From the NCBI GenBank assembly GCA_036770305.1, contig DAIPJL010000001.1, positions 1,899 through 65,898 of the forward strand: a stretch of DNA of 64,000 nucleotides, given 5' to 3'. The position numbers and the translations under genes are program-made. The notes below the pieces were generated by a model. The model was not told where the DNA came from, made no database searches, and saw only the letters and a list, made by a program, of their open reading frames with translations. How positions within the stretch are numbered: position 1 is the first letter of the stretch; every line of letters starts with the position of its first letter. This stretch comes from Bacteriovoracaceae bacterium (lineage in GTDB: Bacteria > Bdellovibrionota > Bacteriovoracia > Bacteriovoracales > Bacteriovoracaceae). Positions 1 through 64,000 of this stretch are shown piece after piece.

Positions 1-51
1 GACACGATTGGTTCCGTGGGCTGCGTCGCCATGGGACTGGTGATGAGGTAA
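1..51 (+). CDS. 3' end of a CDS entering from upstream, probably pilM
   Basis: Frame 1 is open from base 1 to TAA at 49-51 (...DTIGSVGCVAMGLVMR*). It lies 4 nt upstream of pilN-pilO-pilP-pilQ, where pilM normally sits. It is too short to identify by sequence alone. Confidence 0.4.
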   Translation, partial: DTIGSVGCVAMGLVMR

Positions 52-55
52 GCGG

Positions 56-649
56 ATGATTTGGGTTAACCTCAGCACGCAGAAGAAGCCCGTCGACCTC
101 GCCAACGTCGGCGGTTTCGACCTCTCGAAGCTGAACGTCAAGCTCGTCGTGATCGCCATCGTCACGCTCTACCTTCCGGACTTCCTGCTCGTCGATAGCC
201 TCCAGCAGACCCGCGCCACGGCCGAGGCGACGCTCGAGGAGCTCACCAAGAAGAAGGGCAAGCTGGCGAAAGAGGTCGCGGCGCTGAAGGACTTCGACGT
301 CGAGATCAATAGCCTCAACCGGAAGGAAGAGGAGCTCGCGAAGAAGCGCGAGATCGTGAAGGACATCCTCACGACGAAGAAGAACCCGTGGAGCATCCTC
401 GTCTACGTGTCGAAGAACATCCCGCCGGAGGCCTGGCTCACGGAGATCACCTACGAGGATTCGAAGATCAAGCTGAAGAGCATCTCGAGTGACTACACCA
501 GCCAGGGGGTCTTCCTCGAGAACCTCAAGAAGTCCGTCTTCTTCGACAAGGACATCACCTTCACGAAGACCGACCTCGCCACTGACAACCCCGAGCTCCA
601 GGGCTACGCGCCCTTCGAGATGGTCGCCAAGATCGTGAGGTTTGAGTGA
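56..649 (+). CDS. pilN: Type IV pilus assembly protein PilN
   Basis: 197 aa. Single N-terminal TM helix (VKLVVIAIVTLYLPDFLL), then a coiled-coil and a C-terminal alpha/beta domain. First gene of the N-O-P-Q order. Its stop overlaps the pilO start. Confidence 0.8.
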   Translation: MIWVNLSTQKKPVDLANVGGFDLSKLNVKLVVIAIVTLYLPDFLLVDSLQQTRATAEATLEELTKKKGKLAKEVAALKDFDVEINSLNRKEEELAKKREIVKDILTTKKNPWSILVYVSKNIPPEAWLTEITYEDSKIKLKSISSDYTSQGVFLENLKKSVFFDKDITFTKTDLATDNPELQGYAPFEMVAKIVRFE

Positions 650-1302
650 AAGAACTCCTCTCCAAATTCCTGGCGCAGCTCCACGTCATCATCTTCCTCT
701 ACGCGGCGTGGTCGGTGTACAGCCTCTACGACGAGCACAACACGAACCTCGCCTCCATCGAGGAGCAGTTCCCGTCGCTGCAGGAGGAGATCGAGGCTTC
801 CGAGAAGAAGCTCAGCAAGATCGACGAGTACCGGAAGAACCGCGAAGAAGCCGAGCTCCGCGTGCGCGAGGTCTTCAGCTCCATCGACAGCCTCCAGAAG
901 CAGCTCCCGCAGGAAGTGAACGACCTCGAGGTCCTCGACTTCCTCACGAAGGAGGCGCGGGCGCTGAACATCATGGACTTCCAGATCAACCCGCTGCCGG
1001 AACAGAAGATGGGCTTCTACATCTCGAAGCCCTACTCGATCAAAGGCAAGGGGACCTTCCTCCAGTTCCTCGTGTTCCTCGAGCGCATCGACTCCGCGGA
1101 GCGCCTCTTCAACGTCAAGAAGCTCGCGCTCCTTTCGGGCCTCGAGCTCCAGAAGTCGCGCTTCCGGGTCATCGACGTCGACCTCGTCATCGACACCTTC
1201 AAGTACAACAGTGCGCACACGGAAACGCTCGGGATCAAAGAGGCAGAGCCCGCCGGGGCGCAGCCGGCGCCGCGGCCTCGCTCAAGAAGGGGGCGTGAGT
1301 GA
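646..1302 (+). CDS. pilO: Type IV pilus assembly protein PilO
   Basis: 218 aa. N-terminal TM helix (LHVIIFLYAAWSVYSLY), coiled-coil and PilO-like C-terminal domain. 4-nt overlaps with both pilN and pilP. Alternative-frame ORF 642-1298 rejected. Confidence 0.8.
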   Translation: MKELLSKFLAQLHVIIFLYAAWSVYSLYDEHNTNLASIEEQFPSLQEEIEASEKKLSKIDEYRKNREEAELRVREVFSSIDSLQKQLPQEVNDLEVLDFLTKEARALNIMDFQINPLPEQKMGFYISKPYSIKGKGTFLQFLVFLERIDSAERLFNVKKLALLSGLELQKSRFRVIDVDLVIDTFKYNSAHTETLGIKEAEPAGAQPAPRPRSRRGRE

Positions 1303-1772
1303 AACGCGACACATTCCTACTGGTCACCGGTCTCCTGATCGCCCAGCTGGCGGCTCCGAACACGGCGCGGGCGCAGCGGCGCGCCGCCGATCTTTTCCGC
1401 GACAAGACCTCGATCGAAAATCCGCTGGACCTGCGGGACCCCTTCAAGCCACCCCTCCGGCGCGTGGCCCGAGACCGCGGCGGACGCCAGTCCCGCGGCG
1501 CCAATGGCGTCTACACGAACATCGCCCGCATCGGCGACGTCGACACGCGGGCGCTCATGGTGGTGGGGGTGATCATGGGTAAGGAGCGCTACGCGATCGC
1601 GAAGGTCACCGGAAAAGAAGGCGTCTTCAAGCTCACGGAGGGCATGCGCCTCGGCGCCGACAACGCAGAGTTGAAGGCGATCCACCCCGGCGGGATCATA
1701 CTGGTGGAGAAACTTGTGAACGTCTACGGCGAGGAAGAATACTTGGAGACAGTCATTCCAATCTCGAAGTAG
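1299..1772 (+). CDS. pilP: Type IV pilus assembly protein PilP
   Basis: 157 aa. Signal peptide, RDPFKPP motif typical of PilP, C-terminal beta domain. Positioned between pilO and pilQ. Confidence 0.75.
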   Translation: MKRDTFLLVTGLLIAQLAAPNTARAQRRAADLFRDKTSIENPLDLRDPFKPPLRRVARDRGGRQSRGANGVYTNIARIGDVDTRALMVVGVIMGKERYAIAKVTGKEGVFKLTEGMRLGADNAELKAIHPGGIILVEKLVNVYGEEEYLETVIPISK

Positions 1773-1823
1773 AATTGAACCAACGACGCGAGGGATTTCT
1801 CCCCGCACTCAAAAGAGCGCGCT

Positions 1824-3674
1824 ATGAAAAACGGATTTTTCATTTTTGCCCTGTTGCTCCTCGCCTCCCTCGAGGCCCGTGCCCAGGCGATCAAATCAGT
1901 CAACTTCCTCCAGGTCGGCGACATCAGCAAGTTCGTCATCGAGCTCGACAAGCCGGCGATCGCTGAGCGCTTCCACGTCCAGGAAGACAAGCAGATCATC
2001 CTCGACATCAAGGGCGTCACGGCCGACAAGAAAATGCTCCGCGGGATCAACACCTCGGAGTTCGAAGGCGCTACCGTCTACATCTCCGGCTACCCCAAGC
2101 CGGGCTCCGAGAAAGACATCCGCTTCGCGGTCCAGCTGCGCGACAACGTGCGCTCGCTCCTCGAGTCCCAGGAGAACAAGATCGTCCTGAGCATCGAGAA
2201 CCGCTTCGGCGTCTTCTCGCGGAAGACCGTTGCGAACTCCGACGGCTTCGCCACCATGGCACAGGCGGACGCGGCGGCCGCGACGGCGGGGAAGAAGCCC
2301 GACCCGAAGGGCCCCGGCGAGCGCGAAGACTCGGTGAAGATCAACATCCCGAAGTCCACGACAGTGGAGGACATCCTCGAGAACCTCACGCTCGCCGGGC
2401 CCAAGCGCTACGTCGGCAAGCGCATCTCGATCTACGTCCGCGAGGTTCCGATCGCCGACATCCTCGAGATGATCGCCGAGACCTCGGGCTTTAACATCAT
2501 CATCGACTCGGAGGTCGCGGCGCTGCCTCCGCTCACGCTAAGCCTCACGAACATCCCCTGGGACCAGGCCCTGGACACCGTGTTCTCGATCGCGAAGCTC
2601 GTCGCCTCGAAGAACTCGAACATCCTGTCGATCCGCACGAAGGCGAAGGCGCAGACCGAGCGCGAGGCGGAGCTGAAGGCGGAGGCCATGAAGGCGAGCC
2701 TCGAGCCGCTCGTCACGAAGGTCTTCCCCTTGAGCTACGCGATCATGGCGGACCTCAAGAAGATCCTCGAGGGCTACATCACCAAGCGCGGTTCCATGGC
2801 CGACGACCCCCGCACGAACAGCCTCATCATTCAGGAGACCATCGGGAACATCGAGCGCGTGAAGAAGATCATCGAACTCCTCGACACGCAGACGCCGCAG
2901 ATCCTCATCGAGTCGAAGATCGTCGAGGCGACGGAGAACTACGCGAAGAAGATCGGCCTGTCGAACGGCATCTCTTTTGGCTACGACCCGGTCCTCCAGG
3001 GCCCCATCACGAACGTGGGTCCCGGGTTCAGCTTCTCCACCGCCGGCGGAAACGCCGAAGCCGGCCAGAGCGCCTTCGGCCTCAACATCCAGTCCTTCAA
3101 GCGCCTGGCGAACCTCAACGTCGCGCTCGAGCTCATGGAGAGCGAGTCGAAGGTCCGCATCGTGACGGCGCCGAAGATCGTCACGCAGAACAAGCGCGAG
3201 GCCACCATCACGAGCACGGACACGACGAGCTTCCAGGTGCAGACGGCGCAGCCGGGGGCGCCGCCGCTGATCACCTTCCAGCAGATCCCGGTCGCGCTTT
3301 CGCTCAAGGTGACGCCGCAGGTGACGAACGAGGGCTCGATCAACATGGCCGTCACCGTGAACAAGGGTTCTTTCGGCCCGCGGCCACCGGGCGCAGCTCT
3401 CGCGCCGCCGAACACCACCGAGCGCCAGCTGACGACGAACGTGCTCGTGGAGAACGGCTCGACGATCGTGCTGGGCGGCCTGTATAGCACCGAGACTTCC
3501 GAGAACCACCAAGGGATTCCATTCCTGAAGGACCTCCCGCTGGTCGGCTGGCTCTTCCGGACTCCGCACAACCCGCAGACGGCGCGCACCGAGCTCCTGA
3601 TCTTCCTTACTCCTCGAGTGATCAATCAGGAAGAGGCGGGCCTGGTCAATCGTTCCAGCGCGCCGACGCTCTAG
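1824..3674 (+). CDS. pilQ: Type IV pilus secretin PilQ
   Basis: 616 aa. Signal peptide, AMIN-like N-terminal domain, N0/N1 domains. C-terminal secretin core (VLVENGSTIVLGGLY...IPFLKDLPLVGWLFR...TELLIFLTPRVI). Confidence 0.93.
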   Translation: MKNGFFIFALLLLASLEARAQAIKSVNFLQVGDISKFVIELDKPAIAERFHVQEDKQIILDIKGVTADKKMLRGINTSEFEGATVYISGYPKPGSEKDIRFAVQLRDNVRSLLESQENKIVLSIENRFGVFSRKTVANSDGFATMAQADAAAATAGKKPDPKGPGEREDSVKINIPKSTTVEDILENLTLAGPKRYVGKRISIYVREVPIADILEMIAETSGFNIIIDSEVAALPPLTLSLTNIPWDQALDTVFSIAKLVASKNSNILSIRTKAKAQTEREAELKAEAMKASLEPLVTKVFPLSYAIMADLKKILEGYITKRGSMADDPRTNSLIIQETIGNIERVKKIIELLDTQTPQILIESKIVEATENYAKKIGLSNGISFGYDPVLQGPITNVGPGFSFSTAGGNAEAGQSAFGLNIQSFKRLANLNVALELMESESKVRIVTAPKIVTQNKREATITSTDTTSFQVQTAQPGAPPLITFQQIPVALSLKVTPQVTNEGSINMAVTVNKGSFGPRPPGAALAPPNTTERQLTTNVLVENGSTIVLGGLYSTETSENHQGIPFLKDLPLVGWLFRTPHNPQTARTELLIFLTPRVINQEEAGLVNRSSAPTL

Positions 3675-3683
3675 GAGCCCGCG

Positions 3684-4724
3684 ATGGCACCGAGGCGCCC
3701 AGCCACCGCACTGCTGAGCAAGTACCTGGAGCAGTACCGCCGGCAGCCCGCGTCGCGGGTCTTCGCGCCGCTGGCGGAAGCGTACCGCAAGCTGGGTATG
3801 CTCGACGAAGCCCTGCAGGTGCTGCGCGACGGCCTGCGGAGGCATCCGAACTACGTGCTTGGTTACCTCGTGCTCGCGCAGTGCTACGCGGATCAGCGCA
3901 AGCACGAAGCCGCCTACCAGACGCTCATGCCGCTGGCGCCGAAGAACCTCGACAACCATTCGCTGCAGCGGCTCTTCGCGCAGACCTGCCTCGAACTCGG
4001 CTACCTCGACGAGGCCCTCGAGACCTTCAAGTACCTTCTCTTCCTCAATCCGCGGGACCCCTTCTACGCGGAGAAAGTGCGCACCCTGGAAGACGATCTC
4101 CAGCGCCGGACGATCATCAAGCCGCAGTCCGCGCTCAAGAAGGCGCCGGGCCACACGCCGGTGTCCGAGAGCCTCGAGGAAGACTGGGCGATGGTCGACT
4201 TCGCCGGGAGAGACACTGCGCCCGCGGCGAGCACGGACGAAGACCAGTGGACCATGCGCACGACTGTGCCGCAGGAGCAGCGCGCTCCCCAGCCCTCGCT
4301 GCCGGACGAGTGGAAGATCATGGAGCGCTCCATCGACGACGATTTCTTCAGCGACGAAGAGGTCGAGCCGGAGGACGCCGAAGCTCCGGTGGCGGCGGAC
4401 GCGGCGCCGCTGGCGTCGCACACGCTCGTGGACCTCTACCTCGCACAGAACCACCTCGCGCCGGCGATCGATCTCCTCGAGAGCTTCCTGCAGCAGAACC
4501 CGAACGACCAGCGTTCGCGCGCGCGCCTCGCCGAACTCAGAGGGCAGCCGAGTCCAGCGGTGGAACGTCTTCCTGACGCCGAAGCGGAGTCGGGCCACGA
4601 CGTGCTCATGCGCATGATCGAAGAAGAAGTGCACGCTCCTCTCGGACAGAAGATGGAGCGCGCGTATCGGCTCTTCCTCCAGCACATCCAGCTCACCGCA
4701 GACGAGAAGAGGGGCCATGGCTAA
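3684..4724 (+). CDS. TPR-repeat protein (function unknown, co-directional with the pil genes)
   Basis: 346 aa. N-terminal TPR-like repeats (AEAYRKLGMLDEALQVL..., AQCYADQRKHEAAYQTL...). Acidic low-complexity centre. No signal peptide. Confidence 0.7.
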   Translation: MAPRRPATALLSKYLEQYRRQPASRVFAPLAEAYRKLGMLDEALQVLRDGLRRHPNYVLGYLVLAQCYADQRKHEAAYQTLMPLAPKNLDNHSLQRLFAQTCLELGYLDEALETFKYLLFLNPRDPFYAEKVRTLEDDLQRRTIIKPQSALKKAPGHTPVSESLEEDWAMVDFAGRDTAPAASTDEDQWTMRTTVPQEQRAPQPSLPDEWKIMERSIDDDFFSDEEVEPEDAEAPVAADAAPLASHTLVDLYLAQNHLAPAIDLLESFLQQNPNDQRSRARLAELRGQPSPAVERLPDAEAESGHDVLMRMIEEEVHAPLGQKMERAYRLFLQHIQLTADEKRGHG

Positions 4725-5145
4725 AAGATTCTTAGTGCTCAACGGCCCGAACCTGAACCTCCTCGGAACGCGCGAACCCGAGGTCTACGGAAGCTTCACC
4801 CTCGCGGAACTCGAGGAGTACACGTCGCAGCGTCTCGCAACGCATTCGGTGCAGCTCGAATGGAAGCAGTCGAATCATGAAGGTGATTTAGTGCAATGGA
4901 TTCAAGATGCCGCTTCGCAGAACTTTGCTGCGGTCATCCTTAATCCCGGTGGCTATTCGCACACATCCGTGGCCATTCATGACGCAATAAAAAGTGTGAA
5001 AATTCCAGTGATTGAAGTTCACCTCTCGAATGTCTATCGGCGCGAAGGGTTCCGACAGACTTTATTGACGGCAAAGGCCTCGCTGGGCATAATGAGCGGG
5101 CTCGGAAAAGACGCCTACTGGCTTGCCGTTATGTCGCAACTCTAA
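4717..5145 (+). CDS. aroQ: Type II 3-dehydroquinate dehydratase
   Basis: 142 aa. FLVLNGPNLNLLGTREPEVYG N-terminus and HLSNVYRRE motif are characteristic of AroQ. Confidence 0.93.
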   Translation: MAKRFLVLNGPNLNLLGTREPEVYGSFTLAELEEYTSQRLATHSVQLEWKQSNHEGDLVQWIQDAASQNFAAVILNPGGYSHTSVAIHDAIKSVKIPVIEVHLSNVYRREGFRQTLLTAKASLGIMSGLGKDAYWLAVMSQL

Positions 5146-5158
5146 AAGGAAGCCCTTC

Positions 5159-5725
5159 ATGTACCAGACAACTGACTTTCGCAAAGGTCTCAAGATTGAG
5201 CTCGAGGGAAAACCGTACCTCATCGTGGAATTCCAACACGTCAACCCAGGTAAGGGCTCGGCTTTCGTGCGCACGCGCCTCAAGAACCTCGAGACCAACC
5301 AAGTCATCGAGAAGACCTTCAAGGCCGGCGTGGACACCGCCGGCAAGCCGGACATGGAAGAGCGCGAGATGGAGTTCAACTACTCCGACATGGACGGCTT
5401 CAATTTCATGGAGCAGTCCACCTTCGAGATGATCCACCTCTCGAACGAGCAGGTCGGCGACTACAAGTACTACCTCCAGGAAGGCATCAAGGTCTTCGTG
5501 CTCTACTACAACGGCCGCCCGATCGCCATCGAGGTGCCGAACTTCGTGAACCTCAAGGTCGTCAGCACGGACCCGGGCCTCAAGGGAGACACGGCTTCCG
5601 GCGGCAGTAAGAAAGCGATCATGGACACGGGCCTGCAGGTCAACGTCCCGCTCTTCATCAAAGAGGGCGAAGTCCTGAAGATCGACACGCGCACTGGCGA
5701 ATACATCGAACGAGCAAAGGTTTAA
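5159..5725 (+). CDS. efp: Elongation factor P
   Basis: ATG at 5159 gives MYQTTDFRKGLKIELEGKPYLIVEFQHVNPGKGSAFVRTRLKNL, a canonical EF-P N-terminus. The track start at 5123 overlaps aroQ and adds 12 non-conserved residues. Confidence 0.95.
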   Translation: MYQTTDFRKGLKIELEGKPYLIVEFQHVNPGKGSAFVRTRLKNLETNQVIEKTFKAGVDTAGKPDMEEREMEFNYSDMDGFNFMEQSTFEMIHLSNEQVGDYKYYLQEGIKVFVLYYNGRPIAIEVPNFVNLKVVSTDPGLKGDTASGGSKKAIMDTGLQVNVPLFIKEGEVLKIDTRTGEYIERAKV

Positions 5726-5729
5726 TCCC

Positions 5730-6200
5730 ATGGCCATCGACATGAAAGGTCTCAAAGACTTCGTCAAACTCGCGAAGGACTCCGGCGCTTCGGAGCTCGT
5801 CTACGAAACCAAGACCATCAAGCTAAAGGTGAACTTCGGCGCCACCGGGCCGGTGGTCATGAGCACTCCGAGCTACGCTGCTCCCGCAGCCGCAGCGCCG
5901 GCGCCGGCCGCTGCTCGCGCCGCCGCGGTGGAAGCCCCGAAGGCTGCCGCGGATGCGAACCTCCACGTGATCAAATCTCCCTTCGTGGGAACCTTTTATT
6001 CTTCACCTGCGCCGGGCAAGCCCGTTTACGTGAAGGTCGGCGATAAGGTGAAGGCCGGCCAGACCCTCTGCGTGCTCGAAGCCATGAAGATCATGAACGA
6101 GATCGACGCGGACGCCGCGGGGGAGATCGTCGAGATCTGCGTGGATAACGAGAGCCTCGTCGAGTATGGCCAACCGCTCTTCAAGATCAAGCGCGCATGA
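5730..6200 (+). CDS. accB: Acetyl-CoA carboxylase biotin carboxyl carrier protein
   Basis: 156 aa. Ala/Pro-rich linker and biotinylation motif CVLEAMKIMNEI. Confidence 0.93.
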   Translation: MAIDMKGLKDFVKLAKDSGASELVYETKTIKLKVNFGATGPVVMSTPSYAAPAAAAPAPAAARAAAVEAPKAAADANLHVIKSPFVGTFYSSPAPGKPVYVKVGDKVKAGQTLCVLEAMKIMNEIDADAAGEIVEICVDNESLVEYGQPLFKIKRA

Positions 6201-7552
6201 GCTCGGTGAAGGTGTTCACGAAAGTCTTGATCGCGAACCGCGGCGAGATCGCCGTGCGCATCATCCGGTCGTGCCGAGAGCTCGGAATCCAAACGGTCGC
6301 CGTCCACTCGACCGCGGATGAAGACAGCCTGCACGTGAAGATGGCCGACGAGTCCGTCTGCATCGGCCCAGCGAAGAGCGCGCAGAGCTACCTGAACATT
6401 CCGCAGCTGCTTTCCGCCGCCGACATCACCGGCGCGGACGCCATTCATCCGGGCTACGGCTTCCTCTCCGAAGACGACGAATTCTCCGAGATGTGCGCGA
6501 AGTGGGGCATCACCTTCATCGGGCCCTCACCCGAGTGCGTGCGCAAGATGGGTGACAAGATCGAGTCGAAGATCCTCGCGCGGGAAGCCGGCGTTCCGAC
6601 GCTCGAGCCGATCTACGTGAAGGGCAAGTCCCTCGACGAGGTGAAGGCCGAGGCCCGCAAGATGGGCTACCCGATCCTCATCAAAGCGTCGGCCGGCGGC
6701 GGCGGCCGCGGCATGAAGCGCATCGAGAGCGAAGCCGAGCTCCCGGACACGCTCGCGCGCCTCGAGGTCGAAGCGAAGAACGCCTTCGGCGACGGCACGC
6801 TCTTCATCGAGAAGTACATCCAGAATCCTCGCCACGTGGAGATCCAGATCCTCGCGGACAAGCACGGTAACGTGCTTCACCTCGGCGAGCGCGACTGCAC
6901 GATCCAACGGCGCTTCCAGAAGATCCTCGAGGAGAGCCCGTCGCCGGTGCTCCCGGAGAAGACGCGCGAAGAGATGTGCGCGGCTTCCATCCGCCTCGCG
7001 AAGGCGGTGAAGTACGACTCCGTCGGCACCGTCGAGTACCTCTACGACCAGGACGACGGCAAATTTTACTTCATGGAGATGAACACGCGCATCCAGGTCG
7101 AGCACCCGGTGACCGAGCAGCGCACTGGCATCGACCTGATCGCCGAGCAGATCCGTGTGGCCATGGGCCACGAGCTGAAACTCCGACAAAAAGACATCAC
7201 TTTCCGTGGCCACGTCATCGAATTCCGCATCAACGCGGAGGATGGCCGGACGGGCATGCCCTCGCCGGGGTTGATCACGCATTATCACAGACCTGGCGGC
7301 CTGGGTGTGCGATCAGACGACTTTATTTATACGGGATATACCGTACCGCCCTACTACGACTCGATGGTTTCCAAGGTCATCGTCACCGCCGACAGCCGCG
7401 AGAAGTGTCTCGCGCGGGGGATGCGCGCGCTCACCGAAATCGTCGTGTCTGGTATCCAGACGAACATCGATCTGCACAAAAAAATCATCACGGATAAGGA
7501 CTTTGTGGAGAACCGATATTCCACAAATTTTCTCACGAAACTTCTCGAATAA
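6197..7552 (+). CDS. accC: Acetyl-CoA carboxylase biotin carboxylase
   Basis: 451 aa. KVLIANRGEIAVRIIR N-terminus, ATP-grasp core, EMNTRIQVEHPVTE motif. ATGA overlap with accB. Confidence 0.96.
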   Translation: MSSVKVFTKVLIANRGEIAVRIIRSCRELGIQTVAVHSTADEDSLHVKMADESVCIGPAKSAQSYLNIPQLLSAADITGADAIHPGYGFLSEDDEFSEMCAKWGITFIGPSPECVRKMGDKIESKILAREAGVPTLEPIYVKGKSLDEVKAEARKMGYPILIKASAGGGGRGMKRIESEAELPDTLARLEVEAKNAFGDGTLFIEKYIQNPRHVEIQILADKHGNVLHLGERDCTIQRRFQKILEESPSPVLPEKTREEMCAASIRLAKAVKYDSVGTVEYLYDQDDGKFYFMEMNTRIQVEHPVTEQRTGIDLIAEQIRVAMGHELKLRQKDITFRGHVIEFRINAEDGRTGMPSPGLITHYHRPGGLGVRSDDFIYTGYTVPPYYDSMVSKVIVTADSREKCLARGMRALTEIVVSGIQTNIDLHKKIITDKDFVENRYSTNFLTKLLE

Positions 7553-7598
7553 AGTATAATGAATTCAGGATGTTGGGCAACCCCAGGAGGGGGTTATC

Positions 7599-9035
7599 AT
7601 GGATCATTACGAGGAAGCTCGGAAAGCTTTCGATGAGCGCCGCTACCTCGAGGTGTTGGCACACCTCGAACGACTCGGTCGCGAGCTCACCGCGCACGAG
7701 GCCTGCGAAGTTTCGCGGCTGAATTTTTTATCCGCCAGGGCCCTCGGCGATCGCGAAGCGTGGCGACTGCTCAAGGCGTGGGTCGCGCGCATCGAGGACG
7801 GTGCCCACGCGCTAGAGGTCGCCAGCGAACACCTCGCGCTCGTGCCCGCGGAGCACCTCGAGTTCTACCACGAGCTCTGCGCGAGAATTTTTTTTCAGCG
7901 CGGAGAGCTCGGCCGCGCCTGCGCGTCCGCGAAGCGCCACATCGATCTGCTCTTCAGTAAGAAGGCCCTCCCGCAGCTCGCGGCAGCGACCGAGAAGTAC
8001 CGCCGTCAGTTTCCGCATGAGTTGAGCTTGCTCTTCACGGCGCTCTCGGTGGCGGCGCTCGCCGGTGATCCCGCCCGCGCGACCGAGAGCTACCAGGAAC
8101 TGCAGGAAACCGTCCGGCGCCGCTGGCACAAGCTCGAGGGCATCGGAACTCACACGCGCGCGGAGGTGCTGGCGATGGCCACACAGGCCGTCGAGCAGCT
8201 GGACACGAGCTCCGGCGAGGCGGTGATCCTGCAGAGCTACGCGCTGCTCTGTCAGCGGCTGCAGGAGCGACGGCGTCTCTCGGCGAGTGAGTGGAAGAAG
8301 CTCCTCGAGCTCGTGGTCTACGACGCGAACTGGCGCCACCTCAAACTCGCGCTCGAGCACGCGCTCCTCGCCGAAGACTCCGAGCTGGCCACGGAAGTTC
8401 TCCGTCAGCTGAAGCTGAAGCCCGGTTTCTCCGTCGTGAAGCTCACGCGCTTCGACGCGCACATCCGCGACTTCTATTTCTCGCGCAAACCCCAGGCCGA
8501 AGCTCCGGCCTACCGGTCGCCGCTCACCGCCGAGGACCTGCGACTGACAGAAAACGCGCCGACCCCGGTGGCCACCTCCGTCGCCGATCCGGAGGTCCCC
8601 GACGAAGAGCTGAAGACCATCGAGCTCAATGCGATCAGCCAGATCGCCCACGTGGCACCGCCGGTCGACGTTCTCTTCGAGCTTGTCATCACCTACAAAA
8701 CTCTCGGGTTTCAGCGGGTGACCGGCTGGATTCTGCGCCGTCTCAGCAGCGGCGTCGACCTCTCGGAGAAGCAGCGGAAGAAGCTGGCCTACCTCAGCGT
8801 GATCCACTCGATCGACTGCGGCCAGGACTACCACGCGCTCGCCGTCCTCGAGGAACTGCTGGGGGACTCCGCGCTCGGCCTCGACGAACTCAAGGAGCTC
8901 AAGTACGTGCAGGGGAGCGTCTACCAGCGGCTCGGCTTCACCGCAGAAGCCGCCGCGGCCTACGCGGTGGTCGCCGCACTGGACCCGGCCTACCGTCGCC
9001 TCTCGGAAAGGATCGCAAGCCTTGGCCCGCGTTAA
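7599..9035 (+). CDS. Hypothetical helical-repeat (TPR-like) protein
   Basis: 478 aa. High GC3 in this frame. All-helical repeat-like sequence with a TPR-like C-terminus (YVQGSVYQRLGFTAEAAAAYAVVAALDP). No recognisable catalytic motif. Confidence 0.6.
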   Translation: MDHYEEARKAFDERRYLEVLAHLERLGRELTAHEACEVSRLNFLSARALGDREAWRLLKAWVARIEDGAHALEVASEHLALVPAEHLEFYHELCARIFFQRGELGRACASAKRHIDLLFSKKALPQLAAATEKYRRQFPHELSLLFTALSVAALAGDPARATESYQELQETVRRRWHKLEGIGTHTRAEVLAMATQAVEQLDTSSGEAVILQSYALLCQRLQERRRLSASEWKKLLELVVYDANWRHLKLALEHALLAEDSELATEVLRQLKLKPGFSVVKLTRFDAHIRDFYFSRKPQAEAPAYRSPLTAEDLRLTENAPTPVATSVADPEVPDEELKTIELNAISQIAHVAPPVDVLFELVITYKTLGFQRVTGWILRRLSSGVDLSEKQRKKLAYLSVIHSIDCGQDYHALAVLEELLGDSALGLDELKELKYVQGSVYQRLGFTAEAAAAYAVVAALDPAYRRLSERIASLGPR

Positions 9036-12000
9036 CACCGTGCTGGTATTCTTCCTGCTTCTCTTCGCGGCCCTCAGCGCCGCGGCCTGGGCGTTTCTCC
9101 AGTCGCGTTCCTTCGGTCAGCTCCTGTCGCGTGCGGTGACCGAGATCTCCTCGAAACAGTTCGACACGAAGGTGCGCTTCAGCCGCGTTGGGATCCACTT
9201 CTTCCCCCCCGGGCTTTCGCTCGAGAACGTCAGCCTCCGCTACGAACGCCAGGGGACGCGCATCGACGCCGAAGCCGGGTCGCTCGGCGTGGTCTTCGAC
9301 CTGCGCTTCTACTCGCAGAACAAGCTCCACCTCGGGGAGGTCTACCTCTCGGAGGGCTTCGCGGACCTGCGCTTCGAGCCGAGCACGACGGAGAGCACGC
9401 ATCCCTGGGACCTGATCCAGTCGGAGCTCAAGAAGCTGCCGATCGACGTCGGCACGATCCGCATCACGGATAGCCGGATCAGCGTCCTCGAGACGACCGT
9501 CGACGCCCATCACCTCGAGCTCAACCCCGGCCCCGAGGTTGTCACCGTGGACGCCGAACTCAAGCTCATCAAGCACCAGTCGATGCCCAGTAGCGTCGAC
9601 GTTCTGCGCATCCGTGCGGACGTGAAGCGTGAGGTCCTGACGGCGAAGACCGTGCAGGTGATGCAGAAGAGTTCGAAGCTCCTCGCCAGTGGCGTGGTCG
9701 AAAACTGGGCCGACCGCGAGCGCCTCCGGGTGGCCGGGAACTTCGAGAGCGAGCTCTTCGTCCCCGACCTCCACGAATGGGGCGACCTCCCGGTCGTCCG
9801 CCTCGAGAGCGGAGTGCTGCGGGCCAAGGGAGAGTTCCGGTGGTCGGCGGCGGAGAAGTTCGCCGGCAGAGCGGACCTCGTGGTGTCGGGCCTGCGCTCG
9901 AACGTCGCGGTCGCCCAGCGCATCGAAGCTCAGGCGGAGGCGCGGGACCAGCGCATCTTCGTGAGCCAGTTTCGCCTGCGCAACAATGACGAAAAGCTCG
10001 AGCTGATCGAGCCCGCCGTGCTGGTGGACCTCGCGAACGACCGGCTGCTGCCGAACGCTCTCCCGCTGAGAGCCGACAAGCTCTCCCTGAGCAATGCCCT
10101 CTCGGTCCTCGGGCCCGCGCTGGCGCCGCTGAAGGGGACGCTCACCGGGAACCTCCTCTTCCGGCTCAAGGGCCAGGACCTTTTCTTCACCCCGGCGAAG
10201 GGCTTCCAGCTCGATCGCCTGCGCCTCGACGTCGACGGTGACGGCGAGAACAACATCATCGACGCACCCGTCGTCTGGCTCGAGGACACGGAACTCATGG
10301 TGGTCAACGGAACCTTCGTCGTGAAGGGTCAGGTGCGCGCGCCGCTCTCACAGGTCGAGGTCGAGGGCTTCGTGAGCCGCGACGAGGTGCGCGTCGACGC
10401 GAAGGCGAGTCAGCTGTCGCTGACAGACTTCGGCGACGTCGCGGGCCTGGGCCTCAAGGGGCGCGGAGCGAACACCATCCGCGCGCGCGGGCCACTGGAA
10501 AAGGTCAAGCTCAGCTTCGAGGGAGAACTGCGAGAGTTCGAGGTCCTCGGCTACCGCCTGGGCAACGTCCAGCAGCGGGTCACGCTCAACCTCGCCGACG
10601 GGAGCGTCGACCTCGCGTCGGTCTCGGCGCGCAAGGGACGCTACGACTTCAGCGGCTCGGGCGTCGTGAACTACAAGAACTTCTTGCTCGACCTCAGCGT
10701 CGACATCCCTGGCATCGCGTACAGCGAATTCAAAGACGCGATCCATCCCCTCGCCGATGGGCTGGCGTTCCTCCCCGAGGACTTCGATGGCCAGCTCCAA
10801 GGCGCCGTGGGCCTCTACGCGAAGGGAGACATCGCGAGCCTCGCCGTGGTGGCCGACGTCTACGCCCAGAAGCTCGTCGCCGGCGGCGAGCAGTTCCGGG
10901 ACGCGAAGTTCAGCTTTCGCTACGCGAACCGCGACATCGCGCTCAAGAACATCTCCGTCACAAAAGAAAGCGGCAAGCTCACCGGCGAGGTGGGCTACGA
11001 CCTCGCGCGCCGGCAGCTCAGCTACAACCTTTCGCTGCGAGGCCTCGCCTCGGACGAGCTGGGTTTCTACAAGCGCTCGCCCCTCGCCCTGAGCTTCCGG
11101 TCCGTGGGCGAGTTCCAGGGCCAGCAGACTCCTTCGCGCTGGCGCCACCGCGGGTACCTGGGCCTCACGCAGTCGCGGATCCACGAGCGCCTCCTCCCGG
11201 ACAGCACCTTCGAGTGGGACCTGCGCGACGACGCGGTCTTCGCGGACCTGAAGGTGGCGCGCGATTGGGTGCTGCTCTCCGCGAACTCCTTCAAGGAAAA
11301 AGTCGGGCCGACTGTCGACGCCGAACTGAGCGTCAACCTCCCCGACCTGCCGCTCTTCCTCCGGGGCCTTCTCGGTGAGAACTCGCAGCTCACGGCATCG
11401 AAGGGAGAGCTGAGCCTCGCGTCTCGCATCCGCGTGACGAACTGGGAGTGGAACCGGCTGACGGCCGGCGTCTGGCTCAAGACGCTCCGGCTGCAGACGC
11501 CGGAGATCAGCGTGGACCAGAGGTTCGACGCGCGACAGGTGGAGATCACCGACGGTGACGTGAAGCGCTGGGCACTGCAGATCGACAGCGGCGATCTGAA
11601 AGTTTCCTCCACCGCGCGCGGCGAGCTCCGCAATCGAATCGTCATCGCCAACGACGTCGACGTCGACGCGAAGTACCTCGAGCTCCTGAGCCGCCACGTC
11701 TCGCGCGCCGACGGACGGGTGCGCGCCAAAAGCCGGCACGTCCTCTCGGAGCGCGGGGTCGACTCGGAGGGTGAGGTGAGCGCCCGAGACCTCACGCTCT
11801 CGACCGAACTTCTGCCCTTCAGTCTCACCGACCTCGCGTTCAAGCTCCACCTAAAGAACCGCGAGGTCGAGCTGGAGCAGCTCAGCTTCCGGCCCGATGC
11901 GGGCCGCGTGAGCGCGACGGGGACCATGCTCCTCGCGGGCATCAACCCGGACCTGAACTTTCGCTTCGTCTTTGACCGGGCCACGGTGCCCTTCAAGTCG

Positions 12001-13020
12001 AAGTCGAGCGTGACGCTCTCCGGAGAGGCCCTGCTCTTCGGCAACCGGCCGCCCTACCTGCTGAGCGGGGACCTCGTGGTGAACGCCGGCGCAGTCCGCA
12101 ACGAGCTCACGGACTTCGCCGGCAGCGGTCCCACCGCGACGGACGCGAAGTATCTCCCGAAGGACGCCGACGCCGCGTTCGCGGGCCTGGTGACCGTCGA
12201 CGTCGGCGTGCGCACGGAGAACCCCGTGGTCGTCTCGAACTCGATGCTCGACCTCAGCCTCGCCGGCGGGCTCCAGCTCACCGGGGACCCCTCGCGGATC
12301 GCCGCCGAAGGGAAGATCGCCACCGCTAACAACCAGTCGAAGGTGTTCTTCAAGAACAGCGAGTACCAGGTGACGAAAGCGGACTTCAGCTTCTCGAACC
12401 GGCGGCCGATCACGCGGCCCGACTTTGACATCGAAGCCGGCGCGATCATCGCGAACTACAAGGTGACGGCGAAGGCCTTCGGGAGCCCGGAGAACTTCTC
12501 CTTCGACCTTTCCTCCGACCCGGCGCTGTCGAAGCAGAACATCCTCTCGCTCATCGCCTTCGGCTACACCGAGGACCTCTCCAACAGCATCACCGCCGAG
12601 GAGCGCCGGAACCTCACGAACGTCGGCGTCGGCTCCTTCATCTTCGACCAGTTCAAGGTCACGGACATCGTGAAGAAGCAGTTCGGCCTGCAGGTGAACA
12701 TGGGCACGGTCTTCGAGCAGTCGCAGGAGAGCATGCTCCAGGGCCGCACGCAGGACGCCGGCGCCGGCACTCTCGCGCGCACGCGCACGGCCACGAACAT
12801 CGAGGTGAAGAAGCGCCTCTCCGAGGCGATGAGCCTCTCGGTCTCGAGCACGGTCGGCGGCTCGATCGGGCAGCGCCAGCGGATGAACCTCAACTACGGC
12901 CTTTCCCGCAGCGTCCAGCTCGAGGGCATCTACGAGCTCCGGACGAACGCCGAAGGCACGGAAGACGTCATTGACAACTCGATCGGCGGCGACGTGAAGT
13001 TCAGGATGACGTTCAAATGA
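9022..13020 (+). CDS. tamB: TamB/AsmA-like translocation and assembly module protein
   Basis: 1332 aa. N-terminal signal-anchor (VLVFFLLLFAALSAAAWAFL), very long beta-rich body, DUF490-like C-terminus. ATGA overlap with the following Omp85 gene. Confidence 0.7.
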   Translation: MARVNTVLVFFLLLFAALSAAAWAFLQSRSFGQLLSRAVTEISSKQFDTKVRFSRVGIHFFPPGLSLENVSLRYERQGTRIDAEAGSLGVVFDLRFYSQNKLHLGEVYLSEGFADLRFEPSTTESTHPWDLIQSELKKLPIDVGTIRITDSRISVLETTVDAHHLELNPGPEVVTVDAELKLIKHQSMPSSVDVLRIRADVKREVLTAKTVQVMQKSSKLLASGVVENWADRERLRVAGNFESELFVPDLHEWGDLPVVRLESGVLRAKGEFRWSAAEKFAGRADLVVSGLRSNVAVAQRIEAQAEARDQRIFVSQFRLRNNDEKLELIEPAVLVDLANDRLLPNALPLRADKLSLSNALSVLGPALAPLKGTLTGNLLFRLKGQDLFFTPAKGFQLDRLRLDVDGDGENNIIDAPVVWLEDTELMVVNGTFVVKGQVRAPLSQVEVEGFVSRDEVRVDAKASQLSLTDFGDVAGLGLKGRGANTIRARGPLEKVKLSFEGELREFEVLGYRLGNVQQRVTLNLADGSVDLASVSARKGRYDFSGSGVVNYKNFLLDLSVDIPGIAYSEFKDAIHPLADGLAFLPEDFDGQLQGAVGLYAKGDIASLAVVADVYAQKLVAGGEQFRDAKFSFRYANRDIALKNISVTKESGKLTGEVGYDLARRQLSYNLSLRGLASDELGFYKRSPLALSFRSVGEFQGQQTPSRWRHRGYLGLTQSRIHERLLPDSTFEWDLRDDAVFADLKVARDWVLLSANSFKEKVGPTVDAELSVNLPDLPLFLRGLLGENSQLTASKGELSLASRIRVTNWEWNRLTAGVWLKTLRLQTPEISVDQRFDARQVEITDGDVKRWALQIDSGDLKVSSTARGELRNRIVIANDVDVDAKYLELLSRHVSRADGRVRAKSRHVLSERGVDSEGEVSARDLTLSTELLPFSLTDLAFKLHLKNREVELEQLSFRPDAGRVSATGTMLLAGINPDLNFRFVFDRATVPFKSKSSVTLSGEALLFGNRPPYLLSGDLVVNAGAVRNELTDFAGSGPTATDAKYLPKDADAAFAGLVTVDVGVRTENPVVVSNSMLDLSLAGGLQLTGDPSRIAAEGKIATANNQSKVFFKNSEYQVTKADFSFSNRRPITRPDFDIEAGAIIANYKVTAKAFGSPENFSFDLSSDPALSKQNILSLIAFGYTEDLSNSITAEERRNLTNVGVGSFIFDQFKVTDIVKKQFGLQVNMGTVFEQSQESMLQGRTQDAGAGTLARTRTATNIEVKKRLSEAMSLSVSSTVGGSIGQRQRMNLNYGLSRSVQLEGIYELRTNAEGTEDVIDNSIGGDVKFRMTFK

Positions 13021-15875
13021 AGGCGCTCTTCCTCGTCGCGATCCTCGGCTTCCTCTCCACCGCGGCGCGGGCCGCGCTCATCGTCGGCGAGGTCAGCGTC
13101 GACTGCGGTGCGACTCTGTCGTGCACGCAGCTGAAGCCGAAGTTCGAGGCCCTGCGCGACAGCTACCGGAACCTCACGCACCTGCGGCAGACGCTCAAAG
13201 TGATGGTCGCGACCGGCGGCGTCCGCGACTTCCGCTGGGAGCTCGTCGACGGCGTCGGGCCCCAGCTCCTGCGCGTCACTTTCCGGCCAAAGCAGACGAT
13301 CTCCTCGGTGAAAGTCATTAGCCACGATCCACAGGTGAAGAACTACGCCGAGCGCACGCTGCGGCTCCAGTCCGGCACGTGGTTCGACGACGCGGACCTG
13401 CGGGACGAGGAGCTGCACGTGCTGCAGTTCCTCGCGAGCAAGGGCTACCCGCGGGCGAGCATCGAGGTGCTACGCCGGAGCCGCGGCGACGACCTCGCGC
13501 TCATCTTCGACATCGATCCGGGCAGGCCCCAGTACCTGCGCCGCCTCGACGTGAAGACGGACTCCGCGACGGTGCGGAGCTTCGCTACGCAGAAGTTCCA
13601 GCAGCTGCTTCACAAGAACTACGACATCCAGGAGACGCGGCTCGTCGCCGACGAGCTCGAGGCCGAGCTCTTCAGCTACGGCTTCTTCCTCTCGGCGGTG
13701 GCCCTCACGCCGAAAGCCGAGGGCGAGGACGTCGTGGTCCAGGCGCTGATCACCCCCGTCGAGCAGTGGGCCTTCGACATCGTTCGGCCGCCGGCGCCCT
13801 TCGTGGACGTGAAGATCGAGTTCGGCGCCCTCGTGCGCTCCCTCTTTAAGCGCTACCGCCGCGCCGTCGACGAACCGATGCTGCGGGCAGGGATCGCCGA
13901 GGAGCTGCGCAAGCAGGGCCACCTCCAGCCGTCGATCGGCCTGCGGATGAGCCGAGTCACGAACCACCTCGGCGACGTGGTCAATCAGGCGCGCGTGGAG
14001 ATCGCTCCGGGCGAGCGCACGCGGCTGCGGAAAGTGAGCTTCCCGGGCGCGCAGCACTGGCGGGAGAAAGAGCTGCGCCGGCGCTGGCGCGCGCAGGCGA
14101 GCGACCAGGCGCTGGCGGGCTACCTCGATGAAGAGTCGCACAATGCCTTCAGCGACTGGCTTCGCTCAGAGTACATCAAGGAGGGCTTCGTGCGCGCCGA
14201 GGTGCCGAAGCCGCGGCTCGTGCTCGACGAGACGGGCCTAGAGGCCGAGCTCGAGTACACCGTGAGCGAGGGGAGCCGCGTGATCGTCGACGACGTCACC
14301 TTCGCGGGGGTCTCCGAGGCCGAGGCGCAGGAGCTGCAGGAGCTCATCGAGACGCGCCAGGGACAGCCCTTCAACCCGATCCGCTTCAGCGAGGACGTGC
14401 GCCTCATGCAGGACCACCTCCAGGGCCAGGGGTGGTACGACGCCGAAGTCGTCAACCGCGATGCGGACGACATCGTGAGCTACGGCCGCGACAAGACGTC
14501 GGTGCGCATCAACGTCGTTTTCCGCAAGGGGAAACTCATCACCTTCAACCGGCTCCTCATCGTCGGCGCGAAGGTCACTCGCAACTCGGTCATCCGGCGG
14601 CGCTCGCCCTTCGTCCGTGGCGAGCCCATCACGCCGGCGCTGGTGCGCGAGTTCGAAACGTCGGTGTCTTCACTGGGCATCTTCACGACCGTGAAGGTGC
14701 GGCCCGTGCCCCACAAGGGGCAGACTCCGCTCACCGACGTCGCCGTCGAAGTCACCGAGCGCGACTACGGCCTCATCGAGATCGCCCCGGGCTTCCGCAC
14801 GGACCTGGGCCTCAAGCTCTCCGGCACCGTTTCCTGGCTCAACCTTCTCGGAGAGAACATCTCGTCGTCGCTCACCGGGCAGGTGAACCGGCGCATCGAC
14901 CTGCAGGCCCTCGACCGCCGGCGGCGCCTCGAGAACAAGGACCTGCTGGAGTACAGTCTGACTTCGCAGCTCAACGTGCCGGACGTGGCGAACAGCTACA
15001 TCGACTATGGCCTGCAGGCCTCGGGGCAGCGCCGGCGCTTCTTCTCCTTCGACGCCGACATCGCGCGCCTCTCGAACACCATCAGCCGCGACTTCGGCAC
15101 GCGCTTCTCGGTTTCGTTGCGTCACCAGTTCGAGAGCATCAGTCAGTTCGATGCGACGAACGAAGACGACAACGGGAGCTTCGAGATCGGTGCGCTCACG
15201 CCGAGCTTCACCGCGGACTTCCGCAACACGCGCATCAACCCGACGGCCGGGGCCTGGTTCAACGTCTCCAACGAGTTCGCCAACCCCTACTTCCTCTCGC
15301 AGAACACGGAAGACCTGACGATCAACTTCTACAAACTCATCCTGCGCAACCGCTTCTACATCCCGATCCCGCGCGGGACCATCGCCATCTCGCTGGTCGG
15401 CGGCGTCCAGGAGAACCTCGACAAACGAGTGAAGAAGGATTCCAACGGCAACCCCATTGAGCAGGACGGTGTAGAACAGACGCGTGGTTACATTCCCAAC
15501 ATTAAGCTTTTCCGCCTGACGGGTACTGATATTGTGCGTGGCTTTAGTGATGAGGAGATCAATCGGCTTCCGACTGGCCGCGACATTGGTGATGCTCGCG
15601 TTCAGAATCGCGCCTACATGGCCAATTTTAAACTCGAACCTCGGTATTTCATCAATGATTCTCTTATGATGGGTGCCTTCCTCGATGCAGGTCGGGTGTA
15701 CGTGGATAGCTTTGACGCGGGCGAGCTTCGTCAGTCGGTGGGTGTGACATTTAAAGTTGTGACTCCGGTCGGGACATTGGACTTTGACTACGGGCACAAG
15801 CTCTTGAGAAAGAAGAATGAAAATGGTACCCTCGAGGCCCCTGGACGCTTCCATGTGTCAATTGGGTTCTTCTAG
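13017..15875 (+). CDS. Omp85-family outer-membrane protein assembly factor (BamA/TamA-like)
   Basis: 952 aa. Signal peptide, repeated POTRA-like modules, C-terminal beta-barrel ending in the OMP signature ...GRFHVSIGFF (terminal Phe). Confidence 0.85.
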   Translation: MKALFLVAILGFLSTAARAALIVGEVSVDCGATLSCTQLKPKFEALRDSYRNLTHLRQTLKVMVATGGVRDFRWELVDGVGPQLLRVTFRPKQTISSVKVISHDPQVKNYAERTLRLQSGTWFDDADLRDEELHVLQFLASKGYPRASIEVLRRSRGDDLALIFDIDPGRPQYLRRLDVKTDSATVRSFATQKFQQLLHKNYDIQETRLVADELEAELFSYGFFLSAVALTPKAEGEDVVVQALITPVEQWAFDIVRPPAPFVDVKIEFGALVRSLFKRYRRAVDEPMLRAGIAEELRKQGHLQPSIGLRMSRVTNHLGDVVNQARVEIAPGERTRLRKVSFPGAQHWREKELRRRWRAQASDQALAGYLDEESHNAFSDWLRSEYIKEGFVRAEVPKPRLVLDETGLEAELEYTVSEGSRVIVDDVTFAGVSEAEAQELQELIETRQGQPFNPIRFSEDVRLMQDHLQGQGWYDAEVVNRDADDIVSYGRDKTSVRINVVFRKGKLITFNRLLIVGAKVTRNSVIRRRSPFVRGEPITPALVREFETSVSSLGIFTTVKVRPVPHKGQTPLTDVAVEVTERDYGLIEIAPGFRTDLGLKLSGTVSWLNLLGENISSSLTGQVNRRIDLQALDRRRRLENKDLLEYSLTSQLNVPDVANSYIDYGLQASGQRRRFFSFDADIARLSNTISRDFGTRFSVSLRHQFESISQFDATNEDDNGSFEIGALTPSFTADFRNTRINPTAGAWFNVSNEFANPYFLSQNTEDLTINFYKLILRNRFYIPIPRGTIAISLVGGVQENLDKRVKKDSNGNPIEQDGVEQTRGYIPNIKLFRLTGTDIVRGFSDEEINRLPTGRDIGDARVQNRAYMANFKLEPRYFINDSLMMGAFLDAGRVYVDSFDAGELRQSVGVTFKVVTPVGTLDFDYGHKLLRKKNENGTLEAPGRFHVSIGFF

Positions 15876-16007
15876 TCCCCCTTAAACCTAGTAGAATTCA
15901 AGTGAAAAAAGCTGAGACTCCTTAGAAGTTTTGGCCTCTATTTCAACGCATGGCCCAGCGACGGTAACCAGGGCAGATAACTTTTATTGTTTTTTATAGA
16001 GGTGATT

Positions 16008-16454
16008 ATGTTTACTCAAAAGTCGTTCGCTCTCACAGAAGCGGACATGAAAGATAAAAAATGGTGGGTCGTTGACGCCACAGACATGGTGGTGGGACGC
16101 CTTGCCTCAGAAGTCGCGAAAGTCCTTCGCGGCAAAAACAAGCCGACTTTCTGCACGAACAATGACGCCGGAGATTTCGTCGTCGTGGTGAACGCGGAGA
16201 AGGTGAAGTTCACCGGGAAGAAGTGGGACGAAAAAATGTACCACTGGCACACCAACCACATCGGCGGCATCAAGCAGCGCACGGCGAAGGAGCAACTCAC
16301 GAAGCACCCCGAGCTGATCGTCTACGAAGCCGTCAAAGGCATGCTTCCTAAAAACACTCTGGGCCGCAAGCAGCTCACCAAGCTCAAGGTCTTCGTCGGT
16401 GCCACGCACACGCACGAAGCCCAGAAGCCCGAAGCCCTGAAACTGAACTTCTAA
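16008..16454 (+). CDS. rplM: 50S ribosomal protein L13
   Basis: ATG at 16008 preceded by GAGGTGA. Contains KKWWVVDATDMVVGRLASEVAKVLRGK. The TTG at 15987 in the track is a less likely start. Confidence 0.95.
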   Translation: MFTQKSFALTEADMKDKKWWVVDATDMVVGRLASEVAKVLRGKNKPTFCTNNDAGDFVVVVNAEKVKFTGKKWDEKMYHWHTNHIGGIKQRTAKEQLTKHPELIVYEAVKGMLPKNTLGRKQLTKLKVFVGATHTHEAQKPEALKLNF

Positions 16455-16464
16455 GGATTAGACC

Positions 16465-16866
16465 ATGAGCAAAGTTAAAGCCTACGACGTACACACTCTC
16501 GGCCGCCGCAAGACTTCAGTCGCACGCGTTTACGCGTCACGCGGTACCGGAAAGATCACCATCAACCACCGCGAGTTTTCGGACTACTTCCCCATGGGAA
16601 CTAGCCGCATCATCGTGAACCAGCCCCTGCAGCTGATGAAGCTGAACGACGCCTACGACTTTCACGTCAACGTGAAGGGCGGCGGCGTTACGGGTCAAGC
16701 CGGTGCCATCCGTCTCGGCATCGCCCGCGCTCTTTTGAAGCTCGCTCCGAACTCTCGCGGCGACCTCAAAAAAGCCGGCTTCCTTACTCGTGACTCGCGT
16801 AAGGTCGAGCGTAAGAAATACGGTAAGCACGGCGCCCGTCGTTCTTGTCAGTTCTCTAAGCGCTAA
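16465..16866 (+). CDS. rpsI: 30S ribosomal protein S9
   Basis: 133 aa. [19 protein letters not shown] motif and ...[17 protein letters not shown]-terminus. Confidence 0.96.
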
Positions 16867-16893
16867 GACGTTCACAAACTCACTGTTTGGAAA

Positions 16894-16919
16894 GGGCCCC
16901 TCCCGGGGCCCTTTTTTTT
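16894..16919 (+). terminator. Rho-independent terminator after rpsI
   Basis: GGGCCCC-TCCC-GGGGCCC perfect 7-bp GC stem, followed directly by TTTTTTTT. Starts 28 nt after the rpsI stop. Confidence 0.8.
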
Positions 16920-16984
16920 GGCAAGACTAGGACAAGCGTTATTCGGCTTCGCCTATCGTGGCCGAGCGTCTATGCTCAGGCCCT

Positions 16985-19603
16985 ATGCAGGAACAAGAGT
17001 ACATTCGGATCCGGGGCGCGCGCGTTCACAACCTCAAGAACGTAGATCTCGATCTTCCGTTGCGTAAACTGGTGTGCTTCGCCGGCCCCTCGGGCTCGGG
17101 GAAGACGTCGCTCGCTTTCCACACTCTGCTGAGCGAGTCGAAGCGCCGCTTCGTGAACTCCTTCCCGAACTCCATGAAGTTCTTCGCCGACCGGCCTGCG
17201 GCGGTGGACGTCGATGAAATTTTTCCGGTGCTGCCGGTGTTCGGACTTCCGCAGATCAACCCCGTGCTGGGGTCGCGCTCCGTCGTCGCCGACGTCATGC
17301 GCGTGACGGACCTGCTGCAGGGCCTGTACTTCAACCACGCCAAAGAATACTGCCCCACGCACGACGTGGAAGTGAGCTGGGTGGGGCTCGGAGATCAGCT
17401 CCGAGCGGTCGCGCAGCCTTCGGAGACTGAGACCTGGCACCTCATCGTCGAGCGCGAACTCGGCGCGGCGATCCTCGGGGCAAACTTCGCCCCGCCGCGC
17501 AGCTGGTCTAGTCAGCGCAGGACCATGGGGACCTTCGACGCCGCCGACGACCACTGGGAGGTTCTGCGCTTCAAGGCGAGCAGCCTCGCAAGCGTCGATA
17601 AGAAATACGCAGAGATTCTCCCGGCGCTTCGGGAGCGGCCATTGCTGCTCTGGCGGGAGGGCCTCAAGCAGCCGAAGCCCTTCAGTTTCGTGTCTCAGAA
17701 GAAGTGCCCGCACTGCGACTACGCCGGCGCGAAAGGCATCTCCGTCAACTCCTTCGCTCCGCACACGGCCCTCGGCGCGTGCAAGGCCTGCAAGGGCTAC
17801 GGCGCGAACCTCGTCTACGCCGAAGAGAAGATGGTGGACCGGGATCTCTCCTTCGACGAGGACGGCGTGGTCTTCCTTAAGTTCGGTCCTCTCGACTGGT
17901 GGCGCACGCAGCTCGCGAAGCTCATGCGCAAGAAGAAGTGGCCCACTGACGTACCATTGAAGAAGCTTCCGCGCGAGTTCTTCAAACTCCTGGAGGACGG
18001 CGAGGGCGACTGGGAGGGCTTCGCCGGTGCCAAGGCCTACCTCGAGACGAAGCGCTACAAGCCCGCGGTGCGCGTGTTCATGCGCAAGATGCAACGCGAG
18101 CTCACGTGCGAGGCCTGCCAGGGCACGCGCCTCGACGAGCAGATCGCGAACTTCGCCGTCGCGCTGGCGGGCGAGCGCCGGGGCCTCGCGCAGTTTGCGA
18201 AGCTCGGCGTGAGCGCCGCAGCCGAACTGCTCGCCAAACACGGCCATCGCGCCGAAACTCACGCCGGGAAGCTCCTCGACGACCTCGCCCATAAGCTGCG
18301 GCTCGCCGAGGCCATGGGGCTGGGGCACCTGCAGCTGAGTCGCAAGACGCGCTCGCTCTCGGCCGGCGAGTACCAGCGCTTGCTGCTCCTCAAGTACCTC
18401 TCGTTCCGCGGCACCGACGCGCTCTTCGTCCTCGACGAGCCGAGCCTCGGCCTCGGCGAGACGGAGCAGGCGATGCTCATCGCCGGCCTGCGCGAACTCA
18501 TCGCACAAGGAAACACCGTGTTGGTCATCGACCACTCCCGACAGATGCTCGCCGCCGCCGACCAGCTCGTCGCGCTAGGGCCCGGTTCCGGTGGTGAGGG
18601 CGGTGTGCTCACGTACCAAGGAGCCCCCGCAGCTTTCCTCAAGGAGAGTGAGCAGGCGCTAGAAAAGTTCAAAGTCGATCGTAGCCCCGCCACGCGCTTC
18701 ATCGAGGTCGAGGGCGCGCAGAGCTTTGGCCAGAGCTGGGGGAATTTCCTTGTCCCCCTCGAGCGGCTCACCTGGGTGCATGGCCCGTCCGGAAGCGGGA
18801 AGACCTCGTGCGTGGTCCGCGTGCTCGCGCAGCAGCTCCACAAGGAGTTCTACCGCGAGAACCTCGTCGACGATCCGGGCTCTGCGAAGTCGATCAAGGG
18901 CCACAGAGGAATCCGCGACGTCATCGTCGTCGACGCGAACTTGAACCGATACACCTCGCGCTCGTCGGTGGGCACTCTCACGGAGTTCGCACCGGCCGTG
19001 CGCAAGCACTTCCTGAAGCTTCCCGTGGCGAAGGCCATGGGCCTGAAGGATGGCCACCTCTCGTCGAACTCGGAGCTCGGCATGTGTCCGCGCTGCGAAG
19101 GGAAGGGCCAGCTCGTCATCGAGATGCAGTACCTCGAGGACATCGTGCTCACCTGCGAAGACTGCAAGGGCAAGCGACTGAAGCCGGTGTACGCGGAGAT
19201 CAGCGACGGCACGATGAGCGTCGCCGAAGCCTTCAACCTTCCGCTGAACCAGGTGTTGCCGAAGATCGCGCTGACGCCGAAGTTCAAGCGCACCTGGGAG
19301 TACCTCAAGATCCTCAACCTCGACTACCTCTCACTCGAGAGGCCCCTCAACTCGCTCTCCGGTGGCGAGCGCCAGCGGCTCTACCTGCTCTCGAAGCTCC
19401 TCACGGACGTCGAAGAGTCGTTGCTGGTGTTCGAGAACCTTTCCTTCGGCCTGTCGACGCGCGAGCTCGACCGCGTGGGCCGCTTCCTGCTCGAGCTCAC
19501 GCACCGGCACAACACGCTGCTGGTGATCGACAGTGACCCCTACTTCGCTAAGCTTGCCCAGGCCCAGCTTGTGTTCGGACAGCGCTCGATCACCCTGAAG
19601 TAA
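16985..19603 (+). CDS. Divergent UvrA-like ABC ATPase (UvrA paralogue?)
   Basis: ATG at 16985 gives MQEQEYIRIRGARVHNLKNVDL...GPSGSGKTSLAF. Zinc-finger Cys pairs (CPHCDY...CKACKG; CEACQG; CPRCEGKG...CEDCKGKR). Second Walker A GPSGSGKTS. The signature and Walker B motifs are degenerate (see findings). Confidence 0.8.
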   Translation: MQEQEYIRIRGARVHNLKNVDLDLPLRKLVCFAGPSGSGKTSLAFHTLLSESKRRFVNSFPNSMKFFADRPAAVDVDEIFPVLPVFGLPQINPVLGSRSVVADVMRVTDLLQGLYFNHAKEYCPTHDVEVSWVGLGDQLRAVAQPSETETWHLIVERELGAAILGANFAPPRSWSSQRRTMGTFDAADDHWEVLRFKASSLASVDKKYAEILPALRERPLLLWREGLKQPKPFSFVSQKKCPHCDYAGAKGISVNSFAPHTALGACKACKGYGANLVYAEEKMVDRDLSFDEDGVVFLKFGPLDWWRTQLAKLMRKKKWPTDVPLKKLPREFFKLLEDGEGDWEGFAGAKAYLETKRYKPAVRVFMRKMQRELTCEACQGTRLDEQIANFAVALAGERRGLAQFAKLGVSAAAELLAKHGHRAETHAGKLLDDLAHKLRLAEAMGLGHLQLSRKTRSLSAGEYQRLLLLKYLSFRGTDALFVLDEPSLGLGETEQAMLIAGLRELIAQGNTVLVIDHSRQMLAAADQLVALGPGSGGEGGVLTYQGAPAAFLKESEQALEKFKVDRSPATRFIEVEGAQSFGQSWGNFLVPLERLTWVHGPSGSGKTSCVVRVLAQQLHKEFYRENLVDDPGSAKSIKGHRGIRDVIVVDANLNRYTSRSSVGTLTEFAPAVRKHFLKLPVAKAMGLKDGHLSSNSELGMCPRCEGKGQLVIEMQYLEDIVLTCEDCKGKRLKPVYAEISDGTMSVAEAFNLPLNQVLPKIALTPKFKRTWEYLKILNLDYLSLERPLNSLSGGERQRLYLLSKLLTDVEESLLVFENLSFGLSTRELDRVGRFLLELTHRHNTLLVIDSDPYFAKLAQAQLVFGQRSITLK

Positions 19604-19649
19604 GAGCCGGACGCTCAAGTTTTCTCCCGACTAAGCCGATCAGGCTTGT

Positions 19650-20384
19650 ATGACAAAGCTCATCGGGTTAGCGCTCACTAATTTGCTAATGATATCAGTC
19701 GCTTGGGCGGCAACTTTCGTGCCGGTGCCAATGGAGCGACTGGTTCAGCCCGCCGACGTGATCATCATGGGCGACTACCTCACGAAGAAGTTCGTGGAGC
19801 TGGAAGACGGCACCATCGCGACCGAGGCGCGCTTCAAGCTCGAGCGCGAGATTGGCCTCGACGCAGCGGAGTTTGGCCTCACCGAGGTGAAAGTCTACTA
19901 CCCGGGGGGCGTGCTCAAAGACCGCGGCACCTACGTCGACGGCGCGCCGGAGTTCGTCCCGGGCGAAAAGAGCGTCGTGCTGCTGGCCCAGGGAAGCGAT
20001 GGCCGACTCTGGGTGCAGGGTATGGCGATGGGCACCTTCAAACTCGTGAAAGTGGGCCAGAAGACCCTGATGATCAACTCCGTGTTCCCGTCGAACCCCG
20101 AGCTCTCCGCGTGGGAAGTCGGAAAGTTCCTCCGCCTCGTCTCGAGCGTGAAGCAGGACGGTCTCCGGGAAGTCCAGTCGGACAAGTACCTCCGGGAGAT
20201 GGAGAAAGAGCGCATCCGGCCCCGGACCTCGAGCGCCGGCGGCAATTCGCGCTCGATTGCGTCGGACGGAGCCTCGCAGGACAATGGAGCTGAGCCGAAC
20301 GTGATGAGCAGCTTCTGGTTGCTCGCGCTCTTCGGTGCTCTGGGGGCGCTCTTCACCTGGTGGAGGCGCGGAAACGTGAGGTAG
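19650..20384 (+). CDS. Secreted hypothetical protein with C-terminal TM/basic tail
   Basis: 244 aa. Signal peptide (LALTNLLMISVAWA). C-terminus ...FWLLALFGALGALFTWWRRGNVR. Confidence 0.65.
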   Translation: MTKLIGLALTNLLMISVAWAATFVPVPMERLVQPADVIIMGDYLTKKFVELEDGTIATEARFKLEREIGLDAAEFGLTEVKVYYPGGVLKDRGTYVDGAPEFVPGEKSVVLLAQGSDGRLWVQGMAMGTFKLVKVGQKTLMINSVFPSNPELSAWEVGKFLRLVSSVKQDGLREVQSDKYLREMEKERIRPRTSSAGGNSRSIASDGASQDNGAEPNVMSSFWLLALFGALGALFTWWRRGNVR

Positions 20385-22177
20385 GCATTAGCACTCTTGT
20401 TCGATTCATTTTCTCCGTCGTGCTCGCCACCCTCCCGGTGGCGTCGACCTTTTCCTACGTGCAGTCTGAGTCCACCCAGCGCGTCCCCATCCGCTGGGCC
20501 CGGCCAAGCGCCACCCTCGCGATCGACTCCTCCGGCGTCCAAGATGTTTCGCCGGCGCTAGCGACGTCGATCTTCGCCACTTCCCTGGGACACTGGGCCA
20601 GCTCCGTGCCCTTTAGCCTACAGCCGGTGGCCGCGGGCCAGAACCAGCTGAGCTACTCGAGCGACGCGCGCTACTTCGGCCCGGGAGTGGTGGCGGTGAC
20701 CATGCTCTCGTACGCGCCGGGTGATGGCCGCATCACCGGGGGATCGATCCTGATGAACCAGACGGCGTTCCGCGCCTTCTGCTTCACCGCGGATCCGGCG
20801 GCGACGCCGTGTACGGCTCCCGGTCGTTTCTGGGACACGCCGATCTTTCTCGGTGACGTCATCTCCCACGAGCTCGGCCACTTCATGGGCCTGGGCCACT
20901 CGGAGGTCCGCGACGCGACCATGCTCTTCTCGGCCTTCCGCGGCCAGAGCACGCCGCACGCGGACGACGTGGCCGGCGTGCGCCACATCTACGCCCGCGC
21001 GCAGAGCGGGAGCATCAGCGGCACCGTCCAGGGCGGCAGCGCGGTGGGCGTCTTCGGCGCACACGTGCAGGCCATCAGCCTGCGCACCGGCAAGGTCGCC
21101 GCGGCGGCGCTCAGTGACGAAAGCGGTGCCTTTCGCATCCATGGCCTCGACCTCGAGGACAGCTACCATCTCTACGTCGAACCACTGCGCCGCCTCGACG
21201 CGCTTCCGGACGCGTACCGGAGTTTCAAGGCGAGTTTCTGTCCGGGGAACTTCGTCGGGAGTTTCTTCGAGGCGTGTTCTGGCAATGGCCGTGGGAAGCC
21301 ACAGCGGATCTCGCTCACGAGCGCGCGGCCCTCGCGCGACGTGGGCGTCGTCTCCATCCGGTGCCAGCTCCGCGTCGGCGAGGAGTACATGGCAGCGAAG
21401 CTGAACGAGAAGCGCGGGCGCTACGAGTTTCTCGCAACGCCGGCGGAGCCCGAGCGCTCCTTCGTGGGCCTCTACTTCGCGAAAGACGAACTGCGGACCG
21501 ACGTCTTCGACGAGACCGTCGCCGACGAGGTTCGCATCGACCTGCGAGGCCTTTCCGTGCCGCTCGCGGGCCACCAGCTCGAGCTCAGCTTGCTCACCAC
21601 GAGCCTCGGCTCGGCCCTCGATCTGTCGGTGAGCATCGCCGGGCCCTTCGGCACCGTCCGCGATCCGGATCGCCTCGTCCTCGACGGTGTGCCCCAGCCG
21701 GCGCGTGAGCCGGGGACGCAGAAGCGCATCTACGAGCGCCGCTGGTCGTACCCGCTCTCGGCGACCGCGGGCCAGAACGTCTTCGTGGTGAAGCTCTCGC
21801 CGCGCGCGCTGACCACGAACGAGACGCTTCGGGACATGGCGTCCTTCGAAAATTTCGGCATCCGCGACAGGCCGTGGCTGCTCCAGACGCGCATCGTGAG
21901 CGGCGGCGTCGCGCGCTTCCTCGAGACGGCGCCGGTGGTACAGGACAACCGCAGCTGCCTCGACGCTCCCTTCACCTTCGCGGTGAAGGCCAACGGCGTG
22001 GCCGCGGCCACGCTCGACGGCCGGAGCGAAGAGGCCGGTGGTGAGGAGGCGAAGTCCCAGGCCGTGGCCTGCGGCACCGTCGGTGCGCCGCCTTCGGGTG
22101 GCGGCGGAACCCTCGTCGTCCTCGCGCTCGGTTTCCTGTGCGCGTTCCTTGGCCCGCGGCGGTCTGCAATCTCCTGA
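20360..22177 (+). CDS. Secreted metzincin-type zinc metalloprotease with C-terminal sorting-like tail
   Basis: 605 aa. Signal peptide. HELGHFMGLGHS (HExxHxxGxxH). C-terminus ...ACGTVGAPPSGGGGTLVVLALGFLCAFLGPRRSAIS. The GTG start at 20360 overlaps the previous gene by 25 nt, so the start is uncertain. Confidence 0.8.
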   Translation: MEARKREVGISTLVRFIFSVVLATLPVASTFSYVQSESTQRVPIRWARPSATLAIDSSGVQDVSPALATSIFATSLGHWASSVPFSLQPVAAGQNQLSYSSDARYFGPGVVAVTMLSYAPGDGRITGGSILMNQTAFRAFCFTADPAATPCTAPGRFWDTPIFLGDVISHELGHFMGLGHSEVRDATMLFSAFRGQSTPHADDVAGVRHIYARAQSGSISGTVQGGSAVGVFGAHVQAISLRTGKVAAAALSDESGAFRIHGLDLEDSYHLYVEPLRRLDALPDAYRSFKASFCPGNFVGSFFEACSGNGRGKPQRISLTSARPSRDVGVVSIRCQLRVGEEYMAAKLNEKRGRYEFLATPAEPERSFVGLYFAKDELRTDVFDETVADEVRIDLRGLSVPLAGHQLELSLLTTSLGSALDLSVSIAGPFGTVRDPDRLVLDGVPQPAREPGTQKRIYERRWSYPLSATAGQNVFVVKLSPRALTTNETLRDMASFENFGIRDRPWLLQTRIVSGGVARFLETAPVVQDNRSCLDAPFTFAVKANGVAAATLDGRSEEAGGEEAKSQAVACGTVGAPPSGGGGTLVVLALGFLCAFLGPRRSAIS

Positions 22178-22186
22178 AGAAGGTCT

Positions 22187-22215
22187 TTGTCTTCATCCGT
22201 TGTGTTTTGTAGAAT
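22187..22215 (+). promoter_or_regulatory. Candidate sigma70-type promoter for the AMIN-domain gene
   Basis: TTGTCT (22187-22192), a 17-nt spacer, then TAGAAT (22210-22215). It lies about 25 nt upstream of the ATG at 22240, which has a GGAGG RBS. Confidence 0.35.
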
Positions 22216-22239
22216 TTCAGCACACGGATGGAGGCGCGC

Positions 22240-22707
22240 ATGAGATACCTGTTTGTTTTTGTCGGACTCTTGGCCACGCAGGCCTTCGCCCAGAACCTCA
22301 ACGACGAGCGCATCTGGAAGCTCGTCTCCCGCAAGAAGTCGATCTACCTCAGCCACGGCGTGTTCCACCAGAACCAGGGCCCGGCGACGAAGGTCACGGC
22401 GATCCGCAGTTCGTGGGTCCCCGACCGCGGCTACGAGCGCGTGGTGATCGACTTCGAAGGCCCGGCGATTCCGCGCTTGTACGGCCACATCTCCGAGGGC
22501 GAGCAGAAGATCTCCATCGACTTCTTCAACACCGGCGTCCTGCCGGCGCTGAAGTCGCTCGCGAACACGAAGTACGTGAAAGCCGTCGACTTCCTCGCCA
22601 TCGAAAAAGACCAGCTCACGATGGAGATGCAGCTCAAGCAGAAGCTGAACTACGACGTTTTTTTCCTCGAGTCGCCGGGGCGCCTGGTCATTGACATCCG
22701 ACCCTGA
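22240..22707 (+). CDS. AMIN-domain periplasmic protein
   Basis: ATG at 22240 (GGAGG 5 nt upstream). Signal peptide MRYLFVFVGLLATQAFA. AMIN-like strands ERVVIDFEG ... PGRLVIDIRP. Confidence 0.65.
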   Translation: MRYLFVFVGLLATQAFAQNLNDERIWKLVSRKKSIYLSHGVFHQNQGPATKVTAIRSSWVPDRGYERVVIDFEGPAIPRLYGHISEGEQKISIDFFNTGVLPALKSLANTKYVKAVDFLAIEKDQLTMEMQLKQKLNYDVFFLESPGRLVIDIRP

Positions 22708-22762
22708 ACGTCCATCTTTCCCCTAGACCCTTACCGCAGCGACAGCTGTGCGGAGACCCACC

Positions 22763-25348
22763 ATGAGCAAAGAAAAGAAAACCATGAAGGCCAACTCGGA
22801 CGCGCAGTTCCTTGGGGAAATCCCTTCGGAGGTCGTGATCATTCCGATCGTGAACAGTCCGATCTTCCCGGGGATGATCGCGCCGATCATCCTCTCGGAG
22901 GACAAGTACACCTCCGAGCTCGACACCTACCTCGCGCGCCACAACTACATCGCTCTGAACCTCGTGAAGTTCAAGGACCACGAGAACTCGCACCACCACC
23001 CGCCGACGGAGATGGACGAGGCGCCGCACGACGACGACGATGCCATCGAGCACGACATCGAAGGCGCGCCGGAGACCACCAACAAGCCGCTCACGCCGCA
23101 CGACATCTACAAGGTCGGCGTGCTCTGCAAGATCGTCAAGAAACTCAAGCTCCCCGACGGCAGCGTGAACCTCCTCGTGCACGGCATGCGCCGCTACCGC
23201 GCCCTCGAGTACACCGGAGACGCCCCGCTGCTGCTGTGCCGGCCCGAGATCTTCAGTGACATCCACGAGGCCGACGAAGAGCTCGACGCGTACACGCGCT
23301 CGGTGATCAACCAGGTGAAGAAGCTCAGCGAGATCAACCCCTACTTCAACGAAGAGATGAAGCTCGCGATGCTCAACTCGCCCTCGCCGGGGAGCCTCGC
23401 CGACCTCGTCGCCTTCGCGCTCTCCCTCGACGTCCCCGAAGCCCAGGACTTCCTCGAGACCCTCGTCGTGAAGAAGCGCTTCGCGAAGCTCCTCGTGTAC
23501 CTCAAGCGCGAGAAGGACGTCGCCGACATCCAGAAGAAGATCACCGACGAAGTCAACGACAAGGTGAACAAGTACCAGCGCGAGTACTTCCTGCGCGAGC
23601 AGCTCAAGGTCATCCGCAATGAGCTCGGCCTCGACGAAGACGAGAAGGCCAAGGACATGAAGAAGCTCAAGGAGGGCATCGAAGCCGCGGGCCTTCCCGA
23701 GGACGCGCTTAAGGTCGCGCTCGAGGAGCTCGACCGCCTCGAGTCGATCCCGGACAGCTCGCCGGAGTACAACGTCACGCGCACCTACCTCCAGTGGATG
23801 GTGCAGTTGCCGTGGAACAAGGGTTCGAAGGAGTCCGTCGACATCGTCGCCGCTCGCAAGATGCTCGAGAAGGACCACTACGGCCTGGAGAAGGCCAAGG
23901 AGCGCATCCTCGAGTACCTCGCGGTTCGTAAGCTCAAGCCCGAGTACGATGGAACGATCCTCTGCCTCTCGGGCCCTCCGGGGGTCGGCAAGACCTCACT
24001 GGGCCAGAGCATCGCCCACGCCCTCGGTCGCAAGTTCTACCGCTTCTCCCTCGGCGGCATGCGCGACGAAGCGGAGATCAAGGGCCACCGCAAGACCTAC
24101 GTCGGTGCCATGCCCGGCAAGGTCATCCAGGCGCTCAAGCGCGTCGAGGTGAACAACCCGGTGATCATGCTCGACGAGATCGACAAGCTCGGGAAGAGCT
24201 ACCAGGGGGACCCGGCGTCGGCGCTCCTCGAGGTGCTCGATCCGGAGCAGAACAAGACCTTCATCGACAACTACCTCGACGTGCCCTTCGACCTCTCGAA
24301 GGTGCTCTTCATCGCCACGGCGAACTACGTCGGCGAGATCCCGGAAGCGCTCCTCGACCGCATGGAACTCATCGAGATCTCCGGCTACACGCTCGAGGAG
24401 AAGCTCTCGATCGTCACGAAGTGGGTGATCCCGAAGCAGCTCAAGAAGCACGGCCTCACGACCAAGGATGTTCGTTTCTCCGTGCCTCTTCTGAAATCGC
24501 TCATCGCCGACTACGCCCGCGAGCCGGGCGTACGGGTGATGGAGCAGCTCATCGCGAAGCTCTGCCGCCGCGCGGCCCTCGAGAAGGTCTCCGGGAAAAA
24601 GCGTTCGGCGTTCTCGCCGACGCCGGCTGACCTCGAGAAGATCATCGGTAGCAAGCGCTTCGAGACCGACAAGGCCGAGAAGCCGCTCATGCCCGGCGTG
24701 GTCACGGGCCTCGCCTGGACCTCCTTCGGCGGCGACATCCTCTTCATCGAATCGATCCCGCTCAAGGGCAAGGGCTTCAAACTCACGGGTCAGCTGGGTG
24801 ACGTCATGAACGAGTCGGCGAACCTCGCGTACAGCTACGTGAAGAAGATGCTCCAGGACGAGATGGAGCTGCAGAAAGCAAAAGAGAAGAAAGCGAAGCC
24901 GGCGCCGAAGCGCACCGGCAAGATGATCAACGTCCCCGCGAACCCGGCGGACGTGCTAAAGGTCACGCCACCCACAGTGGCGGAGGAGGCGACGGACTTC
25001 CTCGCGACCCACGAGATCCACCTCCACCTGCCCGCGGGCGCGACGCCGAAGGACGGCCCGTCGGCGGGGATCACCATGGCCCTCGCGCTCTACAGCCTCG
25101 CGACGAAGAAGAAAGTCCGCGGTGACGTGGCGATGACCGGCGAGCTTTCGCTAACGGGGAAAGTGCTCCCGGTCGGCGGGATCAAAGAAAAAGTTCTCGC
25201 GGCGAAGCGCGCGGGCATCAAGGAGATCATCCTTCCGTGGCAGAACGAGAAGGACCTCAAGGAAGTCCCCGAGCGGCACCGCAAGGGCCTGCGCTTCCAC
25301 CCTGTGCGGCACTTCGACGAAGTGCTGCGGATCGCGTTGCGGAAGTAG
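22763..25348 (+). CDS. lon: ATP-dependent Lon protease
   Basis: ATG at 22763 with a GGAG RBS. Walker A GPPGVGKTSLGQSIA, MLDEIDKL, protease serine motif PKDGPSAGITMA. Confidence 0.96.
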   Translation: MSKEKKTMKANSDAQFLGEIPSEVVIIPIVNSPIFPGMIAPIILSEDKYTSELDTYLARHNYIALNLVKFKDHENSHHHPPTEMDEAPHDDDDAIEHDIEGAPETTNKPLTPHDIYKVGVLCKIVKKLKLPDGSVNLLVHGMRRYRALEYTGDAPLLLCRPEIFSDIHEADEELDAYTRSVINQVKKLSEINPYFNEEMKLAMLNSPSPGSLADLVAFALSLDVPEAQDFLETLVVKKRFAKLLVYLKREKDVADIQKKITDEVNDKVNKYQREYFLREQLKVIRNELGLDEDEKAKDMKKLKEGIEAAGLPEDALKVALEELDRLESIPDSSPEYNVTRTYLQWMVQLPWNKGSKESVDIVAARKMLEKDHYGLEKAKERILEYLAVRKLKPEYDGTILCLSGPPGVGKTSLGQSIAHALGRKFYRFSLGGMRDEAEIKGHRKTYVGAMPGKVIQALKRVEVNNPVIMLDEIDKLGKSYQGDPASALLEVLDPEQNKTFIDNYLDVPFDLSKVLFIATANYVGEIPEALLDRMELIEISGYTLEEKLSIVTKWVIPKQLKKHGLTTKDVRFSVPLLKSLIADYAREPGVRVMEQLIAKLCRRAALEKVSGKKRSAFSPTPADLEKIIGSKRFETDKAEKPLMPGVVTGLAWTSFGGDILFIESIPLKGKGFKLTGQLGDVMNESANLAYSYVKKMLQDEMELQKAKEKKAKPAPKRTGKMINVPANPADVLKVTPPTVAEEATDFLATHEIHLHLPAGATPKDGPSAGITMALALYSLATKKKVRGDVAMTGELSLTGKVLPVGGIKEKVLAAKRAGIKEIILPWQNEKDLKEVPERHRKGLRFHPVRHFDEVLRIALRK

Positions 25349-25377
25349 TCTCTTTGCCGCGCGGACAAAGGTAAGGC

Positions 25378-26931
25378 ATGGGCTCGTTTCTAAGGCTTGT
25401 CGTCGCGGCTCTCGGCTGGCAGGCCATCCAGGACTTCTTCCGGCACCGGCGGGTGCGGGACCTCGGCGTCTGTGGCCTCTACCTCGGGGCCGCGTACCTG
25501 GTGTTCTCGCCCTCCTACGCGAACCTCGACTTCTTCTGGGACGACGAAGCCTTCATCTTTTCGAATCCGCAGGTAATCAACGCCCCTTCTTGGTCCTCCT
25601 TCTGGGAGTACGGCGGGAAGTTCTCCAAGGCCTGGCCCTTGAGCTACAGCGTCTACTGGATGATGATCAACTACTTCCCCGACTCGGGCATGATCTTCTA
25701 CAAGTCGGTGAACATCTTCCTCCACGCGCTCAACGGCTTCGTGCTCTTCGTGATCTTTCGCCGGATTCGACTGCCCCGGCCCTTCTTCCTCGCGATGATC
25801 TTCCTCGCGCACCCGCTGCAGGTGGAAGTCGTCAGCTGGGTTATGCAGCTTCAGACGATCATCGCCGGCTTCTTCGCGCTCCTTTCGATGTACTGCTTCC
25901 TGCTCTTCGGGAAGCGCCGAGCGATCTGGCCCTACACCTTCGCGTACCTCTTCTTCTTCCTCTCACTCCAGGCCAAGAGCATCGCCGTCGCCCTCCCCGT
26001 CCTCTTCTGCTACGTCATCTGGTACTGCCGGCGTCCGCTGCGCTACTACCTCGTGCTCGTGCCCTTCCTCCTCATGAGCACCCAGGCGGCGCTGCGGAGC
26101 GTGCGCGGGACGAGCCTCATGCTCGAGCGACTCAACTACGAGCTCATCGAAACGGGCCAGTTCGCGCGGCCGGGTGACCGCCGCCTCGCCGCCAACCGCG
26201 ACCACGGCTCGGACCTCAACTCCATCACGCCCTGGCGCGACGAGCACTTCTTCAACTTCAACAACTACCTCTGGGAGTCTCGCCGGCCGGAGCGCTCCAT
26301 CAGCTTCAAGCGCTCGAAAGTTTTGCAGAAGGCGATCGTCCACTATCCGACGAAGATCGTGCTCCCGGTGGGCCTCGCGTTCATCTACTCGCAGGCACCG
26401 GAGCACCCGCTCCTGGTGGGGGCGATGTGCTTCCTGCTCTTCGGCCTTCCCGTCGTGCTCTACGTCCTCAATCGCCGCCGGATCGTTTTCGCGGTTCCGG
26501 TGCTGCTCGTGGCGACGCTGCTGCCGGTCTGCGGCCTGAGCTACATCGGCTTCTTCTCCTGGTCCTACGTCGCTGACCGCTACGCCTACCTCGCGGTCAT
26601 CGCGCTGCCGCTGCTCCTGGGCATCTGGGCGCGCAAGTCCCACGACTTCGCCTACGCCGTGAAGGTCTACCTCGTGCTCGTGCTCTGCCTGAGCTACTGG
26701 TACGGCTACAAGTTCAACAATCCCCTGCGGCTCTACGCCGAGGCGCTCAACCATCGCTCGGACGCGGCGATGTACTCGCTCTACTTCGAAGAGCACCTCA
26801 GCCAGAACCTCATCCCCGAGGCGGAGGACGTGCTCAACGAAGCGGCCCGCAAGTTCCCCGATGATCCGAAGTTCAAGGCCGACCGCGTGCGCCTGGAGAT
26901 CTACAAGAAGTACCTGAAGGGGTCGAACTAG
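25378..26931 (+). CDS. Polytopic GT-C-fold (PMT/TMTC-like) membrane protein with a short TPR-like tail
   Basis: 517 aa. More than 9 predicted TM helices. First-loop acidic motif FFWDDEAFIFSNPQV. C-terminal soluble helical segment. Confidence 0.6.
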   Translation: MGSFLRLVVAALGWQAIQDFFRHRRVRDLGVCGLYLGAAYLVFSPSYANLDFFWDDEAFIFSNPQVINAPSWSSFWEYGGKFSKAWPLSYSVYWMMINYFPDSGMIFYKSVNIFLHALNGFVLFVIFRRIRLPRPFFLAMIFLAHPLQVEVVSWVMQLQTIIAGFFALLSMYCFLLFGKRRAIWPYTFAYLFFFLSLQAKSIAVALPVLFCYVIWYCRRPLRYYLVLVPFLLMSTQAALRSVRGTSLMLERLNYELIETGQFARPGDRRLAANRDHGSDLNSITPWRDEHFFNFNNYLWESRRPERSISFKRSKVLQKAIVHYPTKIVLPVGLAFIYSQAPEHPLLVGAMCFLLFGLPVVLYVLNRRRIVFAVPVLLVATLLPVCGLSYIGFFSWSYVADRYAYLAVIALPLLLGIWARKSHDFAYAVKVYLVLVLCLSYWYGYKFNNPLRLYAEALNHRSDAAMYSLYFEEHLSQNLIPEAEDVLNEAARKFPDDPKFKADRVRLEIYKKYLKGSN

Positions 26932-27521
26932 TAGGTCGTCGAGGTGTTCGGAGACTTGGCGCAGGCGGCGATCTGCAAGGGCGTCGCGATCCTTCGGACG
27001 ACGAAGGCGTCGAGTCGCTCGGTAATTTTGATGGTCGAGCTGGAGTTACTATCTACGCGCTTTTCAAGAGTTACTGTTAGAGTTAGTAATGAAGGAAGGT
27101 CTGGTCCAGCTGGTGCGGCAGTCGTATAGGAAATACGGTGTATCCGCATGAAAGGTGATATTCCAGTTAGATTCGGATCCCACGAGCCCCCACCGATTTG
27201 CATTTTATTTATTTTTGCTCCGGTGGGATTGCAGTTGAAGCCCGAAGCACACTCCATTAGATAGCCCGTAAGGTCTCCAGTTGTTGGAAGAAGCCGAAAG
27301 TTAGCGTTACAGTGCGGCGGCGAGAGCACCAGCGCGCTGATGAGCGAGAGTGCGCGTGCCTCGTCTGTTTTTGTTGTCATAAATCTTTTGTTCTTATCGA
27401 TGTTTTTCGACTGGGAGGCGAGGTAGATACCGGCCATGGTGAGGAGAGTGAGCACGAGGATCGTAGCCGGGATGGCTGAGCCTCGTTGGTTGCGGAAGAT
27501 TCTGCGGCACAAGTTCATCAT
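26928..27521 (-). CDS. Pilin-like protein, paralogue 3 (non-canonical leader)
   Basis: 197 aa. N-terminal hydrophobic helix after RNQRG|SAIPATILVLTLL. Shares the HCNANF motif and conserved Cys pattern with the two upstream genes. Visibly lower GC than its neighbours. Confidence 0.65.
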   Translation of the reverse strand: MMNLCRRIFRNQRGSAIPATILVLTLLTMAGIYLASQSKNIDKNKRFMTTKTDEARALSLISALVLSPPHCNANFRLLPTTGDLTGYLMECASGFNCNPTGAKINKMQIGGGSWDPNLTGISPFMRIHRISYTTAAPAGPDLPSLLTLTVTLEKRVDSNSSSTIKITERLDAFVVRRIATPLQIAACAKSPNTSTTY

Positions 27522-27536
27522 GCTTTTCCTTGAATC

Positions 27537-28115
27537 CTAATCGATCACCGTCGTGTTCCATGCCTTAGGACATCCTAAAACACTGCCGCCGTTCATCACG
27601 ACCGGCACACCGAACTTGAGGTTGTTGTTCTTCGTCGTAGCGCCGTCGAAGGTCTGGATGTTCACGTCGAGCGTGAGCGACCCGAGAGCGCGACCCGTCA
27701 CCGCCGCCACCGTGTAGCGCGCCGACGCGAGGCGGATGTTGTTGCCCATCTGTGTCTGCGCGAGCTTCCAGGAGGTCGTGACCACCGGGTAGAGCACGGC
27801 GGAGGTGCCGGAGCCGTTGCAGGTTCCGGAGGTGCAGCGTCGGATGGCGCCGGCGGGGAGGTTGACGTTCGTCCCCGCCGCGAGGCCGCGGAAGTTCGCG
27901 TTGCAGTGGCTACTGTTCACCATCAGCGCCGAGATGTTGTTCACGGCGAGGGAGTAGGCGTTGGTGATCGAGGACTTCGTGGCCATCTTCTGGTTGCTGC
28001 CGGTGAGCTGCATGAGGCCGACGATGGCGCCGCCGAGGATCGCGACGCCGATGAGGATGTCGATGAGCCCCATGCCCTGCTGATCCGTCGGAAGTTTTCG
28101 CACCAGTGAGTTCAT
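27537..28115 (-). CDS. Pilin-like protein, paralogue 2
   Basis: 192 aa. Leader ...TDQQG|MGLIDILIGVAILGG (Asp at +5). HCNANF, RRCTSGTCNG and C-terminal LGCP motifs. Confidence 0.7.
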   Translation of the reverse strand: MNSLVRKLPTDQQGMGLIDILIGVAILGGAIVGLMQLTGSNQKMATKSSITNAYSLAVNNISALMVNSSHCNANFRGLAAGTNVNLPAGAIRRCTSGTCNGSGTSAVLYPVVTTSWKLAQTQMGNNIRLASARYTVAAVTGRALGSLTLDVNIQTFDGATTKNNNLKFGVPVVMNGGSVLGCPKAWNTTVID

Positions 28116-28124
28116 GCCATTCTC

Positions 28125-28724
28125 CTAGAGCACCGTGCTCATCCACTTCGTTGGACAGCCGACGATGGTGGAGCCGTTGACGATCACCGGGACGCTGAAC
28201 ACTTCGACCTTCGACTTGCCACTGGAGAGGTTCTTCTCTTTGCGCTCGAGGGTTACGCTGAGCTGCAGGGTCAAGAGGCGCGTGCCGACGGCGGAGTTGC
28301 TCACCTGGTAACTGAGGGCGCGCAGGCGGATGGTGTCGGAGATTTTGGTGACGTTCTGCTGCCAGGAGGTCGTCACCACGGGGTAGTGCACGACGGCGGT
28401 GCCGGTGGTGCGGCAGTTGCCCGACTGGCATCTGCGGAATCCGCCCGGGCTGGTGATGGTTTGCGTCCCGGTGGGTCGGTTGTAGAAATTCGCATTGCAG
28501 TGTGCGGGGTTCGCGAGCATCGAGTGGATCTCGACGTGCACCTGGCTTACGTCTTCCACGGTTTTGGCGGATTTCAACACCTTCGACGAATCGAGAGTGA
28601 TCTGGGATGCGATGAGGCCGATGATCCCTAGGAGGCCAAGCGCGATGAGGATTTCGACGAGAGTGAAACCCTGTTCCTTACCCAAAACAGCATTTAGGTC
28701 GCGACGTAGCTTGTTCAAGAGCAT
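28125..28724 (-). CDS. Type IV (pseudo)pilin with canonical prepilin leader
   Basis: 199 aa. Class III signal ...GKEQG|FTLVEILIALGLLG (Gly-1, Phe+1, Glu+5). HCNANF, RRCQSGNCRT and C-terminal VGCP motifs. Confidence 0.85.
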   Translation of the reverse strand: MLLNKLRRDLNAVLGKEQGFTLVEILIALGLLGIIGLIASQITLDSSKVLKSAKTVEDVSQVHVEIHSMLANPAHCNANFYNRPTGTQTITSPGGFRRCQSGNCRTTGTAVVHYPVVTTSWQQNVTKISDTIRLRALSYQVSNSAVGTRLLTLQLSVTLERKEKNLSSGKSKVEVFSVPVIVNGSTIVGCPTKWMSTVL

Positions 28725-28914
28725 CCCTTTAAAGGTGTCCTATTATTATAAGTCGCTAAGCTATTGGAACCAAGCAGATACCCCTTCGGCACAAGAATTC
28801 AGCTAGTTAACCGAAGCTCAGGGGTGAGAAGTGCCCAGATTAATCAGCAATTCTTAACGGAGGGGCATTTTATCGGGACAAGGGTGAGTGCAGGGAGGTG
28901 GAAGGGCAAAGAAG

Positions 28915-28960
28915 GCGGCATCTTGTTCTCAGGCCTCTTAGGCGAAAAACAAGATGCCGC
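28915..28960 (-). terminator. Hairpin downstream of rpoZ (candidate terminator)
   Basis: Perfect 13-bp inverted repeat, GCGGCATCTTGTT (28915-28927) and AACAAGATGCCGC (28948-28960), with a 20-nt loop. It begins 19 nt after the rpoZ stop. The trailing U-tract is only weak (CTTCTTTG). Confidence 0.45.
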
Positions 28961-28978
28961 AAGGTGTGAGAGAGAATT

Positions 28979-29191
28979 CTAGAATTCGTCGGTGTCGTAC
29001 TCGGCTTGCATGACGTGCTTAACTTTCGCAGCGGCGATCTCACGCAGAGCAGTTACGATTTCTTTGTTACGAGACTTCACTTCGGCGTCGGCGCCTTCGC
29101 GCAGCTGCTTCACGCGCTTAGCGGTGAGGTGAACGAGTTCGTAGCGGTTTTCGACGTTTTCAAGGCAGTCTTCGACGGTCACGCGGGCCAT
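28979..29191 (-). CDS. rpoZ: DNA-directed RNA polymerase omega subunit
   Basis: 70 aa. [30 protein letters not shown] is a canonical omega N-terminus. Confidence 0.93.
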
Positions 29192-29262
29192 GGGGACCTC
29201 ATAGTCTAATAGGGTTGAGAACCCTCATTTTTAGAAGCTTGCGCCGCTCTTGTCAAAAGAAA

Positions 29263-31092
29263 CTATTGATACATCGCTTCAATTTGATCGGCAAAGTGCT
29301 GGAGGACCACTTTGCGACGGATTTTGAGGCTTGGCGTTAGAAAGTTCCCAGTCCCGAACTCCTCAGGGGCGATGATGAACTTCTTAATCGATTCGTACTG
29401 GGCAAGACTCTGGTTGGCGGCGTCGATGTCGGCCTGAATGAGCTCACGGATTTTTTCATGCCGGGCCAGTTCGGCGACGCTGAACTCGGGAGAGATCCCG
29501 AGTGCCTCGAGCTTCGGAAGGAAGCGCTCCTTCTCGATGGCGATCACCGCCGTGAGGAACTTGCGCTTGTCGCCGATGACCACCGCCTGCGTGATGTGCT
29601 TCTGCGCCTTCAGAAGATTTTCGATCTTCTGCGGGGCCACGTTCTTCCCGCCGCTGGTGATGATGATGTCTTTCTTCCGGTCAGTGATCTTGAGGTAGCC
29701 TTCGAGCGTGAAGTGGCCGATGTCGCCGGAGCGGAACCATCCGTCCTCGGTGAAGGCCTCGGCCGTCGCCTGTGGGTTCTGGTAGTACTCGCGGAACATC
29801 GCTTCGCTCTTGATGAGGATCTCGCCGTCGTCGGCGAAGCGGAACTCGACGTCCCCCATGGGCCTGCCGACGGTCCCGGCCACCTGCCGCGAGAGCGGGT
29901 TGAGCGAGCACGGCGCCACCGTCTCCGTGAGGCCATAGCCCTCGAGCACCGTGAGGTTCGCGTAGCGCAGGAAGCTGATGATCTCCGGCGCCAGCGGTGC
30001 GCCCCCGGAGACGAAGTAACGGACCTTACCGCCGAAGCGCTGGTAGATCTGGTTGAACACCACTCGCTGCGCGGCCTTGTAGGCGAGCAGTTCGCCGGCG
30101 CCCGGAGAGCGATCCGAGTCGATCTTCTCGAAGTACGCCTTCGCGGCTTGCACCCCGATCTTGAAGGCCTGCTGCTTCCACAGCGGCGCCGCCTCGACGC
30201 CCTCGAAGATCTTGGCGTAGATCTTCTCGAAGACGCGCGGCACGGCCAGCATGATCGTGGGCCGCACGAGCTGGAGGTTTTCGGTGAGCTTCTCGAGGCC
30301 CTCGGCGTAGACGCTCTGCCAGCCGAAGACTAAGGGGAGGAGCGAGTCGCAGCGGCCCAGGACGTGGGAGAGCGGCAGGAAGGTGAGCGTGCGGTCCTCG
30401 GGGCCGAAGGCGCCCTTGATGAAGCTGTGGACGTTGTGGAGCATCGTCGCGAAGGCGTTGTGCGTGATCACCGCGCCCTTCGGTTCCCCAGTGGTGCCGG
30501 AGGTGTAGATGATCGAGGCGACGTCCTCGGGCCGCTGCTGGCGGATGCCCTCGCGGAAGAAATCCGGGTGCGCGCGCAGCTCGTCCTGGCCTTCGCGCAG
30601 CAGGTCCCGGTAGTTCGCGTAGCTGATCTGGTTGCGGAACTTCTTCTTGGTCTCCTCGCCTAAGTCCGACAGGCCGACGATGAGCTTCAGCTCGCCGAGC
30701 TCCGCGAGGTGCGGGACGAGCTTCTCCATCTGCGCGTCGTTCTCGACGACGAGGACGCTCGCGCCCGAGTGCCGCAGGATGTACGTGACCTCGGGCCCGA
30801 GGTAGCTCGGGTACACCGGCACGACGGCGGCGCGGCCGCACATCACCGCGAGGTCGCAGAGGTGCCAGTCCTTCGAGGTCTGCGCGAGGATCGCCACGCG
30901 GTCGCCGACGGCCATGCCGTGCTTGTGGAGCGCCAGCGCGAGCTGCTCGATGGCCTGCGCGTAGGCCTTGAAGTTCATCGACTTCACCTCCTGCGCTTCG
31001 ATCCACCCAAGGGCGTCGGCGTGGGGCGTGAGCTGGAGGCGCTTGAGCAGGAGCTGGCCGATGGTTTTTTCTTTCATAGGAGTGCGATCCAA
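29263..31092 (-). CDS. Long-chain acyl-CoA synthetase (AMP-forming)
   Basis: 609 aa. AMP-binding motifs IIYTSGTTGEPKGAVITH, GYGLTET and SGDIG...KDIIITSGGKNVAPQ. Confidence 0.9.
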   Translation of the reverse strand: MDRTPMKEKTIGQLLLKRLQLTPHADALGWIEAQEVKSMNFKAYAQAIEQLALALHKHGMAVGDRVAILAQTSKDWHLCDLAVMCGRAAVVPVYPSYLGPEVTYILRHSGASVLVVENDAQMEKLVPHLAELGELKLIVGLSDLGEETKKKFRNQISYANYRDLLREGQDELRAHPDFFREGIRQQRPEDVASIIYTSGTTGEPKGAVITHNAFATMLHNVHSFIKGAFGPEDRTLTFLPLSHVLGRCDSLLPLVFGWQSVYAEGLEKLTENLQLVRPTIMLAVPRVFEKIYAKIFEGVEAAPLWKQQAFKIGVQAAKAYFEKIDSDRSPGAGELLAYKAAQRVVFNQIYQRFGGKVRYFVSGGAPLAPEIISFLRYANLTVLEGYGLTETVAPCSLNPLSRQVAGTVGRPMGDVEFRFADDGEILIKSEAMFREYYQNPQATAEAFTEDGWFRSGDIGHFTLEGYLKITDRKKDIIITSGGKNVAPQKIENLLKAQKHITQAVVIGDKRKFLTAVIAIEKERFLPKLEALGISPEFSVAELARHEKIRELIQADIDAANQSLAQYESIKKFIIAPEEFGTGNFLTPSLKIRRKVVLQHFADQIEAMYQ

Positions 31093-31200
31093 ATTTCTCC
31101 CGCAGCGGGGAAAGAATATCTTTGCGTAGGACTCTAGTTTAAGCGATTCTCGGGCCTTAGCTCAAGCGCGGCGTGGTTTGCCGCTTGCAAGCCTGCGAGC

Positions 31201-31434
31201 ATGGAAAAAATCATCGTGCTCTCGCGCTGCCGCAGAACTCGTCGCAAGACCGGCGCCGTCGGCGTCTTCGGCTTCCAGGGATTCTACCGCGGCCAGCGCA
31301 TCCGGCGCCTCGAGCTCACGGCTCCGGATACGGGAGAGTTTCACTCTGGTGAGGACTACCTGCTCTTCGTGGCCGTGAGGGACGTCGTTGCGGAGGTGCT
31401 CTACGGCGACGTGCTGCGCGTGCGCCGGCTCTAG
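31201..31434 (+). CDS. Small hypothetical protein (77 aa)
   Basis: By hand count about 83% G/C at third codon positions in this frame, matching core coding usage. It fills an otherwise 338-bp GC-rich gap. No strong RBS and no recognisable homology. Confidence 0.4.
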   Translation: MEKIIVLSRCRRTRRKTGAVGVFGFQGFYRGQRIRRLELTAPDTGEFHSGEDYLLFVAVRDVVAEVLYGDVLRVRRL

Positions 31435-31823
31435 CCGCCGGTGGAGACCGCCACGTGGTCGCCGACGATGAACTGATCGAGGTCGAGCACCGGCACGTCG
31501 TCTTTCATCTTGTGGAGCACGGTGATGGCCGCCTCGTCGCTGGTGTGGATCACCTTGAGCTCACCGATCTTCACGCGGTAGTTCACGCGCTTGCGGTTGT
31601 CGTAGGGGTCGAGCACGGAGATCACGCGGAACACGTCGAGGAGCGTGCCCTTCTTGAGGCCCTGGCCCGTGCCCATGTTCACGTAGAAATTCTTCTTGAT
31701 GACCTGCTCGTCGGTGCCCATCGGGAGGTCCTGGGCGACGCTGTAGATCAGGTAGGAGCGCGCGTGGCTCGCGCGCGGGGAGAGTGTGAGGAAAAGAACG
31801 AAAATTACCAACAGCGCCTTCAT
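31431..31823 (-). CDS. Small secreted hypothetical protein
   Basis: Start taken at MKALLVIFVLFLTLSPRASHA (signal peptide). The track start at 31868 adds a Pro-rich extension. Beta-rich body. Confidence 0.55.
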   Translation of the reverse strand: MKALLVIFVLFLTLSPRASHARSYLIYSVAQDLPMGTDEQVIKKNFYVNMGTGQGLKKGTLLDVFRVISVLDPYDNRKRVNYRVKIGELKVIHTSDEAAITVLHKMKDDVPVLDLDQFIVGDHVAVSTGG

Positions 31824-31920
31824 CGTGACCACCTTGCAGGGAGGAGGCATTGTGGGGCTTGTCGGCAAATTTATCCGGGGTCTTTAAGGCGGGAACCCGC
31901 TCGGGCCCCCGCCTTAACCG

Positions 31921-33644
31921 TCACTTTTCGTCGGTTAAGTTAAAGTACTTAGTATTATTGAAGATGATGTCCGAGTAGCGGAAGTTCTTCACCTTGCTCT
32001 GGGTGAGCGTGTAGCTGCGCGTGTAGTAGAGCATCACCCAGGGGAGGTCGCGGTGCAACTCCGCCTCGAGCTCCTCCATGAGCTTGTGCTTCTCGGGTCC
32101 TTCTTCCATGACGCTCACGCGGTTGAAGATGTTGTCCACCTTCGCGTTGGAGTAGAAAGAGGCGTTCGGGCCTGGCGGGAAGTTGTTCGAGGTGAGGAGT
32201 TGCAGGATGTTCTCCGCGTCCGGGTAGTCGACCACCCAGCCGCCGTGCCAGAACTGCAGCTCGCCGCGCCGGGAGCGCTCGAGGAACACCGGGAAGGAGT
32301 TGAGGTTCGGCTTGGCAGGGATGCCCATCGCGCGCAGTTCCTGCACCACGAACTCCGCCATCTGGCGCTGGAGCGTCGAGTTGCCGCGCACGTCGAAGGT
32401 GATCTCCGGCAGGCCCTTGCCGTTCGGGTAGCCGGCCTTCGCCAGCAGTTCCTTCGCCTTCGCGAGGTCGTAGCGGTAGGGCAGCTCCGCCGACGGGTTA
32501 TAGCCCGGCACCCCCGGCGGGTAGATCGAATTCGCCTTCTGGCCGGTGTTGTTGGTGAAGAGCTTGATGAACTTCTCGACGTCGATGCCGTGGGAGATGG
32601 CCTGGCGGAGCGTGAGATTTTTTCCGACAACGGGGTCCTTCATGTTGAAGGCGAGCCACCAGTAGATGAGCGTCGGCGCCACCTGGAGCTTCACGTTCTT
32701 GCCCTTGAGCTCGGCGTTGAGCTTGCCGTCGCGGTCGAGCGCGGCTTCGTAGTAGTCCTTCGTGAGCGAGAGCACGTCGATCTTGCCGCCGAGGAAGTTC
32801 AACCAGCTGGTCTGCTGCTCCTTCATCACCACCATGGAAACGCGGTCGACGAAGGGGAGTTTTTTCCCCGCGTCGGTGAGGAGGCCCTGTTCGTTGGCGA
32901 AGCGGTCGCCCTGCGAGGGGTAGCTGCTCGAGACGTAGCCCGGGAAGCGCTCGAAGATCGCCTGCTGGTTCGGGTTGTAGTCGACGAGCACGAAGGGGCC
33001 GGTGCCGACCATCGCCATGTTCAGATCGTTCTTGAAGTGGCGCACGGCTTCGGCGGGCACGGGAGAGGTGAAGGTCATCGCCAGCGAGAAGAGCAGCTGC
33101 GGGAAGGGCTTCGTGAGCCGGATGACGAGCGTGTGCTTGTCCGGCGTCTCGAGGCCCGACACCGCGGTGGTGAAGAGCGCCTCGAAGTCATCCTTCACCT
33201 TGGTGCGCCAGTCGTCGAGGCCCTGGATGCGGTTCTCGAAGAGCCACCAGCCCTTCCCTTGCGTCGGGACGAAGGCCTGGCGCTTGATCGCCATGACGAT
33301 GTCCTGCGCCTCCACCACGCGGTCGGGAGCGAGGAAGCTCTGCGGGTGGTAGGGAATGTTCTTCTTGAGCTTGATGGTGATCTTCTTGCCGCCCTCTTCG
33401 AAGATCGGCATCTCCTCGGCGAGCAGGGGCCGCAGCTGATACGGGCGCTTGAGGTACTCGTACTCGTAGAGCGTCTCGTAGGAGTTCGCCACCACGGGGG
33501 CGCAGACCGTGTCGTAGCAGCCGGCCGGGTCGATGGTCGAGAGTTCCGAGGAGAGCGAGAGACGTAGCTCCTTGAGCGACTTCTCTTTCTTCTGCGTGCA
33601 CGCGGCGAAGAGAAGGAGGGAAGAGCAAGCGAGAAGAATGCGCA

Positions 33645-33648
<4 letters not shown>
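31921..33648 (-). CDS. ABC transporter solute-binding lipoprotein, family 5 (peptide/nickel type)
   Basis: 575 aa. Lipobox LLLFAAC. SBP_bac_5-like sequence throughout. ATGA overlap with the alaS stop. No permease or ATPase genes nearby. Confidence 0.85.
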
Positions 33649-36257
<2,609 letters not shown>

Positions 36258-36330
36258 AAAACCTCTCTCTCATTTCGAGGCTTTGAGGCTATCACGCTCA
36301 GACGGGTTGTTGCTAGTCCTGTGCGGCGAG

Positions 36331-36795
36331 TTATGCCATCGCCGCATCGACGGCGCGCTTCACTTCATCGTAGCCGTGGCCGCGGGCGATGAGGTAGCGG
36401 CAGACCTTCTCTCGTAGCTTCATGCGGCCCTCCCGGTCCGCGGGAATCTCCCGGCCGCGCAGCTTCTTTTCCACCAGGCGGGCGATGCTTTCGCCGCTGC
36501 CCTGGCCCATGTCTTCGCGCCACTCGGTAAGTTCTTCGCGGGTGAAGGTGAGCTCTTCCTGGGAGCCGCGCCGCTGGATCATCGTGTCGGAGTAGCCCTT
36601 GGCGATCCAGCGCCGCGCTAGCAGACGTTTGTACTCGCCCTCGCGCAGGTAGTTCTTCTCCTGCAGCTTGGCGATGGTCTCGTCGATCTCCGCGGGAGCG
36701 AACTCCTTGAGCCGCAGCTTCTGGCGCAGCTTGAAGGCCGAGTAGTCTTGCCCGGAGAGGAGGTAGAGGGAGTACTGGTACGCAGATTGAGTCAT
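36331..36795 (-). CDS. recX: RecA regulator RecX
   Basis: 154 aa helical-repeat protein immediately downstream of recA. RecX-like repeats (YSLYLLSGQDYSAFKLRQKL...). Confidence 0.85.
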   Translation of the reverse strand: MTQSAYQYSLYLLSGQDYSAFKLRQKLRLKEFAPAEIDETIAKLQEKNYLREGEYKRLLARRWIAKGYSDTMIQRRGSQEELTFTREELTEWREDMGQGSGESIARLVEKKLRGREIPADREGRMKLREKVCRYLIARGHGYDEVKRAVDAAMA

Positions 36796-36798
36796 GGT

Positions 36799-36823
36799 AA
36801 AAAAAGGGGCCCCGAAGGGCCCC
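36799..36823 (-). terminator. Rho-independent terminator between recA and recX
   Basis: On the minus strand: GGGGCCC-TTCG-GGGCCCC followed by TTTTTTT. It starts 6 nt after the recA stop and ends 3 nt before the recX ATG. Confidence 0.8.
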
Positions 36824-36828
36824 TGTGC

Positions 36829-37944
36829 TTACTGAACTTTCTTGCCCTTGGCAGGCTTCGCCTCGACTTCGTCCTTGATCTCGCCGGTGCTCATGTCGAC
36901 CTTGCTGATCTCGCTCGGCTTGGCGATGCCGTGCTTGGCGAGGACCTTCTGGCGGATCTCGTCCATGATCGCGGCGTTCTCCTTGAGGAACACCTTCGAC
37001 TGCTCGCGGCCCTGGCCGATCTTCTGGTTATTGTAGGAGTACCAGGCGCCGGCCTTCTCGACGATGCCTTCGTTGGCGGCGACGTCGAGGAGGTCACCGG
37101 TCTTCGAGACGCCTTCGCCGTACATGATGTCGAACTCGACTTCCTTGAACGGAGGCGCAACCTTGTTCTTCACGATCTTCACGCGCGTGCGGGAACCGGT
37201 GACGGTCTCGCCGTCCTTGATGGCGCCGATGCGGCGGATGTCCATGCGGACGGAGGCGTAGAACTTGAGCGCGTTACCGCCGGTGGTGGTCTCGGGGTTA
37301 CCGAACATCACGCCGATCTTCATACGCAGTTGGTTGATGAAGATCACGGTGCAGTTCGAGCGCGAGATGGAGCCGGTGAGCTTGCGCAGGGCCTGGCTCA
37401 TGAGGCGCGCTTGAAGACCCATGTGGGAGTCGCCCATTTCGCCTTCGAGCTCGGCCTTCGGCGTGAGCGCGGCGACCGAGTCGACGATGAGCAGGTTCAC
37501 GGCGCCCGAGCGCACCAGCATGTCGGCGATTTCCAGGGCCTGCTCGCCCGAGTCGGGCTGCGAGATGAGCGTGTTCGGGATGTCCACGCCGAGCTTGGCG
37601 GCGTAGGAGGTGTCGAGGGCGTGTTCCGCGTCGACGAAGGCGACGGTGCCGCCCATGCGCTGGCACTCCGCTGCGATGTGAAGAGTCATGGTGGTTTTAC
37701 CGGAAGACTCCGGGCCGTAGATTTCGATGATGCGGCCTTGTGGGATGCCGCCGATGCCCAGGGCCAGATCAAGGCCGAGTGCTCCAGTCGAGATTGCGGG
37801 GATCTTCTCTTCAACTTGTTCCGTGCCCAGGCGCATGATGGCGCCTTTGCCGAATTGCTTCTCAATACTTGAGAGCGCCAGCTCGAGAGCTTTCTTTTTA
37901 TTTGTAGCGTCAGTGCTGTTTTCGAACGATGAATTGAAGGCCAT
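36829..37944 (-). CDS. recA: Recombinase RecA
   Basis: Start at 37944 gives MAFNSS...[25 protein letters not shown]. Walker [10 protein letters not shown]. The 30-codon extension to 38034 in the track is not RecA-like. Confidence 0.97.
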
Positions 37945-38019
37945 GAATGTCTCCCCTTGTATCAATAAAATCGGAGGTGTGTGTTCTTTCACGCTAACAC
38001 CCCCTAGCGTTAGTGCCAA

Positions 38020-38053
38020 GGGAATTCCCTGCAAATTTACGGAAAATTTACGG
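38020..38053 (-). promoter_or_regulatory. Palindrome plus tandem direct repeat in the recA upstream region (candidate operator)
   Basis: GGGAATTCCC (38020-38029) is followed by AAATTTACGG twice at 11-bp spacing (38033-38042 and 38044-38053). These lie 76-109 nt upstream of the recA ATG. Confidence 0.25.
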
Positions 38054-38086
38054 ATGCCTAAGAAGTCAAAAACTTAGGTCATCTGA

Positions 38087-38578
38087 CTAGCTGCGATAGA
38101 AAAAATAGGACGCAAGTTTGACAAAAATACCCGCGTACACGCCTGACACCACATCATCGAGAATAGTGCCCCAGCCGTTTTTCACCTGCTGATCGAAATA
38201 AGAAGCGGGCCAAAATTTTACGATGTCGAAGAAACGAAACGCAGCGAAGGCCAGGGCCCACCAGAAGAAATTCTGAGGCCCGGCGACGAACCAGGTGATC
38301 GCCATACCGATCACCTCATCCACTACGATCCATTGCGGATCAGAAACTTTTTCTTCTCTCTGGGTTTTGTCCGCCAAAACGCAGGCGAGCACGGTCATCA
38401 CGGTGAGGAGAGTAACGCTCAACCACTCGGGCGGCGCGAGTAAGCTCCACGCGTAGATGAACGGGAGCGCCGCGAGTGTGCCGAATGTTCCGGGAGCTTT
38501 TTTTGCGCGACCCGCGCCAAACCATGAAAGATACATGATCGTGAGGGTGTGCCCAAGCTTGTGTCTTTGCTCTTTCAT
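38087..38578 (-). CDS. pgpA: Phosphatidylglycerophosphatase A
   Basis: Start at 38578 (MKEQRHK...) or 38536. PgpA motifs GAGRAKKAPGTFGTLAA ... DPQWIVVDEV ... RFFDIVKFWP. The longer track ORF to 38839 overlaps the divergent gene. Confidence 0.85.
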   Translation of the reverse strand: MKEQRHKLGHTLTIMYLSWFGAGRAKKAPGTFGTLAALPFIYAWSLLAPPEWLSVTLLTVMTVLACVLADKTQREEKVSDPQWIVVDEVIGMAITWFVAGPQNFFWWALAFAAFRFFDIVKFWPASYFDQQVKNGWGTILDDVVSGVYAGIFVKLASYFFYRS

Positions 38579-38620
38579 GGCATCTAGGTTAGCTTTTCTC
38601 GATCGTACTAGCCAGCAACC

Positions 38621-39871
38621 TTGGGAACCGTGATTGTGACTAACCGCCCCGATTACCTTCGGCAGCATCTCTTCAACTGGGAAACCTTTGATCTGGTCTG
38701 CAGCGGCAAGTCCTCGCTCGATGCAAAAAACTACCTCACGGAAATGTATGGCCCTGACCAGGTCTACGACTTCCTCGTGGGCTACGGCTTCGATCTGAAG
38801 AATCCGGTAGAAAGCGCCGAGCTCTTCGGGATCTACCAAGAGGCCCTGCAGTTCATCAAGCGCTACTTCCTGCGCGAGGGGAACTCCGAGGGCCTCGAGC
38901 TCTCGGTGCCGAGCTTTCTCTTCACGCTCACGGACATCTCCGAGCTCTTCTTGCTCGCCACGGGGAACCCGAGCCGCAAGAAGAACGTCGAGGAAGCCCT
39001 ATGGGCGGGCGTTGTTCTGAAAGTCATGCACACGATTCTCCACGCCGACAAGGATCTCCGGTACCGCTACTTTAGCGTGATCCAGCAGCAGATCTTCGAC
39101 CGCTTCTACAAGTACGTGCACCGGGACGAGAACAACCAGCTGCTGCTGAAGAACGACGCGGGCTTCGAGATCCCGCTCTTGGACTTTCAGACCAAAGCGA
39201 AGAAGACCCGCGAGTCGATCATCATCAAGCTGCTGCACAAGCAGGAGAACGTCGCCGAGGAGCTCTTCGACCGGATCGGCGTGCGCTTCGTCACCAAGAC
39301 GAAGGTGGACTCGCTGCGGGTGCTGAAGTTCCTCGTCACGAACTACGTCGTGATGATCAACAACATCAAGCCGAGCCGCTCGCAGAACACCCTCGTCGAC
39401 CTGCGCCTTCTGAAGCAGCGCTCGCAGGGCCTTTTGAAGCGCACGCTGCGCGAGCAGTGGAACGAAGAGCGCTACCTCCAGGAGCTCGCTCAGCTCGTCG
39501 AGCACTGCGTGCCCGGCGGCACCGGCTCCGACCGCAACGAGCACACCTCGAACGAGTACCGCGCCATCCACTTCACGGGTCGACAGCTCATCAAGTACCG
39601 CAACCCCTTCATGGCCCACTTCAACGAAGTCCGCAAAATGGCCTCGCTGGACCGCGAGCAGCCGCTGGCCCGGGAGCTCCTCGCGCTCGACACCACCCCG
39701 ATCTCGCGCGACGTGCGCTTCTTCTATCCCTTCGAAGTGCAGATCACCGACGAGCAGAGCCACCAGCAGAACACGCAGGGCGAGGCGAGCCACCAGGAGT
39801 ACAAGCGCTCGCAGGTGAAGTCGGCCATGCGCCGGATCTTCAAGCCGCTCATCGAGCTCAAGGGGCTCTAG
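38621..39871 (+). CDS. RelA/SpoT-fold nucleotidyltransferase-domain protein (conserved hypothetical)
   Basis: 416 aa. Synthetase-like motifs FDRIGVRFVT, YRAIHFTG, FEVQITD...GEASHQEYK. The start (TTG 38621 or GTG 38630) is uncertain. Confidence 0.6.
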   Translation: MGTVIVTNRPDYLRQHLFNWETFDLVCSGKSSLDAKNYLTEMYGPDQVYDFLVGYGFDLKNPVESAELFGIYQEALQFIKRYFLREGNSEGLELSVPSFLFTLTDISELFLLATGNPSRKKNVEEALWAGVVLKVMHTILHADKDLRYRYFSVIQQQIFDRFYKYVHRDENNQLLLKNDAGFEIPLLDFQTKAKKTRESIIIKLLHKQENVAEELFDRIGVRFVTKTKVDSLRVLKFLVTNYVVMINNIKPSRSQNTLVDLRLLKQRSQGLLKRTLREQWNEERYLQELAQLVEHCVPGGTGSDRNEHTSNEYRAIHFTGRQLIKYRNPFMAHFNEVRKMASLDREQPLARELLALDTTPISRDVRFFYPFEVQITDEQSHQQNTQGEASHQEYKRSQVKSAMRRIFKPLIELKGL

Positions 39872-39874
39872 CGC

Positions 39875-40753
39875 CTACTTCTCGAGGAAGAGCTGGATGC
39901 GTTCGTTCACCATCTGCGGGAAGTCCACCTGCGGGACGTGGGAGCCGTCTTTGATGAGGTAGAGCTCGCTCTTCGGAAGCTTGCTCTTCAGCAGGCGCTG
40001 GAGGTGGAAGGGGATCACGCGGTCCTTGTCGCCGCCGATCACCAGCGCGGGGATCTGCAGCGTCTCGAGCTTCCCGAGGATCTGGTGCGACTCCATCTGC
40101 CGGAAGAGCTGGAGGAAGAGGTCGCTGCCGAGCTGGGCGATGCGGTTCATGTAGACCTCGATGAACTCGCGGCTCACCTGCTTCTTGTTGAAGCCCTGGG
40201 AGTGGATGAGCTCGAGGGTGAGCGGGTTCATGGCCTGCGTGGCCCAGATCGCGTCGAAGATCTGGCGGTAGCGGTTGCGCACTTCCTCGGCCACCGGGAT
40301 GATGAACTCCATGAGGTTCGTGTCGAACATCACGCCCTTCACCGGGAGCACGGTGCCGGAGAGCAGCGCCATGGACGCGAGGCGCTCGGGGTAGCGCGCG
40401 GCGAACTCGAGGGTGATGTTCACGCCCATGCTGTGGCCGATGGCGTGGACGGTTTTGACGTTGAGGTGGTCGAGGAGCTCGCGGATGTCTTCGGCGATGC
40501 GCGGGAAGGTGATGCGATCGACGCGCTCTTTCCCGGAGCTCTGGAAGTGGCCCCGGAAGTCGTGGAAGATCACCTGGTAGCCGGCTTCGCGGAACCAGTC
40601 GAGCTGGTACTTCCAGTGGAGGTTGCTACAGACCAGGCCGTAGTTGAAGAGCAGCACCTTGTCGTGCTCCGTTTTGTGGTCGATCGGAAAGCTCGTCGTG
40701 TAGAAGAGCTGCTCGCCGTCGGTGGTCTTGAAGTAGTTCGAGTGCCAGGTCAT
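39875..40753 (-). CDS. Alpha/beta-fold hydrolase
   Basis: 292 aa. HDFRGHFQS loop, nucleophile elbow GHSMG, C-terminal GSHVP His motif. Confidence 0.85.
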   Translation of the reverse strand: MTWHSNYFKTTDGEQLFYTTSFPIDHKTEHDKVLLFNYGLVCSNLHWKYQLDWFREAGYQVIFHDFRGHFQSSGKERVDRITFPRIAEDIRELLDHLNVKTVHAIGHSMGVNITLEFAARYPERLASMALLSGTVLPVKGVMFDTNLMEFIIPVAEEVRNRYRQIFDAIWATQAMNPLTLELIHSQGFNKKQVSREFIEVYMNRIAQLGSDLFLQLFRQMESHQILGKLETLQIPALVIGGDKDRVIPFHLQRLLKSKLPKSELYLIKDGSHVPQVDFPQMVNERIQLFLEK

Positions 40754-40754
40754 A

Positions 40755-41162
40755 TCACGCTTTCGTCTTGGGGTTCAGCAGCTGCACGAGGCTGAGGACG
40801 GGGGCCTCCTGCGACACGAGGGCCTTGAGCCGCGCATCGAGGATCTGCTTCTTGCTGCGGACTTCGCTTTCCTGTGCGGCGAGGATCTTGAACTCGACGT
40901 CGGCCACTCGGAGAAGGTCGCCGGGGCGCACGCGGCGAGCCTTCGTCGCGCGCTTCCCGTTCAGCAGCCAGAACTCGAGCTTCGGGTGCGGCTCGACCTG
41001 CAGCTGACCCTCGACGATCTCCACGAGGAAGAGGAAGGAGTGCGCCAGCGAGCGCGGCGCGATGTCACCCTCGGGGTAGCCGAGGTAGACTTGGTTTTTC
41101 GGGAAGCGCCAGGTGCCCAGGTACGCGTCGTCGTCGGCCTTGGTGACGGAGATTTCGATCAT
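40755..41162 (-). CDS. FHA-like domain protein
   Basis: 135 aa. LGYPEGDI...RSLAHSF...LLNGKR...PGDLLRVADVEFKI resembles the FHA GR...SxxH...NG pattern, with GY in place of GR. Confidence 0.45.
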   Translation of the reverse strand: MIEISVTKADDDAYLGTWRFPKNQVYLGYPEGDIAPRSLAHSFLFLVEIVEGQLQVEPHPKLEFWLLNGKRATKARRVRPGDLLRVADVEFKILAAQESEVRSKKQILDARLKALVSQEAPVLSLVQLLNPKTKA

Positions 41163-41164
41163 GC

Positions 41165-43288
41165 TCAGATTGTATCTAAAATCTTCTGGTCCCGGGCGAG
41201 CTTTAGGAGAATGGGATCAATTTTCTCCGGCTGCGTGCGCTGGAGTTCCTGAACGTCGCGGTACACTTTTTCCAGAATGTGCGAGTGGCGCTGGAAGTCG
41301 GCGACGCGCCGGCGCACGGTGGTGCCCGACTGGTCGACGCCGAAGAGGTCGCCCTCGCCGCGGTTCTGCAGATCGGCCTCGGCGATGGCGAAGCCGTCGG
41401 TGGTCTGCTCGAGGATCGCCAGGCGCTGCAGGCCCGCCTCGCCGAGCTCGCTGTCGAGGACGAGAAAGCAGAAGCCCGGCTTCTCGCCGCGGCCCACGCG
41501 GCCACGCAGCTGGTGCAGAGAACTGAGGCCAAAGCGCTCGGGGTGGTAGACACACATGAAGGCAGCGTTCGGGACGTTGATGCCGACTTCGATGACGCTC
41601 GTGGCGATGAGGATCTTGAGCTCGCCGCGGGTGAAGGCCTCCACCACCTGTGCCTTGTCGTCGGCCTTCATCTTGCCGTGGAGCGTGGCCATGGGCACGC
41701 CGGGGAAGACCTCGCGGTAGTTCTGGAAGGCTTCGGTGACGTTCTGCAGGTCGAGGGTCTCGGACTCGTCGATGGCCGGGAAGACGAAGTAGCCCTGGTC
41801 GCCGAGCGCGAGGCGCTGGCGGATGAAGTCGACGTACTTGCCGTAGTTCGCCGGGGCCACGATGCGCGTCTTGATGCCCTTGCGGCCCGCGGGGAGGTGC
41901 TTGATGGTGCTGAAGTCGAGGTCGCCGTACTGGGCGAGCGAGAGCGTGCGCGGGATCGGCGTGGCGGACATGATGAGGCAGTGGGTGCCGGCGCCCTTGC
42001 CGGTGAGGGCGAGGCGCTGCTCGACGCCGAACTTGTGCTGCTCGTCGATCACGGCGAGCGTGAGGCGCTGGAAGGCGACGCTCTCCTGGAAGAGCGCGTG
42101 GGTGCCGATGACGAAGTTACTGGCGCCGCTCGCGAGCGCCTTCTGGACGGCGTCTTTCTCTTTCTTCTTCATGCTGCCGAGGAGCAGGCTCGGCGTGAGG
42201 AAGGGCAGCTTCCCGAAGAGGCCCGCGAGGGTCTGCGCGTGCTGCTGGGCGAGCGCTTCGGTGGGGCACATCAGGGCGACCTGCCCCCCTTGCGCGCAGG
42301 CGACCAGCGCGACCAGGAAAGCGACGATGGTTTTTCCGCAGCCGACGTCGCCCTGGAGCATGCGCATCATCGGATGCCCCGAGCCCATGTCGGCGAGGAT
42401 CTCCTGGATCACCTTCGCCTGATCATCCGTGAGCGTGAACGGCAGGAGCTTCTCGAGCGCCGTGAGCGTGTCTGGGGCAGCGTGGACCGGTGCTCCGGTC
42501 TTCTTTTTGATGAAGCGCCGGCGGGTGGTGATCTTGAGCTGGTCGACGAAGAACTCCTCGTAGGCGAGGCGCTCGACGGCGCGGGTGCGCAGCTCGGGCG
42601 TGAGCTCGCTCGGCGGCAGCTGCGCGTGCAGCACCTGGAAGGCGCGGCCGAGGGAGAGGTCCGTCAGGGCGTCGGTCGGGTAGCTCGGGTGGATGTCGGT
42701 CCAGACCTCGCGCGGCAACTGAGCGATGAGCTTGGCGGTGAAGCTCCCCGGGACCTTGCTGATGGTGGGGTACTCGATGAGCCAGTCCCCGAGAGTGCTG
42801 GGCCAGCTGGCGTCGAGGAGTGGGATGACCTTCGGGTTGATGATCTGCAGCTGCGCGCGCCACTCCTGTAGCTGGCCCAGGAACCACACCTGCTCGAGGC
42901 CTTCGAGTTGCTTTTTCTGCTGCGGGTAGATGTTAAAGAAGCGCAGCGAGAGGGTTCCGTCGCCGGAGAGCTCTTTGACGACGAGGTGGCCCGTGTACAG
43001 GAGGAGGCGCCCCTTCGTGCGGCGGCCAAAAGCCGGACGCAGTTCGCAGTGGATCACGCGGCCCTGGCCCAGGAACATCTCGCCCTCGCGGGCCTCGCGG
43101 AAGGGCCGCAGCCGCGGCGTCGGGATCGCTCGCAGCGGGAGTGCCCAGAGGAGGTCCTGCACGGTGCGCACGCCCGCGTCCATCAGCGCCGCTACGTGCG
43201 CCGACGGCGCCTTGCTGCGCGAGAGCGCGCTGAGGGGAGCGTCGAGGCTAACGGTACTCGACGGACTGGACCTCATAGGCCACGTCAC
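41165..43288 (-). CDS. recG: ATP-dependent DNA helicase RecG
   Basis: 707 aa. Wedge/OB N-terminus. Helicase motifs LQGDVGCGKT, DEQHKFG, SATPIPRT and QLRGRVGRG. The annotated start overlaps greA by 41 nt, so the true start may be internal. Confidence 0.93.
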   Translation of the reverse strand: MTWPMRSSPSSTVSLDAPLSALSRSKAPSAHVAALMDAGVRTVQDLLWALPLRAIPTPRLRPFREAREGEMFLGQGRVIHCELRPAFGRRTKGRLLLYTGHLVVKELSGDGTLSLRFFNIYPQQKKQLEGLEQVWFLGQLQEWRAQLQIINPKVIPLLDASWPSTLGDWLIEYPTISKVPGSFTAKLIAQLPREVWTDIHPSYPTDALTDLSLGRAFQVLHAQLPPSELTPELRTRAVERLAYEEFFVDQLKITTRRRFIKKKTGAPVHAAPDTLTALEKLLPFTLTDDQAKVIQEILADMGSGHPMMRMLQGDVGCGKTIVAFLVALVACAQGGQVALMCPTEALAQQHAQTLAGLFGKLPFLTPSLLLGSMKKKEKDAVQKALASGASNFVIGTHALFQESVAFQRLTLAVIDEQHKFGVEQRLALTGKGAGTHCLIMSATPIPRTLSLAQYGDLDFSTIKHLPAGRKGIKTRIVAPANYGKYVDFIRQRLALGDQGYFVFPAIDESETLDLQNVTEAFQNYREVFPGVPMATLHGKMKADDKAQVVEAFTRGELKILIATSVIEVGINVPNAAFMCVYHPERFGLSSLHQLRGRVGRGEKPGFCFLVLDSELGEAGLQRLAILEQTTDGFAIAEADLQNRGEGDLFGVDQSGTTVRRRVADFQRHSHILEKVYRDVQELQRTQPEKIDPILLKLARDQKILDTI

Positions 43289-43718
43289 CCTTCGGTGCCT
43301 TCACGATGACTTCGTCGCCGGCCTCGCGACCGATGAGTGCTTTACCGAGCGGCGAGCTGTAGGAAATCTTCGCCGGGTCCGTCATGGCCTCGTCTTCGCC
43401 GACAATCTGGAAGCGCTGTTCGTTTCCGTTGCCGTCGACGATGCGCACGGTGGCGCCGAAGACGATGCGATCTCCGGACAGACCCTTAACCTCCACCACC
43501 CGGGCGCGCGCGAGCTTCGCCTGCAGCTCCTGGATGCGGCCTTCGATGTGCGACTGCTTTTCCTTCGCCGCTGCGTACTCAGCGTTCTCCTTGAGGTCAC
43601 CGAGCGCGCGCGCTTCGGCGATGGCTTCTTTCACGCCTTCGCGCTCCACCTTGATGAGGTGGTCGAGCTCGGCCTCCAAGAGTTTCTTGCCGGTCGGGGT
43701 CATCGGGAATTCGTTCAT
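43248..43718 (-). CDS. greA: Transcription elongation factor GreA
   Basis: 156 aa. PMTPTGKKLLEAELDHL...GDLKENAEYAAAKEKQ...SPLGKALIG. Confidence 0.95.
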   Translation of the reverse strand: MNEFPMTPTGKKLLEAELDHLIKVEREGVKEAIAEARALGDLKENAEYAAAKEKQSHIEGRIQELQAKLARARVVEVKGLSGDRIVFGATVRIVDGNGNEQRFQIVGEDEAMTDPAKISYSSPLGKALIGREAGDEVIVKAPKGDVAYEVQSVEYR

Positions 43719-43741
43719 AGCAGTCTCATCCTCGCTCGAAT

Positions 43742-44029
43742 TTATTTCTTAAAGAGGGCCCGCGCTTTCTCGAGCATGTCCTCGCGCGTGCTGCCGCTGC
43801 CGGCGCTCCGGGGCCCAAACTTGTACCACTCGCAGAAGTTGGCCTTGTCCTTCTCCACCACGCGCTCGGCGCTCGGCTCGTGGCACTCGTTGTACGCCGC
43901 CTTGTCGTAGTGCTTGCACGCGACACAGCTCCGGAGCGCCCCCCCGCAGTGCGAGCAGTGATCGCTTCTCCCCGGCGGCATGGCCTCCAAGTAGGGCACT
44001 GTCTTACCACAATGTGGGCACGTTCCCAT
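43742..44029 (-). CDS. Small Cys-rich zinc-ribbon protein
   Basis: Start at MGTCPHCG (44029), 1 nt after the upstream stop. CPHCG...CSHCGG...CVACKH...CHE...FCEW Cys/His pattern. Confidence 0.6.
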   Translation of the reverse strand: MGTCPHCGKTVPYLEAMPPGRSDHCSHCGGALRSCVACKHYDKAAYNECHEPSAERVVEKDKANFCEWYKFGPRSAGSGSTREDMLEKARALFKK

Positions 44030-44030
44030 A

Positions 44031-44567
44031 CTAAAACTCCTTCTGCGCCCCCAGCCCAAAGCCGGAGCCCTGCTTGCTCGGATCTGCGCTGAAATAAATC
44101 CGCGGAGTGTTTCGTTTGTTGTGCTCGTCGATGGCCCGCTGCAGCAGCCATTCGTTGGTGTGCTGGTTGGTGCGTGAAATCAGATAGCTGATGGCGATCA
44201 TGGTGGCGCCTCCGATCACGAGAGTGTTCCGCCCGGTGATGGACTCATTCCTTCCCTCACTCGGCCGCAGGACTCCCGCCAGCATCGTCGCCGTGCCAAG
44301 CGTGCTGAGCGCCGCGCTTTGCCAGCGAGGGCGGTTGTTGCCCTGGTACTCGTCCAGTAGTTTTTTCGCCTCGGGGTCGCGTTGCAGATAATAGCGCAGG
44401 CCTTCGCCGCGGTTACTTGAGCTCGTGTCCACGAGCACCTCTTGGTAATTGATCACCGCAACGCGACTGCACGAGTCCGCTCCTAGAGCGGAAAGTGGGC
44501 CTGCGGTGCAGGTCAAAAAAAAGAGCGCGGTCAAAGACCAGCGCTGGAGGTGGGCAAGGTTGTTCAC
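44031..44567 (-). CDS. Hypothetical secreted/membrane protein
   Basis: 178 aa. Signal peptide (SLTALFFLTCTAGPLSALGA). One or two internal hydrophobic segments. Confidence 0.55.
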   Translation of the reverse strand: MNNLAHLQRWSLTALFFLTCTAGPLSALGADSCSRVAVINYQEVLVDTSSSNRGEGLRYYLQRDPEAKKLLDEYQGNNRPRWQSAALSTLGTATMLAGVLRPSEGRNESITGRNTLVIGGATMIAISYLISRTNQHTNEWLLQRAIDEHNKRNTPRIYFSADPSKQGSGFGLGAQKEF

Positions 44568-44618
44568 TCTATAAGCTTACCGCGCCCCGACGTATCATGG
44601 AAGTAGAAGGACAGCTCC

Positions 44619-46328
44619 ATGGACCTCATCCGGACCGGCATCGGTCTTAGTAAAACCATCAAGAACGCCGCGCGGCTGCGCGAGATCTTGACCGTTTTCA
44701 GCAGGAATGGGTTCCGCTCCTACATCGTCAGCTCCGGGATGGGAGAAGAGTACGCCAGCGAGGGCGTGACCCAGGAGCCGGACGTCACGGAGGAAGCGCT
44801 CCACAGTGAAGAGGGCTGGGCCCTCGTCGGCCTGCGCCTGCGCAAGAGCTTCGAAGAACTCGGTCCGAGCTTCGTGAAACTCGGCCAGCTCCTCGCGACC
44901 CGCGAGGACATCCTCGATCCCGCGCTCATCCGCGAGCTGAAGAAGCTACAGAACCAGGTCAAGCCGATCAGCTTCGCCGAGGCACGCGAAGCCATCGAAA
45001 CCCACCTCGGCGCTCCACTGCACACGGTGTTCCGCGAGATCCGCGAGCGCCCCATCGGAACCGCGTCGATCGGCGTCGTCTACCGCGGGACCCTGCTCTC
45101 CGGCGAAGAGGTCGTCATCAAGGTGCGCCGGCCCGGCATAGAAAAAACGCTGCAGACCGACTTCGAGATCGTGCGCTTTATCGTGGCGCAGGTCGAGAAG
45201 GTGTCCGAGGCGCTCCGCTACCTCGGCCTCTCCCGAGTGCTGGAGGACTTCTTCCGCGCCACGCAGAGCGAGCTGAACTTCCTCACCGAGGCACAGAACT
45301 GCGAGCGCCTGCGCACCAACCTCGCGAAGATCGACACCGCCGGAGACTTCGTGCTCCCGCAGGTCTACCGCCAGTACTGCGGGGCGAGCGTCCTCGTGAT
45401 GGAGTTCCTCGACGGGAAACCCTTCAACCGCTACCGCTCGCTCGACGAGCTTGGTCCGGCGCTGATCGCGCGCCTCGAGAAGAGCGTGGACCTCTTCGCG
45501 CACACGCTCCTCGCCGACGGCTTCTTCCACGCCGACCTCCACGGCGGCAACTTCTTTATTCTCAAAGACGGCCGCATCGGCCTCATTGACTTCGGCCTCA
45601 TGGGAACGCTCTCGAAGAAGAACCGCGCGAACCTCATCGCCGTGCTCTACGCACTCGTGACCCACAACTACGACAACCTCGTCTACGAGTTCCTCGAGGT
45701 CGCCGACTACGACCGCGTCCCCGATCACGAAGAACTGATTCGTGACATCCGTGACTCCCTCGGACCTTTCGTAGGTCTTTCGGTGCAAGAAACCAATGTC
45801 ACAGACTTGGTGAGGGCCATCATCAGTACCCTCGCGAAGCACCGACTCTATCTGCCACGGGAATGGTTCATCATCTTCCGCGCCTTGATGACCCTTGACG
45901 GCGTCGGGAAATCGGTCGGGCTCGATCTCAACATCTTTAAGATCCTCGAGAAAGACATCCCGAAGCTACTGGGCGAGGTACTCACTAAGGAAAACGCCCA
46001 AGAAGAGGCGATGTGGATCGGTAAGGACTTACTCACTTCGCTGCGAATCGTTCCGAAGCATTTGAAATGGTTCCTGCGCGAACATGCTAAGCGCGGCTAT
46101 GCCTTCGAGCTTCGCGTTCAAGATGCCGCCGCGCACGTGAAGACGGTGGCGCGTTCGGTCTACTTCCTCGGCTATATTCTTCTCTCAAGCATTTTCATCC
46201 TCGTGGGTGCGTTGCCATTTATCGGCCGCTCGCCGGAGAGTTTTGGCCAGGTCCCCACCATGAGCTGGGTCTTCTGGGCGATCGCCGCGCTCGTGCTCGT
46301 GCGCGCCACGATCCTAAAGAAGTACTAA
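44619..46328 (+). CDS. ABC1/UbiB-family atypical protein kinase
   Basis: 569 aa. ASIGVVYRG...VVIKVRRPGI, FHADLHGGNFFI...IGLIDFG, two C-terminal TM helices. Confidence 0.9.
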   Translation: MDLIRTGIGLSKTIKNAARLREILTVFSRNGFRSYIVSSGMGEEYASEGVTQEPDVTEEALHSEEGWALVGLRLRKSFEELGPSFVKLGQLLATREDILDPALIRELKKLQNQVKPISFAEAREAIETHLGAPLHTVFREIRERPIGTASIGVVYRGTLLSGEEVVIKVRRPGIEKTLQTDFEIVRFIVAQVEKVSEALRYLGLSRVLEDFFRATQSELNFLTEAQNCERLRTNLAKIDTAGDFVLPQVYRQYCGASVLVMEFLDGKPFNRYRSLDELGPALIARLEKSVDLFAHTLLADGFFHADLHGGNFFILKDGRIGLIDFGLMGTLSKKNRANLIAVLYALVTHNYDNLVYEFLEVADYDRVPDHEELIRDIRDSLGPFVGLSVQETNVTDLVRAIISTLAKHRLYLPREWFIIFRALMTLDGVGKSVGLDLNIFKILEKDIPKLLGEVLTKENAQEEAMWIGKDLLTSLRIVPKHLKWFLREHAKRGYAFELRVQDAAAHVKTVARSVYFLGYILLSSIFILVGALPFIGRSPESFGQVPTMSWVFWAIAALVLVRATILKKY

Positions 46329-46439
46329 GAGCAATACCAAGGTTCCAGCACACCTTTACGTAAGCGATGCAGCAAGGCTTTACTTCATCCGACGATTTCG
46401 GCACGCTTTTGAGTGACACTTCCATCCAAAGGATCACCC

Positions 46440-46817
46440 ATGCGTAACATTCTCATCGCTCTTATCCTTATGACCGCAGCCCTCCCTGCCTTTGCACGCG
46501 CCCGACTTTGCCCGGCCGGAAGCGAGGTGCTCGTCAGCTGCACCGCCACTGCGACTCTGCCCTTGGTACCCTTCGTCGCCGTCTGCGCCATCGACGAAGA
46601 TGCCTTCATCGTGCTCGATCCGGGTGCCGGCCGCCAGCCGATGAGCTACCAAGCCGCCGCCCGTGCCTATGAGACCATGACCACTTGGTACGCCAAGGCC
46701 GGTGCCGCTGCTGATAATCTTAAACTTGAAATTGATCACGAAGCACGTGGGCGCAGCAACGCCGTACTGAGCTTTGACTCGGTTTTTGGTGGTGTCAGCC
46801 GATTCCTCTGTCGCTAA
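46440..46817 (+). CDS. Small secreted hypothetical protein
   Basis: ATG at 46440 preceded by AAAGGA. Signal peptide MRNILIALILMTAALPAFARA. 4 Cys. Confidence 0.55.
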   Translation: MRNILIALILMTAALPAFARARLCPAGSEVLVSCTATATLPLVPFVAVCAIDEDAFIVLDPGAGRQPMSYQAAARAYETMTTWYAKAGAAADNLKLEIDHEARGRSNAVLSFDSVFGGVSRFLCR

Positions 46818-46827
46818 TATCCCCGCA

Positions 46828-48171
46828 ATGAAGCGAGTTCTAATTATTGGTGCAGGACCAGCGGGCTTGAGTTGTGCATACAAACTCAGGAATTCGCCCT
46901 TCGAGGTGACGATTGTCGATGCCGAATCAACAGTCGGAGGCCTTTCGAAGACAATTTTCTATAAAGGATACCGCTTCGACATCGGGGGGCACCGCTTCCA
47001 CACCCGAGAGAAAGAAGTTTCAGATTTCTGGGCTGAGGTTTTCGGGGGACGCTTTCTTCGCCGTCAACGAAAATCTCGGATCGTCTTCAATGATAAAATG
47101 CTGGATTATCCGTTGAAGCTGCAAAGTCTCGTACGGAGTTTGAGTCCTTGGATGCTGCTGCGAATTTTTCTTTCCTACGCTCATGCAGTCCTGTTCAATC
47201 GGAAATCCGTGGGCTCGTTCCAAGACTGGGTTGTGAGTAGGTTCGGTCGCAAGCTCTTCGACTTATTCTTTCGAGATTATACGGAAAAAGTATGGGGAAT
47301 TCCGTGTGAGAGATTATCCGCAAGCTGGGCAGATGAAAGGATACAGAATCTTTCGGTGTGGAAGGCGGTTTGCTCGGTATTCATGCGGATGAAAAACGTT
47401 AGAACTCTCGTCGACGAGTTCGATTACCCTCCCCTCGGCCCCGGTCAGTTTTGGGATGAGGTGCATGGGAGAATTCAGGATGCAGGCTGCCGACTCCTTC
47501 TTGGGTGCGCCGTAGTGGGTATCGAAAAAACGAGTGAGGAAGCATGGGCTTGCCGATTTTCGGATGGCACCACCTCAAAGTTTAGCGCGGTGGTCAGTAC
47601 GATGCCTCTCGAACGCTTCGTTGAGATTCTGAAGCCTACCGTTTCATCGGAGGCTCTGTTCGCCGCACGCAGTCTTCGGCACCGATCTTTCGTGATGGTC
47701 ACACTGCTCTACCGGGATACGCCAAACCCTTTTCCTGACAATTGGATTTACGTGCAGAGTCCGAAGTACAAGCTTGGCCGCATACAGAATTTCAGAAACT
47801 GGTCACCACTTATGACACCGGGAGAGCAGGACCTTTCTCTTGGCCTTGAATACTTTTGTGACTTTGGTGATCAATTTTGGTCACTAGGAGATGAAGAACT
47901 CGCGGAGCTCGCGAAGAGCGAACTTCACAGTCTGGGATTGGCACCTGTTTGCTCACCTCACGATTATCATGTCGTGAGATCGCGCTACGCGTACCCAGTG
48001 TACGAGTGCGGCTACGAGAAACGACTGGGATTGATTCTAAGTGAACTTCGCAGTCACGACCGACTCTACTTTGCCGGACGGGGAGGCCTCTACCAGTATA
48101 ATAACCAGGACCACGCGATCCTTGCTGGTTTTCAAGCCGCTCGTCAGCTCATCAGCGAAACTGGAGGATAG
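46828..48171 (+). CDS. FAD/NAD(P)-binding oxidoreductase (amine-oxidase / UDP-galactopyranose-mutase-like fold)
   Basis: ATG at 46828 gives MKRVLIIGAGPAGLSCAYKL (GxGxxG) ...VDAESTVGGL...GGHRFH. The track start at 46774 overlaps the previous gene. Confidence 0.8.
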   Translation: MKRVLIIGAGPAGLSCAYKLRNSPFEVTIVDAESTVGGLSKTIFYKGYRFDIGGHRFHTREKEVSDFWAEVFGGRFLRRQRKSRIVFNDKMLDYPLKLQSLVRSLSPWMLLRIFLSYAHAVLFNRKSVGSFQDWVVSRFGRKLFDLFFRDYTEKVWGIPCERLSASWADERIQNLSVWKAVCSVFMRMKNVRTLVDEFDYPPLGPGQFWDEVHGRIQDAGCRLLLGCAVVGIEKTSEEAWACRFSDGTTSKFSAVVSTMPLERFVEILKPTVSSEALFAARSLRHRSFVMVTLLYRDTPNPFPDNWIYVQSPKYKLGRIQNFRNWSPLMTPGEQDLSLGLEYFCDFGDQFWSLGDEELAELAKSELHSLGLAPVCSPHDYHVVRSRYAYPVYECGYEKRLGLILSELRSHDRLYFAGRGGLYQYNNQDHAILAGFQAARQLISETGG

Positions 48172-48178
48172 GCCATAC

Positions 48179-50350
48179 CTATCGCTCTTCGGGGATCACG
48201 TACAGGGTGATCCCGCGAACCTGAGCCACTGGCCGTGCATCACGGTAGGGTTTGGGATGGCATCGATCTTCGGTGTAGACAAATTCGAGGAGCACAAAAG
48301 GTGGAGGTGTTTTGACGAGGTCTATCGATTCGACACACTCGAGCCCTTCGGGCTCAACGTAAGGCCTGAGACAGGCTCCGCAGCTGACTATCGGTAGCTC
48401 CAGGTCCTTCGCCTTTTGAGCGACAAGCCTCGACTCGAGTTCCCATGTTGCGATACCCTTCGCTTTCAAAACCATGTTGTTGTAAACCAGCAACCCGATG
48501 AAGAATGCAAAGATTGACTCGCGAAGCAGGCGCGAGTTTGCGCACGCGAGTAGTGAAATGACGATCGTTGTAACCGCGGGAGCCGCGAGGATGCTTAGGT
48601 GCCTGGCCCCAATGGTGTGTGGAGAGAGTACCCAGAGCGCAAACCATGACATGAAGCAAAGGACAGAAGATCCCAAGAGCTGAAGCAGGCGTCGGCTCCG
48701 CTCGTTAGTCAATGTTGTGACGAGGTAACCGCTGCCGATGAAAAATGCTGGTGTAAGGAAGGTCGTTCCGGTTGTGCCAAAAATGAATCGGATTTTGTTC
48801 AGGATGAGATGCTGTGCCGGAAGCGCTATCTGGCGAGTGAAGAAAAAATCTAGCTGATAGCGATAGGTGTACACCAGCATGCTGAGCGCAACGCTGACGC
48901 CTGCGAGCTTGCCCCAGCAGCGGCGAGACAGGAGGCGTGGCACTACGAGCGCCGCCCCCAGGCAGATTGCGTAAAGTGTTCCGATGGTGCTGGCCAGACT
49001 GAGTGCCAAGAGACTCCAGATGATCGTCCGACCACTCAACCAGGCGAAGAAGAAGTACGAGAATGCCGCCGTCGTCAGTGCGTAGGGGCGGAGGTTCTGT
49101 GAAAAAAACACTGTCGAATACAGCGCCGTGTGAAACAGCGCTCCCCACAGCGCGGATCGGCGATCATCGAGAAGATCGTAGATCCCTCGGTAGGTGAATA
49201 CGATAGACAGGCCCGTTGCAAGAAGAGATGGAATCCGAAGCCAAACTTCGCTGCCCCCGACGAAATGATAAACTGATTTCAAAACCAAGTACGGAATTGG
49301 CTGCTGGAGGTCTCGGGTGAGGCAGAACTTTACGAGGTCTAGGAGTGATTGTTGGTGCAGCTTTTCGAGCATGAGGAGTTCGTCGAATTGGAAGTTCGGC
49401 GTTGCCATAATGGCATTCGCTATTCCGCATGCGGTGATAGCTGTCGCGAGCCCGAGGAGGGGGCCGAATTCGAGGCGCATGATCGAGAGCCGGCGGACGC
49501 CCCAGCGGATGAAGTTTAGGAAAAGATCTATGAGGTGAAACGAATCACCCCGCGATAGCCCCCGGAAAAGTGCTCGAATCTGGGAAGAGGCGACACGCCA
49601 CGGACGCCGGTCTCTGCTGATTAGTTCCGTCGAAGAGGGCGCCCATTTCTGAAGGTATCTGGCTTTGCTCCAGCCCTCGGAGATCGCCCGAACCAGATAG
49701 CTGATCCATCCGCCGCGGCCATAGACAACCCATGAGTGACATCCCGGGAGCTGAGTGAGCGTGTGCCCGAGTTGCGCACACCTCTTTGAGAGATCAATGT
49801 CTTCGTGGCGCGAAAGATTATCGTCAAAGCCGCCCAACTTTTCTAGCACGGCTCGCCGGTAGATACAGCTTGCGGAGTTGATCATTGGAGCTTCGGGAGT
49901 CTGAACCGACAAATGGTTGAAGGTGCCCTGTGTTGTTGTGCGAGTTGCCCTAAACCGATACTTTGCCAATGAAGGTGGGATTCCTGTGGACACGGGATAG
50001 ATCCTTCCCTGCCCACCGGCCGCATTAGTGGTGAGAAGTGTCGTCACGGCACGGTTAATCCAGCCTAGTGAGATTTGGACATCCGCATCGACGAAAGCCA
50101 CGAACTCACCTCGGGCCGCGCGCCAGCCGGTGTTGCGTGCGAGGCTCCTGCCTTTCTTTGAAGTACTGAGAACAATGACCTCGGGATAGGCCTTAGCGAG
50201 TGCAGGAAGAGAATTATTCTTCCCATTGTCGACGATAATAACCTCAAACGAGAAGGAGCACTTTTGGCGCACGATGCTTCGAATGCATCGCTCAAGGGTG
50301 GCGTCAGCATCAAAGGCCGGAACGACGATGCTCACCAGGGGACTCGTCAT
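48179..50350 (-). CDS. Fusion protein: N-terminal GT2 glycosyltransferase plus C-terminal polytopic GT-C-like (ArnT/PMT-like) domain
   Basis: 723 aa. N-terminus VSIVVPAFDADATLERCIRSIVRQ...FVDADV (GT-A/DxD). From about residue 290 there are roughly 11 or more TM helices, with a first-loop FQFDELLMLE acidic motif. Confidence 0.75.
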   Translation of the reverse strand: MTSPLVSIVVPAFDADATLERCIRSIVRQKCSFSFEVIIVDNGKNNSLPALAKAYPEVIVLSTSKKGRSLARNTGWRAARGEFVAFVDADVQISLGWINRAVTTLLTTNAAGGQGRIYPVSTGIPPSLAKYRFRATRTTTQGTFNHLSVQTPEAPMINSASCIYRRAVLEKLGGFDDNLSRHEDIDLSKRCAQLGHTLTQLPGCHSWVVYGRGGWISYLVRAISEGWSKARYLQKWAPSSTELISRDRRPWRVASSQIRALFRGLSRGDSFHLIDLFLNFIRWGVRRLSIMRLEFGPLLGLATAITACGIANAIMATPNFQFDELLMLEKLHQQSLLDLVKFCLTRDLQQPIPYLVLKSVYHFVGGSEVWLRIPSLLATGLSIVFTYRGIYDLLDDRRSALWGALFHTALYSTVFFSQNLRPYALTTAAFSYFFFAWLSGRTIIWSLLALSLASTIGTLYAICLGAALVVPRLLSRRCWGKLAGVSVALSMLVYTYRYQLDFFFTRQIALPAQHLILNKIRFIFGTTGTTFLTPAFFIGSGYLVTTLTNERSRRLLQLLGSSVLCFMSWFALWVLSPHTIGARHLSILAAPAVTTIVISLLACANSRLLRESIFAFFIGLLVYNNMVLKAKGIATWELESRLVAQKAKDLELPIVSCGACLRPYVEPEGLECVESIDLVKTPPPFVLLEFVYTEDRCHPKPYRDARPVAQVRGITLYVIPEER

Positions 50351-51279
50351 ACAAGGATTTTCTTTCTAATTCCGAGAAGAATACCGAAAGCGATTCCGGC
50401 GCCCTGGCTAATTTGTGAGACGTATAGAAAGCTAGCAGCCTTTACAAGAGATAGGCGAGTACGCGAGTTAAGGAGTCGCAGGTTCCTCACCTGAGAGAGT
50501 CCCCACGCTGCCATGGACAGAGGGTAAAGTTTTGGGAAGCTTATGAGGGTTGCAAGCCCGAGCCAGCTTATTGCGATCCCGGCCAAGTCGCTACTCTTAG
50601 TGTGAAAGCGCTCTCCAAGAGATCCCTCCATCTGAAGAAGAGCATATTGTTGAGCGATACGGAAGTCGTACTCGGGCAGCCTGTGGAACGGTAAATGTTT
50701 GTTGTGGGTAAAGGTAGCACTGGGAACCAGTTCAATTGCGATTCCACGCTTTGAAAGGTCTAATCCCAGTCGTACATCCTCGAGTATGCGGTGTTCCGCC
50801 GGCCAAGATACCGGGAAGTTGAATGCACATAGGCTGCCATAGATGAAAGCTATGTTGGATGTGTGCTCGTGTCTGTGTCTAAGGAGGGCCATCTTGAGCC
50901 GCGTTGCCGTCTGTGAGCTATCGGAGCCACGTACTAGTCCCATTAGTGCCACCGGGGCTTTTGCCTCTGCGAGCCTCGTCCTAATTTCTCGAACGGTGCC
51001 AGGATCAAGCACGACGTCTGTGTCTACGAAAATCCTCCCTTGCCACTTTGCGAGTGTGCCACCGAGGTTACGAGCGGAAGCTGGTCCCATATTTTGTGGA
51101 TTTCGTATGAGTCGAATTTGTGGATTGTTTTGTGCAGGAAGCTGATCCTCGGAGGAGCCGTCGTCAGAAATTATCACTTCATCTAGAGGTTCTAGCTGAG
51201 GAAGAATCGATGCCAGAAGGCGGGAAGTATGTTGCCGGGCATTATAAGCCGGTATGATGATTGAAAGGGGAATCCCCAT
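50347..51279 (-). CDS. GT2-family glycosyltransferase
   Basis: 310 aa. LSIIIPAYNARQH...IISDDGSSED...FVDTDV. C-terminal TM helices. ATGA overlap with the downstream fusion gene. Confidence 0.85.
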   Translation of the reverse strand: MGIPLSIIIPAYNARQHTSRLLASILPQLEPLDEVIISDDGSSEDQLPAQNNPQIRLIRNPQNMGPASARNLGGTLAKWQGRIFVDTDVVLDPGTVREIRTRLAEAKAPVALMGLVRGSDSSQTATRLKMALLRHRHEHTSNIAFIYGSLCAFNFPVSWPAEHRILEDVRLGLDLSKRGIAIELVPSATFTHNKHLPFHRLPEYDFRIAQQYALLQMEGSLGERFHTKSSDLAGIAISWLGLATLISFPKLYPLSMAAWGLSQVRNLRLLNSRTRLSLVKAASFLYVSQISQGAGIAFGILLGIRKKILV

Positions 51280-51382
51280 GTAGTCACGGCCAGTGTATTG
51301 TTAATACTATGATTTTACCTGACTTAGTAAAAAAGGTCGATGTCGAAATTTCTCCGGATGTTAATCGGGATGTGTCATCACA

Positions 51383-52012
51383 ATGTTAAAGCTAGATGAC
51401 TTCGTCATCCGATTCGCAAGAGAGCTCCGCTTGCCTCTCCGAGAGATCCTGCGTATCCAGCAACTGGTTCAGCGTCACCCTCGCGTAAACTGGGACGACG
51501 CTCTAGGAGAATCGCAGCTGCGGAGTAAGCTAGAGCTCTGTCGGATGTTGCACGAAAATGACATAAGGCCGGATTTCATACAGATCCATGCGGGATGGAT
51601 CGGCTTGACAGCCTATCTCCTTCGTCTGGAGCCGAAGGCGCCGAAGAAAATCCAAATCATCGATCTGGATCCAGTCGCACTCGCCGCAGCACGGGACTTC
51701 TTAAGTGGGGTCGAAGTTTCTGTTCTTCAGGTAGACGTGAATACAGCGCCGATACCTGATGACGTCGATCTTGTGGTGAACACGTCCTGTGAGCACCTCC
51801 GGGATTTCTCGAGCTGGCTCGATCGGATTCCGCAAGGCGTACTATTTGCTTGTCAGTCGAATAATATGGTCGGGATCCATGCGCATATTAACTGCAGTCC
51901 TGATCTCATCCACTTTCAGGGATATTTCTCTAAGAGACTGATGATCGACACGTCTGTGGTGGATATGCCGGGAGGAAATGGCTGGCAGCGCTTCACCGTT
52001 TTGGGGCGCTAG
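51383..52012 (+). CDS. Class I SAM-dependent methyltransferase-like protein
   Basis: 209 aa. Motif I-like IHAGWIGLTAY, acidic beta2 end IIDLDP, DLVVNTSCEHL. Confidence 0.55.
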   Translation: MLKLDDFVIRFARELRLPLREILRIQQLVQRHPRVNWDDALGESQLRSKLELCRMLHENDIRPDFIQIHAGWIGLTAYLLRLEPKAPKKIQIIDLDPVALAAARDFLSGVEVSVLQVDVNTAPIPDDVDLVVNTSCEHLRDFSSWLDRIPQGVLFACQSNNMVGIHAHINCSPDLIHFQGYFSKRLMIDTSVVDMPGGNGWQRFTVLGR

Positions 52013-53526
52013 CGCTGTCGCCACCATCGTAGGGGAGATATGGGGTCCCTGAGGAAGTTTCCGATCGCGAGCGGAATTTCGGGGTCGAGGTAGTTCAAGT
52101 AGAAAATGCGAGCGCTCACTTCGAGCAGGAGGCGCCGTCGAATCGCACTCCCGCGGCCCTCTTGACGTGCCACTGGCTGCGGAAGGTGATAAACAGCGCT
52201 TGGGCAAAGAAAGAACCGAAGGCCTCTGATGTGTGCACGGTAGCCGAGGTCTGTGTCTTCGAAGCCGTAGAAAGTGTAGCACCGACGGAAGCCGCCGATG
52301 GCGAAGAATGTCGAGCGCTTCATTACGAGGGCGTAAGTGCAGGTGAACTTCCAGCGATCCGGCCGCTCATTCCATGCTGTGGAGCTGCGGAAGAATTCTT
52401 CCCAGTACGCGTTTTCATAGTACCCATCTAGCGGAGCACCTAGTCCTTGCCAGTCCTGCTTGAGGAAGAGGCGCTGTGCCATGACGATATCGTGTTTGGC
52501 ACTGGCGGCGATGAGGTCTTGGAACGCCTCTGGCGGCACGAGCATGTCTGCGTCGAGGAAGCATATGACGTTCCCACTGGCAAGGTCTGCGCCGACGTTC
52601 CTGGCGATTCCTGCGCGATACTGTGCGTCTCCCATTTGGCGAGGTGCCGTTCGGGCGAGGTGGACCACTGTTAAGGAGAACGTCGCCGTCTGGGTTGCTG
52701 CTTCCCGAAGGTACCCAGACGTCTCGTCAGTGCTTCCGTCATTAACGACGAGGACTTCGAGGCTGAGTCCCGTCGCAGGGGATAGTCGTGACAGTTGCTC
52801 AAGTACCGTAGGTAGCGTATCGATGTTGTTATAGGTTGGGATGATGATGGACACATCGGGTTTCTTAGGGGCTCCGCGAATCACCTGAGTCGGTTGGGGG
52901 AAAAGCTCTAGAGTGTCGGGCGTTCTTTTGTCGTAGCGATCGAGGCCGGGGAAACCTCGCACCTGGTGGCCGGTTGACCTAAGGACCTTCTCAAGGACTG
53001 AGACGAGCTCTCCGGCTGAAAGCAACCGTACTGATCCAGTGGCATGGTTTGCGGGTAGCAAGAAGAGCTTCGCCCGGAGATCCGCGGCGATCTCCTCGTA
53101 GGTCTTAAGTAGTTTTTGACGCGACTCTGGCACGACGAATGCGACGAACTGGTCTCCTTGACGCAGCCATGTGTCGAGCTCCTCTGAGGGCTCCGCGGGG
53201 GCGAGCAGCGCGTGTATCACGGGAGTGGTTTTTACGAGAGCCAGGGCCGCTTCCCGATAAATGACGACGGGGGTCATGTCTCGAAGTTGAATCTGCGATG
53301 CTAGCTCCGGAACGTCAAAATGGTAATGTGCGTTGCACGGAATGAGGACATGAGTCGCACCGGCGCGACGAGCTTCGCCTAGCTGTGAATCGAGAGCCTG
53401 TGGCATAGTGCCGGGACGACAAAAGCCGAGGTCGGTGCAGAAGCTGCAAGCCAGTGGACAGTTCGGCAATAGATTTAGCCGATAGACCAAATTTCCGACT
53501 TCGGGGAGTGTGGAGGAGGGCGTCAT
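52009..53526 (-). CDS. Two-domain protein: N-terminal CX3CX2C (radical-SAM-like) domain plus C-terminal GT2 glycosyltransferase
   Basis: 505 aa. C23-P-L-A-C27-S-F-C30 (nt 53437-53460). From about residue 235: VSIIIPTYNNIDTL...VVNDGSTDET...FLDADM. Confidence 0.7.
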   Translation of the reverse strand: MTPSSTLPEVGNLVYRLNLLPNCPLACSFCTDLGFCRPGTMPQALDSQLGEARRAGATHVLIPCNAHYHFDVPELASQIQLRDMTPVVIYREAALALVKTTPVIHALLAPAEPSEELDTWLRQGDQFVAFVVPESRQKLLKTYEEIAADLRAKLFLLPANHATGSVRLLSAGELVSVLEKVLRSTGHQVRGFPGLDRYDKRTPDTLELFPQPTQVIRGAPKKPDVSIIIPTYNNIDTLPTVLEQLSRLSPATGLSLEVLVVNDGSTDETSGYLREAATQTATFSLTVVHLARTAPRQMGDAQYRAGIARNVGADLASGNVICFLDADMLVPPEAFQDLIAASAKHDIVMAQRLFLKQDWQGLGAPLDGYYENAYWEEFFRSSTAWNERPDRWKFTCTYALVMKRSTFFAIGGFRRCYTFYGFEDTDLGYRAHIRGLRFFLCPSAVYHLPQPVARQEGRGSAIRRRLLLEVSARIFYLNYLDPEIPLAIGNFLRDPISPLRWWRQR

Positions 53527-53664
53527 GGCTGGGCGCTATGTGATCTCGGTGATGTTTTCAACAGCAGGATTTTTAGCTGGTCCTCCGAGTGTCACCAGCT
53601 AGGACATGCTACATTAACCTGTGGTTGAATTAGAAGATAACTTTTGTGTCTAGAAAGGTGTTGC

Positions 53665-55068
53665 ATGCATGACGATGCGGGGTACAGCCTCGAGCTCGTA
53701 AGGGCGCGAGCTCAGGAACTCCAGAAAGTCTCTCCAACTTTTTGTTTGGCGAAGTGGACGCAGTCGACGGTGCTGCTGCAGAACGGTTTGACACATTCCT
53801 GCCATCACCCCGCGCGGCACAGAATCTCTCAAGCAGATCTCGTGAATAATCCGCAGGGACTACACAATACGCCAGTGAAGCTCAGGGCTCGTTCTGAGCT
53901 CCTGCGCGGTAAGCAGACTCCCGAGTGCAGCTATTGCTGGAACATCGAAAACCTCAATCGTGGCCATATCTCGGATAGGATTTACAAATCGACCTACAGC
54001 TGGAGTTTCCCTCGTCTCGAGGAGATTCTGAGTTCGGGTTTGGGACAAGAAATAGCCCCTTCGTACTTAGAAGTTTCATTCGACTCGACGTGTAATGCGA
54101 AGTGCCTTTACTGCAACCCGGAGAGCTCATCCTCGTGGGAGGCAGAGATTCGTCGGTTTGGGCCGATGTCGCAAGTTGAAAAGCCGCTGTACGACCTAGG
54201 GGACATGCATAAGCGGGGTGCGCTTCCGATACCGCCGGAGGAGCCGAATCCGTACACCGAAGCATTTTGGAAGTGGTGGCCGGAAATTTATCAAAAGTTA
54301 ATGGTCCTGCGCATTACCGGGGGCGAGCCTTTATTATCGAATCATACGTGGAGGCTTATCGAGGAGGTGCTCGCCTCGCCGAGGCGGGAGCTAAGATTCG
54401 CAGTGAACTCCAATCTTTGCATCCCTCGCTCCCTCGTCACTCGGCTCGTTGATCAGATCAACGCCCTCGCAGGCAAGATTCACTCGTTCGAGGTTTACAC
54501 GAGTCTCGAGTCGGTCGGGACGCAGGCGGAGTATGTCCGCTACGGCATGCGTTTCGATGACTTTCTGGAGAACTGTCACTACGTTCTGGATCACACTCCG
54601 CCCTCATCTCGGCTGCACTTCATGACGACAATAAACCTGCTGAGCGCTCCGAGTTTCCTCGGCTACCTAGAGCTGCTTCGAAATCTTCGACGAAAGTATA
54701 AGGTCTCAAAAAATGACTTTCGTGTGCGCACGTTCCTGAACTATCTGCGCTGGCCACAGTTTCTCTCGCTGTCGCTCCTTCCGCAGCACCTCAAGGACGT
54801 CTACGCGGATGAGTGGGTTGAATTTGTGAAGAAGCACCTCGTTACGGCTTCCAGCGGTGATGCCGTGTTCTACGAAGAAGAGCTCGATCAGGTCGAGCGT
54901 CTCGTGGCCTACATGCAGACCTGCGTCCCTGAAAAAAGAGACTTCGAAAACTTCAGACTATTTATTACAGAGATAGACCGTCGTCGTGGTCTTGATTTCG
55001 TGGCAACGTTCCCGGAGCTGCGAATTCTATTGGAGCGGGGATACTTCGGAGAGCTCCGAAGGAAGTAG
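53665..55068 (+). CDS. Radical SAM enzyme with N-terminal Cys-rich (twitch-like) extension
   Basis: ATG at 53665 with an AAAGGTG RBS. CNAKCLYC (CX3CX2C, nt 54091-54114) and LRITGGEPLL (GGE motif). Four additional N-terminal Cys (FCLAKW, SCHH, ECSYCW). Confidence 0.8.
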   Translation: MHDDAGYSLELVRARAQELQKVSPTFCLAKWTQSTVLLQNGLTHSCHHPARHRISQADLVNNPQGLHNTPVKLRARSELLRGKQTPECSYCWNIENLNRGHISDRIYKSTYSWSFPRLEEILSSGLGQEIAPSYLEVSFDSTCNAKCLYCNPESSSSWEAEIRRFGPMSQVEKPLYDLGDMHKRGALPIPPEEPNPYTEAFWKWWPEIYQKLMVLRITGGEPLLSNHTWRLIEEVLASPRRELRFAVNSNLCIPRSLVTRLVDQINALAGKIHSFEVYTSLESVGTQAEYVRYGMRFDDFLENCHYVLDHTPPSSRLHFMTTINLLSAPSFLGYLELLRNLRRKYKVSKNDFRVRTFLNYLRWPQFLSLSLLPQHLKDVYADEWVEFVKKHLVTASSGDAVFYEEELDQVERLVAYMQTCVPEKRDFENFRLFITEIDRRRGLDFVATFPELRILLERGYFGELRRK

Positions 55069-55073
55069 CTCGT

Positions 55074-56273
55074 ATGACTGAAGCCTCATCTCTCGACATC
55101 GTCATTCCCACAGGCCACCGTCGGAAATCTCTCGCGAGGCTATTGTCTTCGATTCGGAGACAGGAGAAACCTGGCACATGGAGAGTCGTCGTAGTCGCCG
55201 ACGGAACTTCGCTCGACGCGGAGGCCCTGAGGATTATCGAGGTTGAGCCGGCGATCGAACTCGTGCGGATCTCTCGCGGTGGTGTGAACCGTGCGCGGAA
55301 TGCGGGGCTTAGGAGGTGTCGATCAGACTGGGTCTTGATGCTCGATGACGACGTCGTGCTGCCGGAGGGATACCTCGGAGCGCTTCTGGATCGCATCGGG
55401 CAGGAGACGCGGGTGGTGGCGGTTGGCGGCATCTACCTACCCAAGGAGGGTGCCGTGTCGGCGGCGACTGCCTATAATTATATCGCGAGCAGTTGGGTCA
55501 GGAGTGCGACGCGCTTAGACGGGACAACTTTTGCGCTGCTCGGTGGAAATGCTTGCTACCATCGAAGACGGCTTGGGGAGCGGCTAAGGTTTGCGGAGTG
55601 GATACATTTCGGTGGGGCAGAGACAGAGTTGAATCTGCGTCTCATTGAGCAGGGGCTAGAGCTGGGCTTCGATCCGGCGCTTCACGTGTACCACGACTGT
55701 GAGGTTGGAATACTGGGACTTGTTCGGAAGGGGTTCGCGCAGGCCCGAGGACGATCCTCTCTTGAGGGTCGGATTTCTTCGGCCGTGCTTGCTCTTACCG
55801 ACATCGCGAGAGTAGAAGATCAGCGCCCTGGAGTCCGTGCGTATTTCTTGGGATACGACCTTTTCAATTTCTGTCGTGCCCATAATCTTCTGAGGCATTC
55901 GGACGGCTACGAACTCCGCTTTCACCAGGCGATCATCTGGGGTGGGGAGCAAATTTTTAGGTCGTCTGGCATCGAACGAATTTGGGGCCTAGGCGTATCT
56001 CTCATGCGCGCGATGTTAAATTCCCTCGTTCGGTTAAGGGACTGGGTTCGGTGGCAGGTGCCACCGCAGTGTCGTGCCCTTGTGACTTGGGTTCGGTGGC
56101 AGGTACCACCAAAGTACCGCGCCTTAGTGATATGGGTTCGGTGGAAGACTTTACCCATAGTGGTCATCGTTGTGATATCGGTGCCATGTGCCTTTTTGCA
56201 GATACCGGTGTTTCTCCCGAGAGAGCGACTTTCGGATCTTCGAACGCAGATCCTCAGAAAAATACTAGGATAA
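55074..56273 (+). CDS. GT2-family glycosyltransferase with repeat-containing hydrophobic C-terminus
   Basis: 399 aa. LDIVIPTGHRRKSL...VVVADG...MLDDDV. The C-terminal segment contains the 45-bp tandem repeat and a TM helix. Confidence 0.8.
   Translation: MTEASSLDIVIPTGHRRKSLARLLSSIRRQEKPGTWRVVVVADGTSLDAEALRIIEVEPAIELVRISRGGVNRARNAGLRRCRSDWVLMLDDDVVLPEGYLGALLDRIGQETRVVAVGGIYLPKEGAVSAATAYNYIASSWVRSATRLDGTTFALLGGNACYHRRRLGERLRFAEWIHFGGAETELNLRLIEQGLELGFDPALHVYHDCEVGILGLVRKGFAQARGRSSLEGRISSAVLALTDIARVEDQRPGVRAYFLGYDLFNFCRAHNLLRHSDGYELRFHQAIIWGGEQIFRSSGIERIWGLGVSLMRAMLNSLVRLRDWVRWQVPPQCRALVTWVRWQVPPKYRALVIWVRWKTLPIVVIVVISVPCAFLQIPVFLPRERLSDLRTQILRKILG
56043..56150 (+). repeat. 45-bp in-frame tandem repeat (2 full copies plus a partial third)
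   Basis: TGGGTTCGGTGG... recurs at 56043, 56088 and 56133. Encodes WVRWQVPPQCRALVT / WVRWQVPPKYRALVI / WVRWKT... Confidence 0.9.
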
Positions 56274-56308
56274 ATTTGATTTTATAATTTAGTATCTACG
56301 TTCGAGAT

Positions 56309-57235
56309 ATGAACTATCAGTACTTTCATGAAGATCATTTTAAATGGGGATTCGACGCCCGTAGCTATGGGGCGAGGCGCACTTCATCAGAGGAGTTCTG
56401 GTGGAGTTTTTCGAAGGCCCCAGTCATCGTCCCATCATTTCGAGACGCCTGCTTAGAAGCTTGCAGGATTATTGTTAGAAACTCCTTAAGCCTTGGGCGG
56501 CCGATTACCCTATGTCTCAGTGGTGGTATCGACAGCGAAGTGGTAGCGAGATGCCTAAGAGAGATTGGTGCAGATTTTCAAGCGATCATTTATGAGTATC
56601 CCAACCAGCTGAATCAGCATGATGTACGAATGGCGCTCGATCTGTGTAAAACGCTAGGGATTCCATTTCGCTTAGAACAGTATGATATCCTGCGAGCGCT
56701 CACCGTGGACGCGAAAGATTGGTTGGATCGCTACAATGTGGTTAGGCCTTACCTGTATGTCTACTACGATATGATCCGACGTGCCCCGGGATATCCGGTC
56801 TTTTGCGCAGGAAATATTCAGCTCGAGCCATTCGTTCAGAGGAATTTTGATTTCGATAACCCGCCACAACTTGTGTGGAGGGAGTATGATCAGGACCAGG
56901 CCCCAACAGCTGCTCTGTGGGAGGATGGGGTACCAGCGGTCACAAGATTTTATCGGTTTACAGCGAACCTTTTAAGTTCTTTTCTAGAAGATCCGCTAGT
57001 GAAAATGTGGACTCAGTATCACGAGAGCCTAGGCTCAGCTCATAAGATGCACGACTTTAAGATATTCATTTATGCGCGTCACTGGCCTGAGCTTAAATCC
57101 AGACCTAAATTTACGAGTTATGAGCACATTAACCCACTTCATAAGTTTCTTCGCATTCAGCGCTCTTTACAGTTTAGAGAGCAACAGGTCCATGTGACAC
57201 TCGAAGAACTCCGATCTTCTCTAGGATTGATTTGA
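56309..57235 (+). CDS. PP-loop (N-type) ATP pyrophosphatase superfamily protein
   Basis: 308 aa. PP-loop LCLSGGIDSEVVARCL. No asparagine-synthase glutaminase domain. Low GC. Confidence 0.7.
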   Translation: MNYQYFHEDHFKWGFDARSYGARRTSSEEFWWSFSKAPVIVPSFRDACLEACRIIVRNSLSLGRPITLCLSGGIDSEVVARCLREIGADFQAIIYEYPNQLNQHDVRMALDLCKTLGIPFRLEQYDILRALTVDAKDWLDRYNVVRPYLYVYYDMIRRAPGYPVFCAGNIQLEPFVQRNFDFDNPPQLVWREYDQDQAPTAALWEDGVPAVTRFYRFTANLLSSFLEDPLVKMWTQYHESLGSAHKMHDFKIFIYARHWPELKSRPKFTSYEHINPLHKFLRIQRSLQFREQQVHVTLEELRSSLGLI

Positions 57236-57838
57236 GTGAGCCTTAGAAGAGTTCAACTCATAAGAGATGGTGTTCAGAAGTTATGTGATCCAGTCGTTTT
57301 GCGTAATTTCTACGACACCCTTGCGGAGATTCACTGCTCTCGTGATTCAAAGAGGTCAAACTATACCCAAGATGCTCTGGACTTAACGGGGCATGCTCTC
57401 TTTGATCTCGCCGTGGATGAGAACAAAAACATAGGGACGTTCTGCGGTGTTTATAATGGTGGAAGGTACCCTGCAGGGGTCTATCGATTGCTGAATCGAG
57501 TGTATGTGACACCACATTTTCGTAATCGCCACGGATTGCACATGGCACTTGCAACAAAGTACTTGTTGCCGGCGCAATATGAAGAAATCTGTGATCGATC
57601 AGATTTAGTATTCGTTTCGCGGGAAGGAGCCCTGGGCAGAGAGTCTCTTGGGCGCTGGCTCAGGGTGCACTGGGGGCATTCCGCATGGCGCGTTCATCCT
57701 CGCTACGTTCAAGTGGTGCCCGGGGTTAGAAACAAAAGAACTTTTCAAGCTATCGCTTATCAGTGCATCAGAAAAACTGACTGGTTTTTTGAAGAGTTAG
57801 ATGATGCCGAATGGCAAATGCTTCCAGAGGGTGTTTGA
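57236..57838 (+). CDS. Hypothetical protein, possibly GNAT-fold acyltransferase
   Basis: 200 aa. GTG start immediately after the previous TGA. LNRVYVTPHFRNRHGLHMALATKYL resembles GNAT motif A. Weak call. Confidence 0.35.
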   Translation: MSLRRVQLIRDGVQKLCDPVVLRNFYDTLAEIHCSRDSKRSNYTQDALDLTGHALFDLAVDENKNIGTFCGVYNGGRYPAGVYRLLNRVYVTPHFRNRHGLHMALATKYLLPAQYEEICDRSDLVFVSREGALGRESLGRWLRVHWGHSAWRVHPRYVQVVPGVRNKRTFQAIAYQCIRKTDWFFEELDDAEWQMLPEGV

Positions 57839-59169
57839 TGAGTCATGTCTCGCGCATCGGTATCACGCTGTGGTTTGACGATGAATCTCGGGATCTCTTG
57901 TCCATCAGCCTAGTCTCTATTCTTATGCAGGTTCAGCGAAAGAGAGTACCGCTCAAAATTGTGAAAGGTTTCCTATCGGCATTTCAGATCCAGCATCAAA
58001 GTGAGTACACACTCTTGATCCGAGCTGGTCATGTTTTTAAATCGAACAGATGGTACGATGAGCTTGTTCAGTTTACAGACCAGAGAGTACCTGCGATCGG
58101 CCACATAATCGCAAGGCCAGGTGAAGCACTATCTCTTCATCCGCAGTTGATGTTATTTATGACGCACCATTTGACCTCGATTGCTGCAGCGGTCATCAGT
58201 TGCAAGTCATACCGGCTTTTCGAGAGAAGTGATAATAATATCCACGATGATTACACGCCGCTCTGGGTTCGATCGACACAAGCCCCTCAGGAAAGAGCTG
58301 ACTCAAAGGTATGCGAGTCAATTGCAGCGGGAGCACTTGAGTTAAATCGTGAAATTCTTAACTGGCCATGGTCATACCGTAGACTGAAGCATGACATTTC
58401 TACCGATACGCCGTTACATCGTGCGGAGCATGTAAATAGGTATATCTATGAGATCGAGCGCCAGAGAAGTCTTCTCTATCCCTTTAATAACGAACCCCAT
58501 GTTGAGCTAGAGCTTCCGACCCTTGCTCACGTCATGGGCGTTGCGAGTGGACTAAAGCTCAATGCCCTGACGCACAGGTCAATCAATGATAAAACGAGAT
58601 TCACCTTTTTTGATATCAGCAGGCTGAGTCTGGAGTTCCGAGGTCGGATTAATAATGACTGGGATGGAAAGGATTACGAATCCTATGCTTCCGGAATAGC
58701 GAGTGGCTATGATGCTTCTCTAGTATATATCTCAGCCTTTCGAAGTTCGAGACAAGTCGAATGGCTAGCGTCACCCACTTTCGTAGAACATTGGAGGTTA
58801 TTCAAAGAGCTTCCAAAGCAATACATCCGGCACGATATTGTAGGCCACGAGAGAAAGAAGATTTTAGCTCACCTGAAGAAGGAGCCGTCGTTTATTTGGT
58901 TTAGCAATTCCTTTACATCCCAGAGTGCAGTTTTCATGAAGAGCTTCGGCCAGCTTTGCGAGCTTTATCTCAGATTCTCAAGTGAGGTAAGTGCCCTCAA
59001 CGAGGACTCGTTACTTTTTGGCTACTCACCTCTCGGCGAAGCGATGTCGAAGCCCATGACACCAAGGGAAATGATCGAGAGTTTTTCTTTTGACCATGCT
59101 TTGTTCATACGGTCAGTGTGCGTCGGCGGCACGCCGAAAGAGCTTATATTCGAGGGAACCGACTCTTGA
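57838..59169 (+). CDS. Hypothetical protein (443 aa), unknown function
   Basis: ATG at 57838 overlaps the previous stop (TGATG). No recognised motif. A possible Rossmann-like segment (HVMGVASGLK...FTFFDIS). The 3' end overlaps convergent pepM by 26 nt. Confidence 0.6.
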   Translation: MSHVSRIGITLWFDDESRDLLSISLVSILMQVQRKRVPLKIVKGFLSAFQIQHQSEYTLLIRAGHVFKSNRWYDELVQFTDQRVPAIGHIIARPGEALSLHPQLMLFMTHHLTSIAAAVISCKSYRLFERSDNNIHDDYTPLWVRSTQAPQERADSKVCESIAAGALELNREILNWPWSYRRLKHDISTDTPLHRAEHVNRYIYEIERQRSLLYPFNNEPHVELELPTLAHVMGVASGLKLNALTHRSINDKTRFTFFDISRLSLEFRGRINNDWDGKDYESYASGIASGYDASLVYISAFRSSRQVEWLASPTFVEHWRLFKELPKQYIRHDIVGHERKKILAHLKKEPSFIWFSNSFTSQSAVFMKSFGQLCELYLRFSSEVSALNEDSLLFGYSPLGEAMSKPMTPREMIESFSFDHALFIRSVCVGGTPKELIFEGTDS

Positions 59170-59974
59170 GGGATGAAATTTCTTCGTAGTCCATGAACTG
59201 AAAAAGCTCCTTCATAGACATTAGCCCCTCTTCAGGTGCACTAGAGTACTTTCTTATGTGTTCCGCGACTTCTAGTTGGGCCCTGATAGCAGCGCGCATT
59301 CCTTGATTGGCCCAAATTACTCCGCGTATTGCGTGCTCGAGTAGTAGATTAGATGGAGGCAGTGGATAGGTCGTAGGACAAACGATCACTGGGATTTCAC
59401 CTGAAATCGAATGGCAAACTTCTTGGATGTGGTCGAAACAGTCACGGTTGGAATGAATGAAAATGGCATCGGCGCCTACCTCGTGGGCTGCGCGAGCACG
59501 CCGATAGACGGCATCCGCACTCTCTCCACGAATTAGTCCCTCGAGTCGTGCAACGATGAGCATCCTAGAGCGCAGGGCGAGGGATGCTTGAATCTTCTCA
59601 ATAAAATCGCCTTCCGTTGCACCAATTTGCGCACCGGTCTGAAGACTGTTGTTTTTTACACCAGCCTTATCCTCGATGACGATCCCAAGTGCACCAATTT
59701 TTTCAAGGCGCTTAATAAGATAAGCGAGCTTTTCGATGGAGTTAAATCCATTGGTCCCGTCGACTAAGAGCTTCAGATTCGAGGTCGAGCTAAGTTGTAA
59801 GCACGTGTCGAGGATGTGCTCCGGTCCGAGTTCCTCACTGTCGCGAATTCCGTGACTGGTCGCTACACACAGAGATGAAACCCAGCCAAAATCGAAGCCA
59901 GTCTGGGAAGCAACGCGTGCAGAAATTGGATCGTGAACTTCATAGAAGTGAACGATTTCGTTCGGCTTTAGCAT
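59144..59974 (-). CDS. pepM: Phosphoenolpyruvate mutase (isocitrate lyase/PEP mutase superfamily)
   Basis: 276 aa. Aligns end to end, by eye, with my recollection of PEP mutases (ISARVA..GF...VDGTNG...). Carries the discriminating motif IEDKAGVKNNS (EDK-X5-NS, nt 59645-59674), plus IVARLE, GADAIFIHS and VIWAN. Confidence 0.85.
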   Translation of the reverse strand: MLKPNEIVHFYEVHDPISARVASQTGFDFGWVSSLCVATSHGIRDSEELGPEHILDTCLQLSSTSNLKLLVDGTNGFNSIEKLAYLIKRLEKIGALGIVIEDKAGVKNNSLQTGAQIGATEGDFIEKIQASLALRSRMLIVARLEGLIRGESADAVYRRARAAHEVGADAIFIHSNRDCFDHIQEVCHSISGEIPVIVCPTTYPLPPSNLLLEHAIRGVIWANQGMRAAIRAQLEVAEHIRKYSSAPEEGLMSMKELFQFMDYEEISSLKSRFPRI

Positions 59975-60768
59975 TGTTGCTCGTATTGGGTATGCGGCAG
60001 CGCATTTGATCTGGTGCGGATAAGCCGAACTAGAAGCATCGCGGGGTCAAACTCATGTCGATGGCACGCAAAGTTGGCCCGTGAGGGAAAAGCATGGTGA
60101 TTGTTGTGCAAAGATTGGCCCCAGGTAAACCATGTGAGCCACCGTATGTTTCGTGAATTGTCACCAGTTTGCTGAGGCCGAAGGCCTGGTTTGTCCATGT
60201 GACAGAAAAGATTAATGATGTTTTCTTGATGGATGCTGTAGAGCATAGGCAGGGCGATTAAATTAAGTCCGATGTCCAGTGGAATAAGAACGGAGGCGGC
60301 AAGAGTGAGGTGAATCAAGGTTTCGTAATTTCGGTGTAGCCATTTCTGCCAAGGATCTCTCGCGAGATTTTTTGCGTGTTGGAGACTGAATTTACGATGA
60401 TCAAATCTTATCTGCCAACCGAGGTAAGAGGACCACTTCCCGTTCACAGGAGAATGAATGTCCAGAGAGGTGTCAGAATGTATGTGATGAAGGCGATGTA
60501 GTGCTACCCAGAAAATTGGCGATCCCTGTCCTCCCAGTGCTCCAAGGAGGGAGATGATTTTCTCAATCCGAAGGCTGGTTTTAAAAGATTTGTGAGAGAG
60601 ATATCTGTGAAGCCCGACGGCTACACCTAAGCCACTTATGAGAGTCCAGCCTATCAAAATGAGCAAGATGCTAGAAAGCTGAGGAGCACTGAGCAATCGG
60701 AATAGTGCGTAGAGCCCCACGAGGTGAATAGGGATAATGACACGAGTAAAGTGCGGAGATAGTTTCAT
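59968..60768 (-). CDS. Membrane fatty-acid desaturase family protein (short form)
   Basis: 266 aa. Three His boxes HRYLSH, HRLHH and HNNHH in the acyl-CoA desaturase arrangement. Four hydrophobic segments. Confidence 0.85.
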   Translation of the reverse strand: MKLSPHFTRVIIPIHLVGLYALFRLLSAPQLSSILLILIGWTLISGLGVAVGLHRYLSHKSFKTSLRIEKIISLLGALGGQGSPIFWVALHRLHHIHSDTSLDIHSPVNGKWSSYLGWQIRFDHRKFSLQHAKNLARDPWQKWLHRNYETLIHLTLAASVLIPLDIGLNLIALPMLYSIHQENIINLFCHMDKPGLRPQQTGDNSRNIRWLTWFTWGQSLHNNHHAFPSRANFACHRHEFDPAMLLVRLIRTRSNALPHTQYEQQC

Positions 60769-61481
60769 GAGAGTTGTTTTTTTAACAAGAAGACTTCTTC
60801 GTACATCTCTTCAGAGATTTTTGAGCTAATGGATGATGAGAGAATTTCCGTTCCAGGCAAAATAAGATCACTTAGCTGCATCATGTTGTTTGCCCCGTTC
60901 CATGGGTATCCCATAACGAGCATGGTTAGGCCCTTTTTCGTTGCGGCATAGCCGTGGGGCATACTCCCGTTAAGTACAAATGCATCATGGTGCTCGTTGA
61001 TAAACAACTTTTCACCTGATTTGTTTAAAAAAAATATACCAGACGTATCACCGTCGAGCACAAGTCGTAGCTTTAATTCAAGCTTTGAGGTGTTAGAAGG
61101 GGCGATATCCACATGAACTGGGATGGATGTATTTGGTGCCACATGTAAGATACAACACCGTGGTAGCGGTTTCATCCAGCTAAAGAAGCATGACTCAAGG
61201 ATTCTGCAAGCTTCGGGCATTTGAACCGCAGCTTCGGTCCAAGGCAATAATGCTGAAGATGTCACAAGACCGGATACCATGAGGTTCGAAGGTTTTTTTT
61301 CGGTTTCGTAATTTTTTTGGGGCCATAGGCGAAGGATGTGAGAGGCACGAAACTCGTCAGGATACCAGCCACTCAGATCATCGAGGAGTGGACGAAGCTC
61401 CGAGTTAATCTTCAGAACGTCTTCAGGACCAATTCCAAGCTTCGAAAGAGAGATTCCGGCAAAGGCAATATCCTTCGTCAT
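60765..61481 (-). CDS. Cupin-fold Asp/Asn beta-hydroxylase (AspH/LpxO)-like oxygenase, paralogue C
   Basis: 238 aa. ILHVAPNTSIPVHVD (HxD) ... LKLRLVL ... GSMPHGY (distal His). ATGA overlaps on both sides. Confidence 0.6.
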   Translation of the reverse strand: MTKDIAFAGISLSKLGIGPEDVLKINSELRPLLDDLSGWYPDEFRASHILRLWPQKNYETEKKPSNLMVSGLVTSSALLPWTEAAVQMPEACRILESCFFSWMKPLPRCCILHVAPNTSIPVHVDIAPSNTSKLELKLRLVLDGDTSGIFFLNKSGEKLFINEHHDAFVLNGSMPHGYAATKKGLTMLVMGYPWNGANNMMQLSDLILPGTEILSSSISSKISEEMYEEVFLLKKQLS

Positions 61482-62308
61482 ACCTTATGAGCCTCGTTCC
61501 ATGTGCTAGAGTTTAACTCAGTATTTGCGATGATTCGCTGGATCTCTGACGGAAGTATGGTTTTACCAGTCAAAGCCTCAATCACCTGCTGAACCGCACT
61601 TTGGGGGAAGTGTGTTCCTCCTGCCTTCACGATAGCAGCAAGGTAGTGGTTAGGGTCTACTGAGCTTTCCGTCAATGTGTCTTTGAAGTCGCCGTAGGCG
61701 ATACGCCCATTGCGAAGATACGAATTAGTTTTGAAGAAACTCAGTCGGCGATAACCAAGGGCGGAGAGTCTAAGATTAAAATCAATGAAGTCTACCGTAG
61801 ACTTTTCGCTAAGTGAGAGGTCTTTGTGCTTTTCGAGTGTAAGTAAGTCCTCGCCTAGATACTCCATGACGAGAGTTTGTGTGACGTCATCTTTCTCAAG
61901 CAGGAGAGGGCCGTGGAAACCGTTAAGTGCACTGAGAATCTCTGCTTCCTTCCGATAGAAGAATCTCAAGACGTCGGGCGATGATTGTGTCAGAGGAGTT
62001 CCGCCGACTGTGATCCCGTGAGGGTGGAAGATTTTTACGACTTTTCTTTCGGCAGGATTAATCAAGATGCTGGCACTCGACCCTATCGAGGCTTTCAATG
62101 TCTTGGTTCCGTCGCGGAGAATAGGCTTGCTGTGGGGGTGTCTGAAGACCTTGAAGCCTCTTCTTTCCCAGCTCGCAATAAGATCGCTAAACTGGGCTTC
62201 CTCTAAACTCGTGTGTGAGGAAAGATTCCTAGTCGCCGAGATTGTTGAAATTCCCACAAGGCCAAATCCTTTTATCAATGTGGTCGACAGGAAGTCTCGT
62301 CTGAGCAT
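61478..62308 (-). CDS. Protein-kinase-like-fold protein with twin-arginine-type N-terminus
   Basis: 276 aa. AAGGAG RBS 6 nt upstream. MLRRDFLSTTLIKGFGLVGISTISA (RRxFL plus h-region). Kinase-like strands KVVKIF, EAEILSAL, LVMEYLG, YGDFKD, but no HxD catalytic loop. Confidence 0.4.
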   Translation of the reverse strand: MLRRDFLSTTLIKGFGLVGISTISATRNLSSHTSLEEAQFSDLIASWERRGFKVFRHPHSKPILRDGTKTLKASIGSSASILINPAERKVVKIFHPHGITVGGTPLTQSSPDVLRFFYRKEAEILSALNGFHGPLLLEKDDVTQTLVMEYLGEDLLTLEKHKDLSLSEKSTVDFIDFNLRLSALGYRRLSFFKTNSYLRNGRIAYGDFKDTLTESSVDPNHYLAAIVKAGGTHFPQSAVQQVIEALTGKTILPSEIQRIIANTELNSSTWNEAHKV

Positions 62309-62523
62309 TTCGGGCTCCTTGTTGATTCTGATAAACTAAGGTCATTTTACTATACAACGGGTCAGTCACTTTTCTTAAAAGAAGTGTGGTTGTGTTTATA
62401 ATCACTTGGCTAAGAGAGAAATTGAAATTCAAAAAATGTCTGAGCGAGCCTCTAGTTATATTAAATGCTTATGGTGGCAACGCTCGTGGCTATATGGAGG
62501 TAAGAAAATTCTAGTTTCTAGGC

Positions 62524-63168
62524 TTAAATCGACAGGTCGCAGAACCTGTCTGGATTTGCAATAAAATGCTCGTGATTTATGTCTGCAACGATGTGATCCC
62601 TGAATTCGGTTCCATTGTTTAAAACTTCGTGGAGAAGGTCTATTCGAACTAAGTAGCCGGCTCCCGAAGCGGGGAGGTGATATTTGACATTACCGTAGAG
62701 CATCACTGCGTCCGGATTTGTGTTGATGGGAATAATAAGTCGATATCTTGCGCCGTTCTTTCCACTTGCGTCTTTGTGCGGAGGGCTACCCCTCGAACCC
62801 GGCCAAATCCGCAAAACTCGAACACGAGAAGGCTCCAGGCAGGCATCTTGAAGTATGCGTAGTAGTTCTTGGAAGCCGCCGACGCAAGCTGACGTCTTGA
62901 TTGTTTCAGGTCCTCGATTCGCGAGAAAGTCTCGCATTTCTTGAAGCTTTTCAGGGGAAAGGGTGGAGTTGAAAACAACCTGACCGCTGTAGAACCCGTC
63001 AGCGACCTCTCCGGTGCTACTCGTGAGAGCCCAGCCGCCGTATCCTGGATGTTTCAAAACGATAGGGAAATTTTCAGTCACATACTTGAGGTCCTTGCGG
63101 AGTTGCAAGATATCAAACCGGAGTTTGAGTTTTAAAATCGGATTATCATTTAACATCACATGAACCAA
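62524..63168 (-). CDS. Cupin-fold AspH/LpxO-like oxygenase, paralogue B
   Basis: 214 aa. VLRIWPGSRGSPPHKD (HxD), RYRLIIPINT, LLHEVLNNGTEFRDHIVAD. An alternative ATG at 63156 gives a TGATG junction with the upstream gene. Confidence 0.7.
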   Translation of the reverse strand: MVHVMLNDNPILKLKLRFDILQLRKDLKYVTENFPIVLKHPGYGGWALTSSTGEVADGFYSGQVVFNSTLSPEKLQEMRDFLANRGPETIKTSACVGGFQELLRILQDACLEPSRVRVLRIWPGSRGSPPHKDASGKNGARYRLIIPINTNPDAVMLYGNVKYHLPASGAGYLVRIDLLHEVLNNGTEFRDHIVADINHEHFIANPDRFCDLSI

Positions 63169-63842
63169 TCTAAGAAGTTTTCAGAAGGCCTTCCATGAAC
63201 AATAAGATGCACTCTGTCTTGGTCGCTGAAATTAACTACTGCGTGTTCGTGTCGGGTATTGAGAGAGAAGGCGACACCGTTCTCGAATGGAACGTATCCA
63301 AAATCCTTAAACTTAAAAAACGATCCCGCCGGATTATCGAGGGCGATGTTGAGCCAGCAGAGGCGGCCCTCATTCGGTTTCGACTTCCCATCCCGGTGTG
63401 GTCGTGTAAACCCCTTTGGGCCAAGAACCATGAAGCGAACTCTCTCGAGCCTCTCGTACGGGAGTGACTCTATGAATTTTCGTGTTAAGGGACAAAGAGT
63501 TGAGCAGTTTGTCCAAGCATATGGGACTTCGGATTCGTCTGCCCATGCCCCGTAGCGAACGAAGTTATCTACCTGCTGATTACCTAGTCCGTGTAGCGCG
63601 ACCGCTTTCCATTTGTAGCTAACAGAGTGAGGGTAGGTGTTATGGTTGCTGACCAGGAGTGAGCGAATGCCTTGGTATTCTGCGAGAATATCGGTCACAG
63701 GAATTTGTTTTGAAAACTTTAGAGCGACTAGTGCCGATGATTGGAGTTGTTCTAGCGAGAGGCTACTAGCACTTGTGGCTTTGAGATAAGCGGGAGACTG
63801 ACAGTCACTAAAAAACGAGCTAACTTCTTCTGGGAAAAGCAT
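63156..63842 (-). CDS. Cupin-fold AspH/LpxO-like oxygenase, paralogue A
   Basis: FMVLGPKGFTRPHRD (HxD), CWLNIAL, RHEHAVVNFSDQDRVHLIV. Start at ATG 63842 (MLFPEEV...) or TTG 63878. Confidence 0.65.
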   Translation of the reverse strand: MLFPEEVSSFFSDCQSPAYLKATSASSLSLEQLQSSALVALKFSKQIPVTDILAEYQGIRSLLVSNHNTYPHSVSYKWKAVALHGLGNQQVDNFVRYGAWADESEVPYAWTNCSTLCPLTRKFIESLPYERLERVRFMVLGPKGFTRPHRDGKSKPNEGRLCWLNIALDNPAGSFFKFKDFGYVPFENGVAFSLNTRHEHAVVNFSDQDRVHLIVHGRPSENFLDWFM

Positions 63843-63902
63843 GATACAAAGATGTATTTCAGCGAGACGATATCGCAAGAGGAAAATGAGGGGAATCGCG
63901 TA

Positions 63903-64000
63903 ATGAATTTAATTAAATCGACCTCGGGTCTGTTTAAAAATGATCTTTATCAAATTCCCTTAATCGAACTCGATTTTGATTCAATGAGCCTTTGCATCTC
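63903..64000 (+). CDS. 5' end of an unidentified CDS running out of the window
   Basis: ATG at 63903, open to the window end (MNLIKSTSGLFKNDLYQIPLIELDFDSMSLCI...). Divergent from the cupin genes. Too short to classify. Confidence 0.3.
   Translation, partial: MNLIKSTSGLFKNDLYQIPLIELDFDSMSLCI

Follow-up and report, generated by a model that had tools for sequence, protein, structure and literature searches.

How did a block of foreign-looking composition come to lie behind ubiB in a GC-rich predatory member of the Halobacteriovorax/Bacteriovorax family (Bdellovibrionota; genome labelled G000), and what do its genes do? The analysed window comprises 64,000 nucleotides of one contig, and all positions given below refer to it. 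The genome has a GC content of 61.6% (5-kb windows: mean 0.616, SD 0.030, n = 811), and the 5-kb windows of the island vary between 0.47 and 0.545. GC3 falls from 0.75–0.91 in the core genes (recG, ubiB and neighbours) to 0.45–0.64 in all 17 large genes and the small secreted-protein ORF of the island, and is back up at 0.84 in the GNAT acetyltransferase gene on the far side, so that the abrupt composition step noticed in the original prediction is both real and large. Tetranucleotide usage follows the same trend: between 56.3 and 64.8 kb the distance to the genome is greater than that of all 202 genome blocks (9-kb scale), and between 46.3 and 56.3 kb it is exceeded by about 7 of the 202.

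The extent of the island was derived from synteny. In seven genomes of the same genus (G003, G005, G006, G007, G008, G009 and G010) ubiB abuts the GNAT gene, the two stop codons overlapping in the junction alignment, and the same abutment was found in other genera (Halobacteriovorax marinus SJ, G016 and apparently G018). Aligned with this empty junction, the island covers 46329–64784 (18,456 bp), bounded by the stop codons of ubiB (ABC1 atypical kinase; 44619–46328, plus strand; PF03109, 219 bits; orthologues within the genus 67–78% identical) and of the GNAT gene (64785–65804, minus strand; PF13527). The insert starts right after the TAA stop of ubiB (left junction, 46329–46412) and not, as formerly placed, at the start of the FAD oxidoreductase gene (46828); with the left border at 46328/46329, the small secreted-protein gene therefore belongs to the insert. 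The right border does lie past the window, as anticipated, 784 bp beyond its end and still within the contig, and it is razor-sharp in composition against the GNAT gene. Flagellin genes, missed in the first reading, lie just past this border: the first starts at ~65960, beyond the GNAT gene, and ~1 kb separates the end of the island from the first member of the flagellin tandem seen in relatives.

Three relatives carry other cargo at the ubiB–GNAT junction, namely 3.3 kb with ApbE, FMN-binding and porin-like genes (G004), a gene for a 489-aa membrane protein (G002) and 6.4 kb encoding giant prepilin-type proteins (G011), which marks the junction as an insertion hotspot. As ubiB lies directly beside the GNAT–flagellin genes in same-genus and same-family genomes, the synteny comparison proposed for an acquired block came out in its favour, and we are confident that the island is a horizontally acquired insert at this hotspot. 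Related modules elsewhere in the family and phylum might alternatively suggest that the island is ancestral, was lost from the relatives and differs in composition for functional reasons. Since the empty overlapping-stop junction is common to seven genus members and at least two (apparently three) other genera, this would need many identical precise losses; moreover, the family homologues are 26–44% identical and situated at other loci, and since a homologous cluster in G099, of the same family, has the composition of its own genome, a resident block in G000 should have tracked the rise of the host to GC3 ~0.85. We consider ancestry extremely improbable, and we judge no better the chance of an assembly or binning artefact, in which foreign DNA was mis-joined into the MAG contig. 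The metagenome-type assembly of 290 contigs with 1.9% estimated contamination would allow for such an error, and synteny logic therefore has to carry the island junctions alone. However, host-like sequence lies on both sides of the island within one contig, and each join coincides exactly with the stop codon of a flanking gene, the two genes being neighbours in relatives and both reading frames staying intact. That chimeric joins should have arisen twice, independently, at precisely these positions is very unlikely.

The composition of the acquired insert is itself not uniform. The left half (46.3–56.1 kb) has a GC content of 0.51–0.59 and the right half (56.1–64.8 kb) of 0.44–0.49, and the sole clear internal step in the 200-bp GC profile lies at ~56.1 kb, in the tail of the 399-aa GT2 gene at a tandem repeat. 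The three sub-blocks that had been described are thus not supported; the split between 46.8–51.3 kb (gene GC 0.51, 0.55, 0.51 and 0.53) and 52–55 kb (0.58, 0.53 and 0.57) is not clean. Transcription direction flips repeatedly, six times and not five once the FkbM methyltransferase gene (63852–64745) is counted. It is probable that the island was acquired in two or more steps, with a left half that looks older or partly ameliorated and a right half that looks newer; set beside this, the G099 cluster, which holds homologues of both halves, is compositionally uniform.

The left half begins with a genome-specific signal-peptide protein of 134 aa (46413–46817, plus; intermediate GC of 0.59), for which neither a Pfam/NCBIfam match nor a homologue in 30 relatives was found. 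It is followed by an FAD-dependent oxidoreductase of the PRK07208/amine-oxidase family (46828–48171, plus; NF005548, 468 bits), whose top database matches are 44–46% identical (G099 homologue: 42.5–44%, varying with the search) and whose close relatives are situated in glycosyltransferase-rich loci. FAD oxidoreductases of this family are common in polysaccharide loci. A 723-aa protein that joins a GT2 to a polytopic GT-C-like membrane domain (48179–50350, minus; PF00535, 93 bits) owes its GT-C assignment to one weak match, NF052499 mannosyltransferase over aa 301–462 (E = 5e-5); its two halves are encoded separately, by neighbouring genes, in G099. Its pairing with the next GT2 (310 aa, hydrophobic C-terminal tail; 50347–51279, minus; PF00535, 70 bits) is kept in many family genomes. 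A putative SAM methyltransferase (209 aa; 51383–52012, plus; Methyltransf_25, E = 1.4e-4, below cut-off) has homologues beside the GT2 pair in G099 and beside rSAM clusters elsewhere. The third GT2 (505 aa; 52009–53526, minus; PF00535, 77 bits, aa 226–405) bears a 220-aa N-terminal domain with a CX3CX2C motif and no family match, and the fourth (399 aa; 55074–56273, plus; PF00535, 74.5 bits) ends in three 45-bp tandem repeats in the 3' tail of its gene (56043–56147; D2/D3). Between them lies a radical SAM protein with an N-terminal twitch domain (53665–55068, plus; NF033640, 284 bits against a cut-off of 170), whose top matches (59–63% identity) stand in multi-rSAM clusters and which has a 40%-identical paralogue on host contig C39.

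The lowest-GC half opens with the gene of a PP-loop (adenine-nucleotide alpha-hydrolase) ATPase (56309–57235, plus; weak Asn_synthase, NAD_synthase and QueC matches), and about half of its proteins have no assignable family. A 200-aa protein (57236–57838, plus) has no family match, and the 443-aa protein behind it (57838–59169, plus) belongs to an uncharacterised two-domain family with 275 distant relatives of at most 30% identity among 1.84e9 representatives. PF05118 was found in 7 of 30 aligned members of this family, an Asp/Arg-hydroxylase domain being fused to the long relatives, and the family is present in 9 of 300 Bdellovibrionota genomes; single-sequence folding of the 443-aa protein yielded no usable model (pLDDT 31). 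On the minus strand follow a divergent PEP mutase-like protein (59144–59974; PF13714, 143 bits; EDK-X5-NS motif, IEDKAGVKNNS), a membrane His-box desaturase/hydroxylase (266 aa; 59968–60768; PF00487, 62 bits), a 238-aa weak cupin-like relative of the Asp/Arg hydroxylases (60765–61481; BLASTP to the 240-aa cupin, E = 0.097) and a 276-aa protein with an RR-type N-terminus (61478–62308) and no family or PDB match. The last three have homologues of 34%, 35% and 29% identity, respectively, in a module of G416, a genome of another Bdellovibrionota family. An Asp/Arg-hydroxylase-type cupin (214 aa; 62524–63168, minus; PF05118, E = 0.024) has a homologue in G099 (E = 7e-16) that matches PF05118, and an Asp/Asn beta-hydroxylase-family cupin (240 aa; 63156–63878, minus; PF05118, 40.5 bits) has homologues of 27–39% identity beside or fused with a 443-aa-family protein in five other genomes. 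The FkbM-family methyltransferase gene (63852–64745, plus, of which 63852–64000 is in the window; TIGR01444, 78 bits) completes the insert.

These assignments bear out the envelope/glycan chemistry that had been read from the sequence. From the gene list behind that reading, the four GT2 domains, the N-twitch radical SAM protein, the PepM-like protein with its motif, the His-box desaturase and one Asp/Arg-hydroxylase cupin hold, and the GT-C domain, the PP-loop protein, the 209-aa methyltransferase, two further cupins and a second 'rSAM-type' domain are weakly supported. Judged by protein families and gene neighbourhoods, a role in building or tailoring a cell-envelope glycan or glycolipid seems to us somewhat more plausible than its opposite. 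In the left half, the four GT2 enzymes, one of them fused to the GT-C-type membrane transferase, are accompanied by the FAD oxidoreductase, the putative methyltransferase and the N-twitch radical SAM protein; such a GT2 and GT-C pattern would be expected for sugar transfer via a polyprenyl-phosphate carrier to a periplasmic acceptor. The right half would provide tailoring by three Asp/Arg-hydroxylase-type cupins, the membrane di-iron desaturase/hydroxylase, the PP-loop ATPase, the FkbM methyltransferase and the 443-aa protein, from a family in which fusions with cupins of this type are frequent, and the divergent PEP-mutase-like enzyme may add a C–P (phosphonate) group. A GT2 is likewise combined with a polytopic GT-C-type transferase in GtrABC O-antigen glucosylation and ArnC/ArnT lipid A modification; here the two would be fused in the 723-aa protein, on the single weak match named above, and the hydrophobic-tailed GT2 comes in addition, whereas no GtrA or ArnE/F-type flippase was seen and many tailoring genes are extra. 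As the island holds no initiating phosphoglycosyltransferase, flippase, polymerase or exporter, no polysaccharide can be made by it alone.

The PepM-like protein raises the alternative of a biosynthetic gene cluster, formed by the right half or by the entire island, that yields a lipid or small molecule with a phosphonate group and does not serve glycan tailoring. PepM would make phosphonopyruvate, and a non-canonical route would process it with the help of the cupins, the desaturase-like enzyme and the PP-loop ATPase. The motif fits, the nearest homologues are true PepM genes beside Ppd, and 12 of 67 family genomes encode a PepM homologue. The Asp/Arg-hydroxylase family also includes the lipid A acyl hydroxylase LpxO. 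Furthermore, within the host's family, Bacteriovorax stolpii contains sphingophosphonolipids with a 1-hydroxy-2-aminoethylphosphonate head group (PMC8942020). However, neither Ppd nor a transaminase, reductase, FrbC-type or other phosphonopyruvate-consuming partner was found in the island or host genome, the TIGR02320 score of 189 bits stays under the equivalog cut-off of 319.55 (top homologues at most 38% identical, 30–35% within the phylum), and the modules of G416 and G099, which have cupins, a 443-aa-family protein and a desaturase/hydroxylase in common, have no nearby PepM. This route is therefore unlikely.

Slightly less likely still is a flagellin glycosylation island, in which the flagellins encoded just to the right would be the substrates of the transferases and tailoring enzymes. 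Such islands in Pseudomonas (a-type P. aeruginosa), Campylobacter (pse/maf) and Aeromonas are typically low-GC, variable transferase/methyltransferase clusters adjacent to flagellin genes, as is the case here, and FkbM methyltransferases and PP-loop proteins occur in some of them. Unlike these, the present island has no nonulosonic-acid or deoxysugar pathway genes and no Maf, FlmG or Fgt-type flagellin transferase; genome-wide, no Maf-type transferase (PF01973) and only a 24-bit NeuB-like match were found. The G099 and G416 modules have no nearby flagellin gene, and the periplasm-facing GT-C-type domain suggests a periplasmic acceptor in contrast to the cytoplasmic glycosylation of flagellin. 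Since what occupies this junction in other relatives is unrelated (ApbE/porin genes, pilin-like proteins), adjacency to flagellin is a property of the hotspot and not of the cargo. A flagellin-glycosylation role is thus unsupported. An acquired hotspot insert with an envelope-glycan or glycolipid function is, as a joint reading, likely, and the island is a real, fairly ordinary accessory surface-modification island.

The origin of this insert was traced by its homologues, which are all distant (best 63%, 46% and 38% identity among 5.8e9 proteins). G099 holds a collinear set of FAD oxidoreductase, GT2, GT-C, GT2 and methyltransferase genes with homologues of the radical SAM protein and the 399-aa GT2; cupins, a protein related to that of 443 aa and a membrane fatty-acid hydroxylase are encoded in the same cluster. 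G416 carries a module like the right half. GT2-pair and FAD-oxidoreductase modules were found in 44 of 200 family and 45 of 300 phylum genomes, and both halves correspond to accessory modules that are patchy across other Bdellovibrionota. The proposed assembly from several sources is half right: there is one clear step, and the halves are not without connection, their homologues standing together in G099 and the second recurring in G416. The word 'foreign' likewise applies in part. The insert is acquired; the host, however, is itself the GC outlier of its genus and family (relatives have 34–59% GC at the ubiB–GNAT locus), the island has roughly the usual composition of this low-GC family, and the FAD-oxidoreductase tree, a single tree with a long branch, prefers an origin in the Bdellovibrionota (constraining the G000 protein to the Bdellovibrionota clade improves on the free quick tree by 15.3 lnL; p-AU 0.787). 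The donor was most likely another, lower-GC, unsampled member of the same phylum, a placement that, every homologue being distant, draws on likeness of gene neighbourhood and on one long-branch tree that does not reject it.

As reported for the left border, no integrase, transposase, tRNA or flanking repeat is present, and this extends to the whole enlarged island. No DNA match was found in plasmids and phages, no DNA-level relative in 100 family genomes and no PHROG match. Because such mobility signs are absent, we infer that the incoming DNA was most likely fixed by recombination at the ubiB–GNAT junction, without mobility machinery of its own. The only candidate sign of homologous exchange lies in ubiB, where GC3 drops from ~0.9 to ~0.7 over the last third (final 240 codons), a segment whose phylogenetic affinity is unchanged relative to the rest of the gene. 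A decayed integrative element, prophage remnant or composite transposon that lost its mobility genes could be read from the TAA triplet at both junctions (TACTAA|GAG ... ATT|TAAATCG) as a 3-bp target duplication, and distant homologues of two island genes do occur on phage contigs. Both flanking genes, however, require TAA as their stop codon, IS ends and inverted or direct repeats are lacking as well, and the intergenic gaps (35–215 bp) are too short for hidden gene remnants, which leaves such an element very doubtful.

In comparison with classical genomic islands (Hacker and Kaper), the size above 10 kb, the atypical GC, codon usage and tetranucleotides, the absence from close relatives, the accessory surface functions and the mosaic composition agree, whereas adjacent tRNA, integrase, transposase and flanking direct repeats are missing and the site lies between two convergent protein-gene stop codons. 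Hypervariable surface-polysaccharide loci (O-antigen/capsule; galF–gnd, cps), which are exchanged by recombination, are likewise low-GC, rich in glycosyltransferases and free of mobility genes, and occupy a fixed site between conserved genes with cargo that varies among relatives; unlike them, the present island is not self-sufficient (no initiating transferase, Wzx/Wzy or ABC exporter), the site is empty in most relatives with no alternative allele, and their cargo is not always glycan-related. Within the same bacterial family, regions of difference between Halobacteriovorax marinus BE01 and SJ were found by the same kind of detection, codon usage and synteny (PMC5760749). At least one of them (region B) has transposase and integrase genes, unlike the present island, which also differs in content and site; one of the regions contains genes for membrane synthesis that have been attributed to another Halobacteriovorax lineage (PMC5760749).

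The AT-richer stretch that follows ubiB (44619..46328, +) is a real, well-delimited and horizontally acquired accessory island, rich in glycosyltransferases and devoid of mobility genes, which is inserted at a hotspot. The window corresponds to bases 1899-65898 of the 68.4-kb contig C29 of the host genome (G000; 3.08 Mb, 290 contigs, 97.6% complete), whose overall GC content is 61.6% (5-kb windows: mean 0.616, SD 0.030, n = 811). With values of 0.47-0.545 the 5-kb windows of the island are among the lowest of these 811. At 1-kb resolution the GC content varies between 0.60 and 0.66 before 46 kb, between 0.50 and 0.58 at 47-56 kb and between 0.46 and 0.50 at 56-64 kb, and it is back at 0.60 about 1 kb past the window end, as seen when the contig was read onward. 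Individual island genes exhibit GC contents of 0.44-0.59. Furthermore, GC3 amounts to 0.91 for recG, 0.83 for ubiB and 0.75-0.79 for their neighbours, to 0.45-0.64 in every island gene and to 0.84 in the first gene past the island. The tetranucleotide distance to the genome is larger for the right half of the island (56.1-64.8 kb) than for all 202 genome blocks of 9 kb, and that of the left half (46.3-56.1 kb) is exceeded by about 7 of the 202. The abrupt composition step of the original prediction was confirmed by the GC, GC3 and tetranucleotide profiles alike, and in all three the island deviates from its genome in the manner of a classical genomic island.

For comparison, the GC content at the ubiB locus of same-genus relatives is 40% (G004), 44-49%, 53.5% (G006) and 59% (G008), next to ~62% in G000, and 34-39% in other genera of the family; the genome-wide value of Halobacteriovorax marinus is 36.7% (PMC5760749). 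G000, and apparently also G008, stand out by their high GC content from a predator family that is otherwise low in GC. Since the host is the compositional odd one out and its relatives range from 34 to 59% at this locus, the 44-59% of the island lie near the group norm.

The borders were derived from related genomes. UbiB was found in 28 of 31 of them, and the DNA downstream of it was compared. In seven same-genus genomes (G003, G005, G006, G007, G008, G009 and G010) ubiB is followed directly by an opposite-strand GNAT acetyltransferase gene and then by two tandem flagellin genes. The stop codons of ubiB and the GNAT gene overlap in six of these seven empty sites (...AAATACTAAATCGAATC...), and ~45 bp lie between the two genes in G008. 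The empty site also occurs in other genera, namely in G013 (Halobacteriovorax marinus SJ), G016 and apparently G018, so that the absence from the same site in close relatives that marks a classical genomic island extends over seven genomes of the genus and two to three from other genera. In G000 the left junction reads GTACTAA followed, across the border, by GAGCAATACC, and the right junction TGAATTATT followed by TAAATCGAGTC. Judged from these junctions and the empty sites, the insert comprises positions 46329-64784, i.e. 18,456 bp. Consequently, the left border, which had been placed at 46828, has to be moved to 46329, with the small signal-peptide gene in between belonging to the insert, and the right border indeed lies beyond the window, at 64784. 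The small signal-peptide gene has no homologue in 30 relatives. At the right end the last island gene, an FkbM-family methyltransferase gene (63852-64745), is followed by the GNAT gene (64785-65804, minus strand) and by a flagellin gene, which starts ~1.2 kb right of the border and continues into the contig end.

The right border is razor-sharp, the GNAT gene retaining a GC3 of 0.94-0.96 up to its stop codon, and the left one is blurred by the intermediate GC content of the small signal-peptide gene. Adjoining the island, GC3 of ubiB itself declines from ~0.9 to ~0.7 across its last 240 codons (45600-46328); ubiB of G008, the other high-GC congener, is without such a fall. A search for a recombination tract in ubiB revealed a constant amino-acid affinity to relatives along the gene and synonymous sites saturated to a degree that makes a donor signal unreadable. 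The drop could go back to recombination long ago or to a local bias in codon use.

Neither tRNA nor tmRNA genes were detected with ARAGORN across the window and an 8.4-kb stretch that includes the right flank, nor was any Rfam family, and the island is thus not adjacent to a tRNA or tmRNA gene as classical genomic islands are. Pfam and NCBIfam searches of the 18 island ORFs, ten of which were also compared with PHROGs and PADLOC, unveiled no integrase, transposase or phage-type family, so that the mobility genes of classical genomic islands are missing, too; the intergenic gaps span 35-215 bp. Neither direct nor inverted repeats flank the island, and no border-spanning repeat pair rose above chance. 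The two junctions share only TAA, which both flanking genes require as stop codon, and flanking direct repeats (att sites) of the classical kind are lacking. Megablast of the island gave no match in 72,556 plasmids or 50,697 phages. The absence of integrase, transposase, tRNA and flanking repeat noted earlier from the sequence was hence borne out, for tRNA also in the right flank. A reading as defence island was rejected, as the PADLOC matches were confined to faint, unspecific similarities to the QueC and viperin superfamilies.

The junction between ubiB and the GNAT gene is a hotspot, at which other relatives carry different cargo. In the same genus, G004 (L016:14905-18184) holds 3.3 kb encoding ApbE, an FMN-binding protein, a porin-like protein and a small membrane protein, and G002 (L019:1991-3405) a 489-aa polytopic membrane protein without family match. 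In G011 of another genus (L108:5634-12067) the junction harbors 6.4 kb with four or five large secreted proteins (295-898 aa), which exhibit prepilin-type N-terminal motifs and poly-threonine tracts. The incoming island DNA would have been fixed by recombination at this hotspot, and its uptake may be tied to predation as a way of life; PMC5760749 describes islands that were ascribed to other lineages of Halobacteriovorax. The case is unusually clear-cut, the insert being bordered by a stop codon on either side and the site being empty in many relatives. It shows an obligate bacterial predator lineage remodelling its surface chemistry by uptake of accessory modules at a fixed flagellin-side junction, without dedicated mobility machinery.

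The left half encodes, in this order, a PRK07208-type FAD-dependent oxidoreductase (46828..48171; 468 bits), a 723-aa GT2 fused to a polytopic, weakly GT-C-like domain (one weak NCBIfam match, E = 5e-5), a 310-aa GT2, a small putative methyltransferase, a 505-aa GT2 with a Cys-rich N-terminal domain (no family assigned), an N-twitch radical SAM enzyme (NF033640, 284 bits) and a 399-aa GT2 (55074..56273, +). The right half comprises a PP-loop ATPase with weak matches only, two proteins of 200 and 443 aa (the latter at 57838..59169, +) without assigned family, an opposite-strand run of six genes (cupin, cupin, 276-aa protein, cupin-like 238-aa protein, His-box membrane desaturase and PEP-mutase-like protein) and, as final gene, the FkbM methyltransferase. 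Transcription flips repeatedly, as had been claimed, six times instead of five. PDB sequence searches with four island orphans gave no match, and the single-sequence AlphaFold model of the 443-aa orphan reached a pLDDT of 31.

Of the three sub-blocks proposed originally a single convincing internal step is left, at ~56.1 kb. The genes of the left part, with GC contents of 0.51, 0.55, 0.51, 0.53, 0.58, 0.53 and 0.57, do not separate into two groups, and every gene past 56.1 kb lies at 0.44-0.49. The step lies in the 3' tail of the 399-aa GT2 gene, the fourth of its kind, and coincides there with a tandem repeat of 3 x 45 bp (56043-56147), which gives the protein WVRWQVPP...RALV units in its C-terminal tail.

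No close relative of the island was found in the collections searched, and 100 family genomes compared at the DNA level exhibited only short echoes of the radical SAM and FAD oxidoreductase genes. The best protein identities are 38% for the PEP-mutase-like protein (PepM), 46% for the FAD oxidoreductase and 63% for the radical SAM enzyme, and the contigs with the best radical SAM matches hold multi-radical-SAM clusters, not the island. The complete genome G099 of the same family contains one compositionally uniform cluster (L040:1-12997; GC 0.35-0.42) with homologues, arranged and oriented as in the island, of the FAD oxidoreductase (42-44%), the first GT2 (40%) with a separate GT-C part (~29%), a second GT2 (26%) and the methyltransferase (30%). 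It also encodes homologues of the radical SAM enzyme (35%) and the fourth GT2 (31%) and, additionally, two to three Asp/Arg-hydroxylase cupins, a membrane fatty-acid hydroxylase and a relative of the 443-aa orphan. In G416, from another Bdellovibrionota family, a cluster (L075:3886-16061) contains homologues of the desaturase (34%), the 238-aa protein (35%), the 276-aa protein (29%) and two cupins, one of them fused to the 443-aa family and the other 35% identical, and adjoins a B12-radical SAM enzyme, 2OG oxygenases and a carbamoyltransferase. In the module recurring in G416 and G099, cupins adjoin or are fused with a ~440-aa two-domain protein with conserved RSxxNxHDDYTP, VAAGxK, WDGxDY and WxSN motifs, and a membrane di-iron enzyme is included as well, next to 2OG oxygenases, a B12-radical SAM enzyme and a carbamoyltransferase. 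Among 1.84 billion representative proteins 275 distant relatives of the 443-aa orphan were found, and in 7 of the 30 that were aligned an Asp/Arg-hydroxylase domain is fused to the protein. The GT2 pair is present in 44 of 200 family genomes and the FAD oxidoreductase, with a patchy distribution even inside single genera, in 45 of 300 phylum genomes.

The G099 and G416 clusters indicate that both island halves are phylum-typical accessory modules, which are able to occur together. Moreover, the uniform composition of the G099 cluster argues that the 56.1-kb step in G000 reflects history and not function, two successive arrivals being more likely than two donors; the left part would then have been exposed longer to the strong GC pressure of the host. 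A quick maximum-likelihood tree of the FAD oxidoreductase resolved the Bdellovibrionota as a supported clade with the G000 copy just outside on a very long branch. Constraining this copy into the clade improved the likelihood (+15.3 lnL, p-AU 0.787), and an origin within the phylum is therefore favoured, though not proven. The earlier description of the stretch as foreign and assembled from several sources stands in part: the insert was acquired, but its halves are modules of a type found in the phylum and their composition is close to that of the group.

With respect to function, the left half would move sugars via a lipid carrier onto a periplasmic envelope acceptor, and the right half would hydroxylate, methylate or amidate its product or a lipid, possibly also adding a phosphonate group. 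Pfam and NCBIfam searches of the island unveiled no Bac_transf, Glycos_transf_4, Polysacc_synt, Wzy or ABC family, and hence no initiating transferase, flippase, polymerase or exporter; a self-sufficient O-antigen or capsule locus would carry an initiating phosphoglycosyltransferase together with Wzx/Wzy or an ABC exporter. Compared with Gtr/Arn-type systems, the GT2 domains are clear, the GT-C half is supported by the one weak match (E = 5e-5) and by a separate 450-aa membrane-protein homologue in G099, and no flippase was found. In its adjacency to flagellin structural genes (~1.2 kb), of which relatives carry two in tandem at this place, the island resembles flagellin glycosylation islands, but a role in glycosylating flagellin is unlikely. 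A dedicated Maf, FlmG or Fgt-type transferase is missing, PF01973 giving no match genome-wide and the island GT2 proteins carrying neither TPR nor Maf domains, and the island contains no sugar-donor pathway of the pseudaminic/legionaminic acid or viosamine-type deoxysugar kind, with only a 24-bit NeuB-like match on another G000 contig. The GT-C-type domain also counts against flagellin as acceptor, as do the unrelated cargo at the same junction in relatives and the homologous modules in G099 and G416, near which no flagellin genes were found.

A second N-twitch radical SAM gene of G000 (C39:12307-13620), 40% identical to the island copy, shows host-like composition (locus GC 0.58). The closest cellular relatives of the island enzyme (59-63%) lie within radical SAM gene arrays with three to six members, and a 49%-identical homologue is encoded by the jumbo Ralstonia phage RsoM2USA.

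The PEP-mutase-like protein carries the EDK-X5-NS motif as IEDKAGVKNNS and matches PF13714 with 143 bits; as a putative member of the TIGR02320 equivalog it scores 189 bits, the cut-off being 319.55 bits. Its best homologues are at most 38% identical and adjoin phosphonopyruvate decarboxylase (Ppd), one of them on a phage-like contig. Ppd is absent from the 97.6%-complete G000, in which TIGR03297 yielded only a 25-bit fragment genome-wide, and none of Ppd, FrbC-type synthase, transaminase and reductase is encoded in the island; the coupled phosphonopyruvate-consuming enzyme that defines a phosphonate cluster is missing. PepM homologues were found in 12 of 67 family genomes, 30-35% identical to the island copy and at other genomic positions, and the family is known for sphingophosphonolipids (PMC8942020). 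Conceivably, the right half (56.3-64.8 kb) represents a new PEP-to-phosphonate route yielding a hydroxylated envelope lipid or glycolipid and captured by the predator lineage at the flagellin-side hotspot, which we regard as unlikely. Thereby, the divergent PepM would work without any known phosphonopyruvate-consuming partner, and its partners would come from the conserved, uncharacterised Bdellovibrionota module, which comprises the Asp/Arg-hydroxylase cupins, the 443-aa family with its frequent fusions to them, a membrane di-iron enzyme and a secreted protein that is kinase-like. The island in itself is an ordinary kind of feature; the more interesting points are the partnerless PepM-like gene and the cupin/443-aa module, and as the cargo combines this gene with several families without known function, it offers a good handle for assigning the functions of the recurrent Bdellovibrionota module.

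The 43-kb Logan contig L025 (SRR26786762) is phage-like, with capsid and adaptor genes, and carries a PepM homologue together with genes for a TPP-enzyme fragment, an Fe-alcohol dehydrogenase, a cytidylyltransferase, NeuB and GT2 proteins. Together these genes resemble a set for phosphonate/glycan decoration carried by a phage.

Further drops in GC content within the window were rejected as islands: they correspond to rplM/rpsI (15987-16866; 15-17 kb), to a run of small pilin-like genes, one with a prepilin N-methylation motif (26928-28724; 27-29 kb), and to pgpA (38087-38839; 38 kb). Elsewhere in G000, stretches on contigs C74 (1-6000), C249, C91, C143 (10-18 kb) and C226 (1-6 kb) exhibit GC contents of 0.42-0.55 and atypical tetranucleotide use and are probably further acquired regions.

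Follow-up and report, generated by a model that had tools for sequence, protein, structure and literature searches.

Organization of the locus

The window analysed is a 64000 nt stretch of a Bacteriovoracaceae genome, in which a pepM-like gene forms the last member of a four-gene minus-strand operon (Table 1). Examination of the ORFs and their junctions bore out the layout described in the initial annotation: the desaturase gene overlaps pepM by 7 nt, the cupin C gene overlaps the desaturase gene by 4 nt and the first gene overlaps the cupin C gene by a further 4 nt, with an AAGGAG ribosome-binding site 7 nt 5′ of the ATG at 62308. In the intergenic region upstream of the operon there is a sigma-70-like match (TTAAGA-18-TATAGT, 62378–62349), and the number of promoter-like matches in this region was not above shuffled expectation.

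Table 1 Features of the pepM operon and its surroundings, in window coordinates
Feature	Position	Strand	Remarks
Left part of low-GC island	46774–56273		GC3 0.49–0.64
Convergent three-gene block, lowest-GC sub-island	56309–59169	+	GC3 0.45–0.50
PepM/Ppm-clade protein, divergent	59144–59974	−	276 aa; last gene of operon
SCD-type membrane di-iron fatty-acid desaturase, short	59968–60768	−	266 aa
ORFan, possible AspH-type cupin (cupin C)	60765–61481	−	238 aa; H123-x-D125 ... H176
ORFan with N-terminal twin-arginine RRDFL motif	61478–62308	−	276 aa; first gene of operon
Intergenic region upstream of operon	62309–62523	−	215 nt
AspH-type cupin-like protein (cupin B)	62524–63156	−	210 aa from ATG 63156
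AspH/Asp_Arg_Hydrox-family cupin (cupin A)	63156–63878	−	PF05118 40.5 bits, cutoff 22.6
FkbM-family methyltransferase, 5′ end	63903–64000	+	Continues to window-equivalent 64745 on L004

The assignment of a membrane desaturase was upheld, both by PF00487 (62.1 bits) and by an alignment with mouse SCD1 (4ymk, E 3e-12) in which the HRxxSH, HRxHH, NxxxH and HNxHH boxes all align; its hydrophobic segments span residues 10–54 and 150–179. The first gene had been described as a Tat-signal kinase-like protein, and its RRDFL motif is indeed of the Tat type, but the kinase label was not sustained, as the protein matches nothing in Pfam, NCBIfam or the PDB even at E≤10; it found only itself in a protein database search and has an AF2 pLDDT of 37. 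Cupin C (AF2 pLDDT 32), previously labelled AspH/LpxO-like, likewise has no Pfam, NCBIfam or PDB match and found only itself among 5.8e9 proteins, so that what survives of the label is a weak paralogy to the PF05118-positive cupin A (BLASTP E 0.097), with an R..P..HxD..H pattern common to both and in register. Cupin B, the start of which overlaps the upstream stop as TGATG, scores just 14.9 bits with PF05118 (E 0.024) and matches cupin A at E 0.025 by BLASTP; the exact protein is also encoded on the Logan contig L004.

On the other side of the operon, the convergent block, which shares the lowest-GC sub-island with the operon, comprises a PP-loop ATPase (56309–57235) and two ORFans, of 200 and 452 aa, the latter running 26 nt into the 3′ end of pepM. 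Encoded in the left part of the island are an FAD amine-oxidase-like protein and four GT2 glycosyltransferases, of which one, 723 aa long, has a polytopic domain at its C-terminus and another carries a fused CX3CX2C domain; a methyltransferase-like and a radical-SAM-like protein are also encoded there.

Identity and divergence of the PepM-like protein

The initial annotation had called the last gene a PEP mutase, and domain profiles, profile ranking, signature motif, active-site residues and rooted tree all agree with that call. The predicted protein matches PF13714 (PEP_mutase) with 142.6 bits over profile positions 7–239 of 240 and carries the EDK-X5-NS motif reported earlier, as IEDKAGVKNNS; under the operational definition of PepM (PF13714 aligned over 70% or more of its length, together with EDKX5NS; PMC8942020) it is therefore classed as a PepM. 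Among NCBIfam models TIGR02320 (PEP_mutase) ranks first at 188.9 bits, ahead of PPH (117.8 bits) by 71 bits and of prpB (75.3 bits) by 114 bits. As with other PEP mutases (Mytilus edulis 1m1b, Streptomyces 5unc), the alignment is of fold length, reaching residues 15–288 of 1m1b (E 1.4e-34), and the frame remains intact throughout the PepM fold, C-terminal helix included. Of the 13 Mytilus active-site residues 12 are kept, with W44, S46, L48, D58, D85, E114, K120, N122, S123, R159 and H190 retained and G47S and D87T substituted. A rooted tree placed the protein inside PepM in 74 of 100 bootstraps; a grouping with methylisocitrate lyase, one of the placements that would have spoken against the call, never appeared.

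Phosphonopyruvate hydrolase (PalA/PPH; TIGR02321, 2dua) belongs to the same PepM-derived clade, and the pairwise similarity to it (E 1.7e-33) nearly equals that to PepM. However, PPH has EDK-X5-TS rather than NS, the PPH profile scores lower and PPH falls outside the clade formed by our protein and Mytilus PepM in 74% of bootstraps.

Unlike typical PEP mutases, the protein is only 30–38% identical with any PepM, is a singleton with no sequence above 38% identity among 1.84 billion representative proteins, and does not reach the TIGR02320 cutoff of 319.55; its score is the lowest of all those tested, the Ppd-linked PepMs giving 245–370 bits. Of the 26 columns conserved at 95% or more, 24 are kept. 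Among 51 near-invariant columns 10 deviate; these include D87 (D87T), G91 (G91N) and P119 (P119V), which lie within or close to the active site and gating loop. Asp is also absent from the D87 position in 8% of PepM representatives, and this residue is merely a second-sphere water ligand (PMC7916636). These data indicate, at the level of sequence, an intact but highly divergent PEP-mutase-clade protein. The initial annotation did not remark on D87T, the sub-cutoff equivalog score or the terminal branch, which is the longest in the tree.

Partner genes and the genomic island

The canonical partners of PepM are absent from 66.5 kb, i.e. for 59 kb on one side of pepM and 6.5 kb on the other. When every window ORF of 120 aa or longer was scanned with Pfam, no domain of the ThDP, PLP-aminotransferase, 2-hydroxyacid dehydrogenase, HMGL-type aldolase or nucleotidyltransferase kind came up, and authentic Ppd, AEPT, NTP-transferase, aldehyde dehydrogenase and Fe-ADH sequences used as tblastn queries gave nothing better than E 0.03; nor is there a LicD-type transferase or nucleotidyltransferase for attaching phosphonate to a glycan. 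The earlier claim that no partner is encoded between 46.8 and 64 kb thus stands, with one correction, an FAD amine-oxidase-type oxidoreductase at 46774–48171. Comparison with other pepM loci, proposed earlier as a check, shows the context to be unusual. Among 25 well-flanked metagenomic PepM loci, Ppd was present in 22; of the other three, one had only a nucleotidyltransferase, one had AEPT together with a nucleotidyltransferase and one had a split transketolase; the nearest relatives of our protein have Ppd, AEPT or nucleotidyltransferases fused or adjoining, and the accessory genes of this operon occurred in none of the 80 PepM loci compared.

A coupling enzyme just past position 64000 had been offered as one explanation, and a canonical ppd and AEP transaminase there would have made the cluster an ordinary one. 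We recovered 2.5 kb of this sequence on L004 (overlap with the window 1939/1939 identical) and found neither gene; it encodes the remainder of the FkbM methyltransferase (Methyltransf_21, 46 bits; GC3 0.45), a GNAT protein (64785–65804, minus strand; Acetyltransf_9, 33 bits; GC3 0.84) and, from 65965 on the plus strand, a flagellin (Flagellin_N, 151.9 bits; GC3 0.71). The operon lies in a horizontally acquired, low-GC3 island of approx. 18 kb (46.8–64.75 kb) that adjoins the flagellin gene, with GC3 values of 0.45–0.64 inside as against 0.82–0.91 in the native DNA to either side; the right junction was independently assembled on L004. Within the island there are two compositional sub-blocks, suggesting mosaic assembly. 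Neither the island nor its position against flagellin had been noticed before.

Comparison with known systems

Partnerless ppm neighbourhoods are a recognized minority class, ‘pre-Ppd other’ (Li & Horsman 2022, PMC8942020), exemplified by GCF 842 (malate dehydrogenase plus fumarase) and GCF 540. As in that class, the Ppm here passes PF13714 and EDKX5NS with neither Ppd nor any of the seven known branch-point enzymes nearby. Those families, however, each supply an evident candidate (MDH, a PLP enzyme or a nucleotidyltransferase) and are conserved across several genomes, whereas pepM here has an SCD-type desaturase, AspH-type cupins and ORFans around it, in a locus unique in current databases.

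The island resembles flagellin glycosylation islands in that genes for glycosyltransferases, methyltransferases and modifying enzymes stand directly beside a flagellin gene in a block of foreign composition, but it showed no Maf/PseE, nonulosonic-acid or TPR-GT genes and is flagellar on one flank only; the link is positional only. One precedent for phosphonate on a flagellin glycan is the 2-AEP-bearing type A glycan on Clostridium difficile FliC, a case without pepM (PMC8861647).

Three HxD..H cupin-like ORFs flank pepM, and Fe(II) oxygenases recur in phosphonate clusters (HEPD, MPnS, HppE, PhnY* and, in PMC9296572, DfmD). Those enzymes, however, use HEP, AEP and other post-Ppd intermediates and not PnPy (phosphonopyruvate), and the cupins of this locus either belong to the Asp_Arg_Hydrox (PF05118) type or defy classification.

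Possible roles of the locus

Our preferred reading, which we advance tentatively, is that an active, divergent PepM in a foreign island has its reaction pulled by an unrecognized island enzyme towards a surface product. A genuine PEP mutase, co-translated with the SCD-type desaturase and two lineage-specific proteins in an island rich in GT2s, methyltransferases, radical-SAM-like proteins and AspH-type cupins, would still interconvert PEP and PnPy. The PepM equilibrium favours PEP (PMC8942020); since foreign islands normally bring their own pathway and no known PnPy-consumer is present, the pull would most likely come from an unrecognized enzyme of the same island. We favour one of the three AspH-type Fe(II) oxygenase-like proteins, which might oxidatively decarboxylate PnPy, a 2-oxoacid, to phosphonoacetate, with the PP-loop ATPase or a radical-SAM enzyme as alternatives; these candidates were picked on chemical plausibility, and cupin C matches no family. 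The product would serve to modify a glycan or lipid at the cell surface, the glycan of flagellin being one possibility.

It is rather unlikely that pepM serves an ordinary phosphonate pathway (e.g. to 2-AEP) with ppd, AEP transaminase and nucleotidyltransferase elsewhere in the genome. The source contig, at 68.4 kb, is only part of the MAG, the PepM identity is well supported and a surface-glycan type context is typical of AEP decoration (PMC6697681), but Ppd adjoins pepM in 22 of the 25 sampled loci, no partner lies within the long flanks searched, and a native, unlinked partner for a gene in a foreign island would imply that the host already had a phosphonate pathway.

Less probable still is a neofunctionalized member of the PEP mutase/isocitrate lyase superfamily that no longer makes a C–P bond and works, e.g. 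as a hydrolase, lyase or decarboxylase, on a different 2-oxo or oxalo acid alongside the desaturase and oxygenases. The lowest TIGR02320 score, the longest branch, the substituted near-invariant columns and the missing partners all fit such a switch, and PPH illustrates that small changes in this clade can alter the chemistry; against it are the retained PepM-specific N122-S123 (T-S in PPH), D58, K120, R159 and H190, the profile margins and the nesting within PepM.

That the gene is intact but a relic of a once-complete cluster in a mosaic island, contributing no phosphonate product, seems quite improbable: a partnerless, divergent singleton and two compositional sub-blocks would suit it, but not an intact frame, translational coupling to the upstream genes or the preserved, most conserved columns. 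We know of no precedent for a PepM used catabolically. We consider it highly improbable that the upstream oxygenases turn an imported or envelope phosphonate into PnPy for conversion into PEP, a route that would need no pulling enzyme given the equilibrium (PMC8942020) and would agree with the place of pepM after oxygenase-type genes and with a putative Tat-exported, possibly periplasmic protein, but for which we found no transporter, PhnW/PalB-type transaminase or phosphonate-catabolism regulator, and around which the glycosyltransferases form a biosynthetic context.

The non-canonical pathway that we prefer is a hypothesis, and as the PepM-like protein and the two ORFans of the operon are each singletons, comparison between genomes lends it no support. 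The locus is a new partnerless variant, of putative function, beyond the known ‘pre-Ppd other’ families, and its divergent pepM may mark a putative, as yet undescribed phosphonate route.

The pepM operon

The four open reading frames of the minus-strand operon (59144–62308) were recovered as described in the initial annotation, with overlaps of 7, 4 and 4 nt, and the ribosome-binding site AAGGAG that it had assigned to the first gene lies 7 nt 5′ of the ATG. A 215-nt gap separates the operon from a same-strand pair encoding two cupins, A and B, in which stop and start are fused as TGATG.

Features of the window and of its extension on Logan contig L004
Feature	Coordinates	Strand	Remarks
Housekeeping genes	1–46 kb		PilN, biotin carboxylase, TamB, Omp85, Lon, AlaRS, RecA, RecG, UbiB
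Left island part	46.8–56.3 kb		FAD amine-oxidase-like, four GT2, methyltransferase-like and radical-SAM-like proteins
GT2 with polytopic region	48179–50350	-	723 aa
GT2 with CX3CX2C domain	52009–53526	-	505 aa
Divergent neighbour	53644–55068	+	474 aa
GT2 with tandem repeat	55074–56273	+
PP-loop ATPase and two ORFans	56.3–59.2 kb
PepM-like gene	59144–59974	-	276 aa, EDK-X5-NS motif
Predicted SCD-type desaturase gene	59968–60768	-	266 aa; 7-nt overlap with PepM-like gene
ORFan, cupin-like ORF C	60765–61481	-	238 aa; 4-nt overlap with neighbour gene
ORFan with RRDFL	61478–62308	-	276 aa; 4-nt overlap
Cupin B	62524–63156	-
Cupin A	63156–63878	-
FkbM-type methyltransferase	63903–64745	+	on L004
GNAT	64785–65804	-	on L004
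Flagellin gene, 5′ half	65965–66531 (window-equivalent)	+	L004 2–568 (-); Flagellin_N 151.9 bits

Identity of the PepM-like protein

The PepM-like protein (the query) contains IEDKAGVKNNS, as had been claimed, and the EDK-X5-NS motif falls at E101-D102-K103-AGVKN-N109-S110; PPH (phosphonopyruvate hydrolase) has T-S at the position of N109-S110. This motif separates PepM from the remaining members of the ICL superfamily and, together with a PF13714 coverage of at least 70%, forms the operational definition of PepM (PMC8942020). Both features are present in the query, in which PF13714, the profile that the initial annotation had named as a check, scored 142.6 bits across almost its entire length (positions 7–239 of 240). 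Among NCBIfam models the query ranked PEP mutase (188.9 bits) above PPH (117.8 bits), methylisocitrate lyase (prpB; 75.3 bits) and CPEP mutase (33.2 bits). The score of 188.9 bits against TIGR02320 lies under the curated equivalog cutoff of 319.55, as do those of two calibrated Ppd-linked PepMs, and the calibrated Ppd-linked or Ppd-fused PepMs score 245–370 bits, all above the query.

The closest solved structure is that of the Mytilus PepM (E 1.4e-34). Of 13 active-site residues listed for that enzyme (W44, S46, G47, L48, D58, D85, D87, E114, K120, N122, S123, R159 and H190), 11 are identical in the query, the exceptions being G47S and D87T; D115 and K116 are also kept. Serine is found at the G47 position, as in the query, in 32% of PepM representatives, and the D87 column is Asp in 92% of them. 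D87 is no direct Mg ligand but holds a water that is bound to the metal (PMC7916636). The query sits 11 nodes deep among the PepMs in an NJ tree with 100 bootstraps, for which methylisocitrate lyase served as the root; it was never grouped with methylisocitrate lyase (0/100), PPH lay outside a query–Mytilus clade in 74/100 replicates and the query was basal to PPH plus Mytilus PepM in 23/100. The rooted tree and the profile ranking place the query in PepM and not with methylisocitrate lyase, oxaloacetate decarboxylase or CPEP mutase, in agreement with the original call. The query is nevertheless divergent: its terminal branch (0.80; median 0.37) is the longest in the NJ tree, and it agrees at 41/51 near-invariant columns (median 48), though at 24/26 of the columns conserved to at least 95%. 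Judged from its sequence, the query belongs to the PepM clade, keeps the catalytic core and is predicted to interconvert PEP and phosphonopyruvate (PnPy).

Other operon proteins and the neighbouring cupins

The product of the second-to-last gene matched PF00487 (62.1 bits) and mouse SCD1 (E 3e-12), with the His boxes HRYLSH, HRLHH, NxxxH and HNNHH all aligning, and contains two pairs of hydrophobic segments; PF00487, three His boxes and a 4-TM topology, which we used together as a test, were all found. The DesA equivalog score was 72, far under the cutoff of 400, and the protein is predicted to be an SCD-type di-iron desaturase.

The remaining two products are ORFans. The first-gene product (61478–62308) carries a twin-arginine motif, RRDFL, and its AF2 model has a pLDDT of 36.9. 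Since it gave no Pfam, NCBIfam or PDB match at E≤10, kinase families included, and a homologue search of 5.8 billion proteins returned only the protein itself, its earlier description as ‘kinase-like’ is unsupported. The AspH-type cupin assignment of ORF C has no profile match behind it: PF05118 was absent even at E≤10, the PDB sequence search was empty, the homologue search returned the protein alone and the AF2 model has a pLDDT of 32.2. What ORF C has in common with cupins A and B is an R..P..HxD..H pattern, which is in register in all three and on which the assignment draws. PF05118 scored 40.5 bits with cupin A and, as the one gain of a relaxed scan, 14.9 bits with cupin B (there taken as 62524–63168); PDB sequence searches with the neighbouring ORFans gave no match. 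In cupins A and B an Arg follows the distal His by approx. 10 residues, the usual position of the residue binding the 2OG C5-carboxylate. ORF C has no Arg there and instead carries Lys-Lys at +7/+8 from the distal His, a hint that this protein may use another co-substrate.

Search for partner enzymes and extension beyond base 64000

A Pfam scan of all window ORFs of at least 120 aa revealed no ThDP enzyme, aminotransferase, 2-hydroxyacid dehydrogenase or HMGL-type aldolase. The window was extended by a look-up with the ATG-start cupin B protein, which led to L004, a Logan contig of the sample that also yielded the window; this contig is identical with the window at 1939/1939 positions of the overlap and reaches 2.5 kb further, to window-equivalent 66532. 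Public gene calls on L004 omit cupin A and call a 90-aa antisense ORF (3066–3338, minus strand) instead. The added genes encode a methyltransferase, a GNAT and flagellin, so the ppd plus AEP transaminase pair for which the initial annotation had pointed beyond base 64000 is absent from this extension.

None of the PnPy consumers, i.e. Ppd, a PalB-type transaminase, a VlpB-type reductase or an FrbC-type aldolase, was found in 1–64000 or in the extension to 66532. Using as tblastn queries real Ppd, AEP transaminase (AEPT), nucleotidyltransferase, aldehyde dehydrogenase, Fe-ADH and B12-radical-SAM sequences from PepM relatives, we obtained only noise (E≥0.03) against window and extension, and a nucleotidyltransferase of the PntC/LicC/Fom1 type was also missing there, with neither an NTP_transferase or CTP_transf_like domain nor a tblastn match. 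The claim that a known PnPy-consuming partner is absent therefore holds across window and extension by both Pfam scan and tblastn.

A foreign island next to flagellin

GC3 is 0.82–0.91 in the core genes, falls to 0.45–0.64 over 46774–64745 and recovers on the far side, in the GNAT (0.84) and flagellin (0.71) genes, and the operon therefore lies within an approx. 18 kb compositionally foreign island with native DNA on either side. The island comprises two sub-blocks, 46.8–56.3 kb (GC3 0.49–0.64) and 56.3–64.75 kb (GC3 0.45–0.53). A chimeric assembly was rejected as the origin of the GC drop, given that high-GC3 genes resume beyond it and that the right junction recurs in an independent assembly. 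Signs of a mobile element, i.e. tRNAs, boundary repeats or an integrase domain, were not found in the island. The host lineage, on sequence comparison, appears to be without a close representative: the RecA of the window is 59–73% identical with those of mixed Bdellovibrionota, Myxococcota and Alphaproteobacteria MAGs, without synteny, and AlaRS is at most 48% identical with anything found.

The flagellin gene adjoins the island end, after the native-GC GNAT gene, and is preceded by a ribosome-binding site (caaggagga) and a sigma-28-like element, TCAAGTT-N12-GTCGAAAA. In its flagellin adjacency and its glycosyltransferases, methyltransferases and modifying enzymes the island resembles flagellin glycosylation islands, whereas the Maf, NeuB and TPR-GT markers of such islands are absent here (Pfam scans of the island proteins gave no MAF_flag10, NeuB or TPR domain), and the flagellin link is therefore a positional hint. 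The island could belong to the flagellin-glycosylation type of locus. For a phosphonate on a flagellin glycan there is one precedent, 2-AEP on the FliC glycan of C. difficile, whose genome is without pepM (PMC8861647); our literature search found no paper tying pepM to flagellar glycosylation loci, or to desaturases or cupins of this type.

The 505-aa GT2 begins with a domain of approx. 220 aa containing CX3CX2C (CPLACSFC), which points to fusion of the glycosyltransferase with a radical-SAM-like domain, and its divergent 474-aa neighbour contains CNAKCLYC with a Radical_SAM match of only 23 bits. Another GT2 (55074–56273) carries two to three copies of a tandem repeat, WVRWQVPPxxRALV, followed by a hydrophobic C-terminal segment. 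The 723-aa protein has a GT2 domain at its N terminus and, towards the C terminus, a large polytopic region lacking a Pfam match, and could be a membrane-acting synthase-type or GT-C-like fusion.

Comparison with other pepM loci

An exhaustive HMMER search with the query over 1.84 billion representative proteins gave 2061 matches, none with a pairwise identity above 40% and the full-length ones at no more than 38%; GTDB representative genomes, when scanned with the query, gave no match. As the PepM-like protein and both operon ORFans are database singletons, their gene linkage is beyond comparative test, and comparison of the locus, a singleton from a hot-spring MAG, is therefore uninformative; the metagenome sampled is that of a hot spring in Central India (PMC5214690).

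The survey of Li & Horsman could not assign 13% of 434 ppm neighbourhoods, the majority of those having Ppd, and the few ‘pre-Ppd other’ families without Ppd each had an obvious candidate enzyme (PMC8942020). We sampled 80 metagenomic PepM loci, of which 25 had flanks of 4 kb or more to either side. Among these 25, Ppd was present in 22, a nucleotidyltransferase in 20 and AEPT in 14; of the three loci lacking Ppd, one had only a nucleotidyltransferase, one AEPT together with a nucleotidyltransferase and one a split ThDP transketolase. Homologues of the desaturase, the cupins or the ORFans occurred in 0/80. The transketolase locus (L099, 9971–16251) encodes a 508-aa PepM with a C-terminal domain of no known type, a NUDIX protein and the split transketolase, with no Ppd, and fits the transketolase-type ‘phosphonofructose’ idea (PMC8942020).

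The closest relatives of the query adjoin canonical partners: P0003 lies beside Ppd and an aldehyde dehydrogenase, P0002 beside a B12-radical-SAM enzyme, and P0004, on a phage-like contig, beside a ThDP enzyme, an Fe-ADH and a cytidylyltransferase. The top HMMER relative (P0005, 674 aa) has an N-terminal tubulin-tyrosine-ligase-like (TTL, ATP-grasp) domain fused to PepM, which to our knowledge falls outside the usual PepM fusions with nucleotidyltransferase, Ppd or AEPT. On a phage-like contig with Phage_capsid_4 (L003, Logan SRR26786762, 43 kb), PepM is accompanied by a ThDP enzyme fragment, Fe-ADH, a cytidylyltransferase, NeuB and glycosyltransferases, and the set looks like a phosphonate/glycan module encoded by a virus.

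Interpretation

The initial annotation is confirmed as to PepM identity, the operon and the lack of a partner, and its interpretation is supported in part; ‘kinase-like’ is unsupported, and the cupin assignment at 60765–61481 draws on a shared pattern. The locus adds a new variant, one lacking a partner, to the known class of pepM clusters, and is a good experimental lead and not a demonstration of a new pathway. Nearly all biological C–P bonds begin with PepM, the equilibrium of which is unfavourable, so that the next enzyme sets the pathway. The reading that we consider most likely, though tentative, has a divergent but functional PepM and an unrecognised enzyme of the island that consumes its PnPy, since a foreign island would be expected to bring its own pathway.

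Some probability also attaches to a canonical partner being encoded unlinked elsewhere; an unlinked ppd, if present, would make the locus ordinary. It is doubtful that the PepM-like protein has been neofunctionalized and no longer performs C–P chemistry. That the gene is a relic seems improbable, and catabolic use, with the reaction running from PnPy to PEP as its equilibrium favours, very improbable.

Returning to an unrecognised island enzyme as the consumer, the candidate favoured on chemical grounds is an AspH-type Fe(II) oxygenase, which would take PnPy as its 2-oxoacid and decarboxylate it oxidatively to phosphonoacetate. It is unlikely, taken as a whole, that the foreign surface-glycan (possibly flagellin-glycan) island is a self-contained undescribed phosphonate route in which PepM is coupled to a non-canonical island enzyme, likeliest of this type; if true, phosphonate modification of a flagellin or envelope glycan or lipid would gain its first genetic basis. 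The adjacency to flagellin touches the C. difficile puzzle, in which flagellin bears 2-AEP and the biosynthetic genes are absent. PepM is known to be coupled in only about four ways, and a PepM in a self-contained foreign island without a known coupling enzyme is a concrete place to seek a fifth.

What the first reader, a model, noticed from the sequence alone, without database searches (positions are those of the whole stretch)
60765..63878. Three divergent paralogous AspH/LpxO-type cupin oxygenases packed around the pepM operon
- ORFs 63156-63842/63878, 62524-63168 and 60765-61481 (all minus strand) share the pattern hydrophobic-x-P/G-x-x-x-x-P-H-x-D ... basic-hydrophobic strand ... H-E/G-x-x-x-N.
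- That pattern is the 2-His-1-carboxylate cupin signature of the aspartyl/asparaginyl beta-hydroxylase family. The family includes the lipid A hydroxylase LpxO and the ornithine-lipid hydroxylase OlsC.
- All three are short (214-240 aa) and lack the membrane anchor of LpxO/OlsC.
- Cupin-fold mononuclear iron enzymes are also recurrent phosphonate-tailoring catalysts (HEPD, MPnS, HppE).
- Three copies in about 3 kb beside PepM and a desaturase suggest either successive hydroxylations of a lipid or phosphonate scaffold, or a new C-P tailoring chemistry.
Basis: partly seen in the sequence, partly recalled or inferred. Interest (0 to 1): 0.62.

Follow-up and report, generated by a model that had tools for sequence, protein, structure and literature searches.

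The report
AspH-type oxygenases, two in a glycan cassette
Three small iron-oxygenase-like genes really do sit around a phosphonate (pepM) operon, but two of them belong to a conserved, uncharacterised gene cassette that elsewhere sits beside sugar-chain (glycan) genes in bacteria and viruses and never beside pepM; only the third, most degenerate copy is tied to pepM.

Summary
The three minus-strand ORFs exist and share an H-x-D...H cupin signature beyond chance.

- **ORF1 (63156-63842):** a firm PF05118 (AspH-type) Fe(II)/2OG oxygenase. It scores 40.5 bits, its AF2 model has pLDDT 90, and Foldseek's top hits are proline hydroxylases, Cpz10 and AspH.
- **ORF2 (62524-63156):** a remote but real member (hhalign 89%) with the metal triad and 2OG-binding Arg intact.
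- **ORF3 (60765-61481):** a probable, very divergent member. It matches one family member at BLASTP E 2e-8 and scores about 8 sd above shuffles. It keeps H-x-D...H but lacks the invariant Arg, Asn and His.

They are not recent paralogues (21-23% identity). The phosphonate-tailoring reading is unsupported for ORF1 and ORF2.

- ORF1-type cupins elsewhere are adjacent or fused, in both orders, to a homologue of the no-Pfam 452-aa ORF at 57811-59169.
- This holds in at least 15 of 19 genome loci and 76 of 80 viral contigs. The usual viral layout is cupin A, u452, cupin B, next to sugar and glycosyltransferase genes.
- None of those 99 loci has pepM.
- None of the 80 nearest PepM loci has any of these genes.

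The PepM itself is an outlier: at most 36% identity to the relatives recovered, D-x-D changed to D-x-T, and no Ppd nearby. ORF3's role is unresolved.

The parts
63156..63842 (-). ORF1, 'cupin A': an AspH-type (PF05118) Fe(II)/2OG oxygenase of 228 aa (alternative TTG start at 63878). Key residues are H149, D151, H200, N204, R210 and H212.
   Evidence: PF05118 at 40.5 bits against a cutoff of 22.6. 421 representatives in the exhaustive phmmer search. AF2 pLDDT 89.9. Foldseek top hits are 4p7w, 7v4f, AspH and 1e5r. 160.6 bits against the viral cupin A HMM. Triad and Arg mapped onto 4p7w and AspH.
62524..63156 (-). ORF2, the second cupin: a remote PF05118 member of 210 aa whose ATG overlaps ORF1's stop. 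Key residues are H127, D129, H176, N180, R186 and H188.
   Evidence: PF05118 at 14.9 bits, E 0.024, below threshold. hhalign against the ORF1 family: 89%, E 2e-6. phmmer hits 11 family members. A 33%-identical relative in L013 passes PF05118 at 32.2 bits. Against the viral cupin B profile it scores 33.4, with a shuffle maximum of 19.6.
60765..61481 (-). ORF3: a very divergent cupin-like protein of 238 aa, second gene of the pepM operon. It keeps W81-T-E, R108, H123, D125 and H176. The family's invariant Arg aligns to G184, and the family's Asn and His are also absent.
   Evidence: No Pfam hit. hhalign against the ORF1 family scores 34.7 over 111 columns, with 0 of 90 shuffles reaching it. BLASTP against P0083 gives E 2e-8 and ends at H176. 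The AF2 model was unusable, pLDDT 31.
57811..59169 (+). 'u452': a 452-aa protein of unknown fold and the conserved partner of the ORF1-type cupin. Its motifs are GHILD...LHxQ, RSxENxHDDYTPLW, VASGLK, WDGxDY and WxSNxF.
   Evidence: No Pfam, NCBIfam, PHROG or PDB match. A homologue lies next to the cupin in at least 15 of 19 genome loci and 76 of 80 viral loci. It is fused to the cupin in both orders.
61478..62308 (-). 'u276': the first gene of the pepM operon, 276 aa, with no recognisable family. Its N-terminus, MLRRDFLSTTL, resembles a twin-arginine signal.
   Evidence: No Pfam, NCBIfam, PHROG or PDB match. It overlaps ORF3 by 4 nt.
59968..60768 (-). Membrane fatty-acid-desaturase-like di-iron protein of 266 aa. 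Its His boxes are HRYLSH (54), HRLHH (91) and HNNHH (221).
   Evidence: PF00487 at 62 bits.
59144..59974 (-). Divergent PepM-like protein of 276 aa. EDKAGVKNNS (the EDK-x5-NS motif) is present, but the D-x-D motif reads D72-G-T74.
   Evidence: PF13714 at 142.6 bits; TIGR02320 at 188.9 bits, below its cutoff of 319.55. Alignment to Mytilus PepM 1m1b. All 80 nearest relatives keep D-x-D.
53644..55068 (+). N-terminal-twitch radical SAM protein. It is the first gene of the plus-strand run rSAM, GT2 (55074-56273), PP-loop ATPase (56309-57235), u200 (57236-57838), u452.
   Evidence: NF033640 at 284 bits against a cutoff of 170. Homologues lie near the cupin-u452 genes in L008, L013, L014 and some viral loci.
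63903..64000 (+). Start of an FkbM-type methyltransferase (PF05050) transcribed divergently from ORF1. It runs off the window.
   Evidence: Logan contig L101 extends 2.5 kb past the window, and the gene call carries PF05050.

Best explanation
All three ORFs are members of the AspH-like (PF05118) branch of the double-stranded beta-helix Fe(II)/2-oxoglutarate oxygenases, but they fall into two functional groups.

**ORF1 and ORF2.** These are two anciently diverged cupins of a conserved, uncharacterised cassette. Its third component is the 452-aa protein encoded at 57811-59169. Both keep the full H-x-D...H metal triad and the Arg that binds the C5 carboxylate of 2OG. They are most likely active 2OG-dependent hydroxylases. 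They most likely work with, or on a substrate held by, u452 to hydroxylate a sugar-linked substituent or glycoconjugate during assembly of a surface glycan. The low-GC island is full of GT2 glycosyltransferases, methyltransferases, an acetyltransferase, a twitch radical SAM enzyme and a PP-loop ATPase.

**ORF3.** This is a third, much more degenerate family member. It is translationally coupled inside a separate four-gene operon: u276, ORF3, a desaturase-like protein and a PepM-like protein. It keeps the iron ligands but not the 2OG-binding Arg. It is either a 2OG-independent or altered-cosubstrate iron enzyme acting in that operon's pathway, or a non-catalytic relic.

**Shown here:**
- family membership of the three ORFs;
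- the catalytic residues by alignment;
- the fold of ORF1;
- the cupin-u452 linkage;
- the absence of any pepM linkage outside this window.

**Inferred:** enzymatic activity, a glycan-type substrate, and any role for ORF3.
For: **Family and fold**
- ORF1 hits PF05118 at 40.5 bits.
- 102 of 103 aligned relatives hit PF05118.
- Invariant residues are H149, H200 and R210; D151 is nearly invariant.
- These map onto the PHRD...H...R positions of L-proline cis-4-hydroxylase and onto AspH.
- The AF2 model has pLDDT 89.9, and all top Foldseek hits are 2OG oxygenases.

**ORF2**
- hhalign 89% against the ORF1 family.
- Direct phmmer hits to 11 family members.
- A 33%-identical relative passes the PF05118 threshold.

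**ORF3**
- Shuffle-calibrated hhalign score.
- BLASTP E 2e-8 to P0083.

**Cassette**
- A u452 homologue lies beside the cupin in at least 15 of 19 genome loci and 76 of 80 viral loci.
- Single fused proteins of 700-1070 aa exist, with both domain orders.
- The layout cupin A, u452, cupin B occurs in 61 viral loci.

**Glycan context**
- Viral loci carry a DegT aminotransferase, a 4,6-dehydratase, an epimerase, and GT2 and GT4 transferases directly upstream.
- Bacterial loci carry GT2, a carbamoyltransferase, an Asn-synthase-like gene and rSAM genes.
- The window has four GT2 genes, methyltransferases and a GNAT.

**No pepM link**
- 0 of 99 cupin loci carry a PepM homologue.
- 0 of 80 PepM loci carry any of these genes.
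Against: - No biochemical data exist for any member of this subfamily. u452 has no recognisable fold, so 'glycan tailoring' rests on neighbourhood only.
- In this window u452 is not adjacent to ORF1 and ORF2. It lies 3.4 kb away on the other strand, with the pepM operon in between. That layout could equally be read as a functional merger of the two modules.
- ORF2's assignment as the counterpart of viral cupin B is weak (hhalign 42%).
- ORF3's homology is only probable (hhalign 57%), and no usable structure was obtained.
- ORF2, ORF3 and PepM were never put through the exhaustive search. The word-seeded search that called them singletons also missed ORF1's 40%-identical relatives, so relatives with informative contexts may exist.
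Confidence: 0.65

Rival explanations
1. One reading: all three cupins act in the PepM pathway, hydroxylating a phosphonate or a phosphonolipid made with the desaturase. This could be successive hydroxylations or new C-P chemistry.
For: - All six genes lie on one strand within 4.7 kb, and ORF3 is translationally coupled inside the pepM operon.
- 2OG oxygenases of other families are known phosphonate tailoring enzymes (established knowledge).
- In this window the pepM operon is physically inserted between the cassette's parts.
Against: - ORF1-type cupins occur in 99 other loci without pepM.
- The 80 nearest PepM loci have none of these genes.
- The conserved, often fused partner of ORF1 is u452, not PepM.
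- A 215-bp gap separates ORF2 from the pepM operon.
- None of the three hits Cupin_2, the HEPD/MPnS/HppE type.
Confidence: 0.15
2. Only ORF3 is a phosphonate enzyme. It would be an iron cupin that has lost 2OG binding and uses a pathway intermediate directly. One example is phosphonopyruvate serving as its own alpha-keto acid. That would supply the irreversible step that a Ppd normally provides after PepM.
For: - ORF3 keeps H123/D125/H176 but lacks the invariant Arg, Asn and His.
- It sits between u276 and the desaturase with 4-nt overlaps in the pepM operon.
- No Ppd or other phosphonopyruvate-consuming enzyme was found in the Pfam- and NCBIfam-annotated ORFs of the island, or in the 2.5 kb beyond the window.
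Against: - This is entirely inferential.
- The PepM-like protein has Thr in place of the universally conserved second Asp of D-x-D, so it may not make phosphonopyruvate at all.
- No ORF3 relatives are known whose context could be checked.
- No usable structure model was obtained.
Confidence: 0.12
3. ORF3 is a degenerate, non-catalytic cupin remnant, or it has a structural or regulatory role. Its position next to pepM would then be incidental to a mosaic, horizontally acquired glycan island.
For: - It has lost three of the family's invariant or near-invariant residues after the distal His.
- No relative other than itself was found.
- The island has a GC shift from 0.63 to 0.46.
- The PepM is also aberrant.
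Against: - The open reading frame is intact.
- The three iron ligands and the W-T-E and R motifs are retained.
- The tight 4-nt overlaps on both sides are typical of co-translated operon genes.
Confidence: 0.2

Closest known systems
Human aspartyl/asparaginyl beta-hydroxylase AspH (PF05118; PDB 5apa, 6yyu)
   Same: ORF1 and its family match the same Pfam family and the same double-stranded beta-helix fold (Foldseek E 2e-7). The proximal His, the distal His and the Arg ten residues after it align.
   Different: - AspH has Gly in place of the acidic ligand, whereas these proteins have H-x-D.
- AspH carries TPR domains and a membrane anchor and hydroxylates EGF-domain proteins.
- These proteins are 210-240 aa, soluble and single-domain.
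- Sequence identity is about 17%.
L-proline cis-4-hydroxylase (PDB 4p7w/4p7x) and proline 3-hydroxylase (1e5r)
   Same: These are the best structural and sequence-profile matches (Foldseek E 2e-10, TMq 0.59; profile E 2e-7). PHRD...H...R aligns residue for residue. Like these ORFs, they are stand-alone small enzymes, and they act on a free small molecule.
   Different: - Identity is only 15-16%.
- There is no u452-type partner and no glycan context.
- The subfamily's conserved GW-S-LHGL and W-T-E motifs are its own.
Cpz10, the aKG-dependent beta-hydroxylase of caprazamycin biosynthesis (PDB 7v4f; PMC9814697)
   Same: It is the second-best structural and profile match. It is a small PF05118-like enzyme that hydroxylates an aminoacyl substituent on a nucleoside-sugar scaffold. 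That is the kind of substrate the glycan context suggests here.
   Different: - It comes from an actinomycete antibiotic cluster.
- Identity is about 18%.
- It has no paired second cupin and no u452 partner.
LpxO (lipid A hydroxylase) and OlsC (ornithine-lipid hydroxylase)
   Same: They belong to the same Pfam family by established annotation. They act on acyl chains of envelope lipids, and a desaturase-like gene is nearby here.
   Different: LpxO and OlsC are membrane-anchored. None of the three ORFs has a hydrophobic segment. No direct comparison with LpxO or OlsC sequences was run.
HEPD / MPnS / HppE phosphonate cupins
   Same: They are mononuclear iron cupins that act on phosphonates without 2OG. 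This is a conceptual parallel for the Arg-less ORF3.
   Different: They belong to a different cupin family (Cupin_2 type). None of the three ORFs hits it. The link is by analogy only.

Membership tests
PF05118 Asp/Asn beta-hydroxylase family | Score above the Pfam gathering threshold (22.6 bits) | tested here: inconclusive
   ORF1 scores 40.5 bits and meets the threshold. ORF2 scores 14.9 bits (E 0.024) and does not meet it directly, although its 33%-identical relative scores 32.2 bits. ORF3 has no hit.
PF05118 Asp/Asn beta-hydroxylase family | Remote homology to bona fide members by profile methods | tested here: met
   ORF2: hhalign 89%, E 2e-6. ORF3: hhalign 57%, E 1e-4, score 34.7 against a shuffle maximum of 23.0, plus BLASTP E 2e-8 to P0083. 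102 of 103 profile members hit PF05118.
Fe(II)/2OG oxygenases (double-stranded beta-helix) | Double-stranded beta-helix fold matching solved 2OG oxygenases | tested here: inconclusive
   Met for ORF1: pLDDT 89.9, and all top PDB hits are 2OG oxygenases. The ORF3 model was unusable at pLDDT 31.
Fe(II)/2OG oxygenases (double-stranded beta-helix) | H-x-D/E...H facial triad | tested here: met
   ORF1 has H149/D151/H200, ORF2 has H127/D129/H176 and ORF3 has H123/D125/H176. These align with the ligands of 4p7w and AspH. The test is by alignment only, not by geometry.
Fe(II)/2OG oxygenases (double-stranded beta-helix) | Basic residue that binds the 2OG C5 carboxylate (Arg about 10 residues after the distal His in this family) | tested here: inconclusive
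   Met in ORF1 (R210) and ORF2 (R186). Not met in ORF3, where the position aligns to G184, with K182 and K183 just before it.
LpxO / OlsC-type lipid hydroxylases | Membrane anchor or transmembrane segments | tested here: not met
   The maximum 19-residue Kyte-Doolittle score is 0.86-1.11 for the three ORFs, against 2.27 for the desaturase.
Phosphonate-tailoring cupins (HEPD/MPnS/HppE) | Cupin_2-type domain and recurrent linkage to pepM | tested here: not met
   No Cupin_2 hit for any of the three. pepM is absent from 99 related cupin loci. The cupins are absent from 80 PepM loci.
Cupin A - u452 - cupin B cassette (defined here, uncharacterised) | An ORF1-type cupin encoded next to, or fused with, a u452-type protein, often with a second divergent cupin | tested here: met
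   ORF1 scores 160.6 bits against the viral cupin A HMM. u452 is present in the same island (57811-59169), and ORF2 is the second cupin. The layout differs here: u452 is on the other strand, 3.4 kb away. ORF2's equivalence to cupin B is weak.
PEP mutase (PepM), for the neighbouring gene | EDK-x5-NS gating-loop motif and the D-x-D metal-site motif | tested here: inconclusive
   EDKAGVKNNS is present, and D58, D85, E114, K120, R159 and H190 (Mytilus numbering) are conserved. D87 is Thr (D72-G-T74), whereas 80 of 80 relatives keep Asp. TIGR02320 scores 188.9 bits against a cutoff of 319.55.
All of the above | Catalytic activity and substrate | not testable with these tools
   This requires expression and assays.

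The most novel reading that the evidence does not exclude
The four-gene operon u276 - ORF3 - desaturase-like - PepM-like encodes a Ppd-independent phosphonate route. In it, the Arg-less cupin ORF3 would use phosphonopyruvate itself as the alpha-keto-acid substrate. Oxidative decarboxylation to a phosphonoacetate-type product would pull the unfavourable PEP mutase equilibrium. The product would then be attached to a lipid or glycan built by the surrounding island, and the cupin A/u452/cupin B cassette would hydroxylate it further.
Probability: 0.06. Interest if true: 0.85.

Novelty: new variant of a known kind. Interest (0 to 1): 0.5.

Why it matters
**A widespread unstudied cassette.** The work links a small, unstudied branch of AspH-like 2OG oxygenases to an obligate partner domain. 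That domain has no Pfam, PHROG or PDB relative.
- The module recurs in hundreds of uncultured viral contigs and in Bdellovibrionota, Myxococcota and Flavobacteriia MAGs.
- It always sits beside sugar-nucleotide and glycosyltransferase genes.
- This points to a widespread but undescribed glycan-modifying activity shared by viruses and bacteria. Such modifications bear on cell-surface recognition.

**An unusual PepM operon.** The window also holds a very unusual PepM operon: a D-x-T metal motif, no Ppd, and a cupin that has lost its 2OG-binding Arg. If this operon is active, it would be a new way of committing carbon to C-P compounds.

**Limits.** Neither function is established. As it stands the finding is a well-defined target for biochemistry, not a discovery of new chemistry.

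Tried and rejected
- **Word-seeded homologue searches** for all three ORFs returned only the queries themselves. This was a sensitivity artefact. The exhaustive search found 421 relatives of ORF1, so 'orphan' status for ORF2 and ORF3 is not established.
- **AF2 of ORF3** with a three-sequence alignment gave pLDDT 31 and was discarded.
- **ORF1 as a single sequence against PDB** found nothing.
- **PepM as a single sequence against genome contigs** found nothing.
- **Family alignments A2 and A3** were too diverse for the locus scan. The six-sequence alignment A4 worked.
- **Fusion partners other than u452** (one beta-lactamase-like, one sulfotransferase) were uninformative.
- **The cultured T4-like marine myophage idea.** One paper lists an Asp/Asn hydroxylase as a core gene of pelagimyophages (PMC7029224). 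I rejected the idea for this subfamily because tblastn of ORF1 and u452 against 50,697 GenBank phages found nothing, and no PHROG matches.
- **ORF3 as the counterpart of viral cupin B.** This was not supported: score 26.9 against a shuffle maximum of 28.3.
- **u452 against nearby genes.** The u452 profile showed no similarity to PDB sequences or to the neighbouring methyltransferases, GNAT, GT2s and PP-loop protein.
- **Assembly chimera as the cause of the GC drop.** Rejected: depth is even at 9-11x and independent contigs bridge the shift.
- **Promoter and terminator scans** were no better than chance. **Rfam** found nothing in 44-64 kb.
- **Literature searches** found no paper linking PF05118 enzymes to pepM.
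- **Host taxon.** Exact look-ups of two housekeeping proteins found no record, so the host taxon remains unknown.

Full report
**1. What is in the sequence**

The last third of the window is a lower-GC island. GC falls from about 0.63 to 0.46.

The island is not an assembly chimera. Word depth in the source run is even at 9-11x across 44-64 kb, and independent contigs bridge the shift. The source is a hot-springs metagenome.

The rest of the window carries ordinary diderm housekeeping genes: a secretin, AccC, TamB, Omp85, Lon, AlaRS and RecG.

The island encodes the following genes:

| Coordinates | Strand | Gene |
|---|---|---|
| 48179-53526 | mixed | three GT2 glycosyltransferases and a methyltransferase |
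| 53644-55068 | + | N-terminal-twitch radical SAM (NF033640, 284 bits) |
| 55074-56273 | + | a fourth GT2 glycosyltransferase |
| 56309-57235 | + | PP-loop ATPase |
| 57236-57838 | + | 200-aa unknown (u200) |
| 57811-59169 | + | 452-aa unknown (u452) |
| 61478-62308 | - | u276 |
| 60765-61481 | - | ORF3 |
| 59968-60768 | - | desaturase-like protein |
| 59144-59974 | - | PepM-like protein |
| 62524-63156 | - | ORF2 |
| 63156-63842 | - | ORF1 |

- The plus-strand genes from 53644 to 59169 form one run.
- The four minus-strand genes from u276 to PepM converge on that run and have 4-7-nt overlaps, so they look like an operon.
- After a 215-bp gap come ORF1 and ORF2. ORF2's ATG overlaps ORF1's stop codon.
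- A Logan contig that extends 2.5 kb beyond the window shows an FkbM-type methyltransferase divergent from ORF1, then a GNAT. There is no Ppd.

**2. Are the three ORFs AspH-type cupins?**

*ORF1: yes.*
- It passes PF05118 at 40.5 bits against a cutoff of 22.6.
- The exhaustive HMMER search found 421 representatives at E 1e-3 or better, the best at about 40% identity.
- 102 of 103 aligned relatives hit PF05118.
- The alignment has H149, P171, H200 and R210 invariant. D151, N204 and H212 are nearly invariant.
- With that alignment the AF2 model is confident: pLDDT 89.9, pTM 0.89.
- Its best PDB matches are all Fe(II)/2OG oxygenases: L-proline cis-4-hydroxylase, Cpz10, AspH and proline 3-hydroxylase (Cpz10 identified from PMC9814697).
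- The family profile aligns H-x-D, the distal His and the Arg ten residues later with the corresponding residues of 4p7w and AspH.

*ORF2: yes, by remote homology.*
- It is below the Pfam threshold at 14.9 bits.
- It aligns over 160 columns with the ORF1 family at 89% hhalign probability, and every catalytic position is kept: H127, D129, H176, N180, R186 and H188.
- It hits 11 family members directly by phmmer.
- It has a 33%-identical relative in a Bdellovibrio MAG that passes PF05118 on its own.

*ORF3: probably.*
- It has no Pfam hit, and its AF2 model failed.
- Its hhalign score against the family is 34.7. Ninety shuffles gave mean 13.7, sd 2.7 and maximum 23.0. Five unrelated window proteins scored 10-16.
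- BLASTP against family member P0083 gives 30% identity over 96 residues, E 2e-8. The alignment runs from the family's W-T-E motif through R, P and H-x-D, and ends at the distal His.
- After that His, ORF3 diverges. The invariant Arg aligns to Gly184, and the Asn and His are missing.

*All three.* None has a hydrophobic segment. They are 21-23% identical to each other, so they are ancient relatives, not a recent local triplication.

**3. What ORF1 and ORF2 belong to**

I scanned GTDB species genomes with a family alignment and obtained 19 loci. They are mostly from Bdellovibrionia/Bacteriovoracia, Kofleriaceae and Flavobacteriia MAGs.
- None has a PepM, desaturase, u276 or ORF3 relative.
- At least 15 have a relative of u452 directly next to the cupin.
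- In about ten, the two are one polypeptide of 700-1070 aa.
- Among the protein representatives, 18 fusions were detected, in both domain orders.

The same scan of IMG/VR found 321 relatives, and 80 were kept.
- 76 of the 80 have the u452 gene about 200 bp downstream.
- 61 have a second, very divergent cupin after it, giving the layout cupin A, u452, cupin B.
- The carriers are true viruses, because structural, baseplate, tail-fibre, RNR and ligase genes flank the cassette.
- No deposited phage genome and no PHROG contains either gene.

In the main viral group the cassette follows these genes:
- a DegT aminotransferase;
- a 4,6-dehydratase and an epimerase;
- GT2-like and GT4 transferases;
- a methyltransferase;
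- an IscA/HesB-like Fe-S protein.

Bacterial loci add GT2, a carbamoyltransferase, an Asn-synthase-like gene and twitch or other radical SAM genes.

ORF1 scores 160.6 bits against the viral cupin A model. ORF2 resembles both types: it scores 44 against the cupin A family and 33.4 against cupin B, where the shuffle maximum was 19.6.

The window therefore holds the complete set of two cupins plus u452, inside a glycan island. Here the pepM operon lies between the parts.

**4. The pepM operon**

The PepM-like protein keeps the PepM-specific EDK-x5-NS motif and most catalytic residues. It is unusual in several ways:
- It is only 28-36% identical to the 80 nearest relatives recovered from metagenomes.
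- All 80 of those relatives keep D-x-D-x-G, whereas the window protein reads D72-G-T74-N-G.
- None of those 80 loci has a relative of ORF1, ORF2, ORF3, u452, the desaturase or u276.
- No phosphonopyruvate-consuming enzyme is visible nearby.

The operon therefore has no parallel that I could find. Whether it makes a phosphonate at all is open.

**5. Most likely mechanism**

- ORF1 and ORF2 are probably active Fe(II)/2OG hydroxylases. Their residues are shown here; their activity is inferred.
- They probably act together with u452. The linkage is shown here; its physical basis is unknown.
- The substrate is probably a sugar-linked substituent or glycoconjugate. This is inferred from neighbourhoods only.
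- Cpz10, which hydroxylates an aminoacyl group on a nucleoside-sugar scaffold, is a useful analogue.
- ORF3 is a degenerate family member tied to the pepM operon. It could be a 2OG-independent iron enzyme of that pathway or a relic.

**6. Comparison and novelty**

The proteins are members of a known superfamily and Pfam family. ORF3 is only a probable member.

They differ from LpxO and OlsC, which have a membrane anchor. They differ from HEPD, MPnS and HppE, which belong to a different cupin family.

What is new is the subfamily's obligate partner domain, its two-cupin layout and its abundance in uncultured viruses. No paper in the searched library links PF05118 enzymes to pepM.

**7. Verdict**

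- The family assignment is largely right.
- The phosphonate-tailoring interpretation is unsupported for two of the three genes and untested for the third.
- Interest is moderate. The finding is a clear biochemical target, not demonstrated new chemistry.

Noticed in passing
window 57811-59169 (+); L021-L100; L002-L020: The 452-aa ORF with no Pfam, PHROG or PDB match defines a conserved domain with the motifs GHILD, RSxENxHDDYTPLW, VASGLK, WDGxDY and WxSNxF. It is adjacent to or fused with AspH-like cupins in at least 15 of 19 genome loci and 76 of 80 viral contigs. Its fold and function are unknown.
   Followed up: yes
window 59144-59974 (-), residues 71-76: The PepM-like protein reads V-D-G-T-N-G where all 80 nearest relatives and the solved PepM and PPH read D-x-D-x-G. 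The second metal-site Asp is Thr. The protein is at most 36% identical to any relative recovered, and it has no Ppd nearby.
   Followed up: partly
window 53644-55068 (+): This is an N-terminal-twitch radical SAM protein (NF033640, 284 bits). Homologues recur a few kb from the cupin-u452 genes in L008, L013, L014 and some viral loci, which suggests it belongs to the same module.
   Followed up: partly
L048 7429-7980 and equivalents in about 69 viral loci: An IscA/HesB-like Fe-S cluster biosynthesis protein (PF01521) is encoded immediately upstream of cupin A in the main viral synteny group. This is an odd companion for a mononuclear-iron enzyme.
   Followed up: no
window 61478-62308 (-): The first gene of the pepM operon has no detectable family. 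It begins MLRRDFLSTTLIKGFGLVGISTISA, which resembles a twin-arginine export signal.
   Followed up: partly
window 56043-56132 (+): A 45-nt tandem duplication (78% identity) lies inside the C-terminal part of the GT2 gene 55074-56273. It encodes a repeated VRWQVPP...RALV segment.
   Followed up: no
window about 46000-64000, extending to about 66500 in L101: This is a lower-GC island (0.46-0.56, against 0.60-0.67 elsewhere) packed with GT2s, methyltransferases, a GNAT, rSAM and PP-loop genes. Depth is even, so it is a real genomic island and was probably acquired horizontally.
   Followed up: partly
L101 3066-3338 (-), which equals window 63195-63467 (+): On the short Logan contig the public gene caller missed ORF1. 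It called a 90-aa antisense ORF inside it instead. ORF1's 421 relatives show that the minus-strand reading is the real gene.
   Followed up: yes
Method caveat: the word-seeded 5.8-billion-protein search returned only the query for ORF1, although relatives at 39-42% identity exist. 'Singleton' results from it for ORF2 and ORF3 should not be read as orphan status.
   Followed up: yes
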